Origin: a virus
Reading direction: 5' to 3' (one strand)
IMG/VR virus record: IMGVR_UViG_3300045988_094674
Location: 59,788 to 123,787 of that record
DNA: 64,000 nucleotides
In this document: piece by piece, positions 1-64,000 of the stretch
How positions within the stretch are numbered: the stretch's first letter is position 1
Layout of the letters: every line of letters begins with the position of its first letter
Translations under genes and position numbers: made by a program
Notes under the pieces: model-generated
Told to the model about the DNA's origin: nothing
Database searches by the model: none
What the model saw: only the letters and a program-made list of their open reading frames with translations

Positions 1-129
1 TTCAGTAAAAGTGGAGGCAACCATGCTTACGGCTACATGTCTCCTTATTATAATGAGCACGGTCAGATGTGCTACTACGTTGATGGTCAGATTATTCCTG
101 TCGAGGAGGTGTTAATCGATGTGGACTGA
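1..129 (+). CDS. 3' end of a CDS that begins upstream of the window (hypothetical)
   Basis: Frame 1 is open from base 1 to TGA at 127-129 (...YYVDGQIIPVEEVLIDVD*). No homology recognised. Confidence 0.3.
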   Translation, partial: FSKSGGNHAYGYMSPYYNEHGQMCYYVDGQIIPVEEVLIDVD

Positions 130-319
130 GATTGCTTGGCTTATGACCAAGGCTTATATTATTTTGATTTTTACAGCAACTATGATTCGCTCTGAACAGA
201 TTCTGTATGATGCCTCTACATATATTTTCCGAGGTGATAGGAAGAACGGAATGTATGGCTGTATTGTGACGAATATTTTTATTATCGTATATGCGAGTCT
301 ATGGACGAGGTTTATTTGA
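119..319 (+). CDS. small hydrophobic protein (hypothetical)
   Basis: Track ORF of 66 aa with two hydrophobic segments that fills the gap between neighbouring genes. No homology recognised. Confidence 0.25.
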   Translation: MWTEIAWLMTKAYIILIFTATMIRSEQILYDASTYIFRGDRKNGMYGCIVTNIFIIVYASLWTRFI

Positions 320-320
320 G

Positions 321-971
321 ATGGGATATTTTGAAGATTATAGCTGGTGCGAGCCAGAGGCAGAGTCTCAAGCTGACCAAATTGTATCTAGTGCAATCGA
401 ACAACTAAAAAATCTTGTTTCTGATAGCACTAAGGTTACCATGAAAGAATATCAAGATTTAGAAGCGAGAAAACTCAAACTGCAACATGAAGTTAATGAG
501 CTTGAATACAAAAAACATAAGTCCGAAGAAGAACTTTATAAGCGAATGAACGAACATGATTTACCAAAAGACTTTGTAAATAAAATCGTTGGTGCGTTGA
601 TTGGTGATTTCAAAATTGGAGACGATGCTTGGACGATAGAATCTAAGTATAAGAGTTCCGAGTGCCCATTATGTCATGGAAAAGGAGTTGTCTCTGCAAA
701 AATCAATGAAAGCATAGACTGTGATATCCAATGTCCTAAATGTAACGGATATAAAACAGTCTCAAATCTTTTTTATTATGCACAAAAAAGAAAGATTGTA
801 AGATTTGATATAAGGCTTAATTTTAATAATCTTAACCAAATGTGGGTGGCTGACGAAGATCACATTGTCTTTTATGACGGATATTATCACAGATGCAAAG
901 GCGGCCTTTACAAAACTGAACAGGATGCTATTGACGCAGCCGCCAAGAAGAATGCAGAGGTGGTCAAATGA
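321..971 (+). CDS. hypothetical protein with a DnaJ-type CxxCxGxG zinc-finger pair
   Basis: Track ORF 291-971 with an internal ATG at 321. Charged coiled-coil-like N-terminal half. Motifs CPLCHGKG and CPKCNGYK. Confidence 0.5.
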   Translation: MGYFEDYSWCEPEAESQADQIVSSAIEQLKNLVSDSTKVTMKEYQDLEARKLKLQHEVNELEYKKHKSEEELYKRMNEHDLPKDFVNKIVGALIGDFKIGDDAWTIESKYKSSECPLCHGKGVVSAKINESIDCDIQCPKCNGYKTVSNLFYYAQKRKIVRFDIRLNFNNLNQMWVADEDHIVFYDGYYHRCKGGLYKTEQDAIDAAAKKNAEVVK

Positions 972-1129
972 GAACATTAGAACAAGTAGACCGAGATATT
1001 GAAATTGTAAGACATGATATGCGCGAACTCATGAGAATGCGTCAACCGATTTCTGTCGTTGCCGAAGATTTATTTGAACTTTATGACGAACGAAATGAAA
1101 TCTTGGAATCGATGGGTGATACAAAATGA
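968..1129 (+). CDS. small hypothetical protein (53 aa)
   Basis: ATG at 968 overlaps the upstream TGA, and its own TGA overlaps the nrdG ATG (ATGA junctions at both ends). Too short for the ORF track. Confidence 0.45.
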   Translation: MRTLEQVDRDIEIVRHDMRELMRMRQPISVVAEDLFELYDERNEILESMGDTK

Positions 1130-1680
1130 ACTACGCTAAAATTGTTCCATGTGATATAGCGAATGGCGAAGGGGTGCGCGTCACACTTTTTGTGCAGGGT
1201 TGTGATCACCATTGCCCCAGCTGTCAGAATCCTACTACATGGGACCCGAATGGTGGTCAGCTATTCACAGATGAAACGCTCGATAAAATTATAGATTTAC
1301 TTCGACCTGATTATATTCAGGGGCTTACACTTACTGGTGGAGATCCACTGTATCCAGAGAACAGGGAGATGATTTGCAAAATTCTAATAAGAGTCAGACA
1401 CGAGTTTGAAGGAAGCAAAGACATTTGGATGTGGACTGGATATACATGGGAAGAATTGATTCAACAGGCGGCAGAAGAATTGAAATATCAAACTATTCCG
1501 ACAACTGTAACAATTATTCGAAACATAAACGTGCTAGTCGATGGCCCATATATCGAATCTAAACGAGATATCTCTTTGCCGTACATGGGGAGTTCCAATC
1601 AACGTGTAATCGGCTGTAATAAGAGTTTTGCTTTACGAAGACCAGTCCTTTGGTGGGCTCCAGAAGAGAAAGGAAAATAA
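1126..1680 (+). CDS. nrdG: anaerobic ribonucleoside-triphosphate reductase activating protein (radical SAM)
   Basis: N-terminus MNYAKIVPCDIANGEGVRVTLFVQGCDHHCPSCQN with a CxxxCxxC cluster and a TLTGGDPL motif, typical of NrdG. Confidence 0.85.
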   Translation: MNYAKIVPCDIANGEGVRVTLFVQGCDHHCPSCQNPTTWDPNGGQLFTDETLDKIIDLLRPDYIQGLTLTGGDPLYPENREMICKILIRVRHEFEGSKDIWMWTGYTWEELIQQAAEELKYQTIPTTVTIIRNINVLVDGPYIESKRDISLPYMGSSNQRVIGCNKSFALRRPVLWWAPEEKGK

Positions 1681-1681
1681 T

Positions 1682-2230
1682 ATGGATTTAGGAAACGCAA
1701 CTAAGTATTTTTATGGGCGTCACGGGGCCGTAGAGTCTGTCACTCCAGTTTATCGCCCCAACATTAAAATTAACAAATTACACGACGATGCTCATCTGCC
1801 GACTTATGGCTCTAAAAACGCTACTTGTGCAGACCTGTATGCATACATCGATTTTGATGACGCAACGATTGTAAATAAGAATGGTGACCGTTGCATTATG
1901 ATTCAGCCTCATGAGACTGTTAAAGTACATACTGGTCTGCGGATGGCACCGCCGGAAGGTTGGTATGTCGCTATCTATGCTCGCAGCGGTTTAGCAACTA
2001 AGCTTGGACTTGCTCCTGCGAACAAAATTGGCGTGTGCGATCAAGATTACCGTGGAGAGTATATCGTTGCGCTACATAACCACTCCAATATCCCGCAGAT
2101 GATTACTCATGGTTACCGTATTGCTCAGATGGCAGTTGTTCCGTTCTGGCAGGCTGATTTTGAAGAAGTTTCCGAATTGGACGAAACTGAACGTGGGGCC
2201 GGTGGGTTTGGTTCTACTGGGGTGAAGTAA
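1682..2230 (+). CDS. dut: dUTP diphosphatase
   Basis: ATG at 1682 inside track ORF 1628-2230. dUTPase motifs GVCDQDYRGE and C-terminal RGAGGFGSTG. Confidence 0.85.
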   Translation: MDLGNATKYFYGRHGAVESVTPVYRPNIKINKLHDDAHLPTYGSKNATCADLYAYIDFDDATIVNKNGDRCIMIQPHETVKVHTGLRMAPPEGWYVAIYARSGLATKLGLAPANKIGVCDQDYRGEYIVALHNHSNIPQMITHGYRIAQMAVVPFWQADFEEVSELDETERGAGGFGSTGVK

Positions 2231-2242
2231 TGGAGAGTGTAT

Positions 2243-2566
2243 ATGAAGTATTATACGGTTGAATCTCATGCCGAGAAAGAAGCTCCATTTGGAATTGCAT
2301 GGCAAGTAAAGCTGTTTGACGAGCATACTCTTCTGGAGGAATACGACCATATCTTTTATAACGAGATCGCTGGCTACTGCAAATGCCTTGAGGATATGGG
2401 GTTTATTGAAAATGTTGAAGTCAAAGTTGATATTAAAAGCGAATTGAAGAAGCTACAGGACTTCCAGAAGAGTATCGATGAAATCACGGCGAAGGCCGCG
2501 ATGCTGGAAAATCCTGCAAAAAGTGTAGAAACACCTTCAATTAGAACGAAATATTCATTCTGGTAA
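2243..2566 (+). CDS. hypothetical protein
   Basis: Track ORF. GGAGAG lies 5 nt before the ATG at 2243. No homology recognised. Confidence 0.5.
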   Translation: MKYYTVESHAEKEAPFGIAWQVKLFDEHTLLEEYDHIFYNEIAGYCKCLEDMGFIENVEVKVDIKSELKKLQDFQKSIDEITAKAAMLENPAKSVETPSIRTKYSFW

Positions 2567-2593
2567 AAGGTAAATTTTACGGAGGAAGTTTCT

Positions 2594-2926
2594 ATGGCAT
2601 ACGCAGGCAAAAATGGATACGATAAAGACACTGATATTTTATTTCCGATAGCTACTAATATTATTGGGTGGGTAGGTAAAGCAGATAGAGAAGAGATTCT
2701 TGATCTCAGTTTTGAACGAATTTCCCTTTATCAAGTAGGGAAGATCCTTGAAAAACTTGGCTATCAGAATATTGATATGAGCGAAAACGGATGGGAAATG
2801 GATTACTGGTGGGAGTACGAACTTGCCAATAACGCCAATGATATTCCAAACCTTCCTTATCGAGTTCAAATTAAAGGAAGTTGCGCAGAGGGCACAATGA
2901 TGCTTAATGTTTTAGATAACGAATAA
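2594..2926 (+). CDS. hypothetical protein
   Basis: Track ORF with GGAGGAAG upstream of the ATG. No homology recognised. Confidence 0.5.
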   Translation: MAYAGKNGYDKDTDILFPIATNIIGWVGKADREEILDLSFERISLYQVGKILEKLGYQNIDMSENGWEMDYWWEYELANNANDIPNLPYRVQIKGSCAEGTMMLNVLDNE

Positions 2927-2962
2927 CTCTAATAGTAGTGGTGGGTGGGAGGAATAAATAAT

Positions 2963-3208
2963 ATGAAACGAAACATCACAATAAATCAGACTTGCACTTG
3001 TAATGGTGATAACTGTACTCAAATTGGAATCATTCGCAACGATGAAGTGTATGTCATGCAAACAAGTTCTCCGAAAAGAGAGGGCCCAGCGGAATTTACA
3101 TGCAGTATGTCTGAGCCAAAACCTCATTTGAAGGATTCCCTTTATAAGATTGTAGAAAAACTAAATAGTCTTATTGGATTGATTATAGATGTGTTTAACG
3201 ATATCTGA
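2963..3208 (+). CDS. hypothetical protein
   Basis: Track ORF 2945-3208. GGGAGG lies upstream of the ATG at 2963. Confidence 0.45.
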   Translation: MKRNITINQTCTCNGDNCTQIGIIRNDEVYVMQTSSPKREGPAEFTCSMSEPKPHLKDSLYKIVEKLNSLIGLIIDVFNDI

Positions 3209-3221
3209 TCAAGGAGATAGT

Positions 3222-3458
3222 ATGAAAGCACATATTCGAGAAGAAAAGAAAACAGCTCCATTAAAACTTGGTAAAGGAACGCTGTTTCAAAATAAAGACG
3301 GCAAAATGTATAAGGTCTGCGACACAGCAGAATATGATGAGACACATACCGACGATGAAGTTATTAAAGTTGCTCTATCTGAAGAAAATAAGGTTCAAGA
3401 AAAAAATCTTAAAGATATTTTTAATAGGTCGTTTGTGTTTGCGGCGAATAATATTTGA
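3222..3458 (+). CDS. hypothetical protein
   Basis: Track ORF 3189-3458. AAGGAG lies 5 nt before the ATG at 3222. Confidence 0.45.
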   Translation: MKAHIREEKKTAPLKLGKGTLFQNKDGKMYKVCDTAEYDETHTDDEVIKVALSEENKVQEKNLKDIFNRSFVFAANNI

Positions 3459-3468
3459 GGAATAAAAT

Positions 3469-3822
3469 ATGGTTTACGACATTAAAACAGTTCCAGAAGA
3501 TACTCCTATATGGTGTACTGGATTTAGATTTGACGATACAAAGGCTGGCATCAAATGTGAGCCTGTCTTTGGTACTTTTGAAGAAAGAAGTTGCTATTCT
3601 AAGTTCCATACCTTGAGTAACAAAACGAGATCAAAAACTTTTAGCGTTGGGGCAAATCCTGATTGTTATCGTTTCGCAGACACTTATGAAGAAGCGGCAA
3701 CTGAATATAATGGTATGATTTTTGCTGCCAAATACGAGCTTATTAAAAAACAAGAATATCTAGAGCAGTGCTTGCTGGCTGATAAGAATGGGTCAGTATA
3801 TAATCGTGTAAGTATGCAGTAA
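3469..3822 (+). CDS. hypothetical protein, paralogue A of 4875-5210
   Basis: Shares TVPED..WCTGFRFDDTKAGI.C.PV.GT and FADTYEEAA..YN.MI blocks with ORF 4875-5210. Confidence 0.55.
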   Translation: MVYDIKTVPEDTPIWCTGFRFDDTKAGIKCEPVFGTFEERSCYSKFHTLSNKTRSKTFSVGANPDCYRFADTYEEAATEYNGMIFAAKYELIKKQEYLEQCLLADKNGSVYNRVSMQ

Positions 3823-3851
3823 AATGTATGTTTTAGAAAGAGTTAAGAATA

Positions 3852-4250
3852 ATGGAAATTTGGGAGTTGAATCTTTTACATGATGGGGATATAGAACGAA
3901 TATGTATGTGCTCTGACGAGCAACCACTATTTGAAATGGCAATCGATAGAGCATTTAATTTATTTGCAAAAATAAATGAGTGGCCGCTTGAACAAGATCA
4001 TTGCCATACTTCTATAAATGTAAACGCGCATCTTCATTCTGTTTTTGTAAAAATCAGTACACAAGGTGACAACACAGTTGAACTCTGGGAGTATAAATGG
4101 GAATGTATTTATAAAGAACCTCATGAAGACAAGTCTAGTGACACCTTACTTCAAAAAGTTGTTTCTCATGTACGAGACATTCCAAAACTATTTTATGATT
4201 GGGCAGATAATTTCTGCTGGAAAGCGAGAAAAAATGGCTATTTGCAGTAA
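3852..4250 (+). CDS. hypothetical protein
   Basis: Track ORF. No homology recognised. Confidence 0.5.
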   Translation: MEIWELNLLHDGDIERICMCSDEQPLFEMAIDRAFNLFAKINEWPLEQDHCHTSINVNAHLHSVFVKISTQGDNTVELWEYKWECIYKEPHEDKSSDTLLQKVVSHVRDIPKLFYDWADNFCWKARKNGYLQ

Positions 4251-4617
4251 ATGTCTACATAAAGAAGTATGCGCTTTTAAGAAGCAAACAAGAGATAGTT
4301 GCGCCGAATCTTGCGAATACTTCCTCGGTTGGGTCAAGGTCTGTGATGAACGTCCGATCCTTTTAAAAGACAACGTTGTAATAAGCGATTACGGTATGTC
4401 GTTTATTGGATATTACGATTACAATAAGAGAGATCGAGAACACTTTTGCGATTCAAACACCCTCGAAAAAATTTATGAATGTCCATCTTACTGGCTGAAA
4501 GGACTTGCTTTACATGAGCAGGAAAAAATCGCTAACAAAGAATATAAACAACGATTGGTGGCTCGCAAAGAATCGGAGAGCGTACTTCAAACTGTTCCTG
4601 ATGCAGACGATAGTTGA
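4234..4617 (+). CDS. hypothetical Cys-rich protein
   Basis: Internal ATG (MAICSKCLHKEVCAF...) of track ORF 4066-4617. Short overlap with the upstream gene. Confidence 0.4.
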   Translation: MAICSKCLHKEVCAFKKQTRDSCAESCEYFLGWVKVCDERPILLKDNVVISDYGMSFIGYYDYNKRDREHFCDSNTLEKIYECPSYWLKGLALHEQEKIANKEYKQRLVARKESESVLQTVPDADDS

Positions 4618-4671
4618 CTTTTTTGACGCAATTTGCAGAGCGTGTGAGAGAATCGAAGGATGGTGTAAGAG

Positions 4672-4824
4672 ATGAGAAAGATGTCACTAAAAGAGATGAA
4701 CAGAATGTACCATCTTCGAGAGCATGGCCGTTCTAAAAAGGTTCGTAAAAAGAATCATCATCGGGCGCAAAAATATCTTAATAGATTTGGTGCCATTCCT
4801 TACGATTACGAAAAATACATTTAA
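4672..4824 (+). CDS. small basic protein (50 aa, hypothetical)
   Basis: ATG at 4672 runs to TAA at 4822-4824. AAGGA lies upstream. Lys/Arg/His-rich. Below the track size cut-off. Confidence 0.3.
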   Translation: MRKMSLKEMNRMYHLREHGRSKKVRKKNHHRAQKYLNRFGAIPYDYEKYI

Positions 4825-4874
4825 GAACTAGACTTTTATGAGGTAACTTATGGGTTGGAGAAAGGAATAAATAT

Positions 4875-5210
4875 ATGACTTATACATTCGATACTGTTCC
4901 AGAAGATAAAGAAGTCTGGTGCACTGGATTTCGATTTGACGATACGAAAGCCGGCATCAATTGCAAGCCGGTACAAGGGACTATTCATGACAAGGATTAT
5001 TGGAAGTCGAAGTTTAAAACAAAAAATCGCACAATCAGCGTGAGTACAAATCAATCGTATTATGCATTTGCTGATACTTACGAAGAGGCCGCACATATTT
5101 ATAATGAGATGATAAACACATTTCTTGTTGAGCTTGATAATAGATACCACAAAATCGCAAGTTCATTAGAAGGCTGCTATCTATCAAATGATCGTGGTGT
5201 GATGTATTAA
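4875..5210 (+). CDS. hypothetical protein, paralogue B of 3469-3822
   Basis: See 3469-3822. Both have a similar GGAATAAA-ATATG start context. Confidence 0.55.
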   Translation: MTYTFDTVPEDKEVWCTGFRFDDTKAGINCKPVQGTIHDKDYWKSKFKTKNRTISVSTNQSYYAFADTYEEAAHIYNEMINTFLVELDNRYHKIASSLEGCYLSNDRGVMY

Positions 5211-5288
5211 AAAAGATCATCTGTTGCAGGTAGAGACACTAACTCCAAGATTGAAGGAAAAATATTTGAGCAGATTGGGGTACTTACT

Positions 5289-5489
5289 GTGACAAGAAAA
5301 CGATATATTAAATTGATTATGTCTTTGCTGTATACACGAAACGAAGCTATCGCTCAAGCAAAATACATTAACGATTTAATGAAAACAGATCCACGTTGCA
5401 CTTATCAAGTTTCGTGTGATGTTATCGATGAATATGATAATCATTGTATTGAAGTGATAAACAAAAAGAAAGCGAAAGAATATGGCTAA
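5289..5489 (+). CDS. hypothetical protein
   Basis: Track ORF with a GTG start. Overlaps the next gene by 8 nt. Confidence 0.4.
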   Translation: MTRKRYIKLIMSLLYTRNEAIAQAKYINDLMKTDPRCTYQVSCDVIDEYDNHCIEVINKKKAKEYG

Positions 5490-5682
5490 AGAATTAGGGT
5501 TTTATAAAGACCAAACAGAATATTATAAAAGATCAATCGAAGATCTACTGCAACATTATACTGATAGCTGTGGCATGTGTACGGTTAATTTAGATTGTAG
5601 TGAATGCGTTGTGGATGATTTTATCAATCAGCTACGAAATATTCTGTATAGTAGTAGTGAGTATAAAGGGGAAAACATATGA
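5482..5682 (+). CDS. hypothetical protein
   Basis: Track ORF. ATGA overlap with the next gene. Confidence 0.45.
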   Translation: MAKELGFYKDQTEYYKRSIEDLLQHYTDSCGMCTVNLDCSECVVDDFINQLRNILYSSSEYKGENI

Positions 5683-6089
5683 AGCTGCTTTTACAGTCTA
5701 ATGGAGGGTTTTCTGGATTCTATAGTAGATTTATTTTGATTGATACAGACCTACACAAAATGGTAAAAACGGATGGCCTTATGAAAGATGGTCTAACTAG
5801 AATAAAATATATTTTGGACTATATCGATAATGAGAAGATTCCAGATGTTGATGATTTTGGCAAATCTCTTTGTCAGGATTTCAATTATGATATTTCACTA
5901 CTTGAATGTTTTTTACCGACCGCCAAAGTTGTCACTAATGAATCCGTCATAATGGACGACATCAATTATGATGTTTATCTATCATCTGAAAACGTTCCGT
6001 ACAGAAAGTTCAGATTGAATTCTTCATCATATCTTGAAAATGACGCTCTCAGCGTAAAGCTTAGGGAACTATTTCAGACATTTTTATAA
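5679..6089 (+). CDS. hypothetical protein
   Basis: Track ORF, translationally coupled to the upstream gene. Confidence 0.5.
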   Translation: MKLLLQSNGGFSGFYSRFILIDTDLHKMVKTDGLMKDGLTRIKYILDYIDNEKIPDVDDFGKSLCQDFNYDISLLECFLPTAKVVTNESVIMDDINYDVYLSSENVPYRKFRLNSSSYLENDALSVKLRELFQTFL

Positions 6090-6100
6090 ACTAGTGTTTT

Positions 6101-6577
6101 ATGAAGCGTGAAAATAATATTTATGTACAAAGAGCAAAAGCTACAGCAAAAACAAAACCACTTGTAGATGACATCGTTAAAACACTATCTTCAGAGGAAC
6201 AGCGGATGCTTGGTGTTTATAACGATGAATATCTAACAATTCCGGCAGGGGGACATGTTATAAAAAGATTTTTAAAAATCAGTGACAATACTCCTGTTGC
6301 GTTTTTTGACCTGTTTGAAGAATGGTCATATATAGATGTAGCGGTTGCAACAAGAAACGATAAAAACTATCGAGGACATGGATATGCATTGAATCTTGCA
6401 CAATCGGCAATTAAATGGTATACAGCTCACAGATCCGATTTTGATAATAAACCGCTATTGTGGATAACTCGAAAAGATAATATGGCATCAAATCAATTGG
6501 CTTTGAAAATTGGGATGCATCCAGATGATACTTACAATAAATCCAACGAAGTTTGGAATTGCTACAGATACTCGTAA
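6101..6577 (+). CDS. GNAT-like N-acetyltransferase (tentative)
   Basis: The stretch ...RNDKNYRGHGYALNLAQSAIKW resembles GNAT motif A (R-x-x-G-x-G/A). Size is about 158 aa. Confidence 0.45.
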   Translation: MKRENNIYVQRAKATAKTKPLVDDIVKTLSSEEQRMLGVYNDEYLTIPAGGHVIKRFLKISDNTPVAFFDLFEEWSYIDVAVATRNDKNYRGHGYALNLAQSAIKWYTAHRSDFDNKPLLWITRKDNMASNQLALKIGMHPDDTYNKSNEVWNCYRYS

Positions 6578-6614
6578 TTTTATAAAACTTGAATTCTTAT
6601 AAAGGAGGTTCACA

Positions 6615-7445
6615 ATGATTATTGACTGCAAATCTATTGCACAAGATATCAAAAATAAAATCAAGAATATTATCGCAGAAGCTGACTATGCTCCTGTTTT
6701 ATATATTTATCAAGTAGGGGACAACCCTGCGTCTAACGCCTATATTCGTGGTAAGCTGCGTGACTGTGAAGAGGTGGGAATCGAAGCGGAGCTTATCAAA
6801 CTGCCAGAAGATATTACGGATGATGAATTAAATAACAAGATACTGGAAGATTATAATTATAATTGGGAAGATGTGGACGGTATCATCGTCCAGCTTCCAC
6901 TGCCAAAACATGTCGATCCTAAAAATATTTGTATTCCAGACGCGGTTGATGTTGATGGTTTTAATTCTACATCTCCATTTCAGCCGTGCACTCCGCTGGG
7001 CGTTATGAAGATTTTCGACGCGATTGGTTACGATTTGGATGGCAAGAATGTGCTTGTGTGTGGTCAATCTGATATTGTGGGTCGTCCACTGGTTGATATG
7101 CTGATTAAGCGGCACTGTAATGTGATCTCTGTGAATAGTACGGGGGATTATATGAAGAATACTGCTTACGTTACAAAACTAGCAAATGTTGTCATCTCTG
7201 CGGTTGGAAAACGTAATTTTATTTCTCATATAGATCTATTCAACACAGATGTCTGCATTGATGTTGGTATCAACTATGACGAGAATGGCAAACAACATGG
7301 TGATTGTTCTGACGATATTTATGAGATGAAAGATATCAAGGTAACCCCTCGTATCGGCGGAGTTGGCCTCATGACCCGTGCCATGCTCTTATATAATGTA
7401 TGTGTGGCTAGATATGGTGAACATAAGATGGAGAGCATCCTATAA
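6615..7445 (+). CDS. folD: bifunctional methylenetetrahydrofolate dehydrogenase/methenyl-THF cyclohydrolase
   Basis: FolD hallmarks: VGDNPASNAYIRGK, GIIVQLPLPKHVD, VDGFN, PCTPLGVMKI, VCGQSDIVGRPL, PRIGGVGLMTRAMLLYN. Confidence 0.85.
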   Translation: MIIDCKSIAQDIKNKIKNIIAEADYAPVLYIYQVGDNPASNAYIRGKLRDCEEVGIEAELIKLPEDITDDELNNKILEDYNYNWEDVDGIIVQLPLPKHVDPKNICIPDAVDVDGFNSTSPFQPCTPLGVMKIFDAIGYDLDGKNVLVCGQSDIVGRPLVDMLIKRHCNVISVNSTGDYMKNTAYVTKLANVVISAVGKRNFISHIDLFNTDVCIDVGINYDENGKQHGDCSDDIYEMKDIKVTPRIGGVGLMTRAMLLYNVCVARYGEHKMESIL

Positions 7446-7472
7446 TATAGATGATAAGAAGTGGAGAACATT

Positions 7473-7667
7473 ATGGAAAGTAAAGAAGCAAAGTTGGTGT
7501 ACACACCAAAAGACATTCAGAAGATGCTGTCACTCAGCAAGAGTGCGGTATACAATCTCATTCGAGACGGCTCTATTCCGTCTGTTAAAATCGGACATTC
7601 CTATAGAGTCGGTGTAACCCAGTTTAATCAATGGTGTAAAGACAATGCAATCGACAAAATTTGCTGA
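7473..7667 (+). CDS. excisionase-type helix-turn-helix DNA-binding protein
   Basis: YTPKDIQKMLSLSKSAVYNLIRDGSIPSVKIGHSYRV fits the excisionase/MerR-like HTH pattern. Lies immediately upstream of the attP-like region and int. Confidence 0.6.
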   Translation: MESKEAKLVYTPKDIQKMLSLSKSAVYNLIRDGSIPSVKIGHSYRVGVTQFNQWCKDNAIDKIC

Positions 7668-7694
7668 TGCGACATGGGTTCTTTGTCGTGGCTA

Positions 7695-7725
7695 GGTTAC
7701 ATCTGGGTTACATTTTAGGTTACAT
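7695..7725. repeat. three direct GGTTACAT repeats (putative integrase arm-type sites, left arm)
   Basis: GGTTACAT at 7695, 7706 and 7718, spaced 11-12 nt (about one helical turn). Confidence 0.6.
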
Positions 7726-7737
7726 AATGCCAAAAAG

Positions 7738-7826
7738 ACAATATGGACTATATGGAAAGAATGGACAATATGCGCCGATTTTCAACAAAGATTTACTGAA
7801 TTATCTGCACTATATGGACAATATGC
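7738..7826. repeat. direct repeats ATGGACAATATGC (x2) plus a related ACAATATGGAC
   Basis: A perfect 13-mer occurs at 7761-7773 and 7814-7826. A related copy lies at 7738-7748. Candidate Xis or accessory-factor sites. Confidence 0.45.
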
Positions 7827-7843
7827 ACTAAAAAGACCGATTT

Positions 7844-7872
7844 GATGGCAGTTCGACTCCCATCGCCTCCAC
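7844..7872 (+). other. attP core candidate: 3'-terminal fragment of an Ala-identity tRNA or tmRNA
   Basis: GATGGCAGTTCGACTCCCATCGCCTCCAC has T-loop-like GTTCGACTCC followed by the acceptor 3' strand CGCCTCC-A-C (U70, A73, first C of CCA). No 5' half of a tRNA is present. Confidence 0.55.
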
Positions 7873-7877
7873 TTCTA

Positions 7878-7920
7878 ACGGCTAGAAATTGACGTTAATT
7901 CGTTGGTTTCTAGCCGTTTT
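7878..7920 (+). terminator. rho-independent terminator after the tRNA/tmRNA fragment
   Basis: CGGCTAGAAA ... TTTCTAGCCG stem followed by TTTT. It would terminate the reconstituted host RNA gene after integration. Confidence 0.55.
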
Positions 7921-7930
7921 CTTTGTAAAA

Positions 7931-7958
7931 ATGTAACCGGTTACATTTTAGGTTGCAT
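7931..7958. repeat. palindromic pair ATGTAACC/GGTTACAT plus degenerate GGTTGCAT
   Basis: ATGTAACCGGTTACAT at 7931-7946 and GGTTGCAT at 7951-7958. Same motif family as the arm repeats. Confidence 0.5.
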
Positions 7959-8002
7959 TTTATTTTGGAATTTGTTACAATGGTGTCGTGAAGATTTTTC
8001 TC

Positions 8003-8034
8003 GGTTACATTTCAGGTTACATAGCTGGTTACAT
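8003..8034. repeat. three direct GGTTACAT repeats (right arm)
   Basis: GGTTACAT at 8003, 8015 and 8027, spaced 12 nt. The ORF track translates them as GYISGYIAGYI. Confidence 0.6.
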
Positions 8035-8068
8035 CAACTGGCGAGATTTTCAAAAAGGAGAGTCTAAA

Positions 8069-9214
8069 ATGAGAGAGAAAGTTGTGCAGAACATCTATTA
8101 CGACCGAGAAAAGAAAACCTATATTGTCTACTTCAACTACGGCAAAGATCCTTCTGGTAAGTATATTCGTAAGACTAAAACCTATAAGGACATCCGCACA
8201 GCAAAGCGTGAATTGAAGAATTTTGAGGCAGAAAAGGTCAACCAAGAGCTTGTCGATCCTTCTGACATCGCATTCAAGGAGTACGCAGAACAATGGCTCA
8301 AGTATAAGACGTCAAGCTGCGAGGCCACCACAATATATGGCTACACCCAGTTTTTAAATAAACACATCTATCCATTCATGGGCGATATGCCACTCCAAAG
8401 CATCACGTCTGACACAATCAACGATTATATTTATTTCAAAACTCACTGCGACAAGAAAGACAATCCACTCAGCTTGAACTCGATTCGCAAACACTATGAC
8501 CTGTTAAAACAGCTTTTTGATCGAGCGGTCGATTCAGACAGAATAAAAAAGAACCCTGTAAACAATGTTGCACCACCCAAGAAGACAGACGCTGAAATAT
8601 CTGTGTATACCGCAGAACAGTTGCAGATGCTATTTTCGATTATAAGCGGTACAAGAATGGAACCCATTGTAAAACTTGCAGGATACCTCGGCCTTCGTAG
8701 AGAGGAAATATGTGGACTAAAATGGGAATCAGTGAATTTTGAAAAGAACGTAATCTATATCAATAACGCAAGAACGTTTGCCGGTACTACTGTAGAGAAG
8801 GGAACAAAAAGTAAACGCAGCACTCGTGTTCTGGCAATGCCGCAGGATTTGGCAAAAACTCTAAAAGAGATCAAAGCAGAGCATGACGACTACAAAGCAA
8901 AACTTCAAGCTGACCATGGATTTGAGTATGTGATAAGCATGGAAAACGGGATGCCTATGCGCCCAAACTACGTCAGCGATTGCTTTAAGAAAACGATTGA
9001 TGATGCACATCTGCCACACATAACCCTTCATGGTATTCGTCATAGTTTCGCTTCTGTTGCAAACGAACTTGGGATTCCTCTTTATGAAATATCCACATCC
9101 CTTGGTCATTCCAATACAACTATCACAGAGCAGATTTATGTAAAGCTGTTTGATGCAAAGCATACGGACACTATAAACACAGTTGCTGATGCGCTCGCCA
9201 CAAAAGATAAATAA
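8069..9214 (+). CDS. int: tyrosine integrase
   Basis: ATG at 8069 preceded by AAAGGAG. C-terminal catalytic region has LRREE, HGIRHSFAS and LGHSNTTITEQIYVK (R..H-x-x-R..Y). Adjacent to the attP-like region. Confidence 0.85.
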   Translation: MREKVVQNIYYDREKKTYIVYFNYGKDPSGKYIRKTKTYKDIRTAKRELKNFEAEKVNQELVDPSDIAFKEYAEQWLKYKTSSCEATTIYGYTQFLNKHIYPFMGDMPLQSITSDTINDYIYFKTHCDKKDNPLSLNSIRKHYDLLKQLFDRAVDSDRIKKNPVNNVAPPKKTDAEISVYTAEQLQMLFSIISGTRMEPIVKLAGYLGLRREEICGLKWESVNFEKNVIYINNARTFAGTTVEKGTKSKRSTRVLAMPQDLAKTLKEIKAEHDDYKAKLQADHGFEYVISMENGMPMRPNYVSDCFKKTIDDAHLPHITLHGIRHSFASVANELGIPLYEISTSLGHSNTTITEQIYVKLFDAKHTDTINTVADALATKDK

Positions 9215-9252
9215 TCTAATTAAGGTGCATGAACACTCTCCGACGCCTTTTA

Positions 9253-9281
9253 TTGAATCGCAACAGAATAAGTGGCATAAT
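9253..9281 (+). promoter_or_regulatory. sigma-A/sigma-70-like promoter candidate
   Basis: TTGAAT (9253-9258), a 17-nt spacer, then CATAAT (9276-9281), about 30 nt upstream of the 9311 start. Confidence 0.4.
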
Positions 9282-9310
9282 ATAAAAAACCGACTTGGAG
9301 GTTTCGCACA

Positions 9311-9745
9311 ATGACTGAATTTGAAGTTGAACGTATCAAGCAAGCGCTCGCAGTTTTAAAAGAACAAAAACTTAAAACATATGAAGATCAGGTCGGTAGA
9401 TGTGATAACCCCAAACAATTGGCTAGAGAAGTCAAAAAGTATACCAGTGCTATAAATGATGTTGAGGCACTGCTTAAAAATTATGGTCTTCTTACGGCGG
9501 GCGTATCGCAAACAGCAGAGCAGTTAAATAGCCCTGAAAAAGAGCACATGTATCGCTTTGGTGTTAAATACAAAGCATATGCACCAGAAGAATATGCTGA
9601 TTGGGCTTATAACGAAGTCCGCACCCAAATCGGTTGTACGGAAAATGAAGCAAAAGAATATTTAGAATCACATTTGCAGTTTGAATATTGCAACGATAAA
9701 ACCTTCCGTGACTTACAAATCGAATTGATTGATCAATTTTATTGA
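9311..9745 (+). CDS. hypothetical protein
   Basis: Track ORF with GGAGG upstream. First gene after int. Confidence 0.5.
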   Translation: MTEFEVERIKQALAVLKEQKLKTYEDQVGRCDNPKQLAREVKKYTSAINDVEALLKNYGLLTAGVSQTAEQLNSPEKEHMYRFGVKYKAYAPEEYADWAYNEVRTQIGCTENEAKEYLESHLQFEYCNDKTFRDLQIELIDQFY

Positions 9746-9752
9746 GGCTATC

Positions 9753-10790
9753 ATGAAGAAAGAAATGTATCTGCCACTTGAGATGTTAAAGAAAATTACA
9801 GAACAATATCCAAAAGCATGGGAGCAAATGGCAATGTTTCATAGTGAAAATGGGTCACCAGAACTTGGATCATGGCCTGAATGGTGCTATACTCCAATGA
9901 GCGCTGCGTTGGCAGTAGCATCCAAAGGGTATGATTTAAACAAGCTTCCTATTGATATAAGAATGGGAATAACATCCGTGGCTCAGGCAATATTTGCATT
10001 AGCTCCGTGGCGATTAAATAAAGAGGTCTATGTCGTCGATGAAGATTTAAAGAATCTTTTATTTGAGCAAGACGGAGAACTCGATGTCCCTGACGAAATA
10101 TTATTACAGCTTCCATATCCGTGTTTTTATGTAGAACTGCCAAACACATACTATAGGGCAGATAAGATTCATGGATTCTTTGTGACGCTGGAATATGACA
10201 TTATTAACGGTGACAAAGAGTTAAAACCTGTTTTTCTTACGGAAGATGGAAGCGTATTCAGCTATTCCATTCATATTGGAGCAAAAACAATAGAGGAAAG
10301 TGTGGATATGCTCGATAAACAGGCTCTTGAAAATACGAACGGAAATAAAGAACTAAAACGTTTGGCGCTAAGAGCGATACAGGATTCAGCAGAAACAAAA
10401 ATATTCTTAAAACGAATCCTCCAAGTGATATTATATATTCTTGCACAAAACGCAGAAATTACGCAAAATTTTGAGCAGTCATTTATCACAAAAAGAGGAA
10501 AAACAATCAAGGATAAATATTCAGAAATACGCAAGTGGGATGTTGGTATTCGTGTTGGGGCTGCAATAAGGCAGCAGAAAATGCGCGAGCAGTCTGAACA
10601 ACCAGAACGAAATCAAAATGGGCATAATTCTCCAAGACCTCATATGCGTCGTGGTCATTGGCATCATTTCTGGACCGGACCAAAGACACAACCTGAAGAA
10701 CGCAAACTTATTTTAAAATGGCTATCACCTATGACGGTTGCAACAAACACGGATGATACGCCTGTTGTAATTCATAAGGTGGGACTATGA
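9753..10790 (+). CDS. hypothetical protein with C-terminal His/Arg/Trp-rich motif
   Basis: Internal ATG of track ORF 9729-10790. C-terminal motif SPRPHMRRGHWHHFWTGP. No family named with confidence. Confidence 0.5.
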   Translation: MKKEMYLPLEMLKKITEQYPKAWEQMAMFHSENGSPELGSWPEWCYTPMSAALAVASKGYDLNKLPIDIRMGITSVAQAIFALAPWRLNKEVYVVDEDLKNLLFEQDGELDVPDEILLQLPYPCFYVELPNTYYRADKIHGFFVTLEYDIINGDKELKPVFLTEDGSVFSYSIHIGAKTIEESVDMLDKQALENTNGNKELKRLALRAIQDSAETKIFLKRILQVILYILAQNAEITQNFEQSFITKRGKTIKDKYSEIRKWDVGIRVGAAIRQQKMREQSEQPERNQNGHNSPRPHMRRGHWHHFWTGPKTQPEERKLILKWLSPMTVATNTDDTPVVIHKVGL

Positions 10791-11002
10791 ATAATCCAGC
10801 AATCCTTGATATCGCTCTCGGCTTCGTTCTGCACAAACATAGCCGAGATGAATTCGGTCGTAAAAATAATAAAGCACAGGCTATCCGTGAGATGTCAGAT
10901 AATGAACTGGCCGCGTTCTTAAATGAGCTTGTCGCACAGCAAGATAATTGCCCGCAAACAATCGACGGCTGGAAAGAATGGCTGACAGAGGAAATAAAAT
11001 GA
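10787..11002 (+). CDS. hypothetical protein
   Basis: Track ORF. ATGA overlaps on both sides. Confidence 0.45.
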   Translation: MNNPAILDIALGFVLHKHSRDEFGRKNNKAQAIREMSDNELAAFLNELVAQQDNCPQTIDGWKEWLTEEIK

Positions 11003-11157
11003 ATAAAATAGAAGTAATTTGTTGTAAGGACTGCGATCTTTGGAACGCATGGGATAAACATGGAAATCTATGTAGTTGTACCCACTTTACACAAGATGAT
11101 GCAGCGCCTGTATATACTAAACCTGACGATTTCTGTAGTTACGCAGAAAAGAAGTAA
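10999..11157 (+). CDS. small Cys-rich hypothetical protein
   Basis: ATG at 10999 overlaps the upstream TGA. Sequence MNKIEVICCKDCDLWNAW...C.C. Confidence 0.45.
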   Translation: MNKIEVICCKDCDLWNAWDKHGNLCSCTHFTQDDAAPVYTKPDDFCSYAEKK

Positions 11158-11162
11158 ATGCT

Positions 11163-11210
11163 AAAAAATGGGGTACTGGTCCAATTAAGGATCAATACCC
11201 CATCTGTTTT
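11163..11210. terminator. bidirectional terminator between convergent operons
   Basis: ATGGGGTA (11168-11175) pairs with TACCCCAT (11196-11203). Flanked by an A-run and a T-run. Confidence 0.5.
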
Positions 11211-11446
11211 TATACTAGTTCAATATCACTTGGCTCTACGTAGCCCGATACATTCACTGAGATTGGATACTTGCCAATGCGACTTTCAAGATTTGTCACT
11301 CGATAGCGACCATTGACTAGTTTTCCATCATAGATAAACCATTCTCCCCGGCGGCGCATACCGCAATGAGTCTGGCTGTTTGAAAATAATACTCCGTCTA
11401 ATTTAATTTTGTCTCCTGCGCACAATGTATTCTTGTTATCTGCCAT
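11210..11446 (-). CDS. hypothetical protein at the end of the lysis cassette
   Basis: Internal ATG (MADNKNTLCAGDKIKLDG...) of track ORF 11210-11476. TAATG overlap with the endolysin stop. Confidence 0.4.
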   Translation of the reverse strand: MADNKNTLCAGDKIKLDGVLFSNSQTHCGMRRRGEWFIYDGKLVNGRYRVTNLESRIGKYPISVNVSGYVEPSDIELV

Positions 11447-12093
11447 TAAAACGAATTCCAAGTTGCTGGCCCACAAATACCGTCAGCCGACAATCCATGT
11501 GCTTTCTGCCATTCCACTAACTTAGCTTTTGTGCCAGCGCCAAAGATACCATCCACTTTCAAGCCAAGATGTCGCTGCAACACAGTGACAGCATAAGACG
11601 TGCCACTAGTGCAGTCCTTAGAACCCTGACGAATTGTAGGCATGATTTTACTCACGACATGATAAGCAGTACCGCTCTTACTAATCCAACGGCTTGAAGC
11701 CTCACGCACATCGACGTGAACGAAACCGCCTGTCACTTGTGCACGACTATAATAGCCAATACCGCCGTGCTTCTGAAAGTAGGGGAGGGAAGCCACATAC
11801 AGTGCAATACGGATTGGATCGATACCAGCGATGTGAATATCTGCCGCTGTACCCAGACAATGCTGGCTGCGAGAACTGCCACCGATTGAAATATTGTACG
11901 CAGGAGTACGGTAGGCAGAACTAATCAGAACTGGTTTGCCAAAGTGATCACGAATCTGTTGTAGAGTCTCTACCAGCTCGGTTGCCACCTTGAATTCATC
12001 ACTCTTATCATTGCAAGCAAATTCATAAGCGCAGAAATTCTTAGACAATTTTTTATTCCAGTCCTTTTTCATGGAATATGTAATAATACCCAT
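11446..12093 (-). CDS. endolysin: peptidase M15 (D-Ala-D-Ala carboxypeptidase-like) plus peptidoglycan-binding domain
   Basis: SAYRTPAYN..GGSSRSQHCLGTAADI and HVD zinc-peptidase motifs. C-terminal LQRHLGLKVDGIFGAGTKAKLVEWQKAHGLSADGICGPATW looks like a PG_binding_1 repeat. Confidence 0.85.
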   Translation of the reverse strand: MGIITYSMKKDWNKKLSKNFCAYEFACNDKSDEFKVATELVETLQQIRDHFGKPVLISSAYRTPAYNISIGGSSRSQHCLGTAADIHIAGIDPIRIALYVASLPYFQKHGGIGYYSRAQVTGGFVHVDVREASSRWISKSGTAYHVVSKIMPTIRQGSKDCTSGTSYAVTVLQRHLGLKVDGIFGAGTKAKLVEWQKAHGLSADGICGPATWNSF

Positions 12094-12105
12094 GGAAACA
12101 CACCT

Positions 12106-12426
12106 TCAATCCTTCTTGAGTTCGGTTTCAATTTTTTCGTTCTGAATATCCAGTTCCTTAACAGCAGCTTCAATCATCATCTCAATAACAGGAGTAACCT
12201 TTACACCCATCTTCTCCAGAATAGTAATAACGTACTTCTTTTTATCGGCTTTCTTGATCGCTCCGGTAAGACCAAGCTTTTCAGCTGCACGGACAGCCAT
12301 CTGGACAATCTTGTACATACCAATCTGCTTCAGGTAAGGAATCCCATAGGCGATAAAGGCAGTGCCTGCACCAGTGATAACCAGCTTGACAACAACAGAA
12401 ATAATCTGATTCATATAATCCATCAT
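12106..12426 (-). CDS. holin (LL-H-type)
   Basis: 106 aa with an N-terminal TM helix, then GIPYLKQ...AVRAAEK...KKKYVITILEK, as in Holin_LLH proteins. Lies directly upstream of the endolysin. Confidence 0.7.
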   Translation of the reverse strand: MMDYMNQIISVVVKLVITGAGTAFIAYGIPYLKQIGMYKIVQMAVRAAEKLGLTGAIKKADKKKYVITILEKMGVKVTPVIEMMIEAAVKELDIQNEKIETELKKD

Positions 12427-12494
12427 AATAAACCTCCTGATAAAAATAAAAGACCTACTAAAAAATCAATAGGTCATAGTTGATATATTAAATT

Positions 12495-12995
12495 TTATCC
12501 ATTCTTTGGGTTGTTTTGACCGTCGATTAAATAGTTCTCAAGGGCAGCTTTTGCTTCCTTCATTGGCTCGATAGCATTTCCATCAATACCATGACTGAGC
12601 AGGGCAAGAAGAGCCTTCATAGTTACATTGCTTCCGTGTTCACTTTTATTGATGCGTTGCTCCGCCTCGACAATTTTGTGTTCGTGAACTTCAATCGTAA
12701 TGGCATTTTCTTTCTGACGCTCTTCTAACTGAACAATCTTTGACTGAAAAAGGTCAAATCGATCTTTGTCAGCGGCAAGTTTCTTATCAATCGAATCGAA
12801 CTTCTTGTCATGTTCTTCCAAATGTTCGTTCTGTTTGTTGTCTGGCTCCTTGATTTTACTGACAAATTTCATGATGACGGCGATAGCAGCCGAGATAGCA
12901 GTAATACCGCCACAGATGCTTAAAATCATGGTCTACAGTTGATGCATGGTAAAGGTGTATACGTGTGGTGCGGCATTCAATAGGACTGTACTCAT
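12495..12995 (-). CDS. membrane-anchored coiled-coil protein of the lysis cassette, with one in-frame TAG
   Basis: GGAGGTG plus ATG at 12995. TAG at 12933-12935 is in frame with track ORF 12495-12929, whose own ATG has no SD. TM helix ILSICGGITAISAAIAVIM followed by a charged coiled coil. Confidence 0.5.
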
Positions 12996-13132
12996 ACTGT
13001 TGCGTCACCTCCGTTCTTAGCCTTCAGTGTCTCGTTGATGGCGGTAAGCTGGTTTGCAGCCGCATTCGGTGCCACGACAATCTCTTTCCCGGTCTCATCG
13101 AGGATAAAGGGCTTTAGTATTTCTTGTGCCAT
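12992..13132 (-). CDS. small hypothetical protein (46 aa)
   Basis: GGAGGAATGT precedes the ATG at 13132. Its TGA forms an ATGA overlap with the start at 12995. Confidence 0.35.
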   Translation of the reverse strand: MAQEILKPFILDETGKEIVVAPNAAANQLTAINETLKAKNGGDATV

Positions 13133-13267
13133 ACATTCCTCCTTTTTATTGACAAAATTCTATCAACGTGATATGGTTAAGTTAAACATTCAATGTCGAG
13201 CGTGCATTACCTCATTTATACGGGAAGAGTCTCTGTGCCCACAGCGGGTAATAGAGGCTCTTCCCTT

Positions 13268-13708
13268 TTATTTACATATGGTTCTCCAGTGATAGTGCGG
13301 TTTATCCTCGTGGAATAACAAGTGTCGCAGCCAATCGTCAACATAGATGCACAACAACGAAAGAAAGAACCATAGCACTGTAAACGGTAGACAGATTTGA
13401 CCTAGCAAATTGAAGGGTAGGGAAGAGTAGTCCCAGATATGTAACCCCAGCATCAGATTCAGCGGGATGCCCACGACAAGTTCCATTGCAGTCACAAATA
13501 ACGCACCGACAAGACCCTGTTCCCACATCGGCATCTCCCATGGAATATAATTGTTCAGACCGCCGATCACAACAAAGCAGATGCCACCCACTACAGCCAT
13601 AGTCCAGTGTGAATAACCACGCCACAATATTTCAATGCAATAATAAAGCGCCCCTCCTATCAAAAAGAGAAGGATGCACTTTAGATATTCTTTAACTTTA
13701 CTCTTCAT
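13268..13708 (-). CDS. multi-pass membrane protein
   Basis: Track ORF of 146 aa with about four hydrophobic helices (YCIEILWRGYSHWTM...). Possibly lysis or membrane associated. Confidence 0.5.
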   Translation of the reverse strand: MKSKVKEYLKCILLFLIGGALYYCIEILWRGYSHWTMAVVGGICFVVIGGLNNYIPWEMPMWEQGLVGALFVTAMELVVGIPLNLMLGLHIWDYSSLPFNLLGQICLPFTVLWFFLSLLCIYVDDWLRHLLFHEDKPHYHWRTICK

Positions 13709-14238
13709 GATCTGACTACCTGAGCAACGCTGTCGTACTCGATTTTAATAGCATTAAGCTGTTCTAAAGTGTTACATTCCTTAATGCTCAATTCCAACTC
13801 CTGTTGATGAGAAACAAATGGTTTAACATATACACCAATTTCTAGAGCTAACGCAGCTAAATTTTCATACGTCTACTCTACACATTCGGCACCAGTGCTA
13901 TTCCATGTTAGCTTAAACGGCTGTGCGGTGGCTACAGAAATTTGATATAGAGCAAGATTTGAAGTCAACAAGGATTGCTTCTCACTTGTAACAGAATAAT
14001 ATTTACCATCTGTCCATTGTAATGGATGATTTTCAAGATATGTAGCTAGAATAGTTTTACTTTCTGAAACCTTTTTTTCTTTCTGAATCTTTAATGTATT
14101 TTCAGGATTGTTTTCAGTGAGTTCTGTGTATTCTTCTTTTGTTAATTTCCCTGCTAAATAAAAAGTATCTAATTTTGCAGTAAAATTATTTGTTTTTCCG
14201 GAAGCGATTACTTTTTTACATAGTTCATAAATGCTCAT
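13705..14238 (-). CDS. hypothetical protein with one in-frame TAG
   Basis: Track ORF 13873-14238 ends in TAG at 13873-13875. The frame stays open for 55 more codons to a TGA at 13705-13707, which forms an ATGA overlap with the next start. Confidence 0.5.
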
Positions 14239-14265
14239 AATAAATTACACTCTCCTCCTTTCTCT

Positions 14266-14448
14266 TTATTTAGCAGTTTCATCATCTGTCACGCCCAGCT
14301 CAAGAAGAGTCAGACGGTAGTCCTGATCAAGGTTCAAAGCGTCCGCGTCCGCCAGAGCGGATTTCAGTGCTACTACCATTTCTGGCAACCTTTCTCTTAT
14401 TTCCTTCTCCTGCCGGGTGGCCAGATTATCCTTTTTCCACTGAATCAT
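14266..14448 (-). CDS. hypothetical protein
   Basis: Track ORF with AGGAGG upstream. Confidence 0.45.
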   Translation of the reverse strand: MIQWKKDNLATRQEKEIRERLPEMVVALKSALADADALNLDQDYRLTLLELGVTDDETAK

Positions 14449-14462
14449 AGTGACTGTCCTCC

Positions 14463-15722
14463 TTACTGGAATGCGCCGGAGACGGCTTTGATGTAGCCGC
14501 CGGTGCCGGATGCACTGCGGCTGGCGCTGATGCGGAAATTGAATGCTGAACCGTTGGCAACAGTCTTGTTGGTGAACACGATGTTCATGCCTTTCTTCAC
14601 CTCAGTGGTAGCATCCTGCCAGGCTGGGGACGGGTCGTTGGCGTTGTTCGTGACCTCCGCCTTAAACACAGCATCATCGGGAATGCTACCCGTCACCTGA
14701 AGGACGGCAACGGTAATGTCACCATCCACTGCCAGCGGGGTGGTCAGGGTCACACTTGCGGCGTGGACGGCCTTGGTGAAGGTTGCGGACGCGCTGGTGG
14801 TTCCCTTGCCGTCGCTCACCTCAACCGTCATGGTGTGGTTGCCGTTCAGGATGCGCTGGAATCCGGCAGCATCGGCGACCTGCTCAAAGGTCAGGACCGT
14901 GCCGCTGGCAACACCGGCGCGAGTTTTAGTGGTCTTGCCGTCCAGCTTTTCGGTGACAGTCAGCGTGTCGCCGTCGGCATCGGTAACGGTATACTTCCAT
15001 GCAAAGACCGTGTTCTTCTCGCCAAGAGCTGCGCCGTCCGTGCTGACGGTAGGTGCAGTGTTGACACCGACCGTGCCGTCGTCAGAGACCGCGAGTGAAG
15101 AGGGCAGTACAAAAGCGGGGCGAACACCATAGGAGTAGCCGTACCAGTAGTTGCCGGTCTAGCCATTGATGTCAACGCCAAAGATGTTGGTGCCACTGCT
15201 GACGTCCGGAGAGCGCAGCCACCAAATGGCAGCGCTGCCGCCGTTGTAGGCGACACGCTTGTTGATGCCGTCAGAGCTGTTGTCGAAGTACGCCAGCCGA
15301 ACACCCTCCTCGGGGAAATAGCTGTCGTCTCTGGTCGTAAAGCCAACCTCATAACCAGACAGCAGGAATACTTTCGTGCTCATGCCATTGGAGCCGGTGG
15401 CAAGGCTTCCGCCGCTGCCAACGCCGTTCTGGTACGGAATCTTGACCTATTTGATGACGTTGCGAATGTCCGTATCAATCAGGTTGTAGAATGTTCCGTT
15501 CAGGTATGTATCGATGCTGGAACCCTTGTAGGAGTTATTGTTGCTGAACACAGACGTTGTGTAGATGTCCTTCATCAGCAGCTACGTCCCGGCACAACTC
15601 GAATCATAGGTGCTGGTATTCGGATTACCCTGCTGCACAACAATAAAATCTTTGGACGCGCCGTTGACCTTGATTTTAACGGTGCTGCCAACAGCCTTCA
15701 TGCCGAGATTTACATTTGCCAT
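14463..15722 (-). CDS. GC-rich tail fibre/receptor-binding candidate (WWLRSP...GVRPAFVL type domain) with three in-frame TAGs
   Basis: AGGAGGTG plus ATG at 15722. A single frame runs to TAA at 14463, interrupted only by TAG at 15582, 15447 and 15159. Motifs IWWLRSP and YGVRPAFVL (DUF6273-like). C-terminal Ig-like repeats. Confidence 0.6.
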
Positions 15723-15740
15723 AAAAATTCACCTCCTTAC

Positions 15741-17615
15741 TCAAAATTCAATCCTTGCCTGTTCGGCGTTCCAAACGCCGGCAACGGTCAGGCCGTCCAG
15801 ACTGCTGAATGTGGCGCTGAACGGATTCTTGGTCACGTTCGTGCCGAATTTGAGATCAATTGATTTTATAAGATTTTTAATTTCATCATACTTTGTATCA
15901 ACAAGATCTTTAAGAACCTTGCCTTGTGCGGCACTCAAACTTTGATCTGTGTCTGTACTCGTTAAATTGTTTTGAATTCCACGCCAAGTATCGGTAAACT
16001 TTGCATCACTTGGTACGCTTTTCTCTAATGTGTAAGTACATGCAACAGGTTTACCACCAGAAAAATAAACTGGCTGAGATGCTGAACCAGCAGTTGCTGT
16101 ATCAAGCTTAACAGCACTTATAGCGGAACCACCTACACTTGAAGATCCAGCGTAATTATGGGTATGATTGATAGGACTTTTTCCTGCCAGCGCATCACCG
16201 GTCGCTTTTGCATCGGCAGGCGCACCAGAAATAGACAAAGTAGAATCTACAGCAATAGCGTTTTTTACTTTATCCGAATATTTTTTTGCATTTGCTTCAG
16301 ATGCGGCCGCTGCCACAGCACTACTTTCTGCGTCATTTTTATTCATTTCGGACTCTTTTGCATAATTTGCTGCAGATTTGGCACTCTCGCTTGCCGCATT
16401 TTTATTCTTTTCAGTAACTAAAATCGAATCAGCTGCTTTTGTTGCACTTTCGCTTGCACTATTTGCAGATGCTAAAGCCGCTTCTTCACTAGCCTTTGAT
16501 GCAGTTTCACTTGCTTTCGCATTAACTTCAGACGTGGACGCTGCTAGTTTAGATGTTTCAGCTGCTTTTTCTGATGCCTGAGCGTTAGATGCACTTTTGC
16601 TGGCAGCCGTCTCACTTGCAGCGGAAGCAACTTCACTCGACTTTGCATTAGCTTCAGATTGTTTCGATGCGAGTTCACTGTTCTTGGAATTTGTTTCTGA
16701 TTCTTTTGAATTTAGTTCTGATTTCTTTGCGTTATTTTCAGACGCGAGAGCCTTATCTTCAGAAATTTTCGCTTTGTTCTCACTATCCTCTGCGGCTAGT
16801 TCACTCTGTTTCGCAGCGTCTTTACTGTCGCTGGCTTCATGTGCAGAGGTTGCAGCACCTGTTTCAGATTGAGAAGCTGCTAACTCTGATTCTTTTGAAG
16901 CCAGCGCACTAGCTTTGGATGCGTCTTCACTATTTTTTGCCTTAACCGCACTTGTTTCGGCAGCATCGGCATATCCTTTAGATAAGTCACGATTTATTTC
17001 TGTCTTTGAGATACTTTCTTTTGCTCGTTGTTCAATCTCTGCAAACCGGGCTGTCAAAATCTCCAAGTCAGACGGATCAACTTTTACTCCAGTTCCAGTT
17101 ACGTTAATAGTCTCTTTAATTGGTAGGGAAGAGGGAAGTGTGTTAAAATTGTATGAAAACTCTTTTTTCCCGCTTTCGTTTGTTTCCAGACTATAAAAAC
17201 GAATAGAGAACTTCACGATTCCATTGTGTGCAGTAACATCGTTTAGAATAGTCCATCCAAATAAAATCTTACCGGGAACAGTATCGATATCAATTTTAGT
17301 AATTGGATAAAAACCGTCAGAGAGAACAGTTTCATATGCACCTTCATCACTGACCGATTCAAACTGAACTACGCACATTTCTGTGCTTAAATCATGCTGG
17401 TCAAAATATCTGTCGATCTCGAAATAAATAGTTTCCGCTGCATGATCATTTTCAACACCAAGGAATGTAAATTCATCAGGAACAGAAATTGTACGACTGT
17501 CAGCATCAATGATAAAACGTGGCTCATCAGAGGGCAACATAACGAGTTCTTTTAATTGAGATTGATTTTGAATATCATCAAGTCGTTGTAGATATTCTTC
17601 TTTTGATGTGATCAA
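15741..17615 (-). CDS. tail fibre protein
   Basis: 624 aa with a TTG start abutting the upstream stop. N-terminal domain is paralogous to 17616-18389. Long Ser/Ala/Glu/Lys quasi-repeat rod. HTHNYAGSS motif near the C-terminus. Confidence 0.6.
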   Translation of the reverse strand: MITSKEEYLQRLDDIQNQSQLKELVMLPSDEPRFIIDADSRTISVPDEFTFLGVENDHAAETIYFEIDRYFDQHDLSTEMCVVQFESVSDEGAYETVLSDGFYPITKIDIDTVPGKILFGWTILNDVTAHNGIVKFSIRFYSLETNESGKKEFSYNFNTLPSSLPIKETINVTGTGVKVDPSDLEILTARFAEIEQRAKESISKTEINRDLSKGYADAAETSAVKAKNSEDASKASALASKESELAASQSETGAATSAHEASDSKDAAKQSELAAEDSENKAKISEDKALASENNAKKSELNSKESETNSKNSELASKQSEANAKSSEVASAASETAASKSASNAQASEKAAETSKLAASTSEVNAKASETASKASEEAALASANSASESATKAADSILVTEKNKNAASESAKSAANYAKESEMNKNDAESSAVAAAASEANAKKYSDKVKNAIAVDSTLSISGAPADAKATGDALAGKSPINHTHNYAGSSSVGGSAISAVKLDTATAGSASQPVYFSGGKPVACTYTLEKSVPSDAKFTDTWRGIQNNLTSTDTDQSLSAAQGKVLKDLVDTKYDEIKNLIKSIDLKFGTNVTKNPFSATFSSLDGLTVAGVWNAEQARIEF

Positions 17616-18389
17616 TTATGTCACCTCCTCATTTTGCGCTGACCAAATACTATTTAACTCTTCATATTGCGGTGTAACATCGCTATACATATCCGACACC
17701 TTTTTAAATAAGACAAGCATTAGATTTTTTTCGTTTTGAGTTAGAGTAAACTTTTCTGCATTGGTGACAGCTGTATTGGCTCTCACAACATCTTTCCCAA
17801 TGTTTTTTGCCATAGTTGTAAATTTTTCAACTAAGCCTTCGACTTCTGCAGGCGGAATCTCTTTATCTGCGTCCATGGTGTCCAAAGAATCTTTTACGGG
17901 TAGCTCGACAGGAAGGGTATTGAAATTGTAAGCAAAAACAATAGTATCGTTTTCAGTTTTTGTCTCATAAAATCGAATAGAAAATCTTACATTTACAGCA
18001 TAAGCCGTAACATCGTTTTGAATCTCCCATCCAAAAATAATCTTACCATCTGCCGTATCTACATCCATTTTTACAACAGGATAAAACCCCGAACTGATTA
18101 CCTGTTCTGAACCTTCAGTCGTATCAATAGACTCAAATTGAACGATACAAGTTTTCTCACTTAAATCTGCTTTATCAAAATATCGATCGATTTCAAAATA
18201 GATAGTCTCTGCTTTGTGGTCGTTTTTTACTCCAAGAAAAGTAAACTCGTCTGGAATCGTAATGGTGCGCTGATTTGCGTCAATAATGAAACGAGACTCG
18301 TTGCCCGGTAACATAACCAACTGCTTTAGTCCTGCCTGATTCTGGATATCGTTAAGCCGCTCCATATACTCACTAGAAGAAGTAATCAC
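17616..18389 (-). CDS. tail fibre/baseplate-associated protein (paralogous N-terminal domain)
   Basis: About the first 170 aa align with 15741-17615 (MITS..EY..RL.DIQNQ..LK.LVMLP...RFIIDA..RTI..PDEFTFLGV.NDH.AETIYFEIDRYFD). Confidence 0.55.
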   Translation of the reverse strand: MITSSSEYMERLNDIQNQAGLKQLVMLPGNESRFIIDANQRTITIPDEFTFLGVKNDHKAETIYFEIDRYFDKADLSEKTCIVQFESIDTTEGSEQVISSGFYPVVKMDVDTADGKIIFGWEIQNDVTAYAVNVRFSIRFYETKTENDTIVFAYNFNTLPVELPVKDSLDTMDADKEIPPAEVEGLVEKFTTMAKNIGKDVVRANTAVTNAEKFTLTQNEKNLMLVLFKKVSDMYSDVTPQYEELNSIWSAQNEEVT

Positions 18390-18874
18390 TTAGTAACCAC
18401 TCCTTCCTTGCTTAAAATCTCCGCATTCAGATTTGACATCTCTACGACACCATTGTACATAGATAGAATTTTATTATAGATATTAGCTGCGTTCTGATTG
18501 AATTCTTCCAACATTGAAATTTGAGCCTTGAAATTGTAGATATCATTTTTTACATTCAACTCAAAATTCGGAGTTGAAACTTCAATAGAACCTGTCGCTG
18601 GATCAATGCCAAACAGGCTAATAGTGCACTTTCCGTCTTTTGCCTTCGTAGGGAAGTCCATAGAACAAATATAATTATAATAAGAAGCACTTGTGCTGTT
18701 TGTTTGTTTCAATCTGAGTAGGTCGATTTTGCCAGTATGGTCCTTAACTACACAATAAAATTGCAGATTTACATACTTCTTTTCAATGAAAAAAGTGATC
18801 TGGTCAAAGCTGTATGTCTCAGAACAGGAAAACTTGGTTGACTTTAACTCACCATTCGAGAAAATTAGATTCAT
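18386..18874 (-). CDS. hypothetical tail-module protein
   Basis: Track ORF with AAGGAGTGG upstream. GTGA overlap with the next gene. Confidence 0.5.
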   Translation of the reverse strand: MNLIFSNGELKSTKFSCSETYSFDQITFFIEKKYVNLQFYCVVKDHTGKIDLLRLKQTNSTSASYYNYICSMDFPTKAKDGKCTISLFGIDPATGSIEVSTPNFELNVKNDIYNFKAQISMLEEFNQNAANIYNKILSMYNGVVEMSNLNAEILSKEGVVTK

Positions 18875-18891
18875 AATACCACTCCTTTCAT

Positions 18892-21837
18892 TTATGATTT
18901 TGGCTCAACATATTTATTTGCCGATGCGCTCAGATATGTGATGTACGGGTAGTACGGATAATAGCGGCTCATGGTAACATTCATAACGCCCTCACCCAGA
19001 TTGGTATCTATCTTTTTTGTAATCCATTCTACGGGGGTATCATTCTTTAGATAGCGAGCTGCATATTTTATTTTCTGATTAACGTCCAACCACGGAATTA
19101 AATGCATACGAAGCGTTATAGTGTCGGTTAGTCTACAGTTTTTCCAAAGCTGATATTCTGTTGCGAGCATCAAATCCTCGTCATTCGTGTAAGCATCAAA
19201 CTCTCCACCGGAACATACGAGATTTCTGCGTCCAATTTTATCAATCGTAAAGCGACTATTATAAAGGTTCGTCAAATCCTTCGGGTCTGTAACAACGATA
19301 TACTTCAAATTGTCACAGCCTTCAATTTCTTTATCTTTTTCAATCTCCGCATCTGTAGGCATCTTATCTACAAATTTCGCCATAGCATGAGACTGAGATT
19401 GACCAAGAAAATAGATCCGGCTCTCTTTTATGAGGGCAGGATCTTCAATCTTTTCTGTATGTTTTCCTTCTTCAGTATTTGTTACCTTGTAATAATGCGT
19501 TTCGTACATTTTTGTTTCTTCGTTGTACTCTTCTTTTACGATATACTGAATCTTTGGATTTATCTCAGTCTTGTCATATTCACCAGTTGTAGAATTGAAC
19601 ACCCATTTATAAGCACCTTCGTCTGCCTGGTCAAGATATTTTTCTCCATACTGTACAACATAGTAACGTCCTTTTTTCATAACATTTGTATCAATAGGAA
19701 TATCATTACCATTTTGATCTGTTGATGCCTTATATACCATCATTGGACCATATACTTGTAACGCGTGATCTTTATATTGCGCTCCATCTTTGTCAACAGC
19801 GGTTGTGTAAACATCATTTACAATATACATATGAGTATTAAGCGGGATATTTACTGGACAGATGAAAGATAAGCGTGACCCGTCCGATATAATTGCGTTT
19901 TTTAGTTTTAAAACTATAATAGAGTTTCCAATGTTATTGATATCAAGCTGAATTTCGAAATCATCGTATTTGTCTTTTGGAATCCCTAATATTTCGGCAA
20001 CAGAGTCTTTCCATTTTGATGCTGACATGCCATTATCTCGTGCCTTATAAAACACTCTGCCAGTACCTTCTGGGTCGTCTTCCTCTAGTTTATCCTTGCA
20101 GAAATAATCGCTGGTGATAGTAGAACCCCATGCCTCAACACAATTATGTACCTGCGTATAATCAACCGTCGAATTTTCTGTGATAACAAGACTTTTGAAA
20201 ATATCAGGGCTAATTACAACAGGGTCATCATACCCGTTTGGAATCTCTTTGCATACAAAAGTATCATCATCAAAGTACATCTCAAACGGGTAATATAGGT
20301 CACGCAACTCTGTTAGAATCGTCCAAACAGTAGTTCCAGTATTATACTCCATGTCGTGTGGAATGCGCCGCTTCCAATAATCAATCACGCATTTTGTCAT
20401 ACCGGAAAGCTCGAAAGTATTCTTGATAACATCTCGCACATAATACGGTTTTGATTTGTCCTCTGTGTAAATCTTATCTCCATTCGCATCCTTGCTCTCA
20501 GTAAGTTTATACATTGGAATTCGTGTCGAGTACCCAGTCAATGTTCCACCCAGTGTTCCATCAAGCAGGGATACTAAATCTACACACGACAAGTCAAGCT
20601 TGTTAGTCATTGCATCATACGAGATACCATTCGACTGAATCGCGTAAACCCCGACTGAGAACCAATGTACGCCATCCTCATCGATATAATTTGCACAATT
20701 CCTGATAACTTTATCCTTCGCAACTGTTTGGATAATAAACTGCTGAATCTGTCCCAGACCATCTTTTAGTTCCCATATGTGGCCCTGAATATCATGCATA
20801 GAATATCCGACAAATGGACTCGTCTTTTTATACTGGTTCTTTAATTCTGGCTCGCTCCAACCGGCAATTGCCGAAACATCAACTGGCTCTAAGACTCTAT
20901 TCGCAATCGTTTCTCCTTCAATGGCAGCGATCATATTTTTTAGATAGATAGACTTTCCATCTATTGTACATGTGAGACCTTTTGCGTCATAAGATAAAAC
21001 AGCGTCGTTAAATTCTAGGTCTTTCGTTGTCCATGATTTTAAATCAAACACAAAACCAGCAACAGGCTTAACATCTTCAGTTTTCTAAGTCAAATCTGAT
21101 AAGTTGTTTGAATTGTAGACTTTATTGTAAGCAAGCTTATAAACCTCAGAAATATAATCTATAACACCGTTACGACTAACTGGAATTAACTCGTCTCCAT
21201 CCTCTAAAAACAGCGTATATGCAATTCTCCGAGTTACTGTGACGCCAACCGCCTCATTATCAGCAGTCCAAGCATCGTCGCAACCGCAAGCGGTAGAATA
21301 GTCACCAATTTCAAATGGGCCATTTTCAGTTGAGAAATCCTTATAGAGATTTAAATTGCGTGCAGTCCAAATGATTCGTGGTCGATTTATATTGTTAATA
21401 TTTGAATATAGGTCATGCTTTGTTGCTTTGATTTTTGCAATATAAGTCAGCAACTCTTTGTTCTTTAAATCGTATTCTATATTATTTTTTACAATAGAAT
21501 CAATCGAATCGCCGTCAATGTCTCCATCATATGTTAAAATACTGACATCTTTCTCTGAAGTTGGGGCTTTCATACCGATATAGATACGAACTTTTTTATC
21601 AATCTAATCTTCCGCTTCAAACTGAGAGATAGAAAAACCCATCATTGGGAAAATAGACAAACTGTATGTACGGCGAATATCAGAATCTGCATCGTTAGAA
21701 CCGGAACCATCCAAAGTCAGGCCCTCAATGCTATCAATGATTTGAGACTCTTTGTTCAATAATTCTACTCGTGTAAACAGACTCTTGGAATGACTGGTAA
21801 GCAAAGCCAAGTCTTCTTGTGTTGGCAAATAAGTCAT
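18892..21837 (-). CDS. tail-associated (Tal-like) baseplate protein with two in-frame TAGs
   Basis: Track ORFs 21604-21837, 21085-21573 and 18892-21051 share one frame and are separated only by TAG at 21604 and 21085. The one SD (GGAGGTGG) is at 21837. Joined size is 981 aa, in the position downstream of the Dit candidate. Confidence 0.6.
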
Positions 21838-21849
21838 GGCTCCACCTCC

Positions 21850-23208
21850 TTAAATTAAATCCGAATTTTTCAAAGTATCAGAATCCTTTAGATCTCCGGT
21901 CTCTACAAAATCAAACGCGATTTCAACTTTATTGTAGTGTTCGTCATCAGAATACGAAATATTGTCAACTACATTGATGAGCCACGCACGGCCATCCCAC
22001 ATTTTCAGAACTTTCGGCTTCTGATTCGTCAGCCAATTGATATATTGCTCACGATAATCGATCGACGCATCAAAGTCAAAATAATCACGAGAACGGTCAT
22101 ATTTAATAATTGTTCCAGAAAAGTTACCACTATAATAATTTGTCTTACTGCCATAAAATACGATTGGATATTTACTGGACAAAGTAGTTTCTACAGCTGA
22201 ATTCTGTACACGGTCCACATTTGATACTTTTGCATCCAATCCAATAAAATATGTAGTGTCTTTGTCCATAAGGTAGGCACCCTCAAATTCACTTACGACA
22301 GTTGTAGTGACACCCTTTTGCTCGATTCCATCAATTACAGGAACAATAGTGTACTGATATTTCGTTCCACGACCACGAGCATATCGGTCATACACAACAG
22401 TAGAAATAGTTCCAATCAAATTACTGACATCTCGTTCATATACAATGGTCCAATTATATGTTCCGACCTCTCTACGTTTAATGCGTAGTAAACTATATTC
22501 CGTTCTTTCAGTTGTCCTCAAAATAGAAGTGAGCTTAATACGACCTTCATATTTTTCATTCTTGACAATCAAATTTAAATTCTCTAGCTGTCCGTTATAT
22601 TCAATCTTAAAAGGACAATAACCTGTATCCAGGAAATATCCATTTACTGTTTCACCGGTTGCACGAACATAATAGGACGTGTTGTTATCAAGACCTTCTA
22701 CCATAAAACTTTGAGAAAGAGAACCATAATGAGCTTCTGATGTAAGTAGGTTCTTCTCCTCATCGTATAAGAAATATTTATACCATGTTAAACTTTCGCC
22801 CTCTTCTTCGTCTGCTGCATAAGATGTATCAAAAGAATAAGCTGGAAAGGGGACAACAAACGAGCTACTGTTCTGCGACACATCCTTAAAACTTAAACTT
22901 GGTCTCTTATGACAATAAAAGAGAACGGCGTCACTAAGTTCGCTAGTTTTGCCGCTCTGATTATGTACACTGATTTTAATATAATAGGGGAGAAATCGAT
23001 TATGAATCGTGCCAGCGGGGAACGTAAAAGTTCGCATTGATGAGGAACCACTTGTTTGAATAGTCTGGTCAACAATAATATTACCGGAGGCATTATCATA
23101 GATCACATATTCGACCTCATCAACAGTATCGTCGTAACAGACATAACTGACAATATTATTTTGGTCAGCATCAATTACGGAAAATTTTGAAATAATCGGT
23201 TTTGCCAA
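21850..23208 (-). CDS. distal tail protein (Dit) candidate
   Basis: 452 aa with a TTG start after GGAGG. Position between the TMP and the Tal-like gene. Confidence 0.45.
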   Translation of the reverse strand: MAKPIISKFSVIDADQNNIVSYVCYDDTVDEVEYVIYDNASGNIIVDQTIQTSGSSSMRTFTFPAGTIHNRFLPYYIKISVHNQSGKTSELSDAVLFYCHKRPSLSFKDVSQNSSSFVVPFPAYSFDTSYAADEEEGESLTWYKYFLYDEEKNLLTSEAHYGSLSQSFMVEGLDNNTSYYVRATGETVNGYFLDTGYCPFKIEYNGQLENLNLIVKNEKYEGRIKLTSILRTTERTEYSLLRIKRREVGTYNWTIVYERDVSNLIGTISTVVYDRYARGRGTKYQYTIVPVIDGIEQKGVTTTVVSEFEGAYLMDKDTTYFIGLDAKVSNVDRVQNSAVETTLSSKYPIVFYGSKTNYYSGNFSGTIIKYDRSRDYFDFDASIDYREQYINWLTNQKPKVLKMWDGRAWLINVVDNISYSDDEHYNKVEIAFDFVETGDLKDSDTLKNSDLI

Positions 23209-23236
23209 TTTAACGCCTCCTTTGTTTTGTTAAGAT

Positions 23237-23512
23237 TTATTTATATTCAATTTCACTTCCATCATCAATGACCGTATATTCTGTCTGATTATCAGAATTT
23301 ATCGGGCTGTATACAAGCTCATTGTTGATAAAAATAAAATCATTGCAACTCACACCATTTCCCTCATTGGGCTGACCTTTCTGTGGAAATTCTTCAAAAA
23401 TTATTTCGTCTTCTAAAGGCTTTGGCAAAACACTTTTATGATACCATGCTCCATTATAAAGCCTTCCGTTTTTGTCTATTTTACACAGATATTTAAATCC
23501 TTCTTTTTTCAT
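23237..23512 (-). CDS. hypothetical protein
   Basis: Internal ATG (MKKEGFKYLCK...) of track ORF 23237-23575, starting just after the upstream TGA. Confidence 0.45.
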   Translation of the reverse strand: MKKEGFKYLCKIDKNGRLYNGAWYHKSVLPKPLEDEIIFEEFPQKGQPNEGNGVSCNDFIFINNELVYSPINSDNQTEYTVIDDGSEIEYK

Positions 23513-23513
23513 C

Positions 23514-25277
23514 TCACATAAACCCATAAATCTTGTACGGTACACACATACCGTTGGATTGATTCCAACCGTCACTTGACGGGGCTTCCAGACCGAAAAA
23601 AGTTGCTACGCCAGCAACACCAGTCGCGTATTTAGATGTTCGTTCATAACCGACTCCAAATTCAATACGATCAGAATAAGCTGTTACCGACCGTTTATGT
23701 ACGGTGTTCCATGGATATACCATAGACATTTCTACGCCATTGACCGGAACAATTAAAGAAACAAGACCAGCGTTACCACCACCGGAAAACCATGTTCCGT
23801 TCTTCTGACTACGGAAAAGAATCAATATTGCGCTATAATTTCCTAATCCATCAAGCCGTACTGTCTGTGATGTGAAACTATCGGAATTATTTTCATATAG
23901 TTCTTGCTTATTTCGAATACCTTTAAAAATAATACCTTCGCCTGTAATAGCACAACCAGCACCTCCGCTATTTTTAATTGTAACACCGTCAGATGACATT
24001 TTTACAAAATTGTTTCCGTAAATAATGTCCACACCACTATCAGAGATTTCAACTTTTTTTGTTCCGCTTCCGATTGTAATATTTCCAGTAAGATCAAGAT
24101 GAATAGCACTAATTTTACCAGCCTTAATCACACTCGCATCCAAACCAGCAGTTGCAATAGAATCTGTTGTAACAGCGCCTTTTAGATTGATTTTACTAGC
24201 ACTAATGCTGACATTATCAGCCTGCTGATTTATCATTGAAGCAATCTTTTTACCAGTGTAGTCGGTGGCAGACACTTTAGAGGTGATATTCGTTGCGTTT
24301 TGTTTAATGCTCGATTCTGCCGTACTAAGTCTTGTACTGATTCCGTTAATACCTTGCTGATATTTTGTTTCTGTTACTCTGGCCTCAATAGCCTCTTTGG
24401 TCACTTTCAAATCAGAATCGTACTTGGTCTTAAAACTGGATAGGTCTGTATTGGCCTTATCTGCTTTCTCTTCGGCACGGTCGGCAACAAAATCATCCGT
24501 ATATTTAGATGCCACAACCCAGTCTGTGCGTTGGTAACTATCTTCAATCATGCGTCCAGTCTGGCAAATCAGCATAAAGCCATCAGAAGTTACACGTGCC
24601 CACACATCACCTTGGTCATATGGGGTAGTAGGAGTCCCATAAAACACCCGGCGTTTTCCGTCAACAGTGTCATTGTCACGACTTGCTGCATTAAGAACCT
24701 TTAGAATGTCCTTGTTTGTAATTTCACTCCAACTGTATGAACCACCACTTTCAACCCACTTGTAAGCTGTTCCACCTACCTTATTATAATAGAGGTCTCC
24801 AACGTGTACCTTTTTAGCGTCAGCGGTCGTCCAGTCCTTGGCAGGGGAGTTAGATATAGTTGGCTCTGCACTTTCAAACCAAATGATATAGCTACCATCG
24901 ATCTGGTCTTTTACATCATTGAACTTAATAATCGTATCAGCAAAATCATTCCCAATAAAATTGTCTACCTTATCGCCAATAACATTTACCTTACTGTCAA
25001 CGGTCTTCATTGTTCCGATATTATCAGGAGAGCACACGAGCCGTTTCATATCACCCTGTAATGCGGTAACGACAACGTTCTGACCAACCGTAAATACCTG
25101 ATCGGATGTGATGGTATACTGGCTACCGAACACGGCAATCGTATAGTCGTTCCCATTTACTGCGACAACTGTACCTACTTGTGACTTATCAAAGTTTGCA
25201 TCATCTAGTTTTTTGTCAATTGTATCCACGACCACCTGAGCAATCACGTCAAGTGCGTCAGAATTTGTTTGAGACAT
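23514..25277 (-). CDS. tail structural protein (hypothetical)
   Basis: 587 aa with AAGGAGGGATGAG upstream. First gene after the TMP terminator. Confidence 0.5.
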   Translation of the reverse strand: MSQTNSDALDVIAQVVVDTIDKKLDDANFDKSQVGTVVAVNGNDYTIAVFGSQYTITSDQVFTVGQNVVVTALQGDMKRLVCSPDNIGTMKTVDSKVNVIGDKVDNFIGNDFADTIIKFNDVKDQIDGSYIIWFESAEPTISNSPAKDWTTADAKKVHVGDLYYNKVGGTAYKWVESGGSYSWSEITNKDILKVLNAASRDNDTVDGKRRVFYGTPTTPYDQGDVWARVTSDGFMLICQTGRMIEDSYQRTDWVVASKYTDDFVADRAEEKADKANTDLSSFKTKYDSDLKVTKEAIEARVTETKYQQGINGISTRLSTAESSIKQNATNITSKVSATDYTGKKIASMINQQADNVSISASKINLKGAVTTDSIATAGLDASVIKAGKISAIHLDLTGNITIGSGTKKVEISDSGVDIIYGNNFVKMSSDGVTIKNSGGAGCAITGEGIIFKGIRNKQELYENNSDSFTSQTVRLDGLGNYSAILILFRSQKNGTWFSGGGNAGLVSLIVPVNGVEMSMVYPWNTVHKRSVTAYSDRIEFGVGYERTSKYATGVAGVATFFGLEAPSSDGWNQSNGMCVPYKIYGFM

Positions 25278-25290
25278 CTCATCCCTCCTT

Positions 25291-25347
25291 TATAAAACAA
25301 AATATACCCGGGCTCAACCTACCCAACCCACCCTGAGCCGGGTATAA
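25291..25347 (-). terminator. rho-independent terminator after the tape measure gene
   Basis: On the minus strand, ACCCGGCTCA...TGAGCCCGGGT stem followed by ATATTTTGTTTTAT. Confidence 0.5.
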
Positions 25348-25380
25348 TTCGTTTTCGTTTAAAATTTACTTCTATCTGAT

Positions 25381-28300
25381 TTATCGTTTGTTCAATCTCT
25401 GAACCATCTTGTTTGGAAGCTGTTGTACGATTTGACGAGCCAACGCATCTGTGTCGCCAACGGGGTTATTCACATTCACGTCGCCGATAGTCATACTGAT
25501 ACCGCCAGGATTACGAGACTGTACCATTGTAGCTGTGCTATGCTTTGCCATCTGGTCAGTAAACCACTTATCAGGATTTCCACCCATCTCAAACAGGCGA
25601 GAAGTAATGTCTGCAGGAACAACACCATCACCTGTTTCAAGATACGTATAACGACCGGATTGTGGTTGACGGACAATCAATTCGGAGCCTTGTTCATCGA
25701 CATTGTAAGTGCCGGTATGTTTAACTCCTTTATCACCGACAGCTTTCTTTCCCCAGTTCCAGAACCAGAATTTAGAACCCCACAGTTTATCCCAGAATGA
25801 TTGCTGTTTTTGCTGACCATTCGATACAGAAGAGCTAGAAGAGCTAGAAGAACCAGAAGAATCGGAAGTTTTATTTCCGTTATTAACTGTCGTCTGAACC
25901 GCATTGACAGTAATATTGGTCTTATTTTTCTTCTTTTTTACATCATTTGCCGTATCTTTGGTATTTTTGGACACATCGTCCAGCTGGCTAGTTGTCTTTT
26001 TACCCCAGTTCCAGAACCAAATAGGCCACTCATAAACTTTTTCGGCCAGTGTCTTGGATGTGGTTCCATTTTTCTTATCGTTAGCTCTTCCGATAGTATC
26101 ATGAATAAGAGCAGCGATTGAGAGGACACCACCTGACGAGTTAAAGACAGTAGAAAATAAGGACTTTCCAATCTTTGTCCCAGTATCATCATTACTTTTC
26201 CAGATTTTGTTCAAACCAGCAAAATGATTGACACCCACGCCGAGGCCGGCGAGGACTGCACCAACTATTGGAACAGCAGCCAGCAAACTACTTCCACCAG
26301 CAGCCGCAACAGCTGTACCGCCTGCGCCAGCTACGTTTGCTCCAATAGCTCCGTCAGCCATCAGCTTACTAAGACCAGTTAATCCTGCAGTATTCGTGGC
26401 TGTCATTGCAGGAACACTAGAAAGAGATACACCACCGATCCCAAGTAAGTTTCCAAGCCATCCTAAAATGCCACTTCCACCGCTTGTTCCAGCACCTTTT
26501 CCTCCAAATGCATTCGAGATAATTTTTCCGATATTGCTGATGCCATCAGAGAAAATAGAGGTTAGACTATTAGAAGAACTATTACTGAACAACGATTTTG
26601 CGCCAGATCCAATGGCATCCCATGCGTTTTGAAATACGCCAATGAGTCCGTTCTTAGTTGTAGCAGAGCCAAGCTCCTTCTGTGCGTTAACAACAGCATT
26701 CTTTACGCCATCGGTCATAGAGTTGTTGATAACGCCAGTAATGCCGTTTCCACCGAAAGTGACTTCCGTAGCGTCCGTAATCGTATCAAGGCTATTCGTG
26801 ATAGTCTTTGTAATACTTGTAGAGGAGTTCTTTCCGAAAACTTTCTTAACGGTATTTACAAGGCCAACAAAGCCACCATCTGTATATGTACCTGTCTGCA
26901 GGAAATTATAAACATTGTTCAGCTTTTCAAGAGTACCAATCAAAGACTCAAGATTGCTAATAACAGTCTGAATGCCAGAAATTGTGCCACTGTTTTGCAA
27001 ACTAGCGATAATCTTATTGTGATATCCATCAAGACTACCTGCCATCTGGCCGAGAGTCATTTCTTGAATCTGGGCAGTGTATTGGAGTTTCTTATTATAA
27101 TCGTCCCAACTAGTCCCAATATCTTCCATGACCTCAGACAACTTGTCCTTGAATTCGTTGTACTTTTTGATTTGGTCGTCAATGGCTTTCTCAGCATCTT
27201 CCTTATTCCACTGACGCTGTTTATCATTTAAATCCTGACGAGCAGTGCGCACAGCTTCGGGGTCAGCCTGCCACTCGTAACCATTCTCTGTATACACACG
27301 GCTGGTGCGCTGCTGTTCTGCACGGGCGAGTTCGTCCTGAGCTTTTGCCAATTCAATAGCACGCTCAGTTGCATCATTGTTTTCTTCAAGCGCTTCCTTC
27401 TGTTTGTTCAGAGCTTCAATACGCTTGTCGATAACATCACCCATCACATCGCCCCAAAGTTTGAGGTCGTTGGAATTGTTGGTATTGAACTTTTCAATAA
27501 GAGAGAGGAAAGAATTTAGAATGTCTTTTACATCAGATAGTGCATTCTTGAAGTTATCGATTACAGATTCTACGCCTTCCCAGTGTTTTTTAAGCTTTGT
27601 CGTGACCTGAGCATCAGTTTCCTGAACTTCAAGTAAAGATTCCTGTAAAGCACCATCTAATTCGGCTTGAGCTTCTTCCTTCTGTTGAAGTGCTTCATCT
27701 TCAGTTAAATCCTTATTAGAATTGATTTTAGAAATCTTTCTAGTATACCGAGCCAGAGCCTTTTGGTAAGTAAGAGTCTTTTTCGCCAACTTCTCATATT
27801 CTTCAGGAGTAGGCTCGCGGACATCCTCGATTGCAGCTTCGGCCTGAATACCGATTGGTTTACCCTCGAATTCCTTTGCAAGCTCTTTGAGCTGTTTGAC
27901 GTAATTGTCACGCAAAGTTTTTACATCAAGCTTTGCATTACCATCTTCATCGTAGCCCAACAGGCTAGAGAATTCGTCAGGCAAGGCCATCAAGTTTTGC
28001 ATTGTGTCCTGAGTGAGCTGACCAGTCTCGTTCCACTCGTCCATTGCGTCTTTCAGAGTATTCCAATTAGACTGGTAACGATCAAGAACATCATTAGCAT
28101 TGCTTAAATCAGTTCCAAGACCACTCGCCCAATCAGTCGGTGTTATTTTTCCTTGACTAATATTTTGAGATGCGCTATGATACGCATTGTAGAGAGCATC
28201 AGCTCCTGCGCCGCCCGTTTCCTTTGCAGTATTTGCAAGATCTTCTAACGTTTTAGCTAGAGCATTTTTAAACGCTTCGGTATTCAGATTGATATTTCCG

Positions 28301-30777
28301 TTTTCATCCACAATGTTATTGAGAAGATCAGGGTAATCCTTATACTGAGTAACAAGATTACGAATCGCATCTGTTTGTTTATCGATAGAATCTGCATCAG
28401 CAATACCAAACTGACTATCACCCAACGTTTTGATAACGTCTTTTAACCCAGAAAATGCGGATTTTATAGCATCCGTCTTTTCCTTAGCCTTGTCCATCGC
28501 AGTGCCGTAGCCCTTGATAGCGTCAGTCAACTGCTCAAAAGAGATGGTTTCAGAATCAACACTAGAATTCAACCAGTCGAGAATCTTCTTCATCTCGCCA
28601 GCAGACTTGCCACCATCATTAGCCGCATTTGCTTCCTTGAGTTGTGCCTTAATAAATGTGCGGAATTTGGCTGTATTAAGTTCAAGTTTTCCGTTTTGCT
28701 CCGTCAAACAAGCAGTAAACTTGTCATCGACACCAATCAGTGACTTCATTGTATCAGCACAGATATAACCATATTGGTTATATTCTTTCATGGCCTTTGT
28801 TAAGGTATCAAAAGCAGAAGCAATATCAGTCACAGACTTCGCAGTAGACTTGTTGTTCTTGCTGGCCTTATTTGTCGGGAACCCATTCAACTGATTTGTT
28901 AATGCTCGCCCACCCTTTAAAGCGGCATTCATATTGGTGTACAGCAAAGAAAGCTGAGTATTTGTGCGAGTCGTGATTTCCTCTAGTTTTGCAGGATCTA
29001 CGCCGCGTTCGCCGGCCTTCTCTACTTCGTTTGCAAACTCCTGAGCTGCACTGTATGTCGCAGTAGCCGCAGTAGCATTTTTCAAAGCAGGAAGAAGATT
29101 TTCCAGAGCAGTCTTTTCAGCCTCTGTTTTCTCTTTTAAATCATCAGTGCTTTCAGCCGTGTCATCTGCAGTAAGGTTTGCGACCTCATGTTGTGCGTTA
29201 GAAAGAATTGTGGCGGCAGCTTCTGCGTATTCAGCAGCAAGTAACTCGGCATAACTCTGTTTATTTATCTGGAGCTTACCATTAACAAGCTCAAGGCAAT
29301 TCAGATATTCGGTGTTCATCGTCAGTAAAGACTGAAGAGAATCAAGACTCATGTAACCATACTGATTGTACTCTTCCATTGCACTGGTAGAAGCTTTATA
29401 CGCAGACTGGATTTCATCCATTTTGGAAGAAATATCTTCCATCTTCTGTGCGCCAGCAGCCAATGCGTCAACACCATTTGCAGAAGACTGAGCTACAATA
29501 CCAACTTGAACAAGTGCTTGGATAAACGCATTCACACCGTTTGTGTCAGCAGAGAAGTCCATGTCGGTCAGAGCTTTGCGAAGATTTGCAAGGGCTTGAG
29601 CTTGCTCGTCGGATAATCCTTCGTTTGTACCCCACAAGAGTTCATTCAGCTTACTTGCATCAAATCCATCAATCGTATCTTCCAGAGTTTGAACAGCAGA
29701 ATTTACCTTATCGAAAGTAAAACTGACATCCATACTGTTATTATTGTCATTCTGCCAAAAATCAACTGCTTGAAGTTTTCTACGAGCGTTTGTATTGTTG
29801 TTGATAGCATCCGTTGAGTCGTTGTAAGAATCTACATCATCACGGAGAGCAGATTGTTCATCAAGCAAGAATTGATACAGACTATGATACGTTCCACCGG
29901 CAGCTCGTTCAGCCTCAGTTGTGTTATCAATGATATATTTTAATGCTTTGCCAACTTCGTTGTAATAATCAACAATTGAATCCGCATCATTTAACTTGTC
30001 AGGTCCATAACCACCGAACTTGTTAAAGACATCAATGCCAGCATTTTTAATCTGGTCTCCCATATCCATTTCAGGAGCCGACCAAACAGTAAGATAATGC
30101 GTCCGATTATTCTTCTTGGCTGTATCAACAAGCTTATCGCCTTGAGCATCTTTGTTCTGTGTCAACTCATAACGAGATGCCTCTAACTGCTCCGCTGTAA
30201 TATCCTGAAGTAATCCAAGCTGCTCTTCATACTTGCCATTTTGAAGGTCAAGTTTACCAAGTTTATTTTCATCAAGCGTTCTTTGTTCTTTCGCAAGATC
30301 AAGAATCTCTGCCTGAATGTCTTTTGCTTGATCAAAGTCCTCTGTATCCCAACCAGACTTGTCGCCAAGTTCTTCATAAGCACTGACCAAATCCTTTAAA
30401 GAGGAAGTGGTGCTCTGTGCAGCATCGGCGGCTTCCTTGGATTTCGTTGCGACATTTTGCACTCGTTGTGCCGCTTCCGTAATCTTCTTAGTGCCCCAAG
30501 AGACAAGCAGGCCAATTCCAACACCCAGCGCGGCATTGAGCAGTAAAGCTTCAGCTCTTAACGCAATCATTTTCAACCGCGTTCCTTCAAGTTCAAGTTT
30601 AGCTTGACCTGATAACATCCATTTGATAAAATCAGAAATAGAAAGATTAGTTTCGCCAGGAATACTCTTGTAAGCTTTATATTTTTCAATTAAAGCAACT
30701 AACGAAGTACCTACTTGGTTAAAAGCACTTATCTGTAATTCTTTTTCTTTGGAGTCAACCGTAAAGAAAGTTAATAT
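25381..30777 (-). CDS. tail tape measure protein, exon 2 (proposed)
   Basis: Track ORF 25381-30618 (1745 aa). Its frame stays open upstream to about 30850 with protein-like sequence and no start or SD. Proposed 3' splice site after G at 30778. Confidence 0.65.
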   Translation of the reverse strand: MLTFFTVDSKEKELQISAFNQVGTSLVALIEKYKAYKSIPGETNLSISDFIKWMLSGQAKLELEGTRLKMIALRAEALLLNAALGVGIGLLVSWGTKKITEAAQRVQNVATKSKEAADAAQSTTSSLKDLVSAYEELGDKSGWDTEDFDQAKDIQAEILDLAKEQRTLDENKLGKLDLQNGKYEEQLGLLQDITAEQLEASRYELTQNKDAQGDKLVDTAKKNNRTHYLTVWSAPEMDMGDQIKNAGIDVFNKFGGYGPDKLNDADSIVDYYNEVGKALKYIIDNTTEAERAAGGTYHSLYQFLLDEQSALRDDVDSYNDSTDAINNNTNARRKLQAVDFWQNDNNNSMDVSFTFDKVNSAVQTLEDTIDGFDASKLNELLWGTNEGLSDEQAQALANLRKALTDMDFSADTNGVNAFIQALVQVGIVAQSSANGVDALAAGAQKMEDISSKMDEIQSAYKASTSAMEEYNQYGYMSLDSLQSLLTMNTEYLNCLELVNGKLQINKQSYAELLAAEYAEAAATILSNAQHEVANLTADDTAESTDDLKEKTEAEKTALENLLPALKNATAATATYSAAQEFANEVEKAGERGVDPAKLEEITTRTNTQLSLLYTNMNAALKGGRALTNQLNGFPTNKASKNNKSTAKSVTDIASAFDTLTKAMKEYNQYGYICADTMKSLIGVDDKFTACLTEQNGKLELNTAKFRTFIKAQLKEANAANDGGKSAGEMKKILDWLNSSVDSETISFEQLTDAIKGYGTAMDKAKEKTDAIKSAFSGLKDVIKTLGDSQFGIADADSIDKQTDAIRNLVTQYKDYPDLLNNIVDENGNINLNTEAFKNALAKTLEDLANTAKETGGAGADALYNAYHSASQNISQGKITPTDWASGLGTDLSNANDVLDRYQSNWNTLKDAMDEWNETGQLTQDTMQNLMALPDEFSSLLGYDEDGNAKLDVKTLRDNYVKQLKELAKEFEGKPIGIQAEAAIEDVREPTPEEYEKLAKKTLTYQKALARYTRKISKINSNKDLTEDEALQQKEEAQAELDGALQESLLEVQETDAQVTTKLKKHWEGVESVIDNFKNALSDVKDILNSFLSLIEKFNTNNSNDLKLWGDVMGDVIDKRIEALNKQKEALEENNDATERAIELAKAQDELARAEQQRTSRVYTENGYEWQADPEAVRTARQDLNDKQRQWNKEDAEKAIDDQIKKYNEFKDKLSEVMEDIGTSWDDYNKKLQYTAQIQEMTLGQMAGSLDGYHNKIIASLQNSGTISGIQTVISNLESLIGTLEKLNNVYNFLQTGTYTDGGFVGLVNTVKKVFGKNSSTSITKTITNSLDTITDATEVTFGGNGITGVINNSMTDGVKNAVVNAQKELGSATTKNGLIGVFQNAWDAIGSGAKSLFSNSSSNSLTSIFSDGISNIGKIISNAFGGKGAGTSGGSGILGWLGNLLGIGGVSLSSVPAMTATNTAGLTGLSKLMADGAIGANVAGAGGTAVAAAGGSSLLAAVPIVGAVLAGLGVGVNHFAGLNKIWKSNDDTGTKIGKSLFSTVFNSSGGVLSIAALIHDTIGRANDKKNGTTSKTLAEKVYEWPIWFWNWGKKTTSQLDDVSKNTKDTANDVKKKKNKTNITVNAVQTTVNNGNKTSDSSGSSSSSSSSVSNGQQKQQSFWDKLWGSKFWFWNWGKKAVGDKGVKHTGTYNVDEQGSELIVRQPQSGRYTYLETGDGVVPADITSRLFEMGGNPDKWFTDQMAKHSTATMVQSRNPGGISMTIGDVNVNNPVGDTDALARQIVQQLPNKMVQRLNKR

Positions 30778-30801
30778 CGATTTCGAGGAGATGTGAAATC
30801 T

Positions 30802-31215
30802 ATGGAAAAATATGTACGGTATTGTCCATTTTGCGATAAATACTATTCAAGATGGGACTTATTATGTGCTTTTTGTATTCGAGACAATATTTTGCTTATA
30901 GAATGGAACGAAATGACAAAAAAACAAAAAGAAGAATGGAAAAATAAAACTAAGCCAAGGAGAAGTATTTCTGAAATAAATCCAGATACTCTCAAAAAAC
31001 TTCAAAAGAATGCCAATACTTTCGATTCCCAATATAGAGCAGAACTGGAAGAAAAGGAACATCCTAAATACACCCCAAAATGCCCTACATGCGGCTCGCC
31101 AGACCTAGAAAAGATCGGAACCGCTTCTAAAGTCTTGGATGTTGCTTTCTGGGGATTTGCCAGTGGAAAAGTGAAGAAAACTTTCCATTGTAAGAATTGT
31201 GGATATGAGTGGTGA
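30802..31215 (+). CDS. double zinc-ribbon protein (intron cargo, antisense to the TMP)
   Basis: ATG at 30802 after GAGGAG. CPFC...CAFC at the N-terminus and CPTCGS...CKNCGYEW at the C-terminus. Confidence 0.5.
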   Translation: MEKYVRYCPFCDKYYSRWDLLCAFCIRDNILLIEWNEMTKKQKEEWKNKTKPRRSISEINPDTLKKLQKNANTFDSQYRAELEEKEHPKYTPKCPTCGSPDLEKIGTASKVLDVAFWGFASGKVKKTFHCKNCGYEW

Positions 31216-31266
31216 TAAAAGAAAAGCCCTACTACACAAAGTAGCAGGGTAGTGGTCGTATTCGTT

Positions 31267-31872
31267 TTAGCGTAGAACGTATTTCGCAGTTTCGGAATCC
31301 AGATTGTCGTACATGAACTCGAATCGTTTTACGTGAGACATTGGGACACATAAAGCTGTATCATCATTTAAATGAGAAACAGCTTCATCCATCTTATCTC
31401 CGTTCCGATCAGTTGCTGTGGCATGGTAAGTCAAAACGATATAGTCATTATCGGCGTTTTCGATTGTGCCATAAATATAGGTTCCATCGTCCATATGAAG
31501 CATCACATCGGTTTGCCCACTAAAATCGATATGGCGAGTCCAAATATTGTCGCCAGTATCGTAGCCGAGATGATTACTAAACCACTTTCTTACCGGAATA
31601 GAGTTTTTGATTTTGTAAAACAAGGAAGAGCATACAATGCCAGTTACAATATAAACAATAACGATAGGAAAACCCTTGATAGTGAATCTTCCAAGTAAAT
31701 GGTCAGCGTAATCAACGATATACTTGATAGTAAATCCAAAAGCAATACTTAATGAAAGAAACCCTTGGTATTCAATTTTCTTTAAAGAAAGCTTTGTGTA
31801 AAACCAAACACAAAGAGCTCCTGGAACAAATACATTGAATAGTGTTTCGACATTATTTACTAGTTCCTTCAT
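31267..31872 (-). CDS. three-TM membrane protein with a soluble beta-rich C-terminal domain (intron cargo)
   Basis: ATG at 31872 after GGAGGG. Three hydrophobic helices, then DVMLHMDDGTYIYGTIENADNDYIVLTYH (Sm/SH3-like look, resembles DUF6338-type proteins; tentative). Confidence 0.5.
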   Translation of the reverse strand: MKELVNNVETLFNVFVPGALCVWFYTKLSLKKIEYQGFLSLSIAFGFTIKYIVDYADHLLGRFTIKGFPIVIVYIVTGIVCSSLFYKIKNSIPVRKWFSNHLGYDTGDNIWTRHIDFSGQTDVMLHMDDGTYIYGTIENADNDYIVLTYHATATDRNGDKMDEAVSHLNDDTALCVPMSHVKRFEFMYDNLDSETAKYVLR

Positions 31873-32047
31873 TCGACCCTCCATTCCCTCGTTGTTTATC
31901 GCGGTTTCTAAGATAAGAGCCGCCATGTGTTTTTACCGAATCTGTACCGGAATAAGTATAAGTATTCCTTGGAGACTGACGTTCTTGAGTCGGTGCCCCA
32001 TACGTAGAGATTTCATAATTCGGCACATGCTTTTTATTGTTTTCCAT
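31853..32047 (-). CDS. small hypothetical protein (intron cargo)
   Basis: Track ORF of 64 aa. AAGGAG lies 9 nt before the ATG. Low-complexity polar sequence. Overlaps the next start. Confidence 0.25.
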   Translation of the reverse strand: MENNKKHVPNYEISTYGAPTQERQSPRNTYTYSGTDSVKTHGGSYLRNRDKQRGNGGSNEGTSK

Positions 32048-32104
32048 GGTTCAACACTCCTTTTACAAGAGTGTATCACAGACTGTCGTAAAAAGCAACG
32101 CAAA

Positions 32105-32150
32105 TTAAAACGCCCGGCCTCCCAGTAGTAGGGAAGTCGGGCTTATTTTA
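32105..32150. terminator. strong bidirectional stem-loop terminator inside the intron
   Basis: GCCCGGCCTCCC (32112-32123) pairs with GGGAAGTCGGGC (32131-32142). An A-run lies on one side and a T-rich run on the other. Confidence 0.55.
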
Positions 32151-32167
32151 TGATGACTGCGCCGTTG

Positions 32168-32500
32168 TTATTTCAGAAGTTCAGCGATTTCTTCAGCAGT
32201 CATACCATTTGCCAGTGCGTTAGCAACGATATCTTCTGCCTTTTTACGATTCAGCTCTGCGGCAATCTTTTCATCGGCATCAGCCTTTTTCTTTTCGAGC
32301 TTTACAATCTCTTTATTGATTTTCTTCAATTCAGCTTCCTTAGCTTTTTTATCAGCATTCAGTGCAGCAATATTGGTGCCGAGTGCTGTGATTTCTTCAG
32401 CAAGAGATTCTGCGGCAGTATTCTTTTCAGCAATCTGTGCTGCGTAATCAATACCATCAAGAACCTTTGCTTTATTCTTACTTCCCTTGGGTCTAGCCAT
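32168..32500 (-). CDS. small coiled-coil protein with a basic N-terminus (intron cargo)
   Basis: ACGGAGGTG plus ATG at 32500. Sequence MARPKGSKNKAK..., then an Ala/Lys/Glu coiled coil. No nuclease motif. Confidence 0.5.
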   Translation of the reverse strand: MARPKGSKNKAKVLDGIDYAAQIAEKNTAAESLAEEITALGTNIAALNADKKAKEAELKKINKEIVKLEKKKADADEKIAAELNRKKAEDIVANALANGMTAEEIAELLK

Positions 32501-33021
32501 AATAAAACACCTCCGTATATTTTGGATACGCGATTGTAATATTATTATAGCCAGAATATCGTATGTAGTCAACGAATATTTTGTTTTCTCCTATTTTGTA
32601 TCGCGCCAGAGAGTAGCGCGTCTCCTCATTTCCACCTACTTCTTTAAGTCGTCTGGTTACGTCTGAGGTGGACTTCTGAACTTTCGCCCAGAACTGACTA
32701 TCCTTCCAGTGGTTGCTCACTGACCCTTTTTAGTCGATGAACCTTCCACCTTCCTACATTATATAATAGGGGAGTGGATCGGCTGCTGACCGCCCATTGT
32801 AAACGCTACTTAGCACTCGATTATTACCATATTTTGGCAATACGATAAAACCGAGCTTTTATCTCAGCATATAGCATCCATATCCTTGTTTCTATCTTTC
32901 GATTCCTACATTATATAAATATAACAATAGGCGATATGGCTCTTAGGGTTTCCCAGCACTCTAGGGGCTATTTTATTTTTACATGGTGCCGCATCCTATA
33001 TTTTTATACGCAACAAATATA

Positions 33022-35451
33022 AGAGGGCATATTAACTTTACCCGCACCATTTTTGAGCTTTCCGCTCATCTGCATTACAGACAACACGCCGGAAATGGCG
33101 GCTGTCAGAGTTGGTAATGCGCCAGCAAATTTTACAGCACTATCTGCACCGTCAACAAAAACAGTAGCAAGGCTTATAAAGAACTTCGGGATATCAGACT
33201 TCATCAAGTCCGTACTAAACTTCTGGAATGCAGAATCAAGCTGATTAAGCTTCGCCTGCAAGGAGTCCATGTACGTCTGGTTCTCACGCATTGCGCTGCC
33301 ACTAGAATTGAGTGCCTGCTTCATAGCGTCTTCAGCAACACTAAAATTATTCAGCAGGGCAGATGTACTCTGACCTCCTCTCTTTCCAGAGATCAGCTCA
33401 GTAATATTTGCCTGTGTTGTGTCAGACAGATCTTTCCAAACCTCAGAAAGTTCCTTCATAATCTGATAGGTTGATTTGAAGGTATTATTATCCTTCATAA
33501 TATCAACACCAGCAAGTTGCTTCAACTCAGATCGAAGTTCGGACACAGAATCTGCCATCCCATCTGTTGCGATACCGGCATTTTCTGCATCTGTTTTTGA
33601 AGCACGAAGGTACATACTCAAAGTTTTTAGGTAAGTGCCACTCGTATCTGCGTCCTGAAGTACACCGTTTACAGCAGACGCCAAACTAAGCGTCTCCTGA
33701 TATGTATTTCCGGCGGCAGACATCGCAGCGGAACTTTTCTGCATGATAATTCCAAGGTCGTTCATACTGACTGGTTCAGTATTAGCGATTTGGTTCATGC
33801 AGTCCAGAAGACGCTCTGCATCATCAGCAACCAACCCAAAACCTTGCATTGCAGAAATCAGGTAAGAAGAAGCAGTTGTTGCATTATCTATCTGGTCTCC
33901 AACATTAGCCATAAGAGCAGACACACGAGCAAGCTCTTCAGAGTCTTTGTCCGTATATCCAAGTCGCTTCTAATCGGCAGTGCTACTTACAAGATCAGAA
34001 ATATTAGCACCAAGATTACGAGCGTTTGTTGCAGTTCTATCGAGATATTCGTTCATCTCGTCGTCAGTCATTTTACTGACTTTTTTAAGCTCTGTTACAG
34101 CCGTATCAAGTTCCAGAACATTATTATAAACCTCTCGCAGACCTTGTTTGACCATAGCCACGCCAGCCATAGCAATAGCTGTCTGGAAGTGCTCCTTAAA
34201 CAGACGAGACAGTTTTTGACCAAGAGTTTCTGTAGTGGCCCCACATCTGCTGGCCTCAACCTCAAGATTTGATAGTCTTGCACTAAGATCAGTAACATTG
34301 CCTTCACAGCCAGCAGCAGAAGCTTTTATTCCGTTTAAACTATCAATTAGCCAAGAATATTTACTTTTATTTGCAATAGAGTCTTCTAACTTCGTTGCAC
34401 GTTCATAAACACTCTTAAACTTCGTCATATCAACATTGGCTTGATTTATATCTCTAAAATCAAATCCAAGTTCTTTTAAATGTTGACTTGTAGAATCAAT
34501 AGTTGTATCAAGAGTCTTGCATTTTTTATCAAAGTCTTGAATTGCTTTCCCTGGTGTAGTGTTCTCAATAGAAGCAAGCTGATCTCGTAACTCTTTTAAC
34601 TTTCCAGAAGTTTTTCCAGTTCCATCTTCTCCATATAAATATTTTTTGATATTATCATTTTTATAGTTGGAGTTATTCTTAGAATAGTTTTCAAGAGACT
34701 GAATCTTTTTTTGATATTTTTCATACTCGGATTCTTGAGATATGAGAGTCTTTTTTAAATCATCTGCAATTTCTTGATTTTGTTTTTTTAGTTCTTTTGC
34801 AGCCGAATCAGCACCTTTTGCAGTATTCCTGTCAGCATTGAATTTTCCGGTTTTTTCGATATCCTCAAGCTTTAACTTCTGAGTTTCCGTAATTACATCT
34901 TTTGTTTTTGTCTTGAGTTTATCCATCTCATCGTTGATTGCGCTCAATCTAGTCTGTACCGCTTTCAACTCAGATGATTTGTTTCCATTAGCAATTAACA
35001 ATGCTTCATCCGCTTTTAACTTTGCTTGACGATTTGCAAGGCTGAAAAGGCGAGAAATATCACTTTTTGAAGTATCTTGCGGTTTTGCAGAACCAGACTT
35101 TCCGGTATCAACCTTAACTGTCTGCTTTGCTGCAGATTGCATAGCTTTTTTAAGCTGTGCGGTTACTTTACTCTGGTCAACCTTAACATCAAGTGTAACC
35201 TTTGGAGTTCTTAATTTTCCACTCTTGACCACCTTGTCAAGTGCGTCATTTATATTGCGGATTGTATCGTTTTGATTCACTCCGAAAGCAATTTTTACTG
35301 GTTTTTCTTTATAATACTCTTTAACAGAATTAAATTGCTTGTCTAACTCTGCTTTATTTGCGTCAATAACAACCTTAACCTTGATAGCTGTTACAGAGGA
35401 AGTATCAGCACTACTTGCGGTGTTTGTATTATCCGCCATACCGTTGGTCAC
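33022..35451 (-). CDS. tail tape measure protein, exon 1 (proposed), with one in-frame TAG
   Basis: Track ORFs 33970-35451 and 33004-33924 share a frame and are joined by TAG at 33970-33972. The region ...ALMANVGDQIDNATTASSYLISAMQGFGL... resembles the TP901-type TMP core. Start is GTG at 35451 or ATG at 35439. Confidence 0.65.
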
Positions 35452-35569
35452 CTCTCTTTTCCATTTTCAACATTCCTTTCAAAACAAAAAAGAGAAGCGG
35501 CCAGCTCCTTAAAGCCAGCCCTCCTCTCATTTAATTTTAATCCAAATAAATTCTCATAAAAGATGGCTT

Positions 35570-36127
35570 TTACAATCCATGTAAAGCCGTCTTAACAATC
35601 ATTGCCGCCTCGACTTGCGCAGGAGCAATAAACGGACGTGCAGGGCGATATTCTTTCTGCCCACCAGACCGAAGATAATAACTCAAATCCATCCAAAGAC
35701 CATTCTCAATCCAGTTCGCAAACATAGTTCCACCAACAGCCGCATTCTCACGTTCATCAAATAAAACATTCGCTCCACCATTCTCATTCCAAACAAGTGG
35801 AGAATTACCATGATGGTATTCCCTGTATAACAAAGTATCTGATGCTCTTTGAGAATCAAAATTCTTTCTACCAAGAAAATAAGACGGTTGCGGTTTTGCG
35901 ATATCTTTCACAATCATCGTAACAGTGTTTCCATCACGAGTTACACTACTCACAATATTACTTGCATCTTCGATTCCAGCAGAACGGGCGGATTGTGACT
36001 GAATATTTTTCTTTGCACTTGCCTGAAGCACAGTTTCTATTTGCGGAGCTACATCCTGCATAATCTGCTCCACACCATCTGCCACATCACTCAATAGGTC
36101 ATCAAAATTTGTGTATGACTGTTTCAT
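35570..36127 (-). CDS. hypothetical structural-module protein
   Basis: Track ORF of 185 aa, immediately upstream of the TMP. Confidence 0.5.
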   Translation of the reverse strand: MKQSYTNFDDLLSDVADGVEQIMQDVAPQIETVLQASAKKNIQSQSARSAGIEDASNIVSSVTRDGNTVTMIVKDIAKPQPSYFLGRKNFDSQRASDTLLYREYHHGNSPLVWNENGGANVLFDERENAAVGGTMFANWIENGLWMDLSYYLRSGGQKEYRPARPFIAPAQVEAAMIVKTALHGL

Positions 36128-36137
36128 TCACTCCACC

Positions 36138-37127
36138 TCAAATCTCAAACCGATCCTTTGCAGACTGAATCTTTGTCGTATCCTTTTTGATGTAATACTT
36201 GTTGGTCACATCCGTGCCAGCATGGTTGAGCAGGGAAGAGACATCTTCCAGACTCATACCCGCATTCTTCAGCAGAGTAGCACCACTATGCCGAAAATCG
36301 TGCGGATGCAGCGTAGGCTCATCAATCATCTCACCAATCTTCTTACACCAATCACCGGCAGTGCTTGAAGTAATCGGCATCCATGCGTCATTGATTTTCG
36401 CACCAACAAACACATAGCCGCCATCCTCAATATCATGCTCAGTACGATATTCCTTCAGCTCTTTTAAAAGCTCAGAAACCTCCTTGCTGAACATCAAATC
36501 AACGATTTTGCCTTCCTTTTCCAGAACGTCATGTACCATGCGGTTCTCATAATCGATAGACTTCCAGAGTGTATTTCGCACAGCGTTAACACGAGCCATC
36601 GTGGACAGCGAGAATAGAGCATACAGCCGCAACGTCATCGCATTATCCTTCATGTGAATAGTGGTCGCAGATTCAACCAACACATTCAGTTTTTCTCGCA
36701 TCAGTTTAACCTCATCCGGCGTAAGGTATGTCTGCTTCACGACAGCCACGTCCTTAGTCGGTCGGTCAATGAACTCCATCGGATTCTCTTTGATGATTTT
36801 CTTCTTGCGAAGATACCGATACAGTGCAGAAATCGTGCTCATACGTCGCTTCATACGAGCAGAGTTATTTCCATGCTTCTTACAGTAGAACAGAAATTCC
36901 TCAATATCCTCTTCTTCAAGTTCTGTCACAGGGGCATTTCCCTGATTGTCCAGAACATAAATCATCCACTGCTTGAAATCCGATTCATAATTGTAAACAG
37001 TAGACGGGCTGAGATCACGGATGCCCATATCAGTCTCATATCTATCCCAGTATTTTAAAGACACTGGGTTTACGTTCTTGAACTTCTCAGCATCCCATAA
37101 CTTCAGCGGTTTACTTCTTGTAGCCAT
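36138..37127 (-). CDS. XerC/D-like tyrosine recombinase (second recombinase in the window)
   Basis: N-terminal SAM-like domain (...STISALYRYLRKKKIIKENP). Catalytic HDFRHSGATLL and LLNHAGTDVTNKYYIK. Confidence 0.8.
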   Translation of the reverse strand: MATRSKPLKLWDAEKFKNVNPVSLKYWDRYETDMGIRDLSPSTVYNYESDFKQWMIYVLDNQGNAPVTELEEEDIEEFLFYCKKHGNNSARMKRRMSTISALYRYLRKKKIIKENPMEFIDRPTKDVAVVKQTYLTPDEVKLMREKLNVLVESATTIHMKDNAMTLRLYALFSLSTMARVNAVRNTLWKSIDYENRMVHDVLEKEGKIVDLMFSKEVSELLKELKEYRTEHDIEDGGYVFVGAKINDAWMPITSSTAGDWCKKIGEMIDEPTLHPHDFRHSGATLLKNAGMSLEDVSSLLNHAGTDVTNKYYIKKDTTKIQSAKDRFEI

Positions 37128-37161
37128 ATTAAAATTCCCTCCAACCCACCTCTAAAAGTGT

Positions 37162-37671
37162 TTATTCCTTTTTATCTTTTGCCAGCACAACAGAGATCTC
37201 CTGCTTATTGTCCAGCAGGGCAGAAGTTACTTCAGAAAACTTTTCAACATCAAAGTCTTTCAAGTTACCCTTCACATCATTCAAATAGTTCTCCATAAAG
37301 TCAACGAAATCAGAAATGGGGTCGGGCTTCTTAATAATCTCATTGAGTTTGCCACAGAGACCCAGAACCAACCATTCCTTATGAGAACGATCAATCTGCT
37401 CGTGAACTGCCTTCTCCAGAGAATCATACTGATCCCAGAATGCAGAAGTATCACAACCAGCCTTGTTAATCTTGAAGTTAAAAGACTCGTAAGCAATACG
37501 CGGCCACTCACTCTGCGGCTCACTACGATAATCATAATCAGCAAAATACTTTAGAACGGTCAACCGAAACACCACATCAAGCAGCGCGGGCTGATAATCG
37601 CCGTCAATAGTACATGCCTTAACTACTTCATCAAGAAACTCATTTCGCTCCTGAAAATTTAAAACCTTCAT
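37162..37671 (-). CDS. acidic protein, possible tail assembly chaperone
   Basis: 169 aa, acidic, positioned between the tube gene and the TMP. No slippery site or frameshift partner identified. Confidence 0.35.
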   Translation of the reverse strand: MKVLNFQERNEFLDEVVKACTIDGDYQPALLDVVFRLTVLKYFADYDYRSEPQSEWPRIAYESFNFKINKAGCDTSAFWDQYDSLEKAVHEQIDRSHKEWLVLGLCGKLNEIIKKPDPISDFVDFMENYLNDVKGNLKDFDVEKFSEVTSALLDNKQEISVVLAKDKKE

Positions 37672-37672
37672 T

Positions 37673-38146
37673 TTATCTCCCTTTCGTCTGTGCTTGCTTT
37701 AATTTCTTTCGCTCTTTTCGAGCTTTTTTAAGGTCGTCGTAATCGACCCAGCCTCCATCAATTTTGGAGTATGTGATCCAGCGGTAGTCTACGTCAGGAT
37801 AATGGAACCAGAACATCTTGCGCTTCATCAGCGCAACACTGTCAGCAAAACCCTTCGTGTCAATTACCTGTTTACTGCCATCACTGTATGTAAGCTCATA
37901 GTCTGCCACATAATCGATTTTTCTTACAGCTACATCCTTGCCGTCCTTATCGACCCGGCGGAACGCTTCCTGTAATACAAAAGGAACCTGTTTACGGCAC
38001 TCTACAATTTCACCGTTTTCCAGCCCAGGTAATACAATATCCCGATAGAACATCATCTCGGCACGGCTATCATAAACCACACCATCATAGGTTCTATCTG
38101 CTGGATTTTTGCTTACATTAAACTTTGTTCTGTTCTTTTTCTCCAT
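37673..38146 (-). CDS. DUF1064-type (PD-(D/E)XK-like) nuclease candidate
   Basis: The pattern YDSRAEMMFY...IDYVADYELTY.DGSKQVIDTKG resembles DUF1064 phage proteins. Confidence 0.5.
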   Translation of the reverse strand: MEKKNRTKFNVSKNPADRTYDGVVYDSRAEMMFYRDIVLPGLENGEIVECRKQVPFVLQEAFRRVDKDGKDVAVRKIDYVADYELTYSDGSKQVIDTKGFADSVALMKRKMFWFHYPDVDYRWITYSKIDGGWVDYDDLKKARKERKKLKQAQTKGR

Positions 38147-38174
38147 AAAACCACCACGAAAAACGAAGGGGTGG

Positions 38175-38558
38175 TTATGCCCGCCCCTTACGATTTGATG
38201 TTTTCTTAACTACCGGCTTCACGGGCGTTTCATCTTTTACATCACTAGATGATTTGACTTCGGCCTCTACAGGCTCATCCATGATCTCATGGAAAATATC
38301 ACGAACAGCCGGGATAAAAGTTTCTACCTCGGCTTCCGTAACATTCTTATACTTGCGCATCAAAAGAGTAGTCAGGTCTGCTTTTGCAGTCTCTTTTGAA
38401 ATAATTCCCTGACGATACTGGTTTACGGCAGTCCACACAAGAAAGTGCGGCTCAGTATCGCAAATCATCCGCCAAGGATTAAGACGCGCATCCTGCTCGC
38501 AATGCGGGCAAACCGGATATTCTTTTCCGCAAGTACGGCACCAATTCAGATTTGCCAT
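38175..38558 (-). CDS. hypothetical zinc-binding protein
   Basis: CRTCGKEYPVCPHCE at the N-terminus. Lys-rich C-terminal tail. Confidence 0.45.
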   Translation of the reverse strand: MANLNWCRTCGKEYPVCPHCEQDARLNPWRMICDTEPHFLVWTAVNQYRQGIISKETAKADLTTLLMRKYKNVTEAEVETFIPAVRDIFHEIMDEPVEAEVKSSSDVKDETPVKPVVKKTSNRKGRA

Positions 38559-39358
38559 TAGGCAGCAGCAGTCTCAATACGGAACAGGCGCTTGTCTTCA
38601 GAGCAGTATTCCTGAGTAGCGCTAATCTTGACCGGATGAGCCAGCTCATTAGTGAAAGTCATATCGATAGCATTATCCATCTTGGCATTCGGGAAGATAA
38701 TACGCATCAGCTTCTTGTTTGCCTTATCACAGGGATTGTAGCAGAATGCCTCAATCACGAACTCGCCCTCGGTAGAGAACTTATCGGCGCTATCATTGAT
38801 AGCAATACCCTCCTCGCTCTCGTACTGATACTTCACAACAAAGCGGTCGCCAGCCTTCAGATCTGCACCAGTGGGCAGAGTGACCTCAGTACCAGTAACA
38901 GAGAACTGAGACTCTGCTGTCTCACCCAGCTCAAAGGTCTTCAGTGCATTACCCTGACCATCGACCAGATCGATGTACTTAAAGGGGGCATTTGCAACAG
39001 CAGTCTTGGGGGTATGGGCCAGAGTCAGCTTCTTGCCGTCAGCAGAAGTCAGGTACTCAACAGTGGTAAAGACCTGCTTTGCCTCAGAGGAAGCAACCTC
39101 CTTCTTGGAGCCCATCTGTTCTGCCAGAGCGCCCAGATGCATCAGAGCATTAGACCAATCAGCCTCTGCGGTCTTGCTCTTATCAAATGCCATGATGTTA
39201 ACGCCCTGTGCATCCTGAGCATAAACGGTCTCGCCGCCAAGAGTCAGCTTGAAATCCTTAACCTGATTCATGGTCCACAGACGCTTACCATTCAGGTCAT
39301 ACTCATGAATGCGATGAACGCGGTCGATAACGACCTCATTAAAATTAAAATCATTCAT
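38558..39358 (-). CDS. major tail (tube) protein candidate
   Basis: 266 aa with codon usage visibly richer in G/C than its neighbours, like the capsid gene. Positioned after the head-tail genes and before the TMP region. Confidence 0.5.
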   Translation of the reverse strand: MNDFNFNEVVIDRVHRIHEYDLNGKRLWTMNQVKDFKLTLGGETVYAQDAQGVNIMAFDKSKTAEADWSNALMHLGALAEQMGSKKEVASSEAKQVFTTVEYLTSADGKKLTLAHTPKTAVANAPFKYIDLVDGQGNALKTFELGETAESQFSVTGTEVTLPTGADLKAGDRFVVKYQYESEEGIAINDSADKFSTEGEFVIEAFCYNPCDKANKKLMRIIFPNAKMDNAIDMTFTNELAHPVKISATQEYCSEDKRLFRIETAAA

Positions 39359-39407
39359 AATTTTCTTCCTTTCAATTTATTTGGATAAAATAAAAGAGCG
39401 AGGTCAA

Positions 39408-40145
39408 TCAATCAACCTTGCTCGTCCAATCCAGTTGTGCTTTTGGAATCTTTCCAAATTCCACGGTGCCGGCGTAAACGCCATGCATCGTATTGTCGTA
39501 ACTTTTTATTTGCTGAATCTTTCTTACATGATTCATAAATACACTCATAGGGTAGTCCATAGCCTTGAAATAATCCGCTTTAAAGCCGGATGAACACGCC
39601 ATCGAGAGAACAAGCTCTGCAAGATGTGGTTCATAATGCTTTGTTTTTTGATACTCCAAGTTATCTCTGGCTTCCTCTATCATTGCAATTCTTGTTGGTT
39701 CGTCAGCAGCAAATTCAGAATGCTTTTCAATTCCATTTGCAGCACACAAGTATTGAGAAATTGTTTCATACACCACATGGTCAATACGAGTGTCCGTAAG
39801 TCTGTTGTGCAAGACGATTTCACCACTTATGTTATCTTTTGCCATCATAAACCCAGAAGTGTCCATATCGCCAAGTAAAATAGACATATCCTGATTTTTA
39901 TTGCCTATAAAAAGTTGCCGGAACATTTCAAAATCCGAAACCTTCTGCCAATCAACCCCAACAGAGTCAAGCTGTGCTTTATAATCGCTTGATGTAGAAC
40001 AGAATAAGTAAACCAACTGAAAATACTTTTGTTCACCATAATCGATAATATCACCAACAGACGGCATGTGAATCGTAATTTTGTCATTGATTTTAAAATC
40101 TCTTCCACGCATCAAGCTTGGCTCATACAGTTCTCGAAGTTCCAT
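39408..40145 (-). CDS. hypothetical head-tail/tail protein
   Basis: ATG at 40145 overlaps the upstream TGA (TGATG). Confidence 0.5.
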   Translation of the reverse strand: MELRELYEPSLMRGRDFKINDKITIHMPSVGDIIDYGEQKYFQLVYLFCSTSSDYKAQLDSVGVDWQKVSDFEMFRQLFIGNKNQDMSILLGDMDTSGFMMAKDNISGEIVLHNRLTDTRIDHVVYETISQYLCAANGIEKHSEFAADEPTRIAMIEEARDNLEYQKTKHYEPHLAELVLSMACSSGFKADYFKAMDYPMSVFMNHVRKIQQIKSYDNTMHGVYAGTVEFGKIPKAQLDWTSKVD

Positions 40146-40624
40146 CAACCACACCCCACAAGGTCATCCAGATCCTGAGTCTTGAACGTCATGATTCTCA
40201 CGCGATGGTGTAAATCCATGTTGTCCTCGATGTTGGATGTGATTTTAAGTTGCTTGATTCCAAAAATTGTACTGCCGTGTAATTCTTTCTCTACAAGACC
40301 ACTCAGATAGTCAACTCGTGTTGCACCGCCATGACCTTTCATCTTCATCAACGCCTGATTCACAATAACCCACACAGTAAGCGTAAAGTTCTCATACCAA
40401 TCGTTGACATTGCTGCGGTCAGTCATGTTTACCTTAAAACAAATATAGCTGTGTGCTGCCTCAATCGTGTCAGGAATATGGAAGTACGGGAAGATGTATG
40501 TATAAATCGCCTCGTCAGGCTCTTCAATATCGTCATTACCCATTGCTTCAACAAGTCCGTCCGTATTAACCAACTTTAAAGCCAATTTGTTTTTGTAGTC
40601 AGTAATCAATTCACTCGTTGTCAC
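40145..40624 (-). CDS. hypothetical head-tail joining protein
   Basis: Track ORF. Overlaps neighbouring genes on both sides. Confidence 0.5.
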   Translation of the reverse strand: MTTSELITDYKNKLALKLVNTDGLVEAMGNDDIEEPDEAIYTYIFPYFHIPDTIEAAHSYICFKVNMTDRSNVNDWYENFTLTVWVIVNQALMKMKGHGGATRVDYLSGLVEKELHGSTIFGIKQLKITSNIEDNMDLHHRVRIMTFKTQDLDDLVGCG

Positions 40625-41646
40625 AGCAAACTCACCACCTTACATTCGATAGATGTGTTTGCCGTATCATCTGCATTTGTCAGAGAAATCTTAACAGTTG
40701 CGCCGTCCATGATACTATTATTCAAAATACGAATTTTGAAAACACCATCTGTAGCAACCTGTGTTTCAACAAAGCTTTTGAATTCATCAAGACAAATAAA
40801 ACTCCACTTTGCAACTTCCGCAACCTCTTCACCCGTAATGCTTGTAAACACCGGAGTGAATTTCTTCCAAGAGCCACCAACACGAACTTCCGGCTTACCT
40901 GCATACTTAATAGTAGCTGTTACCTGAGAATCCGCATCTGGCTTATCACTCTTATTGGGCTCAAAATAATCACAAATCATCTTCTCAGCATTATCAGTCT
41001 TACTGTTATACTGATCCTGCCGGATGTTCAACACAAGGAACCCCTGTGTCTTACCATGCAGTTCGTAACGCTCTGTACTTTGATCAACAGAAGTCGTAAC
41101 ATACGTTTTCGGCTCGCCATTGATAATTTCCAACATGAAGCGCTTATCAAGGTCGATCAGTGCAGTCTCGTCATCAAAAGGCATCTGCACCTTATACTCA
41201 CGTTGACTCAATGAAGTCATAACAAGTTCCTTATTATTTGCGTAATAAGGCTTACTCAGCGTTGCCCAGCGAGAGACTATCTCACCAGTAATCGGATTTT
41301 GCCATTGAATCTGGCGGTTACACAGCTCCATCTTACCGCGAAGAAAAATTTCATCGTTTGGTTCAATCTCAGTTACCAGCCATTTGCAGTTGTAACAGTC
41401 AACAATATCACCAAGATTCAAAGAATCGCCAGGATAAGCCTAGATTTTCTTTTCTTTAGCAATACTATTACTGCGACTAACAACCAGCTTCTGAGGTAAG
41501 CCATTCACAAGAGTATTATCCTCATAATCAACACTATCCTTGAAGTGTGTAGCGAAGTCACGTTTTGCAAAAGCAATTTTGACATCCTTTTTGTTAGACA
41601 TTTTTGCGGCACCGCCAACAGCTCGTGCCCTTGTATAAAAGTCCAT
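40621..41646 (-). CDS. hypothetical head-tail protein with one in-frame TAG
   Basis: Track ORFs 41440-41646 and 40621-41421 share a frame. Only TAG at 41440-41442 and six sense codons lie between them. The downstream part starts at TTG with no SD. Confidence 0.55.
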
Positions 41647-41658
41647 CGGTACACCTCC

Positions 41659-42159
41659 TTACTCAGAGTAGGAAGCGTATGTATCATAATCGATGGTCTT
41701 ACGCTTACGGGTTGAGCGGTCTTTTGCCATATAGTTGTCTAACATCGTCATATTCTCCTCGTGAATGTCTTTCACAAGAGCACGAATACTCGTGCGCTCA
41801 TTGGCAGGGGAGAATACCTGTAAACTCGTAGGAAGGTCCTGTGCGCTAAATGCTTTCAACTTTCCAAACTCACGCTTAAAATGTTGCTCCAACATCAAAT
41901 GCGCTAACATATCAATCTCATCGAATGTGAGATCTGAATTAAACTCTTCTAGTTCTGAATCGTAATCATCGAAACTAAAATCCTCTTCCGGTTCAATGTT
42001 TCTGGTAATCACAGAAAGTGACTCCATCAAATAACTTTTTGCACGGTCATGTACAAGATCTCGCACTTCATTCTCGGTTAAGTCGAAATACTGAAAGAAA
42101 TTACTATCAGTTTCGACTAGCTCGTAGAACTTGTCGTATATTTCTGAAAATGCGGTCAC
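41659..42159 (-). CDS. hypothetical head-tail connector-region protein
   Basis: GTG start after GGAGGG. Acidic, 166 aa. Confidence 0.5.
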   Translation of the reverse strand: MTAFSEIYDKFYELVETDSNFFQYFDLTENEVRDLVHDRAKSYLMESLSVITRNIEPEEDFSFDDYDSELEEFNSDLTFDEIDMLAHLMLEQHFKREFGKLKAFSAQDLPTSLQVFSPANERTSIRALVKDIHEENMTMLDNYMAKDRSTRKRKTIDYDTYASYSE

Positions 42160-42174
42160 ACTATCCCTCCAATC

Positions 42175-42876
42175 TTACTCGGCGGGAACGACCTCCGCCT
42201 TTTCTGCCTCTGCCTTCTTACGGCCACGCTTAACAGTAGTCTTTTTTACAGAATTATCCGGTGCAACAGTCTGTGCACCTGCCATCATAGCCTGCACCTG
42301 TGCCATCATAGCCTGCATCTGTTTCTGCATTTCAGTCATCTGATTCTTTGCAGTTTCAAGCTCTGCCGTAACATTATCAGCAGGCTTGGTCGCAGGTACA
42401 ACAGACAGCTCACTATTACGCTTGCCAGCACGGAGCTCCTTATAACGCTCGTCAATCAGGCGCTTTACCTTGGTAGACAGGTCTTCACCGGCATTGGTCA
42501 TACGATAAAAGCGACCACGAATACGCTCAAACTGAGCACCATCCTTAATGTCAATCATACGCTGAAGATTCTCGACAGTAGGATTCAGAATCGCATCATC
42601 GATATCTTCAATGAATAGAACATCGTCACCCTTAATGCCAATAGCCTTAAAGATTTCATTCTGCTCTTCAGGGCGAAAACGCAGAACACCATTCTTGAAC
42701 GCAGAACAAGTGCTGTTCATATACATGATCTCCTCCGGCGGAATAGGAATCACACAAGGCTCTTCCACACTACCGGGCTCGAAAGTATAGCCCTTACCGT
42801 TCAGTGACGAAATGGTAACCACGTTATCGTCGCAGTTCAGAACGTCAATAAACTTCTTTTCCATCACGGAACTCAT
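42175..42876 (-). CDS. hypothetical protein (after the capsid gene)
   Basis: Track ORF of 233 aa. C-terminal Met/Gln/Ala repeats followed by a Lys-rich tail. Confidence 0.5.
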   Translation of the reverse strand: MSSVMEKKFIDVLNCDDNVVTISSLNGKGYTFEPGSVEEPCVIPIPPEEIMYMNSTCSAFKNGVLRFRPEEQNEIFKAIGIKGDDVLFIEDIDDAILNPTVENLQRMIDIKDGAQFERIRGRFYRMTNAGEDLSTKVKRLIDERYKELRAGKRNSELSVVPATKPADNVTAELETAKNQMTEMQKQMQAMMAQVQAMMAGAQTVAPDNSVKKTTVKRGRKKAEAEKAEVVPAE

Positions 42877-42890
42877 AATTTGTCTCCTTT

Positions 42891-42921
42891 TCTATAAAAG
42901 CGGAGACCGCAAAGTCTCCGC
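42891..42921 (-). terminator. rho-independent terminator after the major capsid gene
   Basis: On the minus strand, GCGGAGAC-TTTGCG-GTCTCCGC followed by TTTTAT. Confidence 0.6.
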
Positions 42922-42944
42922 CCAGATTTGCCTTTGGTAAAAAA

Positions 42945-43118
42945 TTACTGCAGAACAATCTTAGCAACACGCTCAATATGATCAATGCTGTAGCCGAAGG
43001 TAAAGTCCTTGACCATCAGATGAATCTTTTCGTTGTTGTTATCGTGGTCCTCGTAAGTATGAGTCTCACCCTTCATGTCAAGTCTTCCGATCTTGCCCGC
43101 AATACCATAAATACGTTT
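42945..43118 (-). CDS. major capsid protein, exon 2 (proposed)
   Basis: Open frame KRIYGIAGKIGRLDMKGETHTYEDHDNNNEKIHLMVKDFTFGYSIDHIERVAKIVLQ* with no start or SD of its own. Followed by a terminator. Confidence 0.6.
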   Translation of the reverse strand, partial: KRIYGIAGKIGRLDMKGETHTYEDHDNNNEKIHLMVKDFTFGYSIDHIERVAKIVLQ

Positions 43119-44703
43119 CCAAAATTTTTAAGAAAAATGTTTATCTAAAATATTTTCTACATTATCAAAATCTGTGTAGGGAATTCTGATAAGTTTGATT
43201 CCATTACGATTACAATATTCTGTTTTTAAAGAATCTTTCTTTTGCTGACTTTTATATGTACTAATAGAGTCGGATTCGGTTACACTCTTGCTAAACCTAA
43301 CAGGCATAAAATGTTGTTGCCCGTCGTATTCAATGCAAGTATTTTTTGATGGTATATAGAAATCAAAAGGAAGCTGCCGTTCATTTTTACAATCTTTAAA
43401 ACTGTATTCTCGTATGTAATCAATGCCATAACTATCGAGATAATTGCATACTTTTTCTTCACCATGAGAAGAACAACACTTTGGACATCCATGCCCGCCA
43501 AGAACTGAATTGACAGCTGTTGACCATTTGTAACCACATTTCTTACATTTAAAATTTGCATGAGATAATATATTTTTATATCCGCTCAAATACTCAACAC
43601 TTGGAGAAACCGTTCTTAGTCGTTCTATCATTTCAGACTCTAAAATATGTGCTCTCCCAGCACATTTTGGACAACCAGAATTTTTATTATTAAGTATCGT
43701 ATCAGGAATTGCGGTCCAATGGTAACCGCAAACATCACATGCAAAATCCACTTTCACAGCAACACGGACATATTTTGAAAGAACATGAATAGTAGGAAAT
43801 CGTTCACGCATTTCTTTTAAGAATTCATCTTCCGTTCGTCTGTTTGCAATCCGTCGATAACATTCTGGACACCCATGTCCATCAAGCAATGTATGAGATA
43901 TGCCATTCCACTCATACCCATCAAGTTTACAACGACAATGCACTCTCGCATTGTTTGTTGTGTATTCAGATAACAACTCAATATTAGGATTTACTTCAAA
44001 CAGCTCCGTGGAAAATTGTATTGGCGACTTTCTTTTTTCTGCTCCACGCTTAGAGGCAACACATGCTTGACACCCACGATTATCAAGCAACATTCTTGCC
44101 TGTACTTCACGTACATCCCCGCATACTTTACATTTCCTGGTAATCTTTTTTCGAAGACCATTATATTCGGATAAAATTTCAAAATTTGGGTTTACATCAA
44201 ACACTTCTTTTTTGAAGTCTTCTGTCGTTCTCATTGGTGTCATCCATGCCACCTCCTTTCTTGCAAAATAAAAGCCAGATACTCTACACAGCATCTGGTC
44301 AAATCAAAATATTAGATAAACATTATATCGGACGCTACTCCGCTCTTGTTGCATCTAGCAACCTCGTACTCTCATACGAGTGAAGACTATATCTTCACCC
44401 AGTAAAACTGGGGCACACCACTTCGGATGCCAAACACTTGCATCCTAACCGCTCCCACGCGGATAGTCGTTGGACCTTCTCCTTTTCGGAGCTTGGCTGC
44501 TGATTGCCCATTATTTCAGCGTTTAGGATTTAACCTTGCGCCATCTACAATTTTCTTTCTACTTTCATAACCACCCATCTAGGCATATTTCATCCTTCTG
44601 TTTTGGTAATTGTAGTTTTAGGGTTTTCCAGCAATTCAATGTGTATTTGTTATCGTGACTTACATCACGACTGGACTATATTACGTAAATTTACATAAAT
44701 TTA
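43119..44703 (-). mobile_element. group I intron in the major capsid gene (1585 nt, with HEG)
   Basis: Minus-strand core elements: P AATTGCTGGAAAACCC (44621-44636), Q AATCAGCAGCC (44495-44505), R GGTCCAACGACTATCC (44461-44476), S AAGATATAGTC (44385-44395). P/Q and R/S are complementary. The exon ends in U and the intron ends in G. Confidence 0.7.
43128..44243 (-). CDS. intron-encoded homing endonuclease candidate: four zinc ribbons plus a Vsr/PD-(D/E)XK-like nuclease domain
   Basis: AAGGAGGTG plus ATG at 44243. Four C-x2-C...GC-x2-C repeats (for example KCKKCGYKWSTAVNSVLGGHGCPKCC). C-terminal LPFDFYIPSKNTCIEYDGQQH...GIKLIRIPY. Confidence 0.65.
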   Translation of the reverse strand: MTPMRTTEDFKKEVFDVNPNFEILSEYNGLRKKITRKCKVCGDVREVQARMLLDNRGCQACVASKRGAEKRKSPIQFSTELFEVNPNIELLSEYTTNNARVHCRCKLDGYEWNGISHTLLDGHGCPECYRRIANRRTEDEFLKEMRERFPTIHVLSKYVRVAVKVDFACDVCGYHWTAIPDTILNNKNSGCPKCAGRAHILESEMIERLRTVSPSVEYLSGYKNILSHANFKCKKCGYKWSTAVNSVLGGHGCPKCCSSHGEEKVCNYLDSYGIDYIREYSFKDCKNERQLPFDFYIPSKNTCIEYDGQQHFMPVRFSKSVTESDSISTYKSQQKKDSLKTEYCNRNGIKLIRIPYTDFDNVENILDKHFS

Positions 44704-45525
44704 ATCCGGGATCAGCAGGGAACCATCACCCAGCTTCTTAGCAGAGCTAATACCAGTGATAGCAACACCATCGTAAGTCTTGACCAGGCCATAACGGTTG
44801 AACTCATCCTTAGCTGCATCAGACAGATACTCAGCGTAACCGGTCATACGACGCATCTTAGCACAATACTTCATCAGGCTGACAGTGAAGGGGTTACCAC
44901 CATCGGCGTACTCATTCAGATACAGAGCCAGAGCGTCCATGTCCTGCATAGTGGGCTCCTTACCCTGTACATCGATCTTCTGCTCGCCACCAGTGATAGC
45001 GTCATCAACCATGCTGAAGATGTCATAGAACATCTGGTTCTTCAGAGCCTCAGTCATAAAGGTGGTCAGAGTTGCCACACTCTTCCAAGCATTACGTCTT
45101 ACTTCCACAAAGCTAAGATCAGCCTCAATCTGCTTATTACGCCAGACGGGCTTAATGGTCTCGTAGTGCAGGTAAGACTTCGGCACGTTGCCACCCTTAG
45201 CTGCATCATAAGCCTTCAGAGTATTTTTAACAGTACGACCTGCCTCGTAGTCATCAAACTCACCAACATTACCACGCTCAAACATGGAGTCCAGAAGCTC
45301 GTCAGGTGCGCCATACAGCTCATCAGTCACGGTGCGATTAACAAACTGAGCAATTTCCTTATTGGGATCGCCCTTGTCAATCAGCTCCTCAACATGAGCG
45401 CCAACAACCTCTGCAATTTCCTTGTCCTCGGCATCCATAGCGCGATTGTACTGAGTCTTCTCAGCAACTTCATAAACACGACCAGGCTGCTTCATCAGCT
45501 CGGCCACTTCAATATTCAGTGCCAT
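44704..45525 (-). CDS. major capsid protein, exon 1 (proposed)
   Basis: Track ORF 44701-45525 (274 aa) downstream of the scaffold/protease gene, with G/C-richer codon usage. The TAA at 44701 is read as intronic. Confidence 0.7.
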
Positions 45526-45621
45526 AATTCATTTCCTTTCTCTTCGCGCAAAATAAAAGAGCTACCGCCAAAGACGATAGCCTTAAATTTCACGTATCAT
45601 ATTCAAGATTTTTTCTCTCAA

Positions 45622-46098
45622 TCAAGCAACAGTCTTTGCCTCGGGCAGCACACTAATCATAATTAGCTTATGGCCGTTGTCATCCATCACACCAGCAAAC
45701 TCAAAACGAGAAGTACCAGTAGTAGCAACCTGCCACTTGCCATCGGTGTTGACCTCCAGCAGCTTGCCGATATTAGCATCCTGTGCATCAGCAGCCTTAT
45801 ACTGGTCGGTGCCATACAGCTCACCAGCATACAGAGGAACACGCTTCACCAGCACACCTGCCTTAATCTCGGTGACCATCTCATCATAGTCATCAAAATT
45901 AGTCTGGCTTGCATAGATGCCCTCCGGGATAAACTCATGGGCAACCATCTCGATGCCCTCAGCGGTAGCTGCATCAGGGAACTTAACCTGACCAGCCTTG
46001 TGGTCAACCTGAACACCCATACCGGTGACCATAGCGACCTTTGCGGCATAATTAGCGGGAATATTCTTCGCACCGTTCACCATCAGTTCACGAATCAT
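45622..46098 (-). CDS. hypothetical head protein (between scaffold and capsid genes)
   Basis: Track ORF of 158 aa. Its position suggests a decoration or scaffold-related role. Confidence 0.45.
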   Translation of the reverse strand: MIRELMVNGAKNIPANYAAKVAMVTGMGVQVDHKAGQVKFPDAATAEGIEMVAHEFIPEGIYASQTNFDDYDEMVTEIKAGVLVKRVPLYAGELYGTDQYKAADAQDANIGKLLEVNTDGKWQVATTGTSRFEFAGVMDDNGHKLIMISVLPEAKTVA

Positions 46099-46125
46099 AA
46101 TATTTTTCCTTTCTCTTAAATGTTA

Positions 46126-47691
46126 TTACTTACCCAAATATTCCCGCCATGCGTCACGCTTGTTAGCGTTAGTGGTGTTATACTTGGTTTCATTCAAATT
46201 CAGCTTGATACTCTCAGGCTTATGTACCTCAGATGTCTCAATCTTCTTTTCGGCAGGAGCCTTTTTAGCGGCTTCAACGCAACGCTCGGCAATCACACTC
46301 TTGATGCCGGTCTCGTCCAGATTCTCAATCAGACTTGCGTAGTTGCCACCCTCGGAAACTTCAGCTTCAGTAATCATCTTGCTGGAGAGTGCGTACTGAC
46401 GCAGATTCTCCTTCTTCTGTGCAAGCTCTGCAGCCGCTTTTTCTGCCTCTGCCTTCTCTGCCTGATCCTTATATGGAGCCAGAGAAGCAACCTCTTCCTT
46501 TGCACTCTGCAACTCAGTATTCAAGCTTGCAATAGTGTTATTCAGCTCCGCAATCTTTGTGTTGACATCGGAAATAGAAACAGTCAAAGTGATATTCTGC
46601 GGCTCGCCAAGAGAAACTTCATCGTCCTCAACAGTGTAAGGGAACATAATGTAATCCAGCTCGTTCATGTATCCCCACTTCTTACACCAAATAGTGTGAT
46701 CTTCAGGGAACATATCAGTCATGTAGTAATCAGAGCTAATCTTTGACACTGCATCTTCAAGCTTCATATACAGGTCACGACCAGTCAGACTAGAAGTCTC
46801 TGGAGTGGGATCGGATTCACCAGCAGGCTCAGTGCCGGTTTCAGGCTCAGTCGGGGGAGTGGGTTCACCGCCTTCCTCGGAAGTCTGAACGTCAGGCTCT
46901 GCCGGAGTAGTGGGCTCAGTGGTAGACTCGGTAGCGGTCTTTTCTGCCTGCTCAGTCTTGGTTGGATTCTCAACCTGTGCAGTCTGAGTCTCCTTGTCCT
47001 TATTCAGTTCCAAATTTTTTGCCTCCTTTTCATTAGATTCTATATTTGAAATCTCTTTTGTGTCCTCGATATAGGCATTTGCCAATTCAAGACCAAAATC
47101 GGTTTCAGCGACTTCAAGCAGTTTAGAGCACTTATATGCCGGTTCGACATTTGCACCAAGCAAACAATGTGCAGTAAACACGCCATCGTCAATAATTTTT
47201 GCTATGCGGCCACCCACGATTCCCTTATGAGCTTTTAGCACATCAATTTCCCAACTGGTATTTAACGTGCCACTCTCAATACGGCGCAGAATCGTCGCAC
47301 AAGCCTTTGGATATCGCTTCCAGATCTTACAAGAGGCAACAATAAAGTCGGTATCGTCAATTTTCTCGATACCGACTGACTGAAAACTACCGAATGCATC
47401 AGTGTCAAATTCAGCAGTTTTGTATTCATTGCCATCATCGTCTTTCCTGGTGACGACTTTCATATTGTGACCGGAAAAATCCAATTCACCCTTTGGAGCT
47501 ACGACCAACTTACCAACAAGCGGGTTGCCAACCAGTGTGCTCATCCAACTTTCAATAGTGTCACGGTTCAAAGCAACCTGATTCCCATTTACTGAGAAAT
47601 CACAGATGACAAACTTGGCAAGATAGTGGTCTGGATGCTCCGTAATCTCAGAGCAACAGATATTTCTACTATAGAAATACTCCTTACTCAT
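46126..47691 (-). CDS. prohead protease / scaffold fusion candidate
   Basis: 521 aa. The N-terminal ~200 aa carry FSGHN and LLGANVEPAY (HK97-type protease-like). A Pro/Thr/Glu linker follows, then a C-terminal coiled coil. Lies directly after the portal gene. Confidence 0.45.
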   Translation of the reverse strand: MSKEYFYSRNICCSEITEHPDHYLAKFVICDFSVNGNQVALNRDTIESWMSTLVGNPLVGKLVVAPKGELDFSGHNMKVVTRKDDDGNEYKTAEFDTDAFGSFQSVGIEKIDDTDFIVASCKIWKRYPKACATILRRIESGTLNTSWEIDVLKAHKGIVGGRIAKIIDDGVFTAHCLLGANVEPAYKCSKLLEVAETDFGLELANAYIEDTKEISNIESNEKEAKNLELNKDKETQTAQVENPTKTEQAEKTATESTTEPTTPAEPDVQTSEEGGEPTPPTEPETGTEPAGESDPTPETSSLTGRDLYMKLEDAVSKISSDYYMTDMFPEDHTIWCKKWGYMNELDYIMFPYTVEDDEVSLGEPQNITLTVSISDVNTKIAELNNTIASLNTELQSAKEEVASLAPYKDQAEKAEAEKAAAELAQKKENLRQYALSSKMITEAEVSEGGNYASLIENLDETGIKSVIAERCVEAAKKAPAEKKIETSEVHKPESIKLNLNETKYNTTNANKRDAWREYLGK

Positions 47692-47702
47692 CGTTCATCA
47701 CC

Positions 47703-49331
47703 TCACTTACTATCTTCATTTCTCTGCTGGTCATAAATTTGTTTTTCAGTTTCCTCGCCCTTTGGACGACCTGTCTTTTTATCGCTGTCACCACCACCGC
47801 CGGTGTTACCGGTCGATGTATAAGAGGTCTGGCGAGCCACAAACACATCGTCATAACCTTCCTCGGTTTCAGCCTGACGCTTACGAAGTTCGTCTTCAGC
47901 ATGAAGTCCCATATACTCATAAGCAGTCTTGTAAGAACAGTTCAAAGTGGTGAACAGGAACTGAGCAATCGCCTTCTTCATCTCCATACCCATCATTTCA
48001 GTAGTAGAGACCTTCACATCAGGGCAGTACATCGGATCTACACCTGCATCTTCAAGGCGAATACGATACCATCGCTTTAATACATCTTCAATTTGTTCAG
48101 CAATCTTACCAATATTTTTCATCAACTGGTCAAGAGACACCTTTGCAGTTGAAACAGTCTGCTGACCGTCGGTATTTAAGAAACTGATCCCCAAAGCAGC
48201 CATCTCTCGGTTGCGATACTGTTTAACAGTCTCGATATTTGTCATCTCAACTTTTGGCTCAACATACTTGATATCCTTTACATAAGGAGCGGTCGTCACA
48301 AGCACGGTATTTTGTTTCCATGCACGCAGCAGGTTATCGTGCGCCGTCACTTGTTCAGAGAAGCCCTTTTTATCTTTGTTTGGTCCCATCAACTCAGGGT
48401 CAAGCTGTTGCCAGATGATTTTCTTTGCCTTTGCCTTAGCATTTACACGGTCTGAAGTATCAAAAGTTTCAAGCATCAATGCCGGACGTAATGCGCGGAA
48501 CAGGGGAGAGACACCATATTTCTGCCCCATGTTGCCAATACGAATCACACCACAATGGTCAACATCCAATTTTGCATATGTATCACCATTCTTAAATGCC
48601 TGATACACCTCATCTGGATAGTTGTTTTGAATCTCGGTCTCCTGATTTTCAAAGAATAGCGCTTTATTCTTCTTGTCCTTCAGCATAGATTTGCTCAAAG
48701 CGGATTTCAGCTTAGACATATTGATAAGCACAACAGGCTGTCCATTTGATAAGTAATCGCTTATCTCAGCAATACCAAGAGGGTAATAGTCTACAATATA
48801 GTTCTCATCCTTCTGACGCAGATATGTAATATAAGTGCCCTCTGCGTAAGTCATCGGAATGGCGGCACGTAGCAGACTTCGCACATTGATTTGTGCGTTG
48901 AAGTCATCAATCACTTCACGGGCGTAATTTACCTGTTTTGTCTTATTACGCTGTTCAGGGAACTGAGCGAAACTGCATTTGAACTCAGTATTAACATTCG
49001 CCTCAATCGCATCATAAGTAATGCCAATCAGGTCATCCTTGTTGATGTAATTACGGATGATTCCATTGACCGTCTGCACATTCGTCAGACTTGACTGTAG
49101 CCCTTGTGCAAGCTCATCAATTCGGTCAACGGTCAGTGTCTCAGAGGAGGCTGAAATTTTCAGATATGTACTATACTGCTTATTTTCAGGGTCATAAGAC
49201 GCAACTGCATTTCGGATGACGTTATTCATCCTCTCTTCTGAAAGTTCATTCAAAGAGGTAATAACTACAGTACCGTCATCTGTCTGTGAAGCAGTCACGA
49301 CATCAAAATCTTCCTTTTTCTTTCTTGCCAC
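47703..49331 (-). CDS. portal protein
   Basis: 542 aa with a GTG start after GGAGGTG. Lies immediately downstream of TerL. Size and position are typical of a portal. Acidic/basic C-terminal tail. Confidence 0.65.
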   Translation of the reverse strand: MARKKKEDFDVVTASQTDDGTVVITSLNELSEERMNNVIRNAVASYDPENKQYSTYLKISASSETLTVDRIDELAQGLQSSLTNVQTVNGIIRNYINKDDLIGITYDAIEANVNTEFKCSFAQFPEQRNKTKQVNYAREVIDDFNAQINVRSLLRAAIPMTYAEGTYITYLRQKDENYIVDYYPLGIAEISDYLSNGQPVVLINMSKLKSALSKSMLKDKKNKALFFENQETEIQNNYPDEVYQAFKNGDTYAKLDVDHCGVIRIGNMGQKYGVSPLFRALRPALMLETFDTSDRVNAKAKAKKIIWQQLDPELMGPNKDKKGFSEQVTAHDNLLRAWKQNTVLVTTAPYVKDIKYVEPKVEMTNIETVKQYRNREMAALGISFLNTDGQQTVSTAKVSLDQLMKNIGKIAEQIEDVLKRWYRIRLEDAGVDPMYCPDVKVSTTEMMGMEMKKAIAQFLFTTLNCSYKTAYEYMGLHAEDELRKRQAETEEGYDDVFVARQTSYTSTGNTGGGGDSDKKTGRPKGEETEKQIYDQQRNEDSK

Positions 49332-49348
49332 ATTTTCACCTCCTCTGC

Positions 49349-51199
49349 TTAGAAGTCAATGTTAGAAATACAAATCGGCGGAGCAGTCATTGTCTCCACC
49401 GCAGACTGGCGCACTTTATCCTTACGACGTAATTCGTATAGACGATGAGCAAGCAAAATTGCAACATAGAACCTATCATCGTGGATTTTGTTGGCAACGT
49501 CGGGTGCCAAAGCATATGTTACGGTCGTATTTTCAGAGTTTGTCGTTTTCTGAATACTTGTGATCTCGTTCTTCATCAAGTCGATGTTAACCCACGCAGT
49601 CTGTTCCTCTAAGGAAAGTTCATGCGTCTTCAAAATTTCTTGACCAGTTGATTTATCCACACCGTCTACTACCTGAACATAATCTCCGCCGTTGTATTCA
49701 AGAGGGAAATGAATGACACCAAGATTCATCAGCTCAATAAATTCCTCAACCATTGCAGTGCGGAATTTACGAGGACTAATTAGACGTAGCTTATCAACAG
49801 CATCTGGGTAACGGGTATCATATCCTTCATATAATTCATGATTTGCGTCGATAAAACCACGATGTTCTGCGCCTGTTTTATCAGTCCAATTGTTAAGTAA
49901 ACCGTCCGCATATGTGGAAGTACCACCGCCGCCAGCGCCTTGGTCAATCATCAATCTATCAATGTACTCGTAATCAGGATTTTGACCATTGTAATGTAGA
50001 ATCAACTCATGTAACTGCTCAAGCTGACGATTAGAATCGAGCTTGAATTTTTTCTCGTTCGCAAGATCAACCATGTTTACGCAATTTATAATGTCGCCAC
50101 ACATGCCGTTTTCTGGATCGTTATAAATACGCATAACGCCAACAATAGAGTTATCCATTGTGCGGGCAGGATCAAACGCAAGAATATACTGATAGTTCCT
50201 ATCCCAATAAAGCTGTGGGATATACTTTCGCTCATTGCGACGAACCGTACCCCATTTGATGATCTGGTTTACGCCACCATCACGGCTTGGTCGATTATAA
50301 TATTCACGCAACGCCTTCATTTTATTTGACTTTAGAGCTGCATCTACCTTGTCTTGTGTCAATAGCGCTTTGTATGGCTTACCCTTCATATAAACTTTGA
50401 TTGCAACGTCACAAATCATATCACAAACAAAATAATCTCGATCTCCTGCAATCATGCGCTTTGCAAATTGTTTGTAGTATTTATAAAAAAGCTTGTCCAT
50501 CGTGTCCTGACTTGAAGCATAAACTAGCTGAGTAGGAACCTGACGAGGCTGCATTTCAGGATTATAGTCACTGTCAGTGTCAGTGACGAAATCCGTATTC
50601 TGTGTTGCAAAAGCTTCACAGACAACAATCAGTTCGTCGGAGCAGAATGCCGCCTCATCAAAGAAAATAAGACTGGCTCGCTTGCCACGCACACCATCTG
50701 GGTTAGAGTTCAAAGTGTTAATAGAACTACCGTTATAAAACTCAACAACATACCCGGCAGGATTATGACTAAAACCACTTTTGTTGGTTGCAGACTTTTT
50801 CGTTTCTTTCTCTGCAATATCTTGCAGACTACGGATAGACGCAGCCGTCTTACCAACACGAGTAACAATTTCTTCGATCTTATTAAATGTCTCTTTTGCT
50901 TGATCACCAACATTACTTACAATATAAATAGACTGGTTCTCATATAATATTGCCTTTAGGATAATGAAAACAGAACCTACAAAAGACTTGCCAAAGTTTC
51001 GACTACACGCCTAAAGAACATGACTTGCATTCCAGCTTTGTTCCAGCATATATGCCTGAGCGTCAAATAGTTGGATACCCAATAAATCTCTGGCCGCAAT
51101 AACAGGATTGCGCCGATAGAATGCAATCGTTGCCGCATCACACTCATAAATCTTACGTTTTGCGGCTGTAATAATAGGCGCTCTTTGTTTCATCCTCAT
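49349..51199 (-). CDS. terL: terminase large subunit with one in-frame TAG
   Basis: Track ORFs 51011-51199 and 49349-50713 share a frame. After TAG at 51011-51013 the frame reads ACSRNFGKSF (Walker A), then LIFFDEAAF (Walker B) and a nuclease half. ATGA overlap with the upstream gene. Confidence 0.8.
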
Positions 51200-52314
51200 A
51201 CGGCATCACCATCCGTATCTTTTACACTTGCATCAACACCAGCATCTTCCAACAGCTCCTTGAGCCGCTGATTCTCAATCAAAGACAACCTGTATTTTTC
51301 TTTCGCGTCATCACTTTCTTTCTGAAACTTATCAATCAGTTCTCTTTGTATATCGAAAATTTCCTGCTGGTCATTTTCGTCAAAGAAAGCGTTTTCCTTG
51401 ATTGCCTTAGAGCTCATATCTGCCGCCCATTGAGTACCAGGAGACCGTAACTGATCGTAGAAGTTTGCTTCTGCGCCAGCAATATCCTTTTCACGCATAT
51501 CCTTCATTAAGAATGTAAGCGTATTACGTCCTGCATCCTTGTTGGAACGGTTCTTGACCGAAATCTCGTTTTCTTTGGCAATCTTATCGTTATTAGAAAC
51601 CAACTTAACTTTAATATCATTCAGGCTCTTAATTGCTTCTGCTGAGTTCATAGGATTCAAACGAGCAATCTGTAAGTCAATTTGACGTATCTGGTTATTG
51701 TTGTTCACAACCTGAACAATCTGTGACAACTTGAACGGGTCGTCCTCAATACCATCCTCAAAATACTTGATGAGCTCACTAAACAAATAGCGGCGATCAC
51801 TTTCGTTATAACCTTCAAACGGGTCGTATCCGATAACAGAAACACAGTCCTCTTTTGCTTGAATCTCAGATTTTGACCATTTCTGTTCTTTTTCCTCCTG
51901 CACATCAACAGCCGTTTTATTCAATTCCCCACCGGTAATAGTTGTGCAAAAATTCTGAAACTGAAACTGTTTTTGGTTTAGCTGCCTAAGATAAAGGCCA
52001 ACGGAAAAATTGTTGTTATGAGCAACAACAGAATCAAAAAGAGAATTATAGAATGGTGCATCCAAAAGATGACACATCAAAATACAGGCAGTGCGCTCGC
52101 TTCCGTATCTTGTCTTGAATTCATCAAAAAGACTATTCACGCACTTTTTACAAAGAGGTGCGTAGCAGTTATTTGCTTTATAAAGTAAGCTGTGAGGTAA
52201 ACGATAAAAAGTACCAACAGGGTCTTCATCTGAAGTACCACATCGCAAGCAACTATATGTCGGTTTGCTCGTGAGAACGACATCTTCCTCAACAACCTTC
52301 TTCTTTCTTGGCAA
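51196..52314 (-). CDS. small-terminase-position protein (hypothetical, zinc-ribbon N-terminus)
   Basis: TTG at 52314 lies 5 nt after GGAGGTG (MPRKKKVVEED...). CLRCG...CKKC. Assigned by position only. The upstream part of the track ORF is rejected. Confidence 0.35.
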   Translation of the reverse strand: MPRKKKVVEEDVVLTSKPTYSCLRCGTSDEDPVGTFYRLPHSLLYKANNCYAPLCKKCVNSLFDEFKTRYGSERTACILMCHLLDAPFYNSLFDSVVAHNNNFSVGLYLRQLNQKQFQFQNFCTTITGGELNKTAVDVQEEKEQKWSKSEIQAKEDCVSVIGYDPFEGYNESDRRYLFSELIKYFEDGIEDDPFKLSQIVQVVNNNNQIRQIDLQIARLNPMNSAEAIKSLNDIKVKLVSNNDKIAKENEISVKNRSNKDAGRNTLTFLMKDMREKDIAGAEANFYDQLRSPGTQWAADMSSKAIKENAFFDENDQQEIFDIQRELIDKFQKESDDAKEKYRLSLIENQRLKELLEDAGVDASVKDTDGDAV

Positions 52315-52330
52315 ACAAACACCTCCATTC

Positions 52331-52372
52331 AAAATCAAAATAAAAGCCGTAGAACGTGCGCACATCCTACGG
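52331..52372 (-). terminator. rho-independent terminator immediately upstream of the late-operon RBS
   Basis: On the minus strand, CCGTAG-GATGTGCGCACGTT-CTACGG followed by CTTTTATTTTGATTTTG. The GGAGGTG of the next gene follows directly. Confidence 0.6.
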
Positions 52373-52912
52373 CAAACAAATACACTCTCTAATGCGCGTG
52401 CAGAGCAGAGGCCAAGAGTGTTCAATTCTATAAAAGCCCACCATGATACGCATCGTTGAGAGGCTTAGTGGGGAAAATCAAATTAAGACCTATGACATCA
52501 GCTGCGCTCGTATCTTTGAGCCGCCTACCATCATAGGTCTGTTAAACATAAAAACGATGCGACTATGGTACGCTTTTTCAAAAGAGGCGCAATCGCATCT
52601 GTATCATCTATTTGAGCTTGCGCCCTGCCGACGAATCGGCCAAGTTTCAAAATATACCTGCCGCCAGAGGGAGTTTAACTAACGGCAGGCTTGCAAAAGG
52701 GGAGATACTGGGTGCGGGTAGTGGTGACGATCCACTCTATACTGGATTATGGGCCCAGCCAGCACACCGGCGCTGTCACCCGCGTTATATAGTCGGCTTG
52801 CTACACTATACATCGTGAACTGAAACCGATAACTCGAAACGTCACGTTATAATCGTTCTGTTTCTACAAAGACAATTCTTTATCTGCCATTACAATTTAA
52901 TTCAGTTGGCCT
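52373..52912 (-). ncRNA. unassigned structured non-coding region downstream of the tRNA array
   Basis: No credible ORF on either strand. Several long-range stems, for example AGACCTATGA/TCATAGGTCT, GATGCGA/TCGCATC and CCTGCCG/CGGCAGG. Bounded by tRNA(CUA) and a terminator. Confidence 0.3.
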
Positions 52913-52987
52913 TGGCACGCCCACTCCGAATCCAACAGAGATAAGTGAGTTTAGAGCTCACCGTCTTAGGCATTAAACGATAGGCGC
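52913..52987 (-). tRNA. suppressor tRNA, anticodon CUA (reads UAG)
   Basis: 75-nt cloverleaf: GCGCCTA-TC-GTTT-AATGCCTA-AGAC-G-GTGAG-CTCTAAA-CTCAC-TTAT-CTCTG-TTGGATT-CGGAG-TGGGCGT-G-CCA. Anticodon loop is C-U-CUA-A-A. Confidence 0.75.
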
Positions 52988-52992
52988 ATAAT

Positions 52993-53069
52993 TGGTGTAT
53001 CCGGCGAGATTTGAACTCTGCGATACCTCGATTAAAAGTCGAGTGCCTTACCAGCTTGGCTACGAATAC
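52993..53069 (-). tRNA. tRNA-Lys (UUU)
   Basis: Acceptor GTATTCG/CGGATAC. Anticodon stem CTCGA/TCGAG with loop CTTTTAA. The T stem needs one bulged A. CCA is encoded. Confidence 0.6.
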
Positions 53070-53136
53070 ACAATAAAACCTACCTTTTAGCCGGTGGTAG
53101 GGAACCGGTATAATATAGGCCCTCCGGGAGAAGGAC

Positions 53137-53228
53137 TGGCGCGGTCTCAGAGATTCGAACTCTGGCATCGGGTTTACCGACCTAACGGTTTTCAAGACCG
53201 TTCTCTTCAACCACTTGAGTAAGGCCGC
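53137..53228 (-). tRNA. tRNA-Ser (UGA)
   Basis: Class II tRNA. Anticodon stem ACGGT/ACCGT with loop CTTGAAA. Long variable arm. T arm CAGAG-TTCGAAT-CTCTG. CCA is encoded. One C.A mismatch in the acceptor stem. Confidence 0.75.
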
Positions 53229-53294
53229 ACAATAACCCTACTTTCCTGCACAGCTACCTTTATATAAAGGTGTAGGGAATAGCCGTACAATCTT

Positions 53295-53381
53295 TGGTGA
53301 GCCAGGTTGGAGTCGAACCAACGATGTTTCTAATGTCACGGAGTTACAGTCCGCTATCTTCGCCACTGGATATACTGACCC
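53295..53381 (-). tRNA. tRNA-Tyr (GUA)
   Basis: Acceptor GGGTCAG/CTGGCTC. Anticodon stem GCGGA/TCCGT with loop CTGTAAC. Long variable arm. T loop GGTTCGACTCC. CCA is encoded. Confidence 0.7.
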
Positions 53382-53613
53382 ATAATAAAACAAGCATCCA
53401 TCAATCCGTCCGAGCTAGTTGAATTGTCCTCGTGTTGATAAAACGCTTGTTTTAAACTTTAATGGTCCGCACTTACGGTGGCGGAACACCTGATGTTTTA
53501 AATCGCGCACTGACACGGCGCAATGCGATTGGCTTGGCATTTTGCTCCTCGAAGCTACTCTGCGTCTGACTTTACAGCTTATACACGGTTGCAACCAATG
53601 ACCGCTTTCGCCA

Positions 53614-53684
53614 TGCCACCTACAGGAATCGGACCCGTATGTGAAAATTACAAATTTCCCATTCTACCATTAAATTAAGGCGGC
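53614..53684 (-). tRNA. tRNA-Thr (UGU)
   Basis: Acceptor GCCGCCT/AGGTGGC. D arm ATTT-AATGGTA-GAAT. Anticodon stem GGAAA/TTTTC with loop TTTGTAA. T arm ACGGG-TCCGATT-CCTGT. No encoded CCA. Confidence 0.6.
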
Positions 53685-53811
53685 ACATAAAATAACCCGT
53701 AGACATCCGCCTACGGGCATAGAAAATGAGACAATAAATGATGTCCCAAAGCAGACCTTGCGGTCGTACTTCTTTTTTAATTACCCACTTATTGGTAGGG
53801 TATCACCGTTT

Positions 53812-54810
53812 TTAATTCAAACGCACAATATGCGTTTTACTCTCAATCAACTTTCCATCCTTGTCCTGATAGACAACAATAAAACCCTCTCGCTGCGGAG
53901 TGGTCAGTTTACCGTCTGCATACTCCATTTTTGAAGTATCGCAACAACAGCCCTGCTCGTATAGATTATACTTTCCGACAGAATAAGAGCCGACACGATG
54001 TACATGACTCATAACCAGCGAATCAAAATCAAGTCCAATATCCTGAAAATAGCGTAGCGCTTTTTCGCTTGTTTTCAAAATTCCAGATGAGAATGCCATA
54101 GGATGACACAGAACAGTGCTTCCTATCTGGCTATACCAACTGTCGTTGTAAATGATTTCAATATCTTCTACACTAAACACCTCAATCAAAGGATCATAAT
54201 GAACCTTTGTATGAAGTTCCTTGTTATAATGGTTAAATCCATCAATAAGAATAAGTTCAAGTGCAGTCTTCGGCATTAAGGCGAGAAGATCCTCGTCAAT
54301 GTTCTTGGCAAGATAATTCTGGAAACGAATATCATGATTGCCGTAATTGACCACAACCTTTTTAGGCCGTAGCATTTCAATCAGGTCAATCAAATACTGT
54401 CTTGCCAACAGAATTTCATCCATTGGACTTTGCCGATACACACGCGAAAAACGCGACAGGGCAGCGGCATCTACGCAATCTCCGTTTACCTGAAGAATAT
54501 CAATCTTGCCAGCGTACTCACTAAAAGTCTCAATAGGCTTCTGGAATGGAATATGTAGGTCGGAAATAGACAGAATGCAGGTTCCAACATCTCTATTAGA
54601 TAAGGACTCCTGATATTGCATACCCGCACGGAATGCCTTAAAACGCTTGCGATATGCGCACTCACCAAAATTCTTACCCAATTCATCATTGAGCACCTTG
54701 GATGCGCCATCCCAAGTCAATTCTCTAGCCAGAACAGCATTCCCGATTCTTACAAAGAAGTCATCGCTCGTTTCTTCTGGCCGTTTATTATAGCAACCCA
54801 TTGGCATCAA
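53812..54810 (-). CDS. calcineurin-like metallophosphoesterase
   Basis: Motifs ISDLHIP, VNGDCVD, NYGNHD and MSHVH in the canonical order. Confidence 0.7.
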   Translation of the reverse strand: MMPMGCYNKRPEETSDDFFVRIGNAVLARELTWDGASKVLNDELGKNFGECAYRKRFKAFRAGMQYQESLSNRDVGTCILSISDLHIPFQKPIETFSEYAGKIDILQVNGDCVDAAALSRFSRVYRQSPMDEILLARQYLIDLIEMLRPKKVVVNYGNHDIRFQNYLAKNIDEDLLALMPKTALELILIDGFNHYNKELHTKVHYDPLIEVFSVEDIEIIYNDSWYSQIGSTVLCHPMAFSSGILKTSEKALRYFQDIGLDFDSLVMSHVHRVGSYSVGKYNLYEQGCCCDTSKMEYADGKLTTPQREGFIVVYQDKDGKLIESKTHIVRLN

Positions 54811-55010
54811 GCCGGGTCGCCCAGCAGCTCATCAGAAGTAGAAATATTGATGGTGACGCCCTCAATACCATCCCACTTTGCCAGAGCTTCCTTCAGATTG
54901 AAGACGTTCTCGCCGTCCTTGGTGATCTCGGTGATAGTGCCCTCGGCAGTATCAATAATAGCGTTCTTAAAAACAACACTCTTCTTAGCAACCATAATTT
55001 TATTCTCCAT
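54807..55010 (-). CDS. hypothetical protein
   Basis: Track ORF of 67 aa. ATGA-type overlap with the downstream gene. Confidence 0.4.
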   Translation of the reverse strand: MENKIMVAKKSVVFKNAIIDTAEGTITEITKDGENVFNLKEALAKWDGIEGVTINISTSDELLGDPA

Positions 55011-55044
55011 TATATTTTATTTCAAAATTGAAGTATTTTAGCAT

Positions 55045-56061
55045 TCAAATAAGGCCATATTTGCCATAATAGTTTTCCATATTGATTTCTGGGAACTTCA
55101 CATCAAGCAAACTTGCCCATTGGCTGATCCAACTATGATGTATACCTTCAAATTTTTTGATGGCGTCTTCAACCGTCTTTACCTTGCGCAGATCAATTTC
55201 AATATAGCGTCCATGAGAACAGGCGTAATCTTCCTTTATCTCATCACGTACCCAGAGTTCTTTAAATTGACTTTCATCCCGATGAAAATATGGAGTGTAT
55301 TTATAATGCTGCCCACCCATAACTTCGCAAAAAATCTTTTCAGACGGAATGTAAATATCATATGGCATCCATCGACCAGTCTTTGGATTCTTGACCACTC
55401 TGTATTCCGTAATTGTATCAGGATACTTCTTTTTGCAGTATTCTTTCAAACCAGTAGCAACTCGACTATCACTTTTGTGAATTGCACATTCTGGACACCC
55501 TTTTCCAGCTCGAAAATTACTCCAGTCGATTTGTTGTTCACCATGTTTAGGGCATAAATAATGCAGTTTCGTTGAAGCGTTGTGGTAATCCTCTTTTTTT
55601 GATAAAAGAGTATATCCGCGTTTTGCAAAAGCATCCGATATCACATTGAAATCTTTGCAACGCCGTTTCGCAACGTCTTCATCTGCACATTTTCTACAAC
55701 CGGCACCATGCGAAAAATTATTCCAACCAATAGTCATTTCTCCATGTTTTGGACAAATAAAATGAATCTTTTTTGTTGACGATGGTTCTTTCGTTAACAG
55801 CGTATAACCACGATCTTCAAATAAAGTTTTGACGTTTTCATATTTTAATTTGTTTTTACGAGATGCTATCCGATCTCCTCTTGCACAAATATCGCAACCT
55901 TTCTCGACAAGGATATTTTCTGCAAGAGCGTAATATTCTCTACCACAACGATTACATCGCACAAGGATTTTATCTTTTGTACGTGAAAAAGTACCTACAA
56001 CAGTAACTTTCTTGTTCTTTTCTTTTGCTTTTTCTTGAAATTCTTCGTTTGATAAAGACAT
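55045..56061 (-). CDS. free-standing homing endonuclease candidate (paralogue of the capsid-intron HEG) fused to a duplicated phoH 3' end
   Basis: Zinc ribbons (RCNRCGREY...GCDICA, ICPKHG...GCRKCA, LCPKHG...GCPECA). Nuclease block YDIYIPSEKIFCEVMGGQHY. The C-terminal WISQWASL... repeats the PhoH end. Confidence 0.6.
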   Translation of the reverse strand: MSLSNEEFQEKAKEKNKKVTVVGTFSRTKDKILVRCNRCGREYYALAENILVEKGCDICARGDRIASRKNKLKYENVKTLFEDRGYTLLTKEPSSTKKIHFICPKHGEMTIGWNNFSHGAGCRKCADEDVAKRRCKDFNVISDAFAKRGYTLLSKKEDYHNASTKLHYLCPKHGEQQIDWSNFRAGKGCPECAIHKSDSRVATGLKEYCKKKYPDTITEYRVVKNPKTGRWMPYDIYIPSEKIFCEVMGGQHYKYTPYFHRDESQFKELWVRDEIKEDYACSHGRYIEIDLRKVKTVEDAIKKFEGIHHSWISQWASLLDVKFPEINMENYYGKYGLI

Positions 56062-56067
56062 TTTTTC

Positions 56068-56781
56068 TCACTCCATTAAATCAGCCCATTGGCTGATCCA
56101 TCCGCGATGATCAATAGTCAAATTACAAATTGCAACACGCTCGTGCTTTGAATAGTGCTCAATACATTTCGTAAAACCAGAAGTGGACGAATCTTCAAGG
56201 TCGCACTGTTTGTCATGACCAATCACAATCAGTTTTACTTTTTGTCCATTACTGCCATCACAACGAGAAATAGTTGTACGCAACTCAGGAACAGTGAAAT
56301 TCTGACTTTCATCAATCAAAATTATACCTTTTAAATTCATACCACGAAGGAATGTATGAGTCATACAATCAATATAACCAGTCCCATTCTTTTGATTTAC
56401 CATTGTATCATCATTGATAACTTTATTTGGATCAATGCCACACTTGACAAGTGCCTGATAGAATGGGGCAAAATAGATTTCGCTCTTTTGTGCCAAATCT
56501 CCGGGAAGATATCCCTGACGCTTCTCACCATAGCTAGAGACGACATATGTAAGATGGTCAAAATAACCACACTGAACAAGCAAGTTTGCAGTCGCTGTTG
56601 CAATAAGCGTTTTGCCAGAACCGGCACAGGCATTCACCAGCACCACATCAATGTCGGGATTCCAAATGGCATCACGAAGAACTCGCTGTTCTTCACAGAG
56701 CTGAATGCCATAAAAACCATACTGATCAGGATCAGTAATCTTCTCCATGGGAATCTCAGTGGGAATCTTTCTCTTAGCCAT
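56068..56781 (-). CDS. phoH: PhoH-like ATPase
   Basis: P-loop NACAGSGKTL, Walker B IILIDESQN, and LIVIGHDKQCDL, typical of phage PhoH. Confidence 0.8.
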   Translation of the reverse strand: MAKRKIPTEIPMEKITDPDQYGFYGIQLCEEQRVLRDAIWNPDIDVVLVNACAGSGKTLIATATANLLVQCGYFDHLTYVVSSYGEKRQGYLPGDLAQKSEIYFAPFYQALVKCGIDPNKVINDDTMVNQKNGTGYIDCMTHTFLRGMNLKGIILIDESQNFTVPELRTTISRCDGSNGQKVKLIVIGHDKQCDLEDSSTSGFTKCIEHYSKHERVAICNLTIDHRGWISQWADLME

Positions 56782-56795
56782 ATATTTACTCTCCC

Positions 56796-57419
56796 TTAAT
56801 TGAACTCATCCACATCATCGCAAATCTTATCTACGATACCAAAGTTGACCTGTTCAGTAGCATCCAGATACCAATCCTTAGCCTTATTCTTAGTCATAGT
56901 CTTCTTGTCGATAGTAGAGTGAGCCATAATATACTCACGCATCTTCACAACCTGCTTCTCGTAGTAGTCCATAGCCATCTTAGACTGCTCGAAAGTACCC
57001 TGAGTACCGCCAGAGCCACTGTGAATCAGCGCGGTAGAGTGAGGCAAAGCAAAACGCTTCTGACCAGACAACAGCATCACAAGAGCAGCACTCATTGCAA
57101 TACCTGCATTGATAGTCCAAACAGGAGTCTTACTCAGCGCAACAACATCAATAAAGCTGAACATCGCATCCAGCTCGCCGCCGTAGCTGTAAATAAATAG
57201 CTTAATAGGCTTGCGCTGCTCAATAGGAGTATCCTTATCAATACGGTTGTACTGCAGAATCTTGCGCTCAATTTCAATCAAAGATTGGTCAATCTCAAAG
57301 TCGATAAAGAAGATGCGATCCTTCTCATCAACGTAGAAGTTCATCATCTCAGGAGAGGGGAGACCGCCACCATTCATCAGGTTGGTGATCTCTTCTGGCA
57401 GTTGAATTTCAAAGTCCAA
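56796..57419 (-). CDS. clpP: ClpP-family serine protease
   Basis: TTG start. YSYGGELDAMFSFID, catalytic-Ser context NAGIAMSAAL, and LPHSTALIHSGSGG. Confidence 0.8.
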   Translation of the reverse strand: MDFEIQLPEEITNLMNGGGLPSPEMMNFYVDEKDRIFFIDFEIDQSLIEIERKILQYNRIDKDTPIEQRKPIKLFIYSYGGELDAMFSFIDVVALSKTPVWTINAGIAMSAALVMLLSGQKRFALPHSTALIHSGSGGTQGTFEQSKMAMDYYEKQVVKMREYIMAHSTIDKKTMTKNKAKDWYLDATEQVNFGIVDKICDDVDEFN

Positions 57420-57445
57420 TAGTCTATACCTCGTTCTTTCAAAGA

Positions 57446-57625
57446 TTAGTAACGTGCGTTACGCTGCATCTGCTTCAGCATCTCGACAGCGGCAATATTA
57501 AAAGGAAGCAGCTCAAGATATCGAGCAGACTCTTCCAGATACCGCTTGTGACGGGTCTTTGCAATGCAAGCATGAGGGAAAACCTTTCGTACAGCCTTCG
57601 CTTCGGACTTAGTAATTTCAATCAT
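57446..57625 (-). CDS. small hypothetical protein
   Basis: Internal ATG (MIEITKSEAKAVRKVF...) after AAAGGGTG. The upstream part of the track ORF overlaps a terminator-like hairpin. Confidence 0.4.
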   Translation of the reverse strand: MIEITKSEAKAVRKVFPHACIAKTRHKRYLEESARYLELLPFNIAAVEMLKQMQRNARY

Positions 57626-57730
57626 TAGGTAAAACACCCTTTCAAAATAAAATAGGTAGGAAGAAAACAAGCGTCCTCGCTCTCTCCCTACCATAACTTT
57701 CCGCACTGTGTTTTACTCTATATATGTAAA

Positions 57731-57749
57731 ATTATAACGTATCTACGTT
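57731..57749 (-). promoter_or_regulatory. TATAAT box abutted by a 14-bp palindrome (operator candidate)
   Basis: Minus strand reads AACGTAGATACGTT-ATAAT. The palindrome AACGTA..TACGTT lies at 57736-57749. No convincing -35 element. Confidence 0.25.
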
Positions 57750-57772
57750 AAAATATCGCGCTTTTTAACATT

Positions 57773-58522
57773 TCATAAATCAAACATTTTTCTATTTTGT
57801 GCAGTTTTCTCAATATTTACGTTTTTAGCGCACTTACGGCAGTATTTTTGTCTGCGTCCGGTGCGAGCAACCATCTTTCCGCAACAATCACACTTGATGT
57901 ATTCTTTCCCACAATACTGACTCCACAGAATACCAGCATTCTCAAAATCGTCCACAAAAATCTCATGAGGAGAATCCGGTTCAGCAATCAAAACATGGAT
58001 ATTCAAGTTGTCGATTTTTTTCAAGCTGGCAAACCCGATAAAACCAAGATTATGTAACTCGCAAATCATCTCGTTCTGTTTTTTCTCATTCACAGACACG
58101 TTTGCCATCCTGAAAATATCAGCCGTATCTTCCGTAATCCAGTAGTTGCATTTTTCATTAACAGCAATATGGTATTTCGCCAGACACAGCATCGTGAACA
58201 TCAGGCGTTGCATCTGCTTGCCTTCAAGTGCTTGAACCTTCTCTACTTCAGCCTTCGTAATGCACACACCATCAAGTTCTACCATAGGACGACCTTTAGC
58301 AGAAGCAATCGCTTTATCAATCAGTTCTCTATCCAGAACCTTATTGTACCCTTCAAAATGACGCAGCATATACTCGTTAAGTTTTTCTCTTACGTCATCC
58401 TTTGAGTACCCTTTATAGAAATAATACTTCGCTACATAATGCAAAACATGCCCCGCCTTCTTCCAAGGCACATCTTTCTCTAACCATTCTTCAGCGTAAA
58501 GAACTTCATTCAATACAATCAT
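57773..58522 (-). CDS. hypothetical protein with a C-terminal zinc ribbon
   Basis: Second ATG after AGGAGG. C-terminal CDCCGK...YCRKCAKN. Confidence 0.5.
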   Translation of the reverse strand: MIVLNEVLYAEEWLEKDVPWKKAGHVLHYVAKYYFYKGYSKDDVREKLNEYMLRHFEGYNKVLDRELIDKAIASAKGRPMVELDGVCITKAEVEKVQALEGKQMQRLMFTMLCLAKYHIAVNEKCNYWITEDTADIFRMANVSVNEKKQNEMICELHNLGFIGFASLKKIDNLNIHVLIAEPDSPHEIFVDDFENAGILWSQYCGKEYIKCDCCGKMVARTGRRQKYCRKCAKNVNIEKTAQNRKMFDL

Positions 58523-61289
58523 CCGCATCCTCCTTACTATTCATGTCAACCAACACATCCTTGAAACGCTTACCATCATATTCAATATTGCCATTCTCAT
58601 CCTGCACAAGAGAATGGACCATACCGCCACGGCGTTCCAATAAGCGTTTAATCAAAGTATCGTGAAACAGTTCCCAGACTATTGCAATGCTGGATGAATT
58701 CTTCTTACAAAGATCAAGCATGATGTCGCAAAGTACATCGTCATTAGAACACTTGTCATGAAGATTGCGGAACATACTTTCCTGATACAACGCAATGCGC
58801 TCCTTGCGATCTGCGCCGGTTTCTTTATTATTGTTTCCGTTGCCAGAATGGATTGCATTACCACGAGCAAACCTCAAATAATCCTTAAAAATAGAGCGGA
58901 TACCATAGTATTGAGAATTGGTGTACTCAACGCCAGACTTGAGCGAGTCGTAATCAAACTTGCGCCTTATCTTGAGTTCTTCTTCAAAATCTTCCAGCTC
59001 GTCCTCAACAGTCCAGCACAGGCGGTTCATGGTACAAGAATTGATTCCGACCGGCATCCGATAGAGGTAATACTGGATAACCATTTCATCCACATCGTCC
59101 TTGACGGTCTTTTGCATAATCTCATCCAGACCGGCAAACCCATCCCACTTAATGCGCTTACGAGCTGCGGCCACATACTGCTTGTAATCGCGCATTTGAG
59201 CAGGGTAGATGTAGCTCATAAAGTATGGCTTACGCCATGCGCAAATACTACTCCAGAACTTCTTATCCTCGATAGTATCAGGATTATCATCGTCTTTAAC
59301 GACGCAAGCTTTATTGTCGTACCAGTATTGCGGCATATCTGTCGTGGCTACGCCTTTTATTTTGTCAATCGCGTTCTGTTGATAAAGCTGTCCGCAGATA
59401 ATGCGATACGTAAGTTCATCGTACTCTTTACTACCTTGCTCAAATTTGCTTCGCACATCAAACATCGTTGTAATTCGGTTTGTTGTACGTCCAATATTAT
59501 CTCCAAATCCGCTGATATTAGATTCAATAAAATCCTTCTCGGTCGGAACTTTTTTATCGCATTTTCGCTGGACACAAAGAACAACGGGTTCATTTTCCCA
59601 TTTATCAATAAGAATTCTATTATCTGTAGAAAACGTAAGGTCGGCATCGAAATCTTCACCGTTAAGCGCTGCACACATATTATCCCACGCATTAGTGATA
59701 AACACGGACTTCATATAGCGATACCAGTATTGGCAATCCTCAGATGCATTCAAATTCATGCACCGAATATTTGCCATCTGACTCATAGGAGCTCTAAAAC
59801 AAGCAACCCTCTTGACGTCTCTATCATTCCAAAAACGACTGTAAACCTCACCAGCCTTCAATAGTCCAGTTACCTCCATCCGAAACATAGACTGGCAAAG
59901 CGCATATGGATCGCCACTCGCAACTTGAAAATTCCCTCGTACCTTTACAACACCCGTTTTTGCCTGAGAGATTCGCTTTTTAATAAAGTATCGAATCCGA
60001 TTCTGCACATAAGGGTCGTTAATCATTTCCGGCTCAATCATAAGAGCCTTAATATAGTCGTTTTCCAGACTGTTTATGTAATTCGGTTCATCACGCATTC
60101 CACTACCACGCAAATACAGCAACGCATCACGCCAGTCACCACCCATGACACCCTTGATTTCATCCAAAGTTGGCTTCACGAGTTCATGAATCTCATTGTT
60201 CGTAAGCTGGTAACTCTGGATAAACTGATAATTCAGATTGCGCTCCTCATCAAGCTCCAACTCACAAGTCTTGGTTACAGAGAAGTGATAGTGATTCTCT
60301 CTACAGTTTTCAAGATAGTCCTCACAACTATGGTAACTATCCCACAGCTTTAACATAGAGGTACTAAGAACGACCTGAATTCTATTGATGTCGCGATAAT
60401 CTCCCCATGCGTCCTTTAACATATTCTGTTTTGCTACCTTCTTAGCGAACTCACGAAAAGGGAAGGGGAATAACATACCTTTGCAGAACGCATTTCGCAC
60501 ACAGAAGCCAGACGCAGTGGATGGAAGTTTCAGATCCTCACTCCACTGTTGTGCAAGATCATAACTAATAAGTCCAAACCCATCATTCGCACACAGCTCA
60601 CAATCGTGTTCTTTATCTTCAACTATCGTAGGTTCTCCAGATACTCCGTCATCCAGAATAACAACATGGTCTTTAAAATGCGTATAACAATCATCTATAA
60701 CAAGTACACCATCAGGGTCAGTGACCGGAATAGAAGCAGAGCAAGCAAGGGCTCTATAAGCCTCTAACTTTGCAGGCACAAATTCCATACCCTTGTTACG
60801 GCCATTATCGATTCGCTTGCGGATCTCGTCAACAAGACGGTCACTCACAAACACAATCGTACTATTCTTAACGCCACCGGTGGTTCCAACCAAACGACGA
60901 TACGTGATTCCATTGATTTTAAACCCCTTTTGAGAACATGCCCGGCGGTAATCATTCTTCTTGTCAACCACCAGACACATATAATCCGGCTTAAACTGAA
61001 CTGCGTCCAGCTCAGTGTATAATCTCCGAATTTCCCGGCGGTTCTCTAAGCAAGAGGGTTCATTCCGTAGCATCTTAATTCTACGCTTGATACTCCGTGC
61101 TTTAGCCTCTGCATCCGTAACACCATTCAACTCATCAATCCATCGTAGAACAGTGCTATCAGCCAACGAGATAATCTCGTGATTTCGTCTGGCTTCATCT
61201 AATGGTAGGGTTAAATCCCATTTTGCTTCAACCAGACGCTTCGTATGGATCTTAAAAACAAACTTCTGGCAAGTTTGCTGCTTTGCCAT
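58506..61289 (-). CDS. YonO-like single-subunit RNA polymerase candidate (two-barrel, RdRP-related)
   Basis: 927 aa. ...VACFRAPMSQMANI... is followed about 45 aa later by NGEDFDADLTF (DFDAD at 59640-59654). This matches the D-b-D-x-D metal-binding loop layout of YonO and cellular RdRP-type enzymes. Confidence 0.5.
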   Translation of the reverse strand: MAKQQTCQKFVFKIHTKRLVEAKWDLTLPLDEARRNHEIISLADSTVLRWIDELNGVTDAEAKARSIKRRIKMLRNEPSCLENRREIRRLYTELDAVQFKPDYMCLVVDKKNDYRRACSQKGFKINGITYRRLVGTTGGVKNSTIVFVSDRLVDEIRKRIDNGRNKGMEFVPAKLEAYRALACSASIPVTDPDGVLVIDDCYTHFKDHVVILDDGVSGEPTIVEDKEHDCELCANDGFGLISYDLAQQWSEDLKLPSTASGFCVRNAFCKGMLFPFPFREFAKKVAKQNMLKDAWGDYRDINRIQVVLSTSMLKLWDSYHSCEDYLENCRENHYHFSVTKTCELELDEERNLNYQFIQSYQLTNNEIHELVKPTLDEIKGVMGGDWRDALLYLRGSGMRDEPNYINSLENDYIKALMIEPEMINDPYVQNRIRYFIKKRISQAKTGVVKVRGNFQVASGDPYALCQSMFRMEVTGLLKAGEVYSRFWNDRDVKRVACFRAPMSQMANIRCMNLNASEDCQYWYRYMKSVFITNAWDNMCAALNGEDFDADLTFSTDNRILIDKWENEPVVLCVQRKCDKKVPTEKDFIESNISGFGDNIGRTTNRITTMFDVRSKFEQGSKEYDELTYRIICGQLYQQNAIDKIKGVATTDMPQYWYDNKACVVKDDDNPDTIEDKKFWSSICAWRKPYFMSYIYPAQMRDYKQYVAAARKRIKWDGFAGLDEIMQKTVKDDVDEMVIQYYLYRMPVGINSCTMNRLCWTVEDELEDFEEELKIRRKFDYDSLKSGVEYTNSQYYGIRSIFKDYLRFARGNAIHSGNGNNNKETGADRKERIALYQESMFRNLHDKCSNDDVLCDIMLDLCKKNSSSIAIVWELFHDTLIKRLLERRGGMVHSLVQDENGNIEYDGKRFKDVLVDMNSKEDADDCIE

Positions 61290-61365
61290 TCGGCAGTCAC
61301 CTCCGTATTCTTCTAAAACGTATCCTGTGTCACGTAGCTATAAAGAAAAATATAAAATTAGGCTT

Positions 61366-61545
61366 TTACAGATAGCAGTTCTCGCCATCTTCCATAGCCT
61401 TGAGCCAAAGTCGTTCACGCTCCTGATAGAGCTCATCCAGTATATCGTCAGCAGTCTCGTACTCGCTGCGTGTCAGACTATTGCTATTCATGTTACACAC
61501 AAGCTGCTTGATCTCTGCATCAACATCCTCGTAAGTTCGCATCAT
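61366..61545 (-). CDS. small hypothetical protein (59 aa)
   Basis: ATG directly follows the upstream TGA. Sequence MMRTYEDVDAEIKQL... Below the track cut-off. Confidence 0.4.
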   Translation of the reverse strand: MMRTYEDVDAEIKQLVCNMNSNSLTRSEYETADDILDELYQERERLWLKAMEDGENCYL

Positions 61546-61941
61546 TCATTCTTCAACTTCCATTGTGACCATGCTGATTTTACGATATGGACACAAGACT
61601 TGCATACACCGGTCAATATCATCAAATACGACATCTTTTCTTCGACCACGTTCTGTCTTTTCGTGTTCAAAATATTGACAGATATCGTATAGACGAATTT
61701 CAATCGCTTCTACCACACCATTGAACTTGTGGTGATTTATGATTACGGAATAAATATAATCAGAGTAAGTAATCCTGTCTATTTTCAATGAATCGAAATC
61801 TTTACAGATGTCTTTGATAATATATTCCAAAGCTATTACACCAAATCTATCTGGTGCTACAATATCACAGTCGTGCTCAATTGCGTATTTGCAAGCATCA
61901 TATGAACGTCCATACCCACGAGGTAAAAGAACTTTTTCCAT
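61546..61941 (-). CDS. hypothetical protein
   Basis: ATG at 61941 after GAGGAGG. TGATG overlap with the upstream reading frame. Confidence 0.5.
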   Translation of the reverse strand: MEKVLLPRGYGRSYDACKYAIEHDCDIVAPDRFGVIALEYIIKDICKDFDSLKIDRITYSDYIYSVIINHHKFNGVVEAIEIRLYDICQYFEHEKTERGRRKDVVFDDIDRCMQVLCPYRKISMVTMEVEE

Positions 61942-62261
61942 CACTTAACCTCCTCGTCCATAATAGCTCCACAGTCAGGACAAAACTTTGATTCATCGAC
62001 ATTTTTGCTAGAACGACAAGCCGAGCATTCAACAAAGAAGCTTTCTCCAAAATCTTCAAAATGCTCAATCCAATGAGCATGAACCACTCGACGGAACTCA
62101 CCGCCAGCAGATATCTCTTCTTCAAGAATGCGCTTTGTGTATTACATTGCCATATCGCACCACATATCATCAATAGACTTTGCGTTACCTCTGGCACTAG
62201 GGCGAGCGATGGCACTATCTAGGACGCCAATCAATCGTGTTGCATTTACAAACTTATCCAT
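61941..62261 (-). pseudogene. reading frame interrupted by one in-frame TAA (zinc-ribbon C-terminal half)
   Basis: ATG at 62261 overlaps the upstream TGA. 39 codons, then TAA at 62142-62144, then 66 open codons ending in a TGATG overlap with the next gene. An internal GTG with GGTGAG upstream is an alternative start. Confidence 0.3.
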
Positions 62262-62539
62262 CACTTGACATCCTCAGCTACCCGGCAGATCGTCCTATCA
62301 ATCTGTTTAAGCTCTTTCAGTAAAACATCCACGGTATCAGCATCACTCTCGGAAATATTCAAATCTTTAATCTTATGTAAAGCCCATTCAAGATTCGGGT
62401 AATAGCCGACCGTAACCTCCTTTACGCCGATGCCCATCTCACCGGTCTTTGGATTCTTACCAGCTGGCCGCTGCTCAATAATAACGAGATTCCGCTCGTC
62501 GCAGTTTTTAATAATATATTTACCAATCTGAATACGCAT
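62261..62539 (-). CDS. hypothetical protein
   Basis: Track ORF of 92 aa. Confidence 0.5.
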   Translation of the reverse strand: MRIQIGKYIIKNCDERNLVIIEQRPAGKNPKTGEMGIGVKEVTVGYYPNLEWALHKIKDLNISESDADTVDVLLKELKQIDRTICRVAEDVK

Positions 62540-62542
62540 CTC

Positions 62543-63250
62543 TTAACCCTCCTTATCGTCCCATTCACCATAAATGGAATCTTTTTCATCCATCAACTTC
62601 TTGAAATACCTTAAAAAGAACGATTGACCTTTTGGTGTAAGTTGTGTCACATATCTCAACCCTCCTCGCGGAGTGCGTTTCTTGATAACCTTAAAATACC
62701 CAAAACTATCAAAATCTCGATACGGAGTATTCCAATATAACCCTCTTGTTTTATTTAGAAATCCTTTTTCTCTTAGAGTTTCAAATACATTATTTCGATG
62801 TGGAATACGGCCACCTACAAGAATTCTGTTCATACTCAAAATATGCACGAAGTCTAAAATAGAAATACATCCGTCAGAATCCTCAACAATAGGAAAATCA
62901 TTATTTGCAACCTTCACATTTGAACTGGTATTATCGTTATTCGGAAGCAAATCTAACTCGTCCTTCATTAAATTATAGATGAATTCTCTTCCGCTTTTTG
63001 TCCACGACAAGAATGTTTTTCCGATTTTCCCATCTCGATTTACAATATCTCTTGAAACAGCATATTTCTTATCCTTGTAAATATCAGTCAACACCCACGA
63101 GCCACTTCGTTCATCTTGCCGAATAACACCATGCTCTTTCAAAAAGCTATTTAGTTTTGCACCTGTCCACTCATATTGTTCCGCTATTTTAGTAATTGGA
63201 ACAATTTTATTAAATGCAATACCAAACATATCGTAGTTTGCTTTTTTCAT
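62543..63250 (-). CDS. phage antirepressor-like (KilAC-type C-terminal domain, tentative)
   Basis: C-terminal NNVFETLREKGFL...WNTPYRDFDSFGYFKV...VTQLTPKGQSFF resembles KilAC. A related N-terminal half is also present. Confidence 0.45.
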   Translation of the reverse strand: MKKANYDMFGIAFNKIVPITKIAEQYEWTGAKLNSFLKEHGVIRQDERSGSWVLTDIYKDKKYAVSRDIVNRDGKIGKTFLSWTKSGREFIYNLMKDELDLLPNNDNTSSNVKVANNDFPIVEDSDGCISILDFVHILSMNRILVGGRIPHRNNVFETLREKGFLNKTRGLYWNTPYRDFDSFGYFKVIKKRTPRGGLRYVTQLTPKGQSFFLRYFKKLMDEKDSIYGEWDDKEG

Positions 63251-63264
63251 TTATGCAACTCTCC

Positions 63265-63534
63265 TTAAATATTTCTAGCAGCCTCAAATGCGGCCACATC
63301 GTTCATGAAATCGTTGATATGTAAATACTTATCAGTCTTCCGCACAGTCTTAGGCTTAAATTCTCGGCATTTGCATCGCACCTCATCACAAATCGTAAAA
63401 CACGGAATCTCGTACCTGCATTTCGTACAAACATGTTTCTTGTGAAACTCTGGCAAGTGTCCAGCAGCTTGGTAGAATTCGTAGGTTACCTTTAAATCAA
63501 TCCAGTAAGGGTTATTAAAATTCATCGTCATCAA
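63265..63534 (-). CDS. small Cys-rich hypothetical protein
   Basis: Track ORF. Contains CTKCRYEIPCFTICDEVRCKC. Confidence 0.45.
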   Translation of the reverse strand: MMTMNFNNPYWIDLKVTYEFYQAAGHLPEFHKKHVCTKCRYEIPCFTICDEVRCKCREFKPKTVRKTDKYLHINDFMNDVAAFEAARNI

Positions 63535-63569
63535 CCTTTCTTATATTGTAATCATCTAGCATGTATTCG

Positions 63570-63998
63570 TTAGTCTTTAACCAAATATTTTGCCATTAAA
63601 TCTGCAATCTCCTTTGCTTCATCTGCACGTGCTTCCTTCATAAGTTGATCGCACTGTTCCTCTGATAATCCACTTTCACGAAGTAAGTTACGAGCATTAA
63701 ATTTTTTGACTATTTGGCAATGCCAATTTTCAACCATGTCAGCATCATTATTGAGCTTTTCTGCTAATGTATCCTCATCCAGCCGTACCATTTTATTTAT
63801 TAAAAACTGCTTTTGATATTTTTCCAGAAAAACGGGAGCATATGTGAACTCTTTTCTCTTTTTCTTCTCCTCTTGTAGCTTCATCTTATTGACGCCGCCC
63901 CATTTTTTTTGTTCCTTGATTCGATTCTGAACTTCATCATGGTCCTTAATTCGTGATGCCACGGTAATTTCATTATCTAAAGCTGCTGCGGACATCAA
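63570..63998 (-). CDS. hypothetical protein (start at the window edge, may be incomplete)
   Basis: Track ORF of 142 aa, Lys/Glu-rich. Confidence 0.4.
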   Translation of the reverse strand: MMSAAALDNEITVASRIKDHDEVQNRIKEQKKWGGVNKMKLQEEKKKRKEFTYAPVFLEKYQKQFLINKMVRLDEDTLAEKLNNDADMVENWHCQIVKKFNARNLLRESGLSEEQCDQLMKEARADEAKEIADLMAKYLVKD

Positions 63999-64000
63999 TC

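Follow-up and report, generated by a model that had tools for sequence, protein, structure and literature searches.

In-frame TAG as a probable tryptophan codon, largely confined to late and lysis genes, in a widespread SPbeta-like gut phage family

The lysis cassette of this phage raises the question of why a small membrane protein, encoded beside the holin, should carry an amber codon after only twenty residues, and which amino acid is inserted there if the ribosome reads on. The original prediction, made from the window (the whole 64-kb stretch of DNA analysed here), described a TAG at codon 21, a Shine–Dalgarno (SD) motif and coupled ATG at position 12995 and an internal ATG at 12929 with no SD, all of which the sequence confirms, and proposed that the TAG might act as a translational timer. 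Our analysis indicates that the phage is likely to use TAG as a tryptophan codon in its late genes, and we infer a late-gene lock, of which the TAG in the membrane protein is one case within a genome-wide pattern and no dedicated switch.

The TAG at codon 21 (12935–12933) occupies the sole Trp position of the membrane protein, which consists of an uncharged 20-aa N-terminus, a single transmembrane (TM) helix (approximately residues 21–43, from hydropathy and a structure model), an extended coiled coil and, at the C-terminus, a conserved motif. On the sequence evidence its true start is ATG 12995: the SD GGAGGTG lies 10 nt 5′ of it, an ATGA overlap with the TGA of the 46-codon ORF upstream indicates translational coupling, the 20 residues ahead of the TAG are conserved family-wide, standard-code Faecalibacterium prophages included, and the stretch 5′ of the TAG differs from a 94%-identical relative by four synonymous and no non-synonymous changes. 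All 22 standard-code homologues have Trp at this column, whilst among 92 related loci the codon is TAG in 52, TGG in 40 and CAG in none, with at least two TAG/TGG switches between clades. A start at 12929, which the original prediction had itself raised as an objection, would make TAG21 an inactivating mutation or a sequencing error; an internal ATG is indeed present, and a 144-aa protein is listed in some databases, yet 52 independent assemblies, drawn from two clades, share the TAG at this codon, and this recurrence, the conserved upstream codons with their synonymous-only changes and the SD and coupled start at 12995 leave that explanation hardly credible.

The sequence around codon 21, TAG ACC ATG, also allows for a switch between two isoforms, in which ribosomes would stop at TAG21 and start anew at ATG 12929, 3 nt further on, giving a 144-aa form that lacks the conserved N-terminus, and suppression would give the 166-aa form, a dual start of the holin/antiholin kind with a ratio set by the suppressor level. 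The TAG-bearing genes fall into four sequence types, each of which has a Met two codons past the TAG; the 144-aa product is what gene callers set to the standard code return (P0038–P0041), and coupling to the upstream ORF implies a high ribosome flux on the gene. We nevertheless consider this switch improbable, as ATG 12929 has no SD in front of it, the Met is not specific to TAG because some TGG clades possess it and others do not, and the two TAG clades amount to two independent observations only.

Across the 81 genes called in the window, 11 in-frame TAGs occur in eight genes, all on the minus strand between 12495 and 51199, with none in the 27 plus-strand genes and none in the 15 minus-strand genes at 53812–63995 (Table 1). 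The TAG-bearing block comprises packaging, tail, fibre and lysis genes, whilst the 42 early, middle and lysogeny genes are TAG-free. The gene calls thus agree with the late-only distribution first described for this DNA, and the contrast is significant whether counted over Trp-type codons (139 TGG and 11 TAG in late genes versus 104 TGG and no TAG in early genes, Fisher p = 0.0033) or over all codons (p = 0.011), with TAG accounting for 7% of late Trp codons in the window. Out-of-frame TAG is common in both late and early classes, so the triplet is not depleted overall. The called genes end in TAA (48) or TGA (33) and never in TAG. An uncalled, conserved late ORF (32720–32478) has a TAG five codons ahead of its TAA, where TAG may be a terminator, and four further ORFs (3828, 7645, 61436 and 62230) gain a TAG only when given an unsupported upstream start. 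The base 3′ of the TAGs was A in six cases, G in three, C in two and T in none, with no significant difference from the context of TGG. Direct examination covered 64 kb of the ~135-kb genome.

Table 1 Features of the 64-kb window discussed in the text, with in-frame TAG positions.
Feature	Coordinates	Strand	Observation
Tyrosine integrase, temperate marker	8069..9214	+	No TAG
Endolysin, Peptidase_M15_3 + PG_binding_1	11446..12093	-	No TAG in window
Holin, Holin_LLH / phrog_6918	12106..12426	-	No TAG and no Trp codon
Lysis-cassette membrane protein, 166 aa	12495..12995	-	Homologues; in-frame TAG at codon 21
46-codon ORF, strong SD	12992..13132	-	Conserved in 54 related loci
CmpB-like multi-pass (4-TM) membrane protein	13268..13708	-	PF06541, phrog_20274; no TAG in window
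Tail-fibre-associated protein, 177 aa	13705..14238	-	TAG 13875-13873 (codon 122); column TGG 70 / TAG 8
DUF6273 / Hoc-like Ig protein, homologue of DGR targets	14463..15722	-	TAGs 15584, 15449, 15161 (codons 47, 92, 188)
Tail or baseplate-type protein, 981 aa	18892..21837	-	TAGs 21606 (codon 78), 21087 (codon 251)
Late protein, 136 aa	23237..23647	-	TAG 23608-23606 (codon 14); TGG in the one relative found
Coiled-coil, tape-measure-like protein, 811 aa	33004..35439	-	TAG 33972-33970 (codon 490); TGG in 80/80 relatives
Structural-module protein, 341 aa	40621..41646	-	TAG 41442-41440 (codon 69); column TGG 109 / TAG 27
Terminase large subunit (YonF-like)	49349..51199	-	TAG 51013-51011 (codon 63); column TGG 49 / TAG 32
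Strong terminator-like hairpin, 12 bp, and U-run	52346..52373	-	Between tRNA array with spacer and first late gene
Amber-suppressor tRNA(CUA)	52913..52987	-	Last of five-tRNA array
tRNAs Lys(UUU), Ser(UGA), Tyr(GUA), Thr(UGU)	52993..53685	-	Remaining array
Terminator-like hairpin and U-run	53695..53718	-	Between last middle gene and first tRNA
YonO-like single-subunit RNA polymerase, 927 aa	58506..61289	-	Pfam RdRP fold, E=7e-15

The same distribution emerged across relatives of the phage, where Trp columns containing TAG numbered 2 of 85 in early genes versus 19 of 110 in late genes (p = 7.6e-4), and, within the late class, 10 of 17 in the lysis region versus 9 of 93 in structural genes (p = 2e-5). 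TAG moreover favoured the 5′ part of genes (mean relative position 0.27, versus 0.55 in the case of TGG; p = 0.0004 and 0.0012 by permutation), its frequency per Trp column dropping from 9.7% to 0.3% along genes. Most TAG columns are of low frequency, and nearly every site is polymorphic for TAG/TGG between near-identical relatives. TAG in early genes, which the original prediction had counted as evidence against itself, is absent from the window and does occur in relatives: W29 of one gene in the early/middle block (61898–62170) is TAG in 21 of 93 related loci. The late-only rule is strong, not absolute. Beyond the window ends we called ORFs without a reference, reading through TAG, on two related loci (L339 and L419). 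The plus-strand genes of L419 that are clearly coding were the only ones kept, and L339 1–6500 was left out; the genes kept span ~10 kb of nucleotide-metabolism functions and were without recurrent TAG. Antisense ORFs of both loci with TAG/TAA exchange were dismissed as spurious.

Comparison with ~500 related loci bears on the identity of the inserted amino acid. TAG exchanges with TGG in 27 alignment columns and with CAG or CAA in six, an imbalance (binomial p = 4.6e-9) that holds despite CAG being twice as frequent as TGG in late genes. Homologues span all alignable TAG sites of the window: eight of its 11 TAGs align with TGG, one with CAG, and two lie in variable stretches. In the tape-measure-like protein (SSTAD-X-KR, where X is the TAG) the column is otherwise all Trp, as it is at codon 78 of the 981-aa protein (TGG in 45/45 relatives), whilst codon 251 of the latter lies in a poorly aligned stretch. 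Codon 63 of the terminase (SHVL-X-ACSR) sits directly ahead of the Walker A motif, where the homologue in an Anaerovorax prophage has Trp, and in the 341-aa protein (KKI-X-AYPGDSLNLGDIVDCYNCK) the adjacent W89 is itself TAG in 43 relatives. In the DUF6273 protein codon 47 aligns with TGG, codon 92 with CAG, and codon 188 falls in a variable region, for which no DGR template repeat was found within the window.

The obvious alternative is ordinary code 15, in which a Gln-accepting suppressor reads TAG as glutamine, as in crAss-like phages and phAss-1. It is the sole TAG reassignment so far reported for phages, public gene callers place Q at TAG in this family, and the original prediction implied it too by proposing CAG as the replacement codon. 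The six CAG or CAA columns would fit it, yet four of these rest on single loci, which errors or genuine nonsense mutations could produce, and codons 92 and 98 of the DUF6273 gene are the only others. Against this stand the 27 TGG columns, some of them otherwise entirely Trp, the lack of CAG at codon 21 of the membrane protein (0/92 loci), and a suppressor homologous and syntenic with tRNA-Trp(CCA). As a set, the TAG sites do not align with Gln, nor is the suppressor of Gln type by homology, and we regard code 15 as quite improbable, a little more so than the isoform switch. Amber suppressors derived from tRNA-Trp are charged largely with Gln in E. coli, so tRNA ancestry by itself is not decisive, and mixed insertion of Trp and Gln at TAG is possible. 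Glutaminylation of TAG suppressors in E. coli is also noted by Borges et al. (preprint 10.1101/2021.08.26.457843). Taken together, the codon exchange, the likeness of the suppressor to tRNA-Trp(CCA) and the lack of TAG in phages that carry the CCA form make Trp, not Gln, the most likely reading of TAG, and the synonymous control codon would accordingly be TGG.

The candidate decoder is the tRNA(CUA) that closes the array of five tRNAs. It has a G1·U72 pair, G73, an encoded CCA end, the anticodon loop CU-CUA-AA and unusual D and T loops. Its slot in the array, its acceptor stem, G73 and, save for C35 to U, its anticodon loop are those of the tRNA-Trp(CCA) that sister phages carry. The overall identity of the window tRNA(CUA) to tRNA-Trp(CCA) is 67%, a slight margin over Asn (0.64), and intermediate variants at 77–78% bridge it to the Trp type; the probable link of the suppressor to Trp thus rests on slot, stems, loop and intermediates. 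Over 80 related loci the presence of tRNA(CUA) goes with in-frame TAG, which was found in 50 of 55 loci with tRNA(CUA), in none of six with tRNA-Trp(CCA) and in 4 of 18 with neither. As the original prediction had reasoned, a full-length membrane protein does require this phage tRNA. Since anticodon position 35 ranks among the major identity elements for TrpRS, charging of tRNA(CUA) with Trp is harder to explain; the window yielded neither a release factor nor an aminoacyl-tRNA synthetase gene. The array is the immediate upstream neighbour of the late operon, with a terminator-like hairpin on either side, and no sigma-70-like promoter was found on its strand; a delay between late mRNA and suppressor is thus conjectural. 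A permissive Rfam search of 52300–53900 returned the five tRNAs only, without an HDV-like or theta ribozyme.

The window is about half of an SPbeta-like temperate phage of ~135 kb, probably with a Faecalibacterium host. Contigs of relatives are 125–150 kb, and the loci found for the family number several hundred across IMG/VR and metagenomes. It shares with SPbeta-like phages a YonF-like terminase, a YonO-like polymerase, a genome of ~130–150 kb, an integrase and long, co-oriented late operons. The terminase matches SPbeta yonF and the Clostridioides phages LIBA2945 and LIBA6276 at only 23–28% identity, so this is a resemblance to SPbeta and not a taxonomic assignment. The cultured SPbeta-like phages compared use the standard code and have Y or L, not W, at terminase codon 63. 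In the YonO-like polymerase, TGG is the codon for all 16 Trp residues, both here and across 158 related loci. We found no cultured member of the present family, and a megablast of 40 kb of the window against GenBank phages returned no family member, the sole match being the DUF6273 gene of the Faecalibacterium phages Lelie and Toutatis. A scan of GTDB genomes with the terminase recovered a single prophage, 65% identical, in Anaerovorax, so the host assignment rests on the shared DUF6273 gene and on a prophage with the same lysis cassette, which lies beside housekeeping genes in the chromosome of assembly GCA_003478405.1 (L174); P0069, the protein that led to this prophage, is named Faecalibacterium by NCBI. 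Faecalibacterium uses translation table 11. The host of the window phage itself would thus be a standard-code Faecalibacterium, and a host that decodes TAG as sense, the other objection foreseen in the original prediction, is not what this chromosomal prophage indicates.

The genes around the membrane protein suggest how widely any gating would act. The holin is identified by Holin_LLH (PF09682, 27.7 bits versus a gathering cut-off of 24.9) and by phrog_6918 (E = 2e-15). As in XhlA of PBSX and in holin/antiholin pairs, the membrane protein is a small coiled-coil protein encoded directly upstream of holin and endolysin; its TM helix is N-terminal, unlike that of XhlA, which we take to be C-terminal. 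A match to phrog_937 "hemolysin" (XhlA-like) over its coiled coil is weak (E = 7.5e-4), a Pfam search of the protein gave no XhlA match, a PDB profile search returned nothing meaningful, and its structure model is all-helical at low confidence (pLDDT 67, pTM 0.29). The original prediction had the holin and endolysin free of TAG, which holds in the window and does not in relatives, where W12 of the endolysin is TAG in 30 of 84 loci, and W136 and W212 can be TAG as well. In the CmpB-like protein of relatives, six of eight Trp columns contain TAG. Gating, if any, is therefore not funnelled through the membrane protein alone, contrary to the suggestion that a timing role would act through this one accessory protein.

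We propose that the suppressor is charged with Trp by the host TrpRS or by an unseen phage factor, and that before it accumulates ribosomes would halt early on TAG-bearing mRNAs and release short peptides, in the case of the membrane protein a 20-residue peptide ending ahead of the TM helix. Early halting would mean that full-length late and lysis proteins appear only after the tRNA is expressed, a lock that would keep these genes from being expressed too early or leaking in the lysogen and would perhaps also sharpen timing. Late-gene gating is thus supported as a pattern, from which a timing function may be suspected. The strongest competitor is passive tolerance, in which TGG drifts to TAG in genes expressed once the suppressor is present and TAG is purged from genes expressed earlier or in the lysogen, the map being a read-out of timing. 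It forecasts an identical TAG map and suits the TAG/TGG polymorphism at almost all sites, the mostly low-frequency TAG columns, the small TAG share of late Trp codons in the window (7%) and the lack of TAG21 in 40 of 92 loci. Since 43% of related loci have TGG at codon 21, the TAG there is dispensable. Pure drift predicts neither the 5′ bias within genes nor the six-fold enrichment of TAG columns in the lysis region over structural genes, and we consider it somewhat unlikely, though selection against long, costly truncation products, rather than for regulation, could account for both.

The late-gene lock we favour is not a new idea, a late-gene timer having already been proposed for recoded phages, including one with a recoded TM protein in the lysis cassette (Borges et al., preprint 10.1101/2021.08.26.457843). 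Lak, crAss-like, Agate and Jade phages (Borges et al., preprint 10.1101/2021.08.26.457843; Peters et al., PMC9523058) share with the present family their own suppressor tRNA and recoded stops confined to structural and lysis genes, and further likenesses are early genes compatible with the standard code, a standard-code host, recoded prophages, a preference for lysis-cassette genes (TM protein included) and a proposed block on premature late expression. The features of that type are present here: TAGs in conserved genes, a suppressor tRNA, a concentration in late genes, a standard-code host and no use of TAG as terminator in called genes. The differences are that TAG is most likely Trp, that recoding is sparse (11 codons in 64 kb) and that the lineage is SPbeta-like, whereas only two reassignments, TAG to Gln and TGA to Trp, were seen by Borges et al. 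(preprint 10.1101/2021.08.26.457843). Phages of the code 4 type, with tRNA(UCA) (Jade, Agate and the Lera zeta-crAss phage, PMC12386605), read TGA as Trp and likewise use a stop one transition from TGG, a tRNA-Trp-related suppressor and sites that align with Trp; there TGA is reached via anticodon position 34, here TAG via position 35. PhAss-1 ("Phassvirus", ~136 kb, PMC10607447) shares the human gut, genome size, a tRNA-SUP-CTA and TAG in terminase, tape-measure and lysis genes. Its TAGs align with Gln, its tRNA is typed Gln, it has ~41 recoded ORFs and 36 tRNAs, and it belongs to a separate lineage related to Enterococcus phage EF1 (PMC10607447); being Gln-recoded and of different lineage, it was rejected as a member of the same group.

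We therefore hold, with fairly good confidence, that UAG encodes Trp in a widespread family of ~135-kb SPbeta-like gut phages, through a single C35-to-U change in their own tRNA-Trp, and that its 5′-proximal placement would form a lock on late and above all lysis genes. TAG read as Trp seems to be unreported for phages, the idea of late-gene gating itself having been published. If true, this would be another stop-codon reassignment for phages, against the rule that phage amber means Gln; gene callers that apply this rule have rendered proteins of the family either Q-substituted or truncated. The first steps of a reassignment become open to direct study, since a single anticodon base and the presence of in-frame TAG separate the sister genomes, and the family would represent a code change caught in progress. 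It raises the question of how a CUA anticodon is charged with Trp in a Firmicute host, and the 5′-proximal placement and lysis enrichment of TAG would offer quantitative predictions for a late-gene lock in a temperate phage of a gut commensal.

The minus strand from 13132 to 11210 forms a lysis cassette, in which codon 21 of the gene for a 166-residue membrane protein (the TM protein) is an in-frame TAG (12935–12933), followed by ACC ATG. The protein has an N-terminus without charge, a single transmembrane helix from about residue 21, a long coiled coil and a strongly conserved C-terminal motif, and the one family it matches, weakly, is phrog_937 'hemolysin'. Among 178 homologues from a protein search, those of full length (164–172 aa), some named Faecalibacterium, keep the 20 residues before the TAG, and a relative at 94% identity shows four synonymous and no non-synonymous differences from the window 5′ of the TAG. 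In the 166-aa database entries, the Q at position 21 comes from code-15 translation of a TAG present in their DNA, and under table 11 they do not yield the query. The conserved upstream residues, the synonymous-only changes and these TAG-bearing entries therefore exclude both a pseudogene and a sequencing error, and the start predicted at ATG 12995, with a genuine TAG at codon 21, is upheld by the conserved residues and synonymous changes together with its Shine-Dalgarno sequence and ATGA overlap. Termination at this TAG and re-initiation at the internal ATG (12929), giving a second isoform, is possible but unsupported, with no Shine-Dalgarno sequence before that ATG; the 144-aa database entries are standard-code calls from it. 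Public gene calls for the family are inconsistent, with homologous entries either reading TAG as Q under code 15 or truncated at the internal ATG (P0001–P0009 vs. P0038–P0041), and if TAG is Trp, neither type gives the correct TM protein.

Features of the window discussed here
Feature	Coordinates	Strand	Remarks
AcrVA2-like gene	9753–10790	+	Convergent with lysis cassette; Pfam PF26125 in precomputed annotation of relatives (L001–L004, L010, L174); broken by a frameshift in L010
Endolysin, Peptidase_M15_3 + PG_binding_1	12093–11446	-	
78-codon ORF		-	After endolysin, within cassette
Holin_LLH holin	12426–12106	-	
TM protein gene, 166 codons	12995–12495	-	GGAGGTG 10 nt 5′ of ATG start
46-codon ORF	13132–12992	-	TGA stop overlaps next start as ATGA
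CmpB-like multi-pass membrane protein	13708–13268	-	Precedes cassette
DUF6273/Hoc-like gene	14463–15722	-	
80-codon ORF	32478–32720	-	Conserved in 78 loci; TAG at codon 76, four codons, then TAA; TAG overlaps start region of next gene (ATG 32500)
Second tyrosine recombinase	36138–37127	-	phrog_1, E=5e-49; late block; TAG-free
Holliday-junction-resolvase-like endonuclease	37673–38146	-	Late block; TAG-free
HNH homing endonuclease gene	43128–44243	-	phrog_559, E=1e-82
Group I intron	44363–44704	-	Rfam RF00028, 77.9 bits; adjoins HNH gene, in late structural block
ORFs flanking intron	44701–45525; 42175–42876		Possibly exons of a single late gene
540-nt stretch without ORF	52373–52913	-	Between tRNA(CUA) and terminator-like hairpin preceding first late gene
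tRNA(CUA)	52913–52987	-	Last of five-tRNA array
YonO-like RNA polymerase, 927 aa	58506–61289	-	Pfam RdRP PF05183, E=7e-15; just upstream of tRNA array
Small gene, function not assigned	61898–62170	-	Early/middle block, upstream of RNA polymerase gene

For each TAG we determined the aligned codon in ~500 related loci drawn from IMG/VR, ENA/Logan and GenBank. At TM codon 21, 92 loci carried TAG (52) or TGG (40) and never CAG, a TGG clade at 86% identity to the window lying between two TAG clades at 94–97% and ~75%, and Trp was invariant at this column in 22 standard-code homologues. Relatives have TGG opposite eight of the 11 window TAGs and CAG opposite one, the other two falling in variable stretches; TGG stood opposite the TAG of the tape-measure-like protein in 80/80 cases, of the 981-aa protein in 45/45 and of the 177-aa protein in 70/78. 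Among columns with TAG in any genome, 27 pair with TGG and six with CAG or CAA (binomial p=4.6e-9), four of these six being single loci, against a background in which CAG outnumbers TGG two to one in the genes compared. These exchanges do not support the glutamine reading implied by the original prediction, and we infer that amber codons of this phage family stand for tryptophan, via a tRNA-Trp-derived suppressor. In the literature searched, phage stop-codon reassignments were TAG to Gln and TGA to Trp (or Gly) only, explicitly so in Borges et al. (10.1101/2021.08.26.457843), and searching it by phrase turned up nothing relevant on TAG or UAG read as tryptophan.

In 80 terL-centred loci, the array slot after tRNA-Ser(UGA) and before tRNA-Met holds tRNA(CUA) or tRNA-Trp(CCA), which have in common G1.U72, C2-G71, G3-C70, A7-U66, the G73 discriminator, an encoded CCA end and the anticodon loop CU-NNN-AA, certain CUA variants being 77–78% identical overall to the Trp tRNA. 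One common CUA variant of the family (GCGCCTATAATTCAAAGG...CTCTAAAA...) was missed by ARAGORN and recovered by pattern search (L116, L125, L141 and others at ~8230–8320). With this variant included and within ~6,000 aligned codons, in-frame TAG was present in 50 of 55 CUA loci and none of six CCA loci; of 18 loci lacking both tRNAs, four had it. Most simply, the suppressor would be a tRNA-Trp that still delivers Trp after its anticodon changed from CCA to CUA. Amber suppressors made from E. coli tRNA-Trp are mostly glutaminylated, so ambiguous decoding of TAG is possible. L093 has, at ~8232, a sibling tRNA with the anticodon loop TTTTAGAAA and no in-frame TAG. Read by eye, the window tRNA(CUA) lacks the GG pair in its unusual D loop (AAUGCCUA) and has a T loop of UUGGAUU rather than UUCRAnU, which may reflect a swapped G19-C56 tertiary pair.

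The tRNA array is flanked on each side by a terminator-like hairpin and directly precedes the late operon; its strand showed no sigma-70-like promoter. The adjoining 540-nt stretch, conserved at 88–99% in many relatives and without a match in an Rfam search, may hold a late promoter or regulatory RNA; this region carries a tRNA-Met in many relatives, absent in the window. The polymerase encoded nearby, 82–100% identical across 80 loci, is a YonO/crAss-type single-subunit RNA polymerase, presumably the late-gene polymerase. The window terL shows a YonF-type likeness, at 23–28% identity, to SPbeta YonF and terminases of 132-kb Clostridioides phages. The relatives are contigs of 125–150 kb, one prophage that shares the lysis cassette is integrated beside housekeeping genes of a Faecalibacterium genome, and no cultured or GenBank-deposited family member was found. 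The DUF6273 gene is shared with Faecalibacterium phages Lelie and Toutatis, its protein being 77–79% identical to their DGR target genes (about 80–82% in DNA), and its TAG at codon 188 falls in a region hypervariable between these phages; neither a reverse transcriptase beside this gene nor a template repeat was found in the window. In L339, a relative with a 100% identical RNA polymerase, ~2.3 kb (4296–6603, ~3.4–5.7 kb past the window's right end) is free of ORFs of >=70 codons in every frame, whichever code is used, and may be an origin or RNA-rich region.

Calling genes with TAA and TGA as the only stops and with Shine-Dalgarno-supported starts gave 81 genes, none terminated by TAG, and 11 in-frame TAGs in eight of them, all on the minus strand at 12495–51199: terL, a 341-aa structural-module protein, the tape-measure-like protein, a 136-aa protein, the 981-aa tail protein, the DUF6273/Hoc-like protein (three TAGs), the 177-aa fibre-associated protein and the TM protein. 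There were none in 27 plus-strand genes (among them NrdG-like, dUTPase, GNAT, FolD, integrase and AcrVA2-like), in 15 minus-strand genes at 53812–63995 (among them antirepressor, YonO-like RdRP-fold RNA polymerase, ClpP, PhoH and metallophosphatase) or in the homing endonuclease of the group I intron. The predicted confinement of TAG to late genes thus holds in the window, at 11/150 Trp-type codons vs. 0/104 in early genes (Fisher p=0.0033), and out-of-frame TAG is plentiful in both classes. The TAG of the 80-codon ORF may be a terminator with a back-up stop, or Trp with a four-residue tail.

Across the relatives, Trp columns with TAG numbered 2/85 in early, middle and plus-strand genes vs. 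19/110 in late genes (p=7.6e-4), and within the latter 10/17 in the lysis region vs. 9/93 in structural genes (p=2e-5). The only recurrent early exception was the small gene upstream of the polymerase, with TAG at W29 in 21/93 loci. The holin and endolysin are free of TAG in the window as noted, but endolysin W12 is TAG in 30/84 loci. The holin has no Trp codons at all, and in relatives six of the eight Trp columns of the CmpB-like protein include TAG. In the window, TAG sits earlier in genes than TGG does, with mean relative positions of 0.27 and 0.55 (permutation test: p=0.0004 with all late W codons, p=0.0012 within TAG-bearing genes). Over the whole family, TAG frequency per W column drops from 9.7% within the first 15% of genes to 0.3% within the final quarter. 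This 5′ bias and the lysis-region enrichment argue for selection on TAG placement. Both patterns fit a lock, in which ribosomes would abort early until the suppressor is present, and fit equally well if incomplete suppression makes long truncated products a target of negative selection.

The noted distribution of TAG is confirmed, and the proposed late-gene gating, a concept already published, is partly supported. The TAG at codon 21 of the TM protein is one of many such sites and, to judge from the 43% of relatives with TGG, is dispensable; its timer role is hypothetical. The notable result is that amber appears to mean tryptophan in this phage family, through a suppressor probably derived from tRNA-Trp, and that its sister genomes show the family in both states, recoded and not recoded.

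Follow-up and report, generated by a model that had tools for sequence, protein, structure and literature searches.

TAG is an in-frame sense codon in the late structural and lysis genes of a temperate phage of gut Clostridia, and TAG and TGG exchange at conserved tryptophan sites between this phage and its relatives. The phage encodes a conserved tRNA with the anticodon CUA that co-occurs with the TAG codons. Judging from the sequences, it is likely that this amber suppressor derives from a phage tRNA-Trp and provides a sparse TAG = Trp coding in the late genes. With somewhat less assurance, we also favor the broader reading in which the SPbeta-like temperate phages of Clostridia from the human gut include a widespread clade that has arrived at a TAG = Trp variant of the code through a CCA-to-CUA change in its tRNA-Trp; these phages would stand at the earliest stage of stop-codon capture, with sister phages that keep CCA and lack TAG, and would be mistranslated with Gln by current pipelines.

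The window, i.e., the whole 64,000-nucleotide stretch of DNA analyzed here (G+C content 41%), is about half of a ~130-kb SPbeta-like temperate phage. A YonO-type RNA polymerase, a Yon/Yom virion set and the ~130 kb size place it among the SPbeta-like siphoviruses; the related IMG/VR contigs are 125-150 kb long, and the Yon/Yom Pfam families present in the collinear relatives are YonK, YonJ, YonG, YonD, YonB, YomW and YomU. The gene for the YonO-like single-subunit RNA polymerase (RdRP fold; 58506..61289, minus strand; a 927-aa protein with a PF05183 match) forms the upstream end of the characterized minus-strand gene train, and a tyrosine integrase (7988..9214, plus strand, Phage_integrase match) lies inside a plus-strand module at 119-11002. 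These features support an earlier note on this DNA, which had described a siphovirus-like genome with an integration module. No nucleotide similarity of the window to GenBank phages was found in the collection searched.

TAG is read through in seven late genes

The earlier note reported ten in-frame TAGs in seven late genes, and at all ten coordinates the plus strand reads CTA and the minus strand TAG. Every site lies inside a continuous minus-strand open reading frame (ORF) delimited by TAA or TGA. Across 70 gene models there are 10 in-frame TAGs, no in-frame TAA and no in-frame TGA, and the claim that TAG never serves as a terminator also stands (40 TAA, 30 TGA and 0 TAG), a result with P ~1e-5 if the use of TAG as a stop simply followed its frequency as a trinucleotide. 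The minus-strand ORFs in coding frames that do end in TAG are only the N-terminal pieces of the seven genes, and among the plus-strand ORFs of at least 50 aa in 1..11000 none is TAG-ended. The features of a stop-codon-recoded phage in the sense of Borges et al. (10.1101/2021.08.26.457843) are present: a single stop type occurs in frame together with a cognate suppressor tRNA, and TAG, without terminator use, is confined to the block from the large terminase (TerL) to the lysis genes and absent from both the integrase module and the YonO block. The recoding is sparse, involving 10 of ~12,000 codons, 7 of the 34 late genes and ~5% of the Trp positions in the TerL-to-lysis block, and the 22 genes of the plus-strand module have 45 TGG codons with neither in-frame TAGs nor TAG terminators.

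Homologue alignments run through all ten TAG sites, and Pfam domains span those in the tape measure and fibre genes; because homologues align through every site, TAG must be translated. The downstream pieces had been said to have no credible start, which does not hold strictly, since several carry an in-frame ATG, GTG or TTG 6-15 codons past the TAG; it is the homology across the TAG that is the real evidence for sense reading. Four further TAGs (at 37152, 42892, 32591 and 61338) were rejected as sense codons, being upstream of the true starts.

That there is no recoding at all, and that the TAGs reflect either nonsense mutation in a prophage undergoing decay or G-to-A errors of sequencing or assembly, is extremely improbable. 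TGG to TAG is a single transition and the element is an integrated one (an integrase is present), but 70 genes have ten TAGs and not one TAA, TGA or frameshift, and dozens of contigs that were assembled independently have identical TAGs, with the frames downstream of them intact. Pseudogenisation had already been denied in the earlier note, and we concur: only TAG interrupts, TAG terminators are absent and a conserved suppressor tRNA accompanies the TAGs.

The residue at the TAG sites

Homologues carry Trp at 8/10 of the window TAG sites, Gln at 1/10 and Ser at 1/10. The seven genes, all on the minus strand, are described below together with the state of each site in homologues or among 80 related IMG/VR phages, which we refer to as the relatives.

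In TerL (49349..51199, 616 codons, Terminase_6N and TerL_ATPase matches), the TAG at 51011-51013 is codon 63, directly before Walker A. There are >100 full-length homologues of this protein; the position is W in 24/24 full-length sequences inspected, and here 48 loci of the relatives have TGG and 31 have TAG. A virion-module protein of 341 codons (40621..41646), called a head-tail gene in the earlier note, has its TAG at 41440-41442 (codon 69), where W occurs in 60 loci of the relatives and TAG in 8-22; gene calls in two relatives (L239 and L241) split it at the same TAG into 68 + 236 aa. The tape measure protein (TMP; 33004..35451, 815 codons) has its TAG at 33970-33972, i.e., codon 494, which is W in 74 alignments of relatives and falls within the PhageMin_Tail match at aa 476-684. 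The Tal-like tail protein (18892..21837, 981 codons, C-terminal DUF5048) has two, at 21604-21606 (codon 78, W in 77 loci) and at 21085-21087 (codon 251), the latter within an insert missing from more distant homologues and W in the sole informative homologue, P0242 (71% identity).

Three TAGs lie in a G+C-rich gene for a fibre or receptor-binding protein with DUF6273 and Ig-like domains (14463..15722, 419 codons), at 15582-15584 (codon 47), 15447-15449 (codon 92) and 15159-15161 (codon 188). The DUF6273 match (aa 45-208) spans all three, and a relative with 94% identity keeps all three. The 113 homologues with 80-86% identity have W at codon 47 and Q at codon 92; at codon 188, 110/113 have S, and A, D and L occur in one each. 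A 177-codon protein (13705..14238) has its TAG at 13873-13875 (codon 122), which is W in relative L154, with the alignment continuing to codon 171, and TAG in L243 and L244; its stop forms an ATGA overlap with the next start at 13705-13708, as had been described. The lysis-cassette membrane protein (12495..12995, 166 codons), with its TAG at 12933-12935 (codon 21, W in L154), is encoded upstream of a holin (12106-12426) and an M15 endolysin (11446-12093), both Pfam matches.

Trp makes up 1.1% of residues, and the probability that at least 8/10 TAGs come from TGG is 2e-8 if they arise randomly from single-nucleotide neighbors. The family repeats the pattern. About 16 further W positions of the window are in-frame TAGs in relatives, and the recurrent TAG sites of the relatives in a high-identity alignment context are all W (82/92 occurrences). 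At these recurrent sites the only states are TGG and TAG, as expected of TAG = Trp, and no TAA or TGA occurs in the high-identity alignment context of the relatives. Among the singleton TAGs of the relatives a few align to Q, E, Y or M.

The earlier note had implied TAG-to-Gln (code 15), the reading used for crAss-like and Lak phages and by public pipelines and the sole TAG reassignment reported for phages. The alignments make it very unlikely here. One window site does align to Gln and the database entries P0121-P0127 show Q at TAG sites, but these Qs are table-15 translations of TAG rather than CAG or CAA codons; 8/10 window sites and most recurrent sites of the relatives are invariant Trp, including the residue beside the TerL Walker A, and the dominance of synonymous CAG-to-TAG changes that code 15 predicts is absent.

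An amber-suppressor tRNA allelic with tRNA-Trp

ARAGORN detects a 75-nt tRNA(CUA), an amber suppressor, at 52913..52987 on the minus strand (default label 'Pyl'); the earlier note had not reported it. It has an encoded CCA end, the acceptor pairs G1.U72, C2-G71 and G3-C70, the discriminator G73 and the anticodon loop C-U-CUA-A-A, scores 40.9 bits against the Rfam tRNA model (gathering score 29) and shows compensatory changes at 13/21 cloverleaf pairs across family variants. On the same strand follow tRNAs Lys-UUU (52993-53069), Ser-UGA (53137-53228), Tyr-GUA (53295-53381) and Thr-UGU (53613-53685). This five-tRNA cluster heads the TerL-to-lysis block, with a YonJ-like gene on one side and the gene before TerL on the other, and all in-frame TAGs are downstream of tRNA(CUA). 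No gene for a tryptophanyl-tRNA synthetase (TrpRS) or a release factor was seen within the window.

The same cluster occurs ~1.5-2.5 kb upstream of TerL in 77/80 relatives. The syntenic slot holds a CUA tRNA in 54 loci (at least 7 sequence variants) and a tRNA-Trp(CCA) in 6 by acceptor-motif scan or 7 by ARAGORN, the extra one being the L233 copy without a CCA end; the two never occur together in one relative. The alleles are identical in acceptor stem, G73, CCA end and loop C-U-NNN-A-A, and their other stems diverge with covariation. The window tRNA(CUA) is 65% identical to the CCA tRNA and 61% to the window tRNA-Lys; at such low identity its Trp ancestry rests on synteny, the acceptor stem and intermediate variants. 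Descent from a tRNA-Gln, and with it TAG-to-Gln, is further opposed by these findings, the suppressor being allelic and acceptor-identical with the phage tRNA-Trp(CCA), with the CU-NNN-AA loop of the CCA allele; none of the clusters showed a tRNA related to tRNA-Gln.

TAG at W sites follows the CUA allele: it is present in 49/54 CUA loci as compared with 3/26 loci without CUA and 0/6 with CCA (Fisher P = 3e-12 for CUA/TAG co-occurrence, uncorrected for phylogeny). Phages >95% identical in protein carry either allele, with from 0 to several TAG codons. The TAGs are also polar with respect to the cluster. The eight genes from the YonO-like RNA polymerase to the tRNA cluster have 34 TGG codons and no TAG, and the W positions that are TAG somewhere in the family number 24/147 downstream of the cluster versus 0/34 upstream (P = 0.009).

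C35 is a Trp identity element, and the CUA mutant should therefore be a poorer TrpRS substrate. The C2-G71 pair of tRNA(CUA) is unlike the G2-C71 determinant of B. subtilis tRNA-Trp, an observation that counts against Trp charging. On the other side, the main determinant of Trp identity in bacteria is G73, and the combination of G1-U72 and G73 is documented as an identity set of tRNA-Trp (PMC9976931).

Identity elements also bear on dual or ambiguous decoding, in which one fraction of tRNA(CUA) would carry Trp and another Gln (or Lys), giving a protein mixture with sites that tolerate whichever residue is functional. We regard this as unlikely, if less so than TAG-to-Gln. Recognition by GlnRS involves U35, G73, a weak 1-72 pair, G3-C70 and G10, and the amber suppressor from E. 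coli tRNA-Trp (su7) is charged with Gln (PMC9976931). Fibre codon 92 lies at an invariant Gln (113 homologues) and is stably TAG in the 94%-identical relative, and three singleton TAGs of the relatives are at Q positions. Against this, C2-G71 differs from the G2-C71 of tRNA-Gln, and TAG is over-represented at Trp sites, with 8 W versus 1 Q despite CAG having twice the frequency of TGG (P = 9e-4 even when only transitions are counted); this excess argues that Trp is the residue that works.

Proposed mechanism and implications

In the TAG = Trp mechanism that we propose, tRNA(CUA) would have arisen when the anticodon of a phage tRNA-Trp changed at position 35 from CCA to CUA, while the acceptor stem of tRNA-Trp and its discriminator G73 were retained. 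Because these are kept, we infer charging with Trp, either by the tryptophanyl-tRNA synthetase of the host or by an unseen enzyme of the phage. After synthesis of the late transcript, the tRNA would compete with release factor 1 and read UAG as Trp, and TGG-to-TAG transitions downstream of the tRNA would then be synonymous and could accumulate; in a phage without TAG terminators, its own stops would not be read through. If the suppressor were not expressed, TerL, tape measure, tail and lysis-cassette proteins would likely be incomplete, and this dependence may give the TAGs a regulatory role in the lysogen, where late functions would be locked at the level of translation.

In the literature searched, no phage or other virus and no bacterium was described with TAG = Trp; the reported phage stop recodings are TAG = Gln and TGA = Trp only, plus TGA = Gly matching the host. 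If true, TAG = Trp here would be a new natural code variant, founded by a single anticodon mutation of a phage tRNA-Trp, and the CCA/CUA clade would offer a natural series for how reassignment starts. Gene callers choosing among tables 11, 4 and 15 would fragment such genes or put Gln at invariant Trp positions, and the latter outcome, including Gln beside the TerL Walker A, is confirmed in public protein entries. For genetic work in Firmicutes, tRNA(CUA) is in addition a candidate for a natural amber suppressor that inserts Trp.

Comparison with known systems

The SPbeta/phi3T group and the phiCD211-like Clostridioides phages share the virion/late module with the window phage and are likewise temperate and ~130 kb in size, with terminases 25-28% identical to that of the window. 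For SPbeta-like phages, amber recoding is not known to have been reported. Recoding in a temperate phage does have a precedent, since Borges et al. (10.1101/2021.08.26.457843) described recoded prophages with TAG-free integrases, among them prophages of Oscillospiraceae, and proposed recoding as a lock on late/lytic functions. As in the window, their phages (Lak, crAss-like, Garnet, Topaz, Agate and Jade) have in-frame stops concentrated in structural and lysis genes, a phage-encoded suppressor tRNA, a recoded codon depleted as terminator and integrases without recoded codons; their hosts are predicted to use the standard code. They observed only TAG to Gln and TGA to Trp, whereas in the window TAG aligns to Trp, the tRNA appears to be a tRNA-Trp derivative and the recoding is very sparse; in its clade, moreover, phages that are nearly identical differ in their TAGs, and a single tRNA locus has CCA and CUA alleles.

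Phages of the code 4 type (TGA to Trp, e.g., Jade with TrpRS and RF1) resemble the window in that the stop is one transition from TGG and the suppressor is tRNA-Trp-like, but here the codon is UAG rather than UGA and the anticodon change is at 35, a Trp identity position, rather than 34. The plastids of Balanophoraceae have a TAG = Trp code, which we take to be NCBI table 32. There TAG has passed to Trp (PMC10268348), as we propose here, and TAG terminators are absent, as in the window; however, the plastid genome is reduced and extremely AT-rich and has lost most of its TGG to replacement, whereas in the 41% G+C phage TAG would be a minority Trp codon that depends on a phage tRNA in a standard-code cell. 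Finally, E. coli su7 (supU) is, like the window tRNA, an amber suppressor with a CUA anticodon on a tRNA-Trp, but su7 is a laboratory mutant, whereas the phage tRNA(CUA) is a natural, conserved gene, and the codon usage pattern that accompanies it points to Trp.

TAG codons within the late genes

The ten in-frame TAG codons that an earlier note had reported in seven late genes are confirmed. Read directly, the plus strand carries CTA, and hence the minus strand TAG, at every site, and each TAG falls within one unbroken minus-strand open reading frame (ORF) when only TAA and TGA are taken as stops in delimiting the TAG-spanning ORFs. TAG is codon 63 of the TerL gene (51199..49349), codon 69 of the gene for a 341-codon virion protein (41646..40621) and codon 494 of the tape measure gene (35451..33004). 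It appears twice in the gene of a Tal-like tail protein (21837..18892), at codons 78 and 251, and three times in that of a DUF6273/Ig fibre (15722..14463), at codons 47, 92 and 188. The two remaining sites are codon 122 of a 177-codon gene (14238..13705) and codon 21 of the gene for a membrane protein of the lysis cassette (12995..12495). All seven genes are on the minus strand. Across 70 gene models, the in-frame stops comprise 10 TAG, 0 TAA and 0 TGA, and the terminators 40 TAA, 30 TGA and 0 TAG; the probability of finding no TAG terminator is ~1e-5, assuming TAG usage at its trinucleotide frequency. The only coding-frame ORFs of at least 50 aa that end in TAG are the N-terminal fragments of the seven interrupted genes, and in the tape measure and the fibre Pfam domains extend across the TAGs. 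It is nearly certain that TAG is translated as a sense codon. A rough comparison of ORF totals with TAG, TGA or TAA in turn read as sense was not informative, since removing any stop lengthens shadow ORFs. Pseudogenisation and assembly error were each considered as the source of the TAGs and rejected.

The residue at the TAG sites

TAG and TGG swap at conserved Trp positions, as seen when the window proteins were compared with 235 related loci by local tblastn and the relatives' codons were read directly. TerL has more than 100 full-length homologues (66-96% identity), and its TAG position, directly before Walker A, is Trp in all 24 full-length sequences inspected (...HVL-W-ACSRNFGKSF). The codon is TGG in 77 alignments at codon 78 of the Tal-like protein, in 74 at codon 494 of the tape measure and in 60 at codon 69 of the 341-aa protein, where a further 8-22 have TAG. 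At codon 122 of the 177-aa protein, as at codon 21 of the lysis protein, one relative has TGG, in alignments that run beyond the site. Codon 251 of the Tal-like protein lies within an insert missing from distant homologues, the sole informative homologue (71% identity) having W. Among 113 fibre homologues (80-86% identity), codon 47 is W, codon 92 is Q and codon 188 is S in 110; these homologues replace a misleading comparison with 25%-identical paralogues, whose residues there are F, K/Q and E. The seven closest fibre entries have Q at all three sites over underlying TAG and were left out of the tally, since these Qs are translations under table 15 (TAG read as Gln) and not evidence. Public fibre entries P0121-P0127 have Gln at codons 47, 92 and 188, where the DNA of two related phage loci (L243, 3001-4260; L244, 1002-2261) is TAG. 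Automated table-15 calls place Gln at a conserved Trp position of the fibre.

The tally over the ten TAG sites is thus W 8, Q 1 and S 1. The probability that at least eight of ten arose from TGG is 2e-8 if the TAGs came at random from single-nucleotide neighbour codons and 9e-4 if only the transition neighbours TGG and CAG are allowed. Reciprocally, relatives have in-frame TAG at 16 further positions where the window has Trp, for example TerL codon 56, tape measure codon 367, Tal-like codons 157, 327 and 898, and four positions in a 1745-aa protein. In high-identity contexts, every recurrent TAG site of relatives is a Trp position (82 of 92 occurrences), a few TAGs, mostly singletons, fall at Q, E, Y or M, and neither TAA nor TGA occurs in frame. 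The recoding proposed in the earlier note stands, and the Gln meaning that it implied does not, with W at eight of ten sites; it had also overlooked the suppressor tRNA.

The suppressor tRNA and its CCA allele

This tRNA, with anticodon CUA, lies at 52913-52987 (minus strand), clustered with those for Lys, Ser, Tyr and Thr (ARAGORN), and Rfam confirms all five. On the coding strand the cluster precedes TerL by ~1.7 kb, and all in-frame TAGs are downstream of it. In 80 TerL-centred loci, the syntenic slot holds a CUA tRNA in 54, in at least seven sequence variants (ARAGORN alone gave too low a count, and an acceptor-stem motif search added two variants), and tRNA-Trp(CCA) in 6 (acceptor-motif scan) or 7 (ARAGORN). 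The two never share the slot in any of the 80, and the CUA tRNA is allelic with a tRNA-Trp. All variants have in common the acceptor stem GCGCCYR/YGGRCGU (G1.U72, C2-G71, G3-C70), G73, a CCA end encoded in the gene, and the loop C-U-NNN-A-A. The remaining stems (D, anticodon and T) differ between variants with compensatory changes while the acceptor stem is frozen, and 13 of 21 pairs of the family covary. Identity to the CCA tRNA is 65-78% for the CUA variants, a range that also holds when these are compared with one another, and it exceeds their identity to the adjoining Lys and Thr tRNAs.

The main Trp determinants in bacteria are G73, the anticodon and the first pair, and G1-U72 combined with G73 is a documented set for tRNA-Trp (PMC9976931). 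Because a tRNA-Trp-derived amber suppressor gets glutaminylated in E. coli (PMC9976931), we retain ambiguous decoding as a rival. Judged from the alignments and the tRNA family, TAG is probably read mainly as Trp.

The D-loop of the window CUA tRNA (AAUGCCUA) is missing the GG, and position 56 in the T-loop (UUGGAUU) is G, not C, which suggests that the tertiary pair G19-C56 has been swapped to C19-G56. By sequence reading, the same swap is present in one variant of the family (v1), and another (v2) and the CCA allele are canonical. In two related loci (L187, 8232-8305; L240, 8232-8306) the syntenic tRNA has the loop TTTAGAA instead of CTCTAAA, giving anticodon UAG and a 'Leu' call. TTTAGAA comes very close to the reverse complement of CTCTAAA and sits in a palindromic anticodon stem (CAGGT...ACCTG), as if the hairpin loop of the suppressor had been inverted; neither locus has TAG at Trp sites.

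Co-occurrence, polarity and a possible mechanism

As an in-frame sense codon, TAG occurs only in the block that lies downstream of the conserved phage tRNA(CUA). Within 10 kb either side of TerL, at least one Trp site is TAG in 49/54 loci with the CUA tRNA vs 3/26 without it (Fisher P = 3e-12, not corrected for phylogeny), and in 0/6 loci with the CCA tRNA. Downstream of the cluster, 24 of 147 Trp positions are TAG in some family member, against 0 of 34 upstream, from YonO to the YonJ-like gene (P = 0.009), and the integrase module contains no in-frame TAG. Among ~1,300 stops of orthologous late genes in relatives (L156-L235) with or without the suppressor, none is TAG; in those without the CUA tRNA, tRNA-Trp(CCA) carriers included, the count is 0 among ~380. 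Since relatives without the CUA tRNA also lack TAG stops, the depletion looks ancestral to the clade, preceding or outlasting the suppressor, and ancestral stop depletion has been proposed for recoded lineages (Borges et al., 10.1101/2021.08.26.457843).

We infer that tryptophanyl-tRNA synthetase (TrpRS) charges the CUA tRNA with Trp, in which case a TGG-to-TAG change would be synonymous whenever the tRNA is being expressed. If a lysogen does not transcribe its late genes, TerL, the tape measure, tail and lysis proteins would be cut short at the TAGs, an added translational lock as proposed for other recoded prophages (Borges et al.). Alternatively, the TAGs may represent neutral drift allowed by the suppressor. 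TAG is used sparsely, in 7 of 34 genes and, across the TerL-to-lysis block, at ~5% of Trp positions, which is compatible with both the lock and drift.

The phage and its mobile genes

The window holds roughly half the genome of a temperate, SPbeta-like phage of gut Clostridia, given its gene content, its 125-150 kb relatives and the Eubacteriales and Anaerovorax prophages. The minus-strand train has a 927-aa YonO-like RNA polymerase (PF05183) near its upstream end, then ClpP, PhoH, a YonJ-like phosphoesterase, the five-tRNA cluster, TerL and virion genes of SPbeta Yon/Yom families (assigned in collinear relatives), and closes with a holin and an M15 endolysin. A module on the plus strand (119-11002) carries genes for a radical-SAM protein, dUTPase, GNAT, FolD and a tyrosine integrase. 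A second tyrosine recombinase (36138-37127, minus strand, 329 aa; Phage_integrase and SAM-like N-domain), additional to the integrase at 7988-9214 (plus strand), sits within the virion module with tail genes on one side and the tape measure on the other. Pfam scans of 47 window proteins found no release factor or Trp or Gln synthetase domains.

Well over 100 related contigs, each 125-150 kb, are present in IMG/VR, and a megablast with a 19.5 kb query found no nucleotide similarity to GenBank phages. Three distant prophage relatives occur in genome contigs (a Eubacteriales MAG, Anaerovorax and a probably mis-binned contig); all three lack the CUA tRNA, so the host is placed only to Clostridia/Eubacteriales.

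A YonB-like gene (42948-45525, minus strand), the probable major capsid gene, is interrupted by a group I intron. Exon 1 (45525..44704) and exon 2 (43118..42948) correspond to aa 1-274 and 275-331 of an intact 331-aa orthologue, and the 1.6 kb between them contains an Intron_gpI match (44363-44704; Rfam 77.9 bits) and a minus-strand ORF of 388 aa (44294..43128) with treble-clef zinc-finger, CapR and DUF723 domains. This ORF looks like a homing endonuclease, as only some relatives have it. A 338-aa ORF (55045-56061, minus strand) shares its treble-clef, CapR and DUF723 domains with the intron ORF, and relatives have an RRXRR/HNH ORF or nothing in its place; L240 has a Cas12f/TnpB-like ORF close to its tRNA cluster. 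The YonO-to-TerL region is, on this gene content, an apparent hotspot for mobile nuclease genes.

Comparison with known recoded genomes

The window TerL is 25-28% identical to those of SPbeta/phi3T and phiCD211-like phages, in alignments that begin ahead of the TAG. Recoded phages and prophages have been described before, including Oscillospiraceae ones with TAG-free integrases, and for phages whose code departs from that of the host the authors state that they see TAG to Gln and TGA to Trp only (Borges et al., 10.1101/2021.08.26.457843); subsequent annotation work handles TAG recoding as table 15. In the literature collection searched, phrase and keyword queries gave nothing relevant on TAG/UAG-to-Trp in phages. 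The element is a stop-codon-recoded phage with all the defining features, and it is not a code 15 phage, since neither the residues aligned at its TAGs nor its tRNA fit that code. TAG to Trp is known from Balanophoraceae plastids (PMC10268348), and its probable use here, through a tRNA-Trp-derived suppressor, is filed as a new variant of stop-codon recoding.

Follow-up and report, generated by a model that had tools for sequence, protein, structure and literature searches.

The window analysed here, 64,000 nucleotides of the virus record IMGVR_UViG_3300045988_094674 in IMG/VR (positions 59,788 to 123,787), carries on its minus strand a tape measure protein (TMP) gene whose reading frame is divided by an insert of 2,244 nt (bases 33021-30778). 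Exon 1 (33022-35451) contains a TP901-type core domain and one in-frame TAG (33970-33972); its ORF opens at GTG 35451, and the protein likely starts at ATG 35439 (MADNTN..., as in relatives). The frame ends ...GKVNMPSYICCV and then halts at TAA 33004-33006; hundreds of exon 1 relatives, 98% identical and with PF10145, also end ...GKVNMPSYICCV. It resumes at 30777, without start codon or Shine-Dalgarno (SD) site, as exon 2 (25381-30777; minus strand; 1,798 codons and a stop), which begins ATATTAACTTTC (ILTF) and continues the same protein family as ...SKS/ILTFFTVDSKEKELQISAFNQVG. The first ATG of exon 2 lies only at 30618, with no purine-rich SD upstream. The insertion point is just past the conserved TP901 core and the first hydrophobic segment of the TMP.

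Joining 33022 to 30777 preserves the frame, as the first-pass annotation had proposed (810 + 1799 codons), giving 2,609 codons in total including the in-frame TAG and the stop, with the junction ...KVNMPS-ILTFFTVDSK.... The joined DNA is GGTAAAGTTAATATGCCCTCT-ATATTAACTTTCTTTACGG (33042-33022 followed by 30777-30759), the joined-exon sequence is GTTAATATGCCCTCTATATTAACTTTC, and the tryptic peptide predicted across the junction is VNMPSILTFFTVDSK. More distant phages encode the two halves as one protein: HMMER aligns uninterrupted TMPs of 2,000-3,000 aa across the junction as a single stretch, among them P0173 (query 5-546) and P0191 (query 1-583). As the junction falls in a poorly conserved protein linker, these homologues cannot confirm it to the residue. 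The segment of exon 2 before its first ATG is conserved as protein (motif SxS[DN]FIK[WY]), and exon 2 starts from the same codon in every lineage, with no conserved start codon or SD.

All 60 distinct IMG/VR inserts (1.9-5.9 kb) follow the same exon base, the last of ...CCCTCT, and have G as their final base, and in these 60 relatives exon 2 always starts [AG]TATT[AT][AT]CTTT, in frame. The terminal intron G (30778, with the 3′ splice site between 30778 and 30777) is present in 31 of 31 distinct junction sequences, also in L082, L084, and L086, and the junction is in phase 0 in all the relatives compared. The splice sites are where they had first been placed, with an exon 1 U paired with G and a G before exon 2 in every relative examined. 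In relatives, identity is 83-97% over the final 30 nt of exon 1, against mostly about 35-70% in neighbouring sequence, and 73-93% over the initial 15 nt of exon 2, the next 150 nt being mostly 33-67% identical. The possible reasons for the conservation of the exon 2 start cannot be separated. L085, whose TMP is 47% identical, is interrupted at the same place with an exon ending in A and was left out; L087 and L088 end before exon 2.

The first ~420 nt of the insert, with the adjoining exon bases (33024-32602), hold all catalytic elements of a group I ribozyme, P1 to P9, plus the hairpins P9.1 and P9.2. In P1, the last three exon bases and the first six intron bases (UCU/UAUAUU, 33016-33024) pair with the internal guide sequence AAUAUAGGA (32994-33002), with a U.G pair at the 5′ splice site between 33022 and 33021. 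The core and its 3′ peripheral hairpins (32602-32968, supported by the match to RF00028 and by covariation) comprise, on the minus strand, P3 (32968-32963 with 32727-32723), P4 (P/Q, UGCUGG/UCAGCA; 32958-32953 with 32789-32784), P5 (32948-32946 with 32795-32793) and its long extension (32942-32799), P6 (32783-32781 with 32743-32741), P6a/b (32777-32746), P7 (R/S, GACUA/UAGUC; 32735-32731 with 32700-32696, the GGG of the P3 3′ strand lying inside R), P8 (32722-32707), P9 with a GAAA loop (32693-32674), P9.1 (32672-32631), and P9.2 (32620-32602). The features named in the first-pass annotation (TMP ends, P/Q, R/S, and P8/P9-like hairpins) were all found in place. Its suggested check against Rfam gave a match to RF00028 at 32675-33026 of 22.7 bits (E = 0.0067 in a 2.9-kb scan), which does not reach the gathering score of 50. 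The alignment spans all 253 model positions, and RF00028 is the only Rfam family with E < 0.3 in the local scan. Scores elsewhere are 22.9 bits for L084 and 26.7-28.2 bits for three relatives (local E-values 0.002-0.009). The low full-length score is due to the ~145-nt P5 extension and an atypical P2 region, which are penalised. With Rfam support lacking at this score, comparative support for the core comes from covariation.

A hand-built model of P1-P9.2, including the P3/P7 pseudoknot and comprising 68 proposed pairs, was compared across relatives. It is paired in 99.3% of cells in 44 close variants and in 97.1% in 8 diverged relatives, where 17 of the 68 pairs show compensatory changes. Shuffled controls gave 6.6 ± 1.8 compensatory pairs, with none of 500 shuffles reaching 17, and slid controls were 35-46% paired. 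Covariation is seen in P1, P3, P5a, P8, P9, P9.1, and P9.2, while P4, P5, P6, and P7 are invariant and so uninformative in this respect. The 9-bp P1 is 100% paired in the 44 close variants with its U.G pair invariant in 44 of 44, in agreement with the P1 originally modelled, and compensatory changes turn A-U into G-C in L004 and U-A into C-G in L082; L081 has a different intron and P1 sequence, yet a U.G at the same exon base. This pair-preserving and compensatory evolution indicates that the core is under selection as a folded RNA, and the proposed group I core is borne out as one that folds and evolves as a ribozyme. A P10 between the start of exon 2 (ATATT) and the guide, also proposed, proved weak: AUAUUA forms only ~3 bp with it, (A)UAU/AUA, offset by one base. 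Two other pairings were discarded, namely the P1 chosen by Rfam (UUAUAU/GUAUAA, splicing after 33017), which breaks the frame and is not the covarying pairing, and a guessed “P5c” helix that did not pair.

We consider it probable, at roughly 70%, that 33021-30778 is a group I intron that interrupts the TMP gene and is excised to give one TMP. Spliced and empty versions were looked for in public collections. All 67 IMG/VR loci with both exons located carry the insert and none has joined exons, so that the comparison with uninterrupted TMPs proposed at the outset succeeds with the more distant phages but yields no intron-less allele. Exact and degenerate joined-exon DNA patterns had no match in IMG/VR or GTDB genomes, and three matches in JGI metagenomes were due to chance, in unrelated AT-rich bacterial DNA. 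A search of 5.8 billion proteins with a peptide centred on the junction found no spliced product; its matches were exon 1 fragments, an intron read-through (P0284), and an EF-Tu/TMP assembly chimera (P0286). Since the collections searched contain neither an intron-less allele nor a spliced product, we infer splicing from the sequence; with no empty site in close relatives, there is also no evidence of recent gain or loss. The absence of a spliced product in any database searched would be expected if no productive splicing took place and the gene gave an 810-aa N-terminal part ending YICCV and an internally started C-terminal part (e.g., from ATG 30618), the ribozyme-like sequence being a relic or serving another role such as RNA processing. 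The RF00028 score under threshold fits this as well, as does the annotation by gene callers, which make two proteins of every close TMP relative recovered. We regard it as very unlikely, because the core evolves by compensatory change as a folded RNA, the region of exon 2 before its ATG is conserved as protein from the same first codon without a conserved start or SD, neither the terminal G nor the U.G pair varies, and uninterrupted homologues exist.

Between the core and the 3′ splice site the intron carries genes on both strands. A sigma-70-type promoter on the minus strand (TTGACT-17-TATAAT, 32544-32572; 11 of 12 consensus matches) precedes a gene for a basic coiled-coil protein of 110 aa (MARPKGSK..., 32168-32499, minus strand), and the corresponding position in L082 reads TTGACA-17-TATAAT. 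The coiled-coil gene is followed by a hairpin terminator (32112-32142; −22.1 kcal/mol, z = −3.1) flanked by an A-tract and a U-tract, that is, of the bidirectional type, and then, on the same strand, by a small ORF of 64 aa (MENNKKH..., 31853-32047; cluster C7, 39 loci, no family match) and a membrane protein gene of 219 aa (31267-31926), read as having three hydrophobic segments. A second minus-strand terminator (31227-31249; −15.3 kcal/mol, z = −4.0) lies between the membrane protein gene and a convergent, antisense double zinc-ribbon gene of 137 aa (30802-31215, plus strand), whose start codon is 24 nt from the 3′ splice site. The coiled-coil, membrane, and zinc-ribbon genes and the bidirectional terminator were already recognised in the first-pass annotation. 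None of the intron ORFs of the window has a match above the curated cut-off in Pfam or NCBIfam or any match in PHROGs, and no homing endonuclease domain (LAGLIDADG, GIY-YIG, HNH, His-Cys box, PD-(D/E)xK, EDxHD) was detected in them with these three databases; six cargo proteins of relatives likewise have none in Pfam. The description of the cargo as non-endonuclease agrees with these searches but cannot be asserted for the zinc-ribbon protein.

A closer comparison of the variants separates a constant gene from changing ones. The antisense zinc-ribbon ORF (cluster C0) is found in all 60 variants and in the minimal introns of L084 and L086, which are ~970 nt long and consist only of the core, a hairpin, and this gene (L084 judged from its sequence, L086 from its gene layout); it is thus the constant ORF of the intron. 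The coiled-coil gene (cluster C3) occurs in 60 of 60 IMG/VR variants but not in the minimal introns, and the membrane protein gene (cluster C5) in 47 of 60 loci. Other relatives replace the sense-strand genes with Panacea, DUF3800, protease, or type-I-toxin-like modules, and the introns of relatives also carry small antisense hydrophobic ORFs with convergent promoters, so that cassette content is mosaic across the 60 variants. In relatives with extra DNA, the added segments inspected (L017, L004) sit in the P6 extension and just after P9.2, which are structurally tolerant places; in L017 the stem of P6 is retained, together with a new closing stem (CUUCU/AGAAG). Having a promoter and terminators of their own, and varying in content among otherwise collinear genomes, the sense-strand genes fit an accessory cassette: they are add-on cassettes, independently promoted and terminated, that differ between relatives. 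Variants with and without cargo therefore exist, as anticipated, but the idea of an intron transporting one multi-gene cassette had to be given up, the zinc-ribbon gene being constant and the sense-strand cassettes variable.

The zinc-ribbon protein has 167 homologues in the database (E ≤ 0.001) with invariant CPxC...CxFC and CPxC...CxxC motifs. Its AlphaFold2 model (pLDDT = 79) has no significant match in PDB using Foldseek, with a best E-value of 0.34 and generic zinc-ribbon matches only. Every distinct 3′ junction shows the SD and start codon of this gene on the opposite strand. The only promoter match for it is a candidate at 30604-30632 (TTGACC-17-TAAAAT); a sigma-70 promoter at the start of exon 2 (TAATAT, plus strand) was rejected, as there is no conserved −35. 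Being the only ORF present in every version of the intron, the zinc-ribbon gene could encode an unrecognised homing or maintenance factor of an active homing intron, and the sharp islands of exon identity flanking the insertion site would then be co-conversion tracts or a recognition site. Occupation of the same site in TMPs only 50-70% identical would suit such an element, and the capsid intron of mycobacteriophage LittleE provides a known case of an endonuclease ORF on the bottom strand (PMC3706429). This is rather improbable in our view, given that no nuclease motif or fold was detected in the protein, in which nearly every invariant residue is a cysteine of one of its two ribbons, that close relatives show no empty site, and that P1 pairing and protein constraint can account for the exon islands as well.

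P9.2 and the terminal G are about 1.8 kb apart, and no closing helix between them was demonstrated. Placing the 3′ splice site immediately downstream of P9 or P9.2 was rejected: the frames that follow these hairpins do not carry on the TMP, and the conserved G/[AG]TATT boundary sits 1.8 kb further downstream. The motif GAGGAGA in the P9.1-P9.2 linker (32621-32627, minus strand), invariant in the 44 close variants, is a candidate 5′ strand of a long-range helix whose other strand would be UCUCCUC (30785-30791, minus strand), close to the 3′ splice site; this second motif also complements the SD of the zinc-ribbon gene. Of 31 distinct 3′ junctions, 30 have at least CUCCUC 7-16 nt upstream of the terminal G, and L045 reads CUCCUU; L087 is without the GAGGAGA motif, and its 3′ end was not recovered. 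As the two motifs are both invariant they offer no covariation to test, and the bases adjoining the motifs (5′ of GAGGAGA, 3′ of CUCCUC) showed no consistent covariation across variants, so the helix stays a conjecture. The SD of the antisense gene also explains the match between the two motifs.

What counts against splicing in cis is that the core and the 3′ splice site are separated by two sense-strand terminators and a convergent gene. That a terminator should lie within the intron of an essential gene, puzzling in the first-pass annotation, becomes less so since the window also encodes, outside the intron, a YonO-like two-barrel RNA polymerase (58506-61289, minus strand; Pfam PF05183, E = 7.4e-15). 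The YonO RNA polymerase of SPbeta has been described (PMC5467207). Tolerance of the internal terminators is plausibly due to the enzyme of the window, whose domain content suggests that it may read through them. Trans-splicing would avoid the terminators altogether: upstream transcription would end at the hairpins after the core, and a transcript of exon 1 with the ribozyme would be joined by group I chemistry to a transcript of exon 2 that includes the last part of the intron, the two RNAs associating, for example, via GAGGAGA/UCUCCUC. Besides the two terminators and the convergent gene, a terminator-like hairpin found directly 3′ of P9.2 even in the minimal L084 intron points this way, as does the position of all catalytic elements upstream of the break, with only a short tail and the terminal G downstream. 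We give this little credence, because no exon 2 promoter was detected on the minus strand from 31227 to 30778, a contact of 7-8 bp is weak for association in trans, and a YonO-like polymerase is a simpler way through terminators. We know of no phage example of trans-splicing of this kind.

In the preferred reading of an intron excised from the TMP message, the ribozyme would not need the stretch between P9.2 and the last ~25 nt, which would have become a place where genes can settle. Of these passengers, the opposite-strand double zinc-ribbon gene, whose ribosome-binding site abuts the 3′ splice site, would be the oldest and the constant one; the intron of the window would have gained three sense-strand genes (coiled-coil, small ORF, and membrane protein) with a host-type promoter and hairpin terminators, and relatives would have gained other cassettes at the same place and in the P6 loop. 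Late in infection, the phage YonO-like RNA polymerase would read the whole tail operon through the terminators, the intron would fold, guanosine would attack after U33022, and exon 1 would be ligated to A30777; pairing between GAGGAGA (32627-32621) and UCUCCUC (30791-30785) may deliver the terminal G to the core. The predicted outcome is one tape measure protein of 2,607 aa. Host RNA polymerase could express the cassettes alone, for example in a lysogen, without making the tape measure protein.

The family of TMP introns carries 0.5 to >5 kb of other genes, some with toxin-antitoxin or defence signatures, and the intron seems to offer additional genes a safe site within a gene that is itself essential. 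A bolder and more tentative proposal, which we hold to be possible rather than probable, is that the intron is a dedicated harbour, an exchangeable accessory island driven by the host polymerase and spliced from the late mRNA, with the zinc-ribbon protein as a new intron partner and, in the strongest form, with the exons joined in trans. The island would then comprise genes on either strand (toxin-antitoxin-like, Panacea, DUF3800, membrane, and zinc-ribbon) that can be expressed from the prophage, and the role of the zinc-ribbon protein would be in homing, in RNA folding, or in the control of splicing or of tape measure synthesis. The intron is fixed in a very common SPbeta-like phage family of human-gut Faecalibacterium. 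Should splicing be confirmed, introns can be neutral insertion sites for accessory genes in essential genes, a new route to phage genome mosaicism and to the hiding of lysogen-expressed genes within a late operon, and routine annotation mis-splits the tape measure gene in hundreds of public genomes. The locus would also be a natural case of a ribozyme that has to reach a 3′ splice site at a distance of 0.5-5.5 kb, with terminators and a convergent gene in between, and of the behaviour of YonO-type polymerases at such terminators.

To our knowledge, phage group I introns are normally small and hold at most one homing endonuclease gene. In those of the T4 nrdD/sunY type, the ORF lies 3′ of a complete core. 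A capsid intron in the same window (core 44363-44704, ORF 43128-44294; RF00028 score 77.9 bits) resembles the TMP intron in layout, as had been noted before: in both, the core comes first and a long 3′ extension with a gene precedes the 3′ splice site. The TMP intron shares with the T4 type and with the capsid intron the U.G pair of P1, the P3/P7 pseudoknot, a GNRA-capped P9, and the terminal G, and differs from both in having its ORF on the opposite strand, with no nuclease signature, and in having independent promoter/terminator cassettes in the extension; its total length reaches 5.9 kb in relatives. A group I intron housing a non-endonuclease gene is also found in fungal mitochondria, where rps3 lies in an rnl intron; that is one sense-strand housekeeping gene in an organelle, whereas the TMP intron has variable, bidirectional cassettes in a virus.

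Cluster J mycobacteriophages (PMC3706429) provide siphophage examples of group I introns that interrupt late structural genes and are spliced during late expression: the capsid intron of LittleE, the only one with an ORF, has a single LAGLIDADG-like ORF on the bottom strand, the tail-gene insertion of BAKA/Optimus is 265 bp, and the BAKA intron is without an endonuclease. These introns are like the TMP intron in interrupting virion genes and in having a bottom-strand ORF (LittleE) or no endonuclease (BAKA), but they are not in the tape measure gene and no accessory cassettes are described for them (PMC3706429). The cassettes themselves resemble elements of SPbeta-like prophages, namely morons and type I toxin-antitoxin modules (e.g., yonT/SR6, PMC5848175), which are small genes with their own promoter and terminator among YonO-transcribed late genes. 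Known morons, however, sit between genes, whereas the cassettes of the TMP intron lie inside the interruption of an essential gene and must leave the mRNA.

The gene for the tail tape-measure protein (TMP) is interrupted in this phage. Its minus-strand frame runs from 35451, with ATG 35439 as the likely start, to a TAA at 33004-33006, its C-terminal end reading ...GKVNMPSYICCV, and a second long minus-strand frame, for the same type of protein, is open from 30846 and reads ...SSKS-ILTFFTVDSKEKELQ.... The first ATG of this downstream frame lies only at 30618, and a purine-rich ribosome site was not found upstream. Joining 33022 to 30777 gives a single frame of 2,609 codons, including one in-frame TAG and the stop. 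The 2,244-nt insert (33021-30778, minus strand) holds a sigma-70-type promoter (32572-32544), a gene for a basic coiled-coil protein of 110 aa (32499-32168), a strong hairpin terminator (32142-32112, -22.1 kcal/mol), a 64-aa ORF with a 219-aa membrane-protein gene (32047-31267) and a second terminator (31249-31227), all on the minus strand, and a 137-aa double zinc-ribbon gene antisense to TMP (30802-31215, plus strand). The first-pass annotation had proposed a group I intron here, and the frame break and all elements it named were located on the minus strand: P1 (33024-33016 with 33002-32994; exonic UCU and intronic UAUAUU pair with AAUAUAGGA, with U.G at the splice site), P4 (UGCUGG/UCAGCA), P7 (GACUA/UAGUC, the P3 strand GGG lying between its two strands), P8, a GAAA-capped P9, and the intron-terminal G at 30778 that precedes exon 2.

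The in-frame TAG of exon 1 (33970-33972, minus strand) is a W codon in all eight relatives read (STADWKRLGY). A CUA-anticodon tRNA is encoded in the window (52913-52987, minus strand), TAG is the stop of just 3 of 39 long minus-strand ORFs, and 21085, 21604 and 15159-15582 are further places where a TAG may be read through. These observations suggest that TAG is suppressed or partly recoded in this phage; the inserted residue may be W rather than Q.

At gathering thresholds, the sole Rfam match in the window is the capsid intron (RF00028, 44363-44704, 77.9 bits). A local RF00028 scan aligned end to end with 33026-32675 of the TMP core at 22.7 bits (E 0.0067) against a cut-off of 50, and relatives scored 22.9-28.2 bits, so that by score the core falls outside formal family membership. 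Score aside, comparison supports the proposed core. We assembled 77 related loci from a tblastn-confirmed scan of IMG/VR, together with L081-L089 from contig look-ups of more distant TMPs. A hand-built P1-P9.2 structure including the P3/P7 pseudoknot has 99.3% of cells paired across 44 distinct close variants, in which nearly every substitution keeps pairing, with full compensatory changes in P1 and P9.2. In a diverged set of eight (the window, L082, L084, L086, L087, L004, L002 and L013), 97.1% of cells are paired and 17 of 68 pairs show two-sided changes (shuffles 6.6 +/- 1.8, 0 of 500 reaching the observed value), the latter count being the robust measure, as one of the compared sequences had served to build the structure. 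When partners are slid by 1-3 columns, just 35-46% of cells pair. Four of the five P8 pairs change in this set, and covariation is also seen in P5a, P9, P9.1, P3 and P1; P4, P5, P6 and P7 are invariant and uninformative either way. Extra DNA in L017 and L004, the only two added segments inspected, sits at ribozyme-tolerant places: the P6a/b hairpin gives way to a ~400-nt block, the P6 stem being retained and a new closing stem added, and a ~520-nt block lies directly 3' of P9.2. These patterns argue for a folded group I-type RNA under selection at the TMP site, and a group I-type structured RNA is here very probable.

Both proposed splice sites recur at the same boundaries in all 67 loci for which both exons were located (60 distinct inserts, 1,862-5,881 nt). 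Exon 1 ends in AATATGCCCTCT, with the exceptions of one TTT and one intron starting TAC; the insert ends in G and exon 2 starts with [AG]TATT[AT][AT]CTTT in phase 0 in every locus. The start of exon 2 encodes ILTFF, VLTFF, ILSFM, ILTLF or a similar sequence and lacks a conserved start codon, and the boundaries are constant though the exon 2 proteins are just 33-97% identical. Islands of identity flank the insert (last 30 nt of exon 1, 83-97%; first 15 nt of exon 2, 73-93%), neighbouring bins being mostly about 35-70% identical. In P1 of L082 a U-A pair has become C-G, a compensatory change; in L081, whose intron sequence is different, exonic CU and intronic AUUCUG pair with CAGAGUGG, and the U.G is still on the same exon base. 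In more distant phages (TMP core 50-71% identical) proteins end ...GKVNMP[SAFV]Y.., and thus read through into the same intron. The P10 pairing suggested by the first-pass annotation proved weak, with three pairs offset by one base. Between P9.1 and P9.2, a single-stranded GAGGAGA (32627-32621) that never varies among the 44 close variants has its complement in UCUCCUC at 30791-30785; of 31 distinct junctions, 30 carry at least CUCCUC 7-16 nt ahead of the terminal G. Such a helix could bring the distant 3' splice site to the core; it stays a conjecture because both strands are invariant and the 3' copy doubles as the complement of the antisense gene's Shine-Dalgarno (SD) sequence.

From this anatomy and evolution we infer that the TMP insert is spliced. 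When the joined junction region was compared with 1.8 billion cluster representatives, many uninterrupted proteins of 2,000-3,000 aa aligned through position 304/305 in a single stretch, for instance P0173 (query 5-546), P0186 (2-570) and P0191 (1-583). Their common order is a TP901 core, a hydrophobic segment, a variable linker, a second hydrophobic segment and a coiled coil with an LDLVNGK motif; the junction falls in the variable linker, and the homologues therefore support continuity, not the exact residue. The preferred reading is removal of the whole 2,244 nt in cis to give one TMP (probability about 0.7); trans-splicing of the two halves, and two separate proteins made without splicing, are both improbable. 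A junction peptide search yielded exon 1 fragments only. Joined-exon DNA patterns had no match in IMG/VR or GTDB genomes, and three matches in JGI metagenomes were chance hits in unrelated DNA. Relatives with and without sense-strand cargo were seen; an intron-less allele, spliced RNA or spliced protein was not found in these collections. Two database proteins are artefacts: P0284 reads through into the intron at the TMP locus, and P0286 is an assembly chimera via GKTTLTAAI of an EF-Tu N-terminus with the C-terminal 40 residues encoded by TMP exon 1. In P0081 and some other relatives of exon 1, an unrelated N-terminal segment of ~95 aa (MAKAYEVTPDMISKL...) is fused in frame to TMP at ...FSKISEIERATT, which hints that the gene's variable N-terminal part holds another insertion or intron. 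Directly upstream of TMP, among tail genes, lies a tyrosine recombinase (Phage_integrase, E 1.4e-20; 36138-37127, minus strand), an odd position for an integrase; L084 and L086 have a 329-aa homologue, also among tail genes, a few genes upstream of TMP.

The key new result is the minimal intron of L084, in which the ~970 nt between the exons comprise the core (~400 nt), one hairpin and a 155-aa antisense zinc-ribbon gene, then CUCCUCACAAAACG directly followed by AUAUUAAC. L086 has the same gene layout, its 3' junction being CUCCUC...G followed by AUAUUAAC. The zinc-ribbon gene is the constant ORF of the intron: it is present in 60 of 60 variants, its SD and start codon at most about 35 nt from the 3' splice site in every distinct 3' junction. 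The family comprises 167 unannotated database proteins in which the CPxC...CxFC and CPxC...CxxC motifs are invariant and which share no constellation of acidic or histidine residues; an AlphaFold2 model (pLDDT 79) searched against PDB by Foldseek gave a best E of 0.34. A promoter-like TTGACC-17-TAAAAT with an upstream TG (30604-30632, plus strand), antisense within exon 2 and about 170 nt upstream of the gene, could be its promoter.

The window's sense-strand genes are add-ons. The coiled-coil gene occurs in 60 of 60 IMG/VR variants and the membrane-protein gene in 47 of 60, the former being absent from the minimal introns; none of the sense-strand genes matched Pfam above cut-off, PHROGs or NCBIfam. 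The only match to 32101-32245, the coiled-coil gene end with its terminator, in the GenBank phage collection is a human faecal phage fragment (MT837120.1; 145 bp, 86% identical). In L001, L002, L008, L022, L048 and L052, the same place holds Panacea (SocA-like antitoxin) genes of two kinds, each with a partner, DUF3800, a retropepsin-like aspartyl protease, or extra zinc-ribbon copies, up to three in tandem. The multi-gene cassette thought to be transported by the intron is thus not fixed: cassettes differ among relatives, and sense-strand ones are missing from minimal introns. The intron's 3' extension and P6 loop are a hot spot that collects and exchanges moron-like cassettes. Modules of ~400-520 nt, each with a small hydrophobic ORF of about 30-37 aa in antisense orientation, occur in the introns of L017 (230-660 and 790-1360) and L004 (405-980) and in L081 (4250-4400). 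One type lies within the P6 loop; the other, located 3' of P9.2, has a perfect sense-strand TTGACA-17-TATAAT promoter facing the ORF. Judged by this organisation, they may be type I toxin-antitoxin-like.

The terminators inside an essential gene, regarded as puzzling in the first-pass annotation, are indeed present. The relatives' structural genes match Pfam families that take their names from Bacillus phage SPbeta (YomU tube, YomW, YonB, YonD), which therefore indicates an SPbeta-like gut phage. A 927-aa protein of the window (58506-61289, minus strand) matches PF05183, a family of two-barrel polymerases (E 7.4e-15), the result to be expected of a YonO homologue. In SPbeta itself, structural and lysis genes form one operon transcribed by YonO, which is described as devoid of most conserved msRNAP domains, among them the flap, discussed as needed for hairpin-dependent pausing and termination (PMC5467207). 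Given that description, the late polymerase plausibly reads past the hairpins at which cassette transcripts made by the host polymerase stop, which would mostly resolve the puzzle. The exon 1-intron boundary pattern also occurs in two Faecalibacterium MAG contigs (L090 and L091; 47 kb and 197 kb), which points to Faecalibacterium as host and to a prophage state, and agrees with a temperate lifestyle in which lysogens could express the cassettes.

A complete core followed by a gene-bearing 3' extension is also the layout of the T4 nrdD intron and of the window's capsid intron, in which a 388-aa ORF containing repeated zinc fingers of the treble-clef type (DUF4379, CapR, DUF723) comes after the core (whole region 43128-44704, minus strand). 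In Cluster J mycobacteriophages, splicing of group I introns is documented for both capsid and tail genes; one of these introns has its endonuclease ORF on the bottom strand, and another lacks an endonuclease (PMC3706429). A full-text literature search returned no description of an intron like the present one, a weak negative. The TMP intron differs from these other introns in its antisense ORF without a nuclease signature, its independent cassettes with promoters and terminators in both orientations and an insert of up to 5.9 kb, and its interest lies mainly in the idea of an intron as a gene harbour and in the universally linked zinc-ribbon gene.
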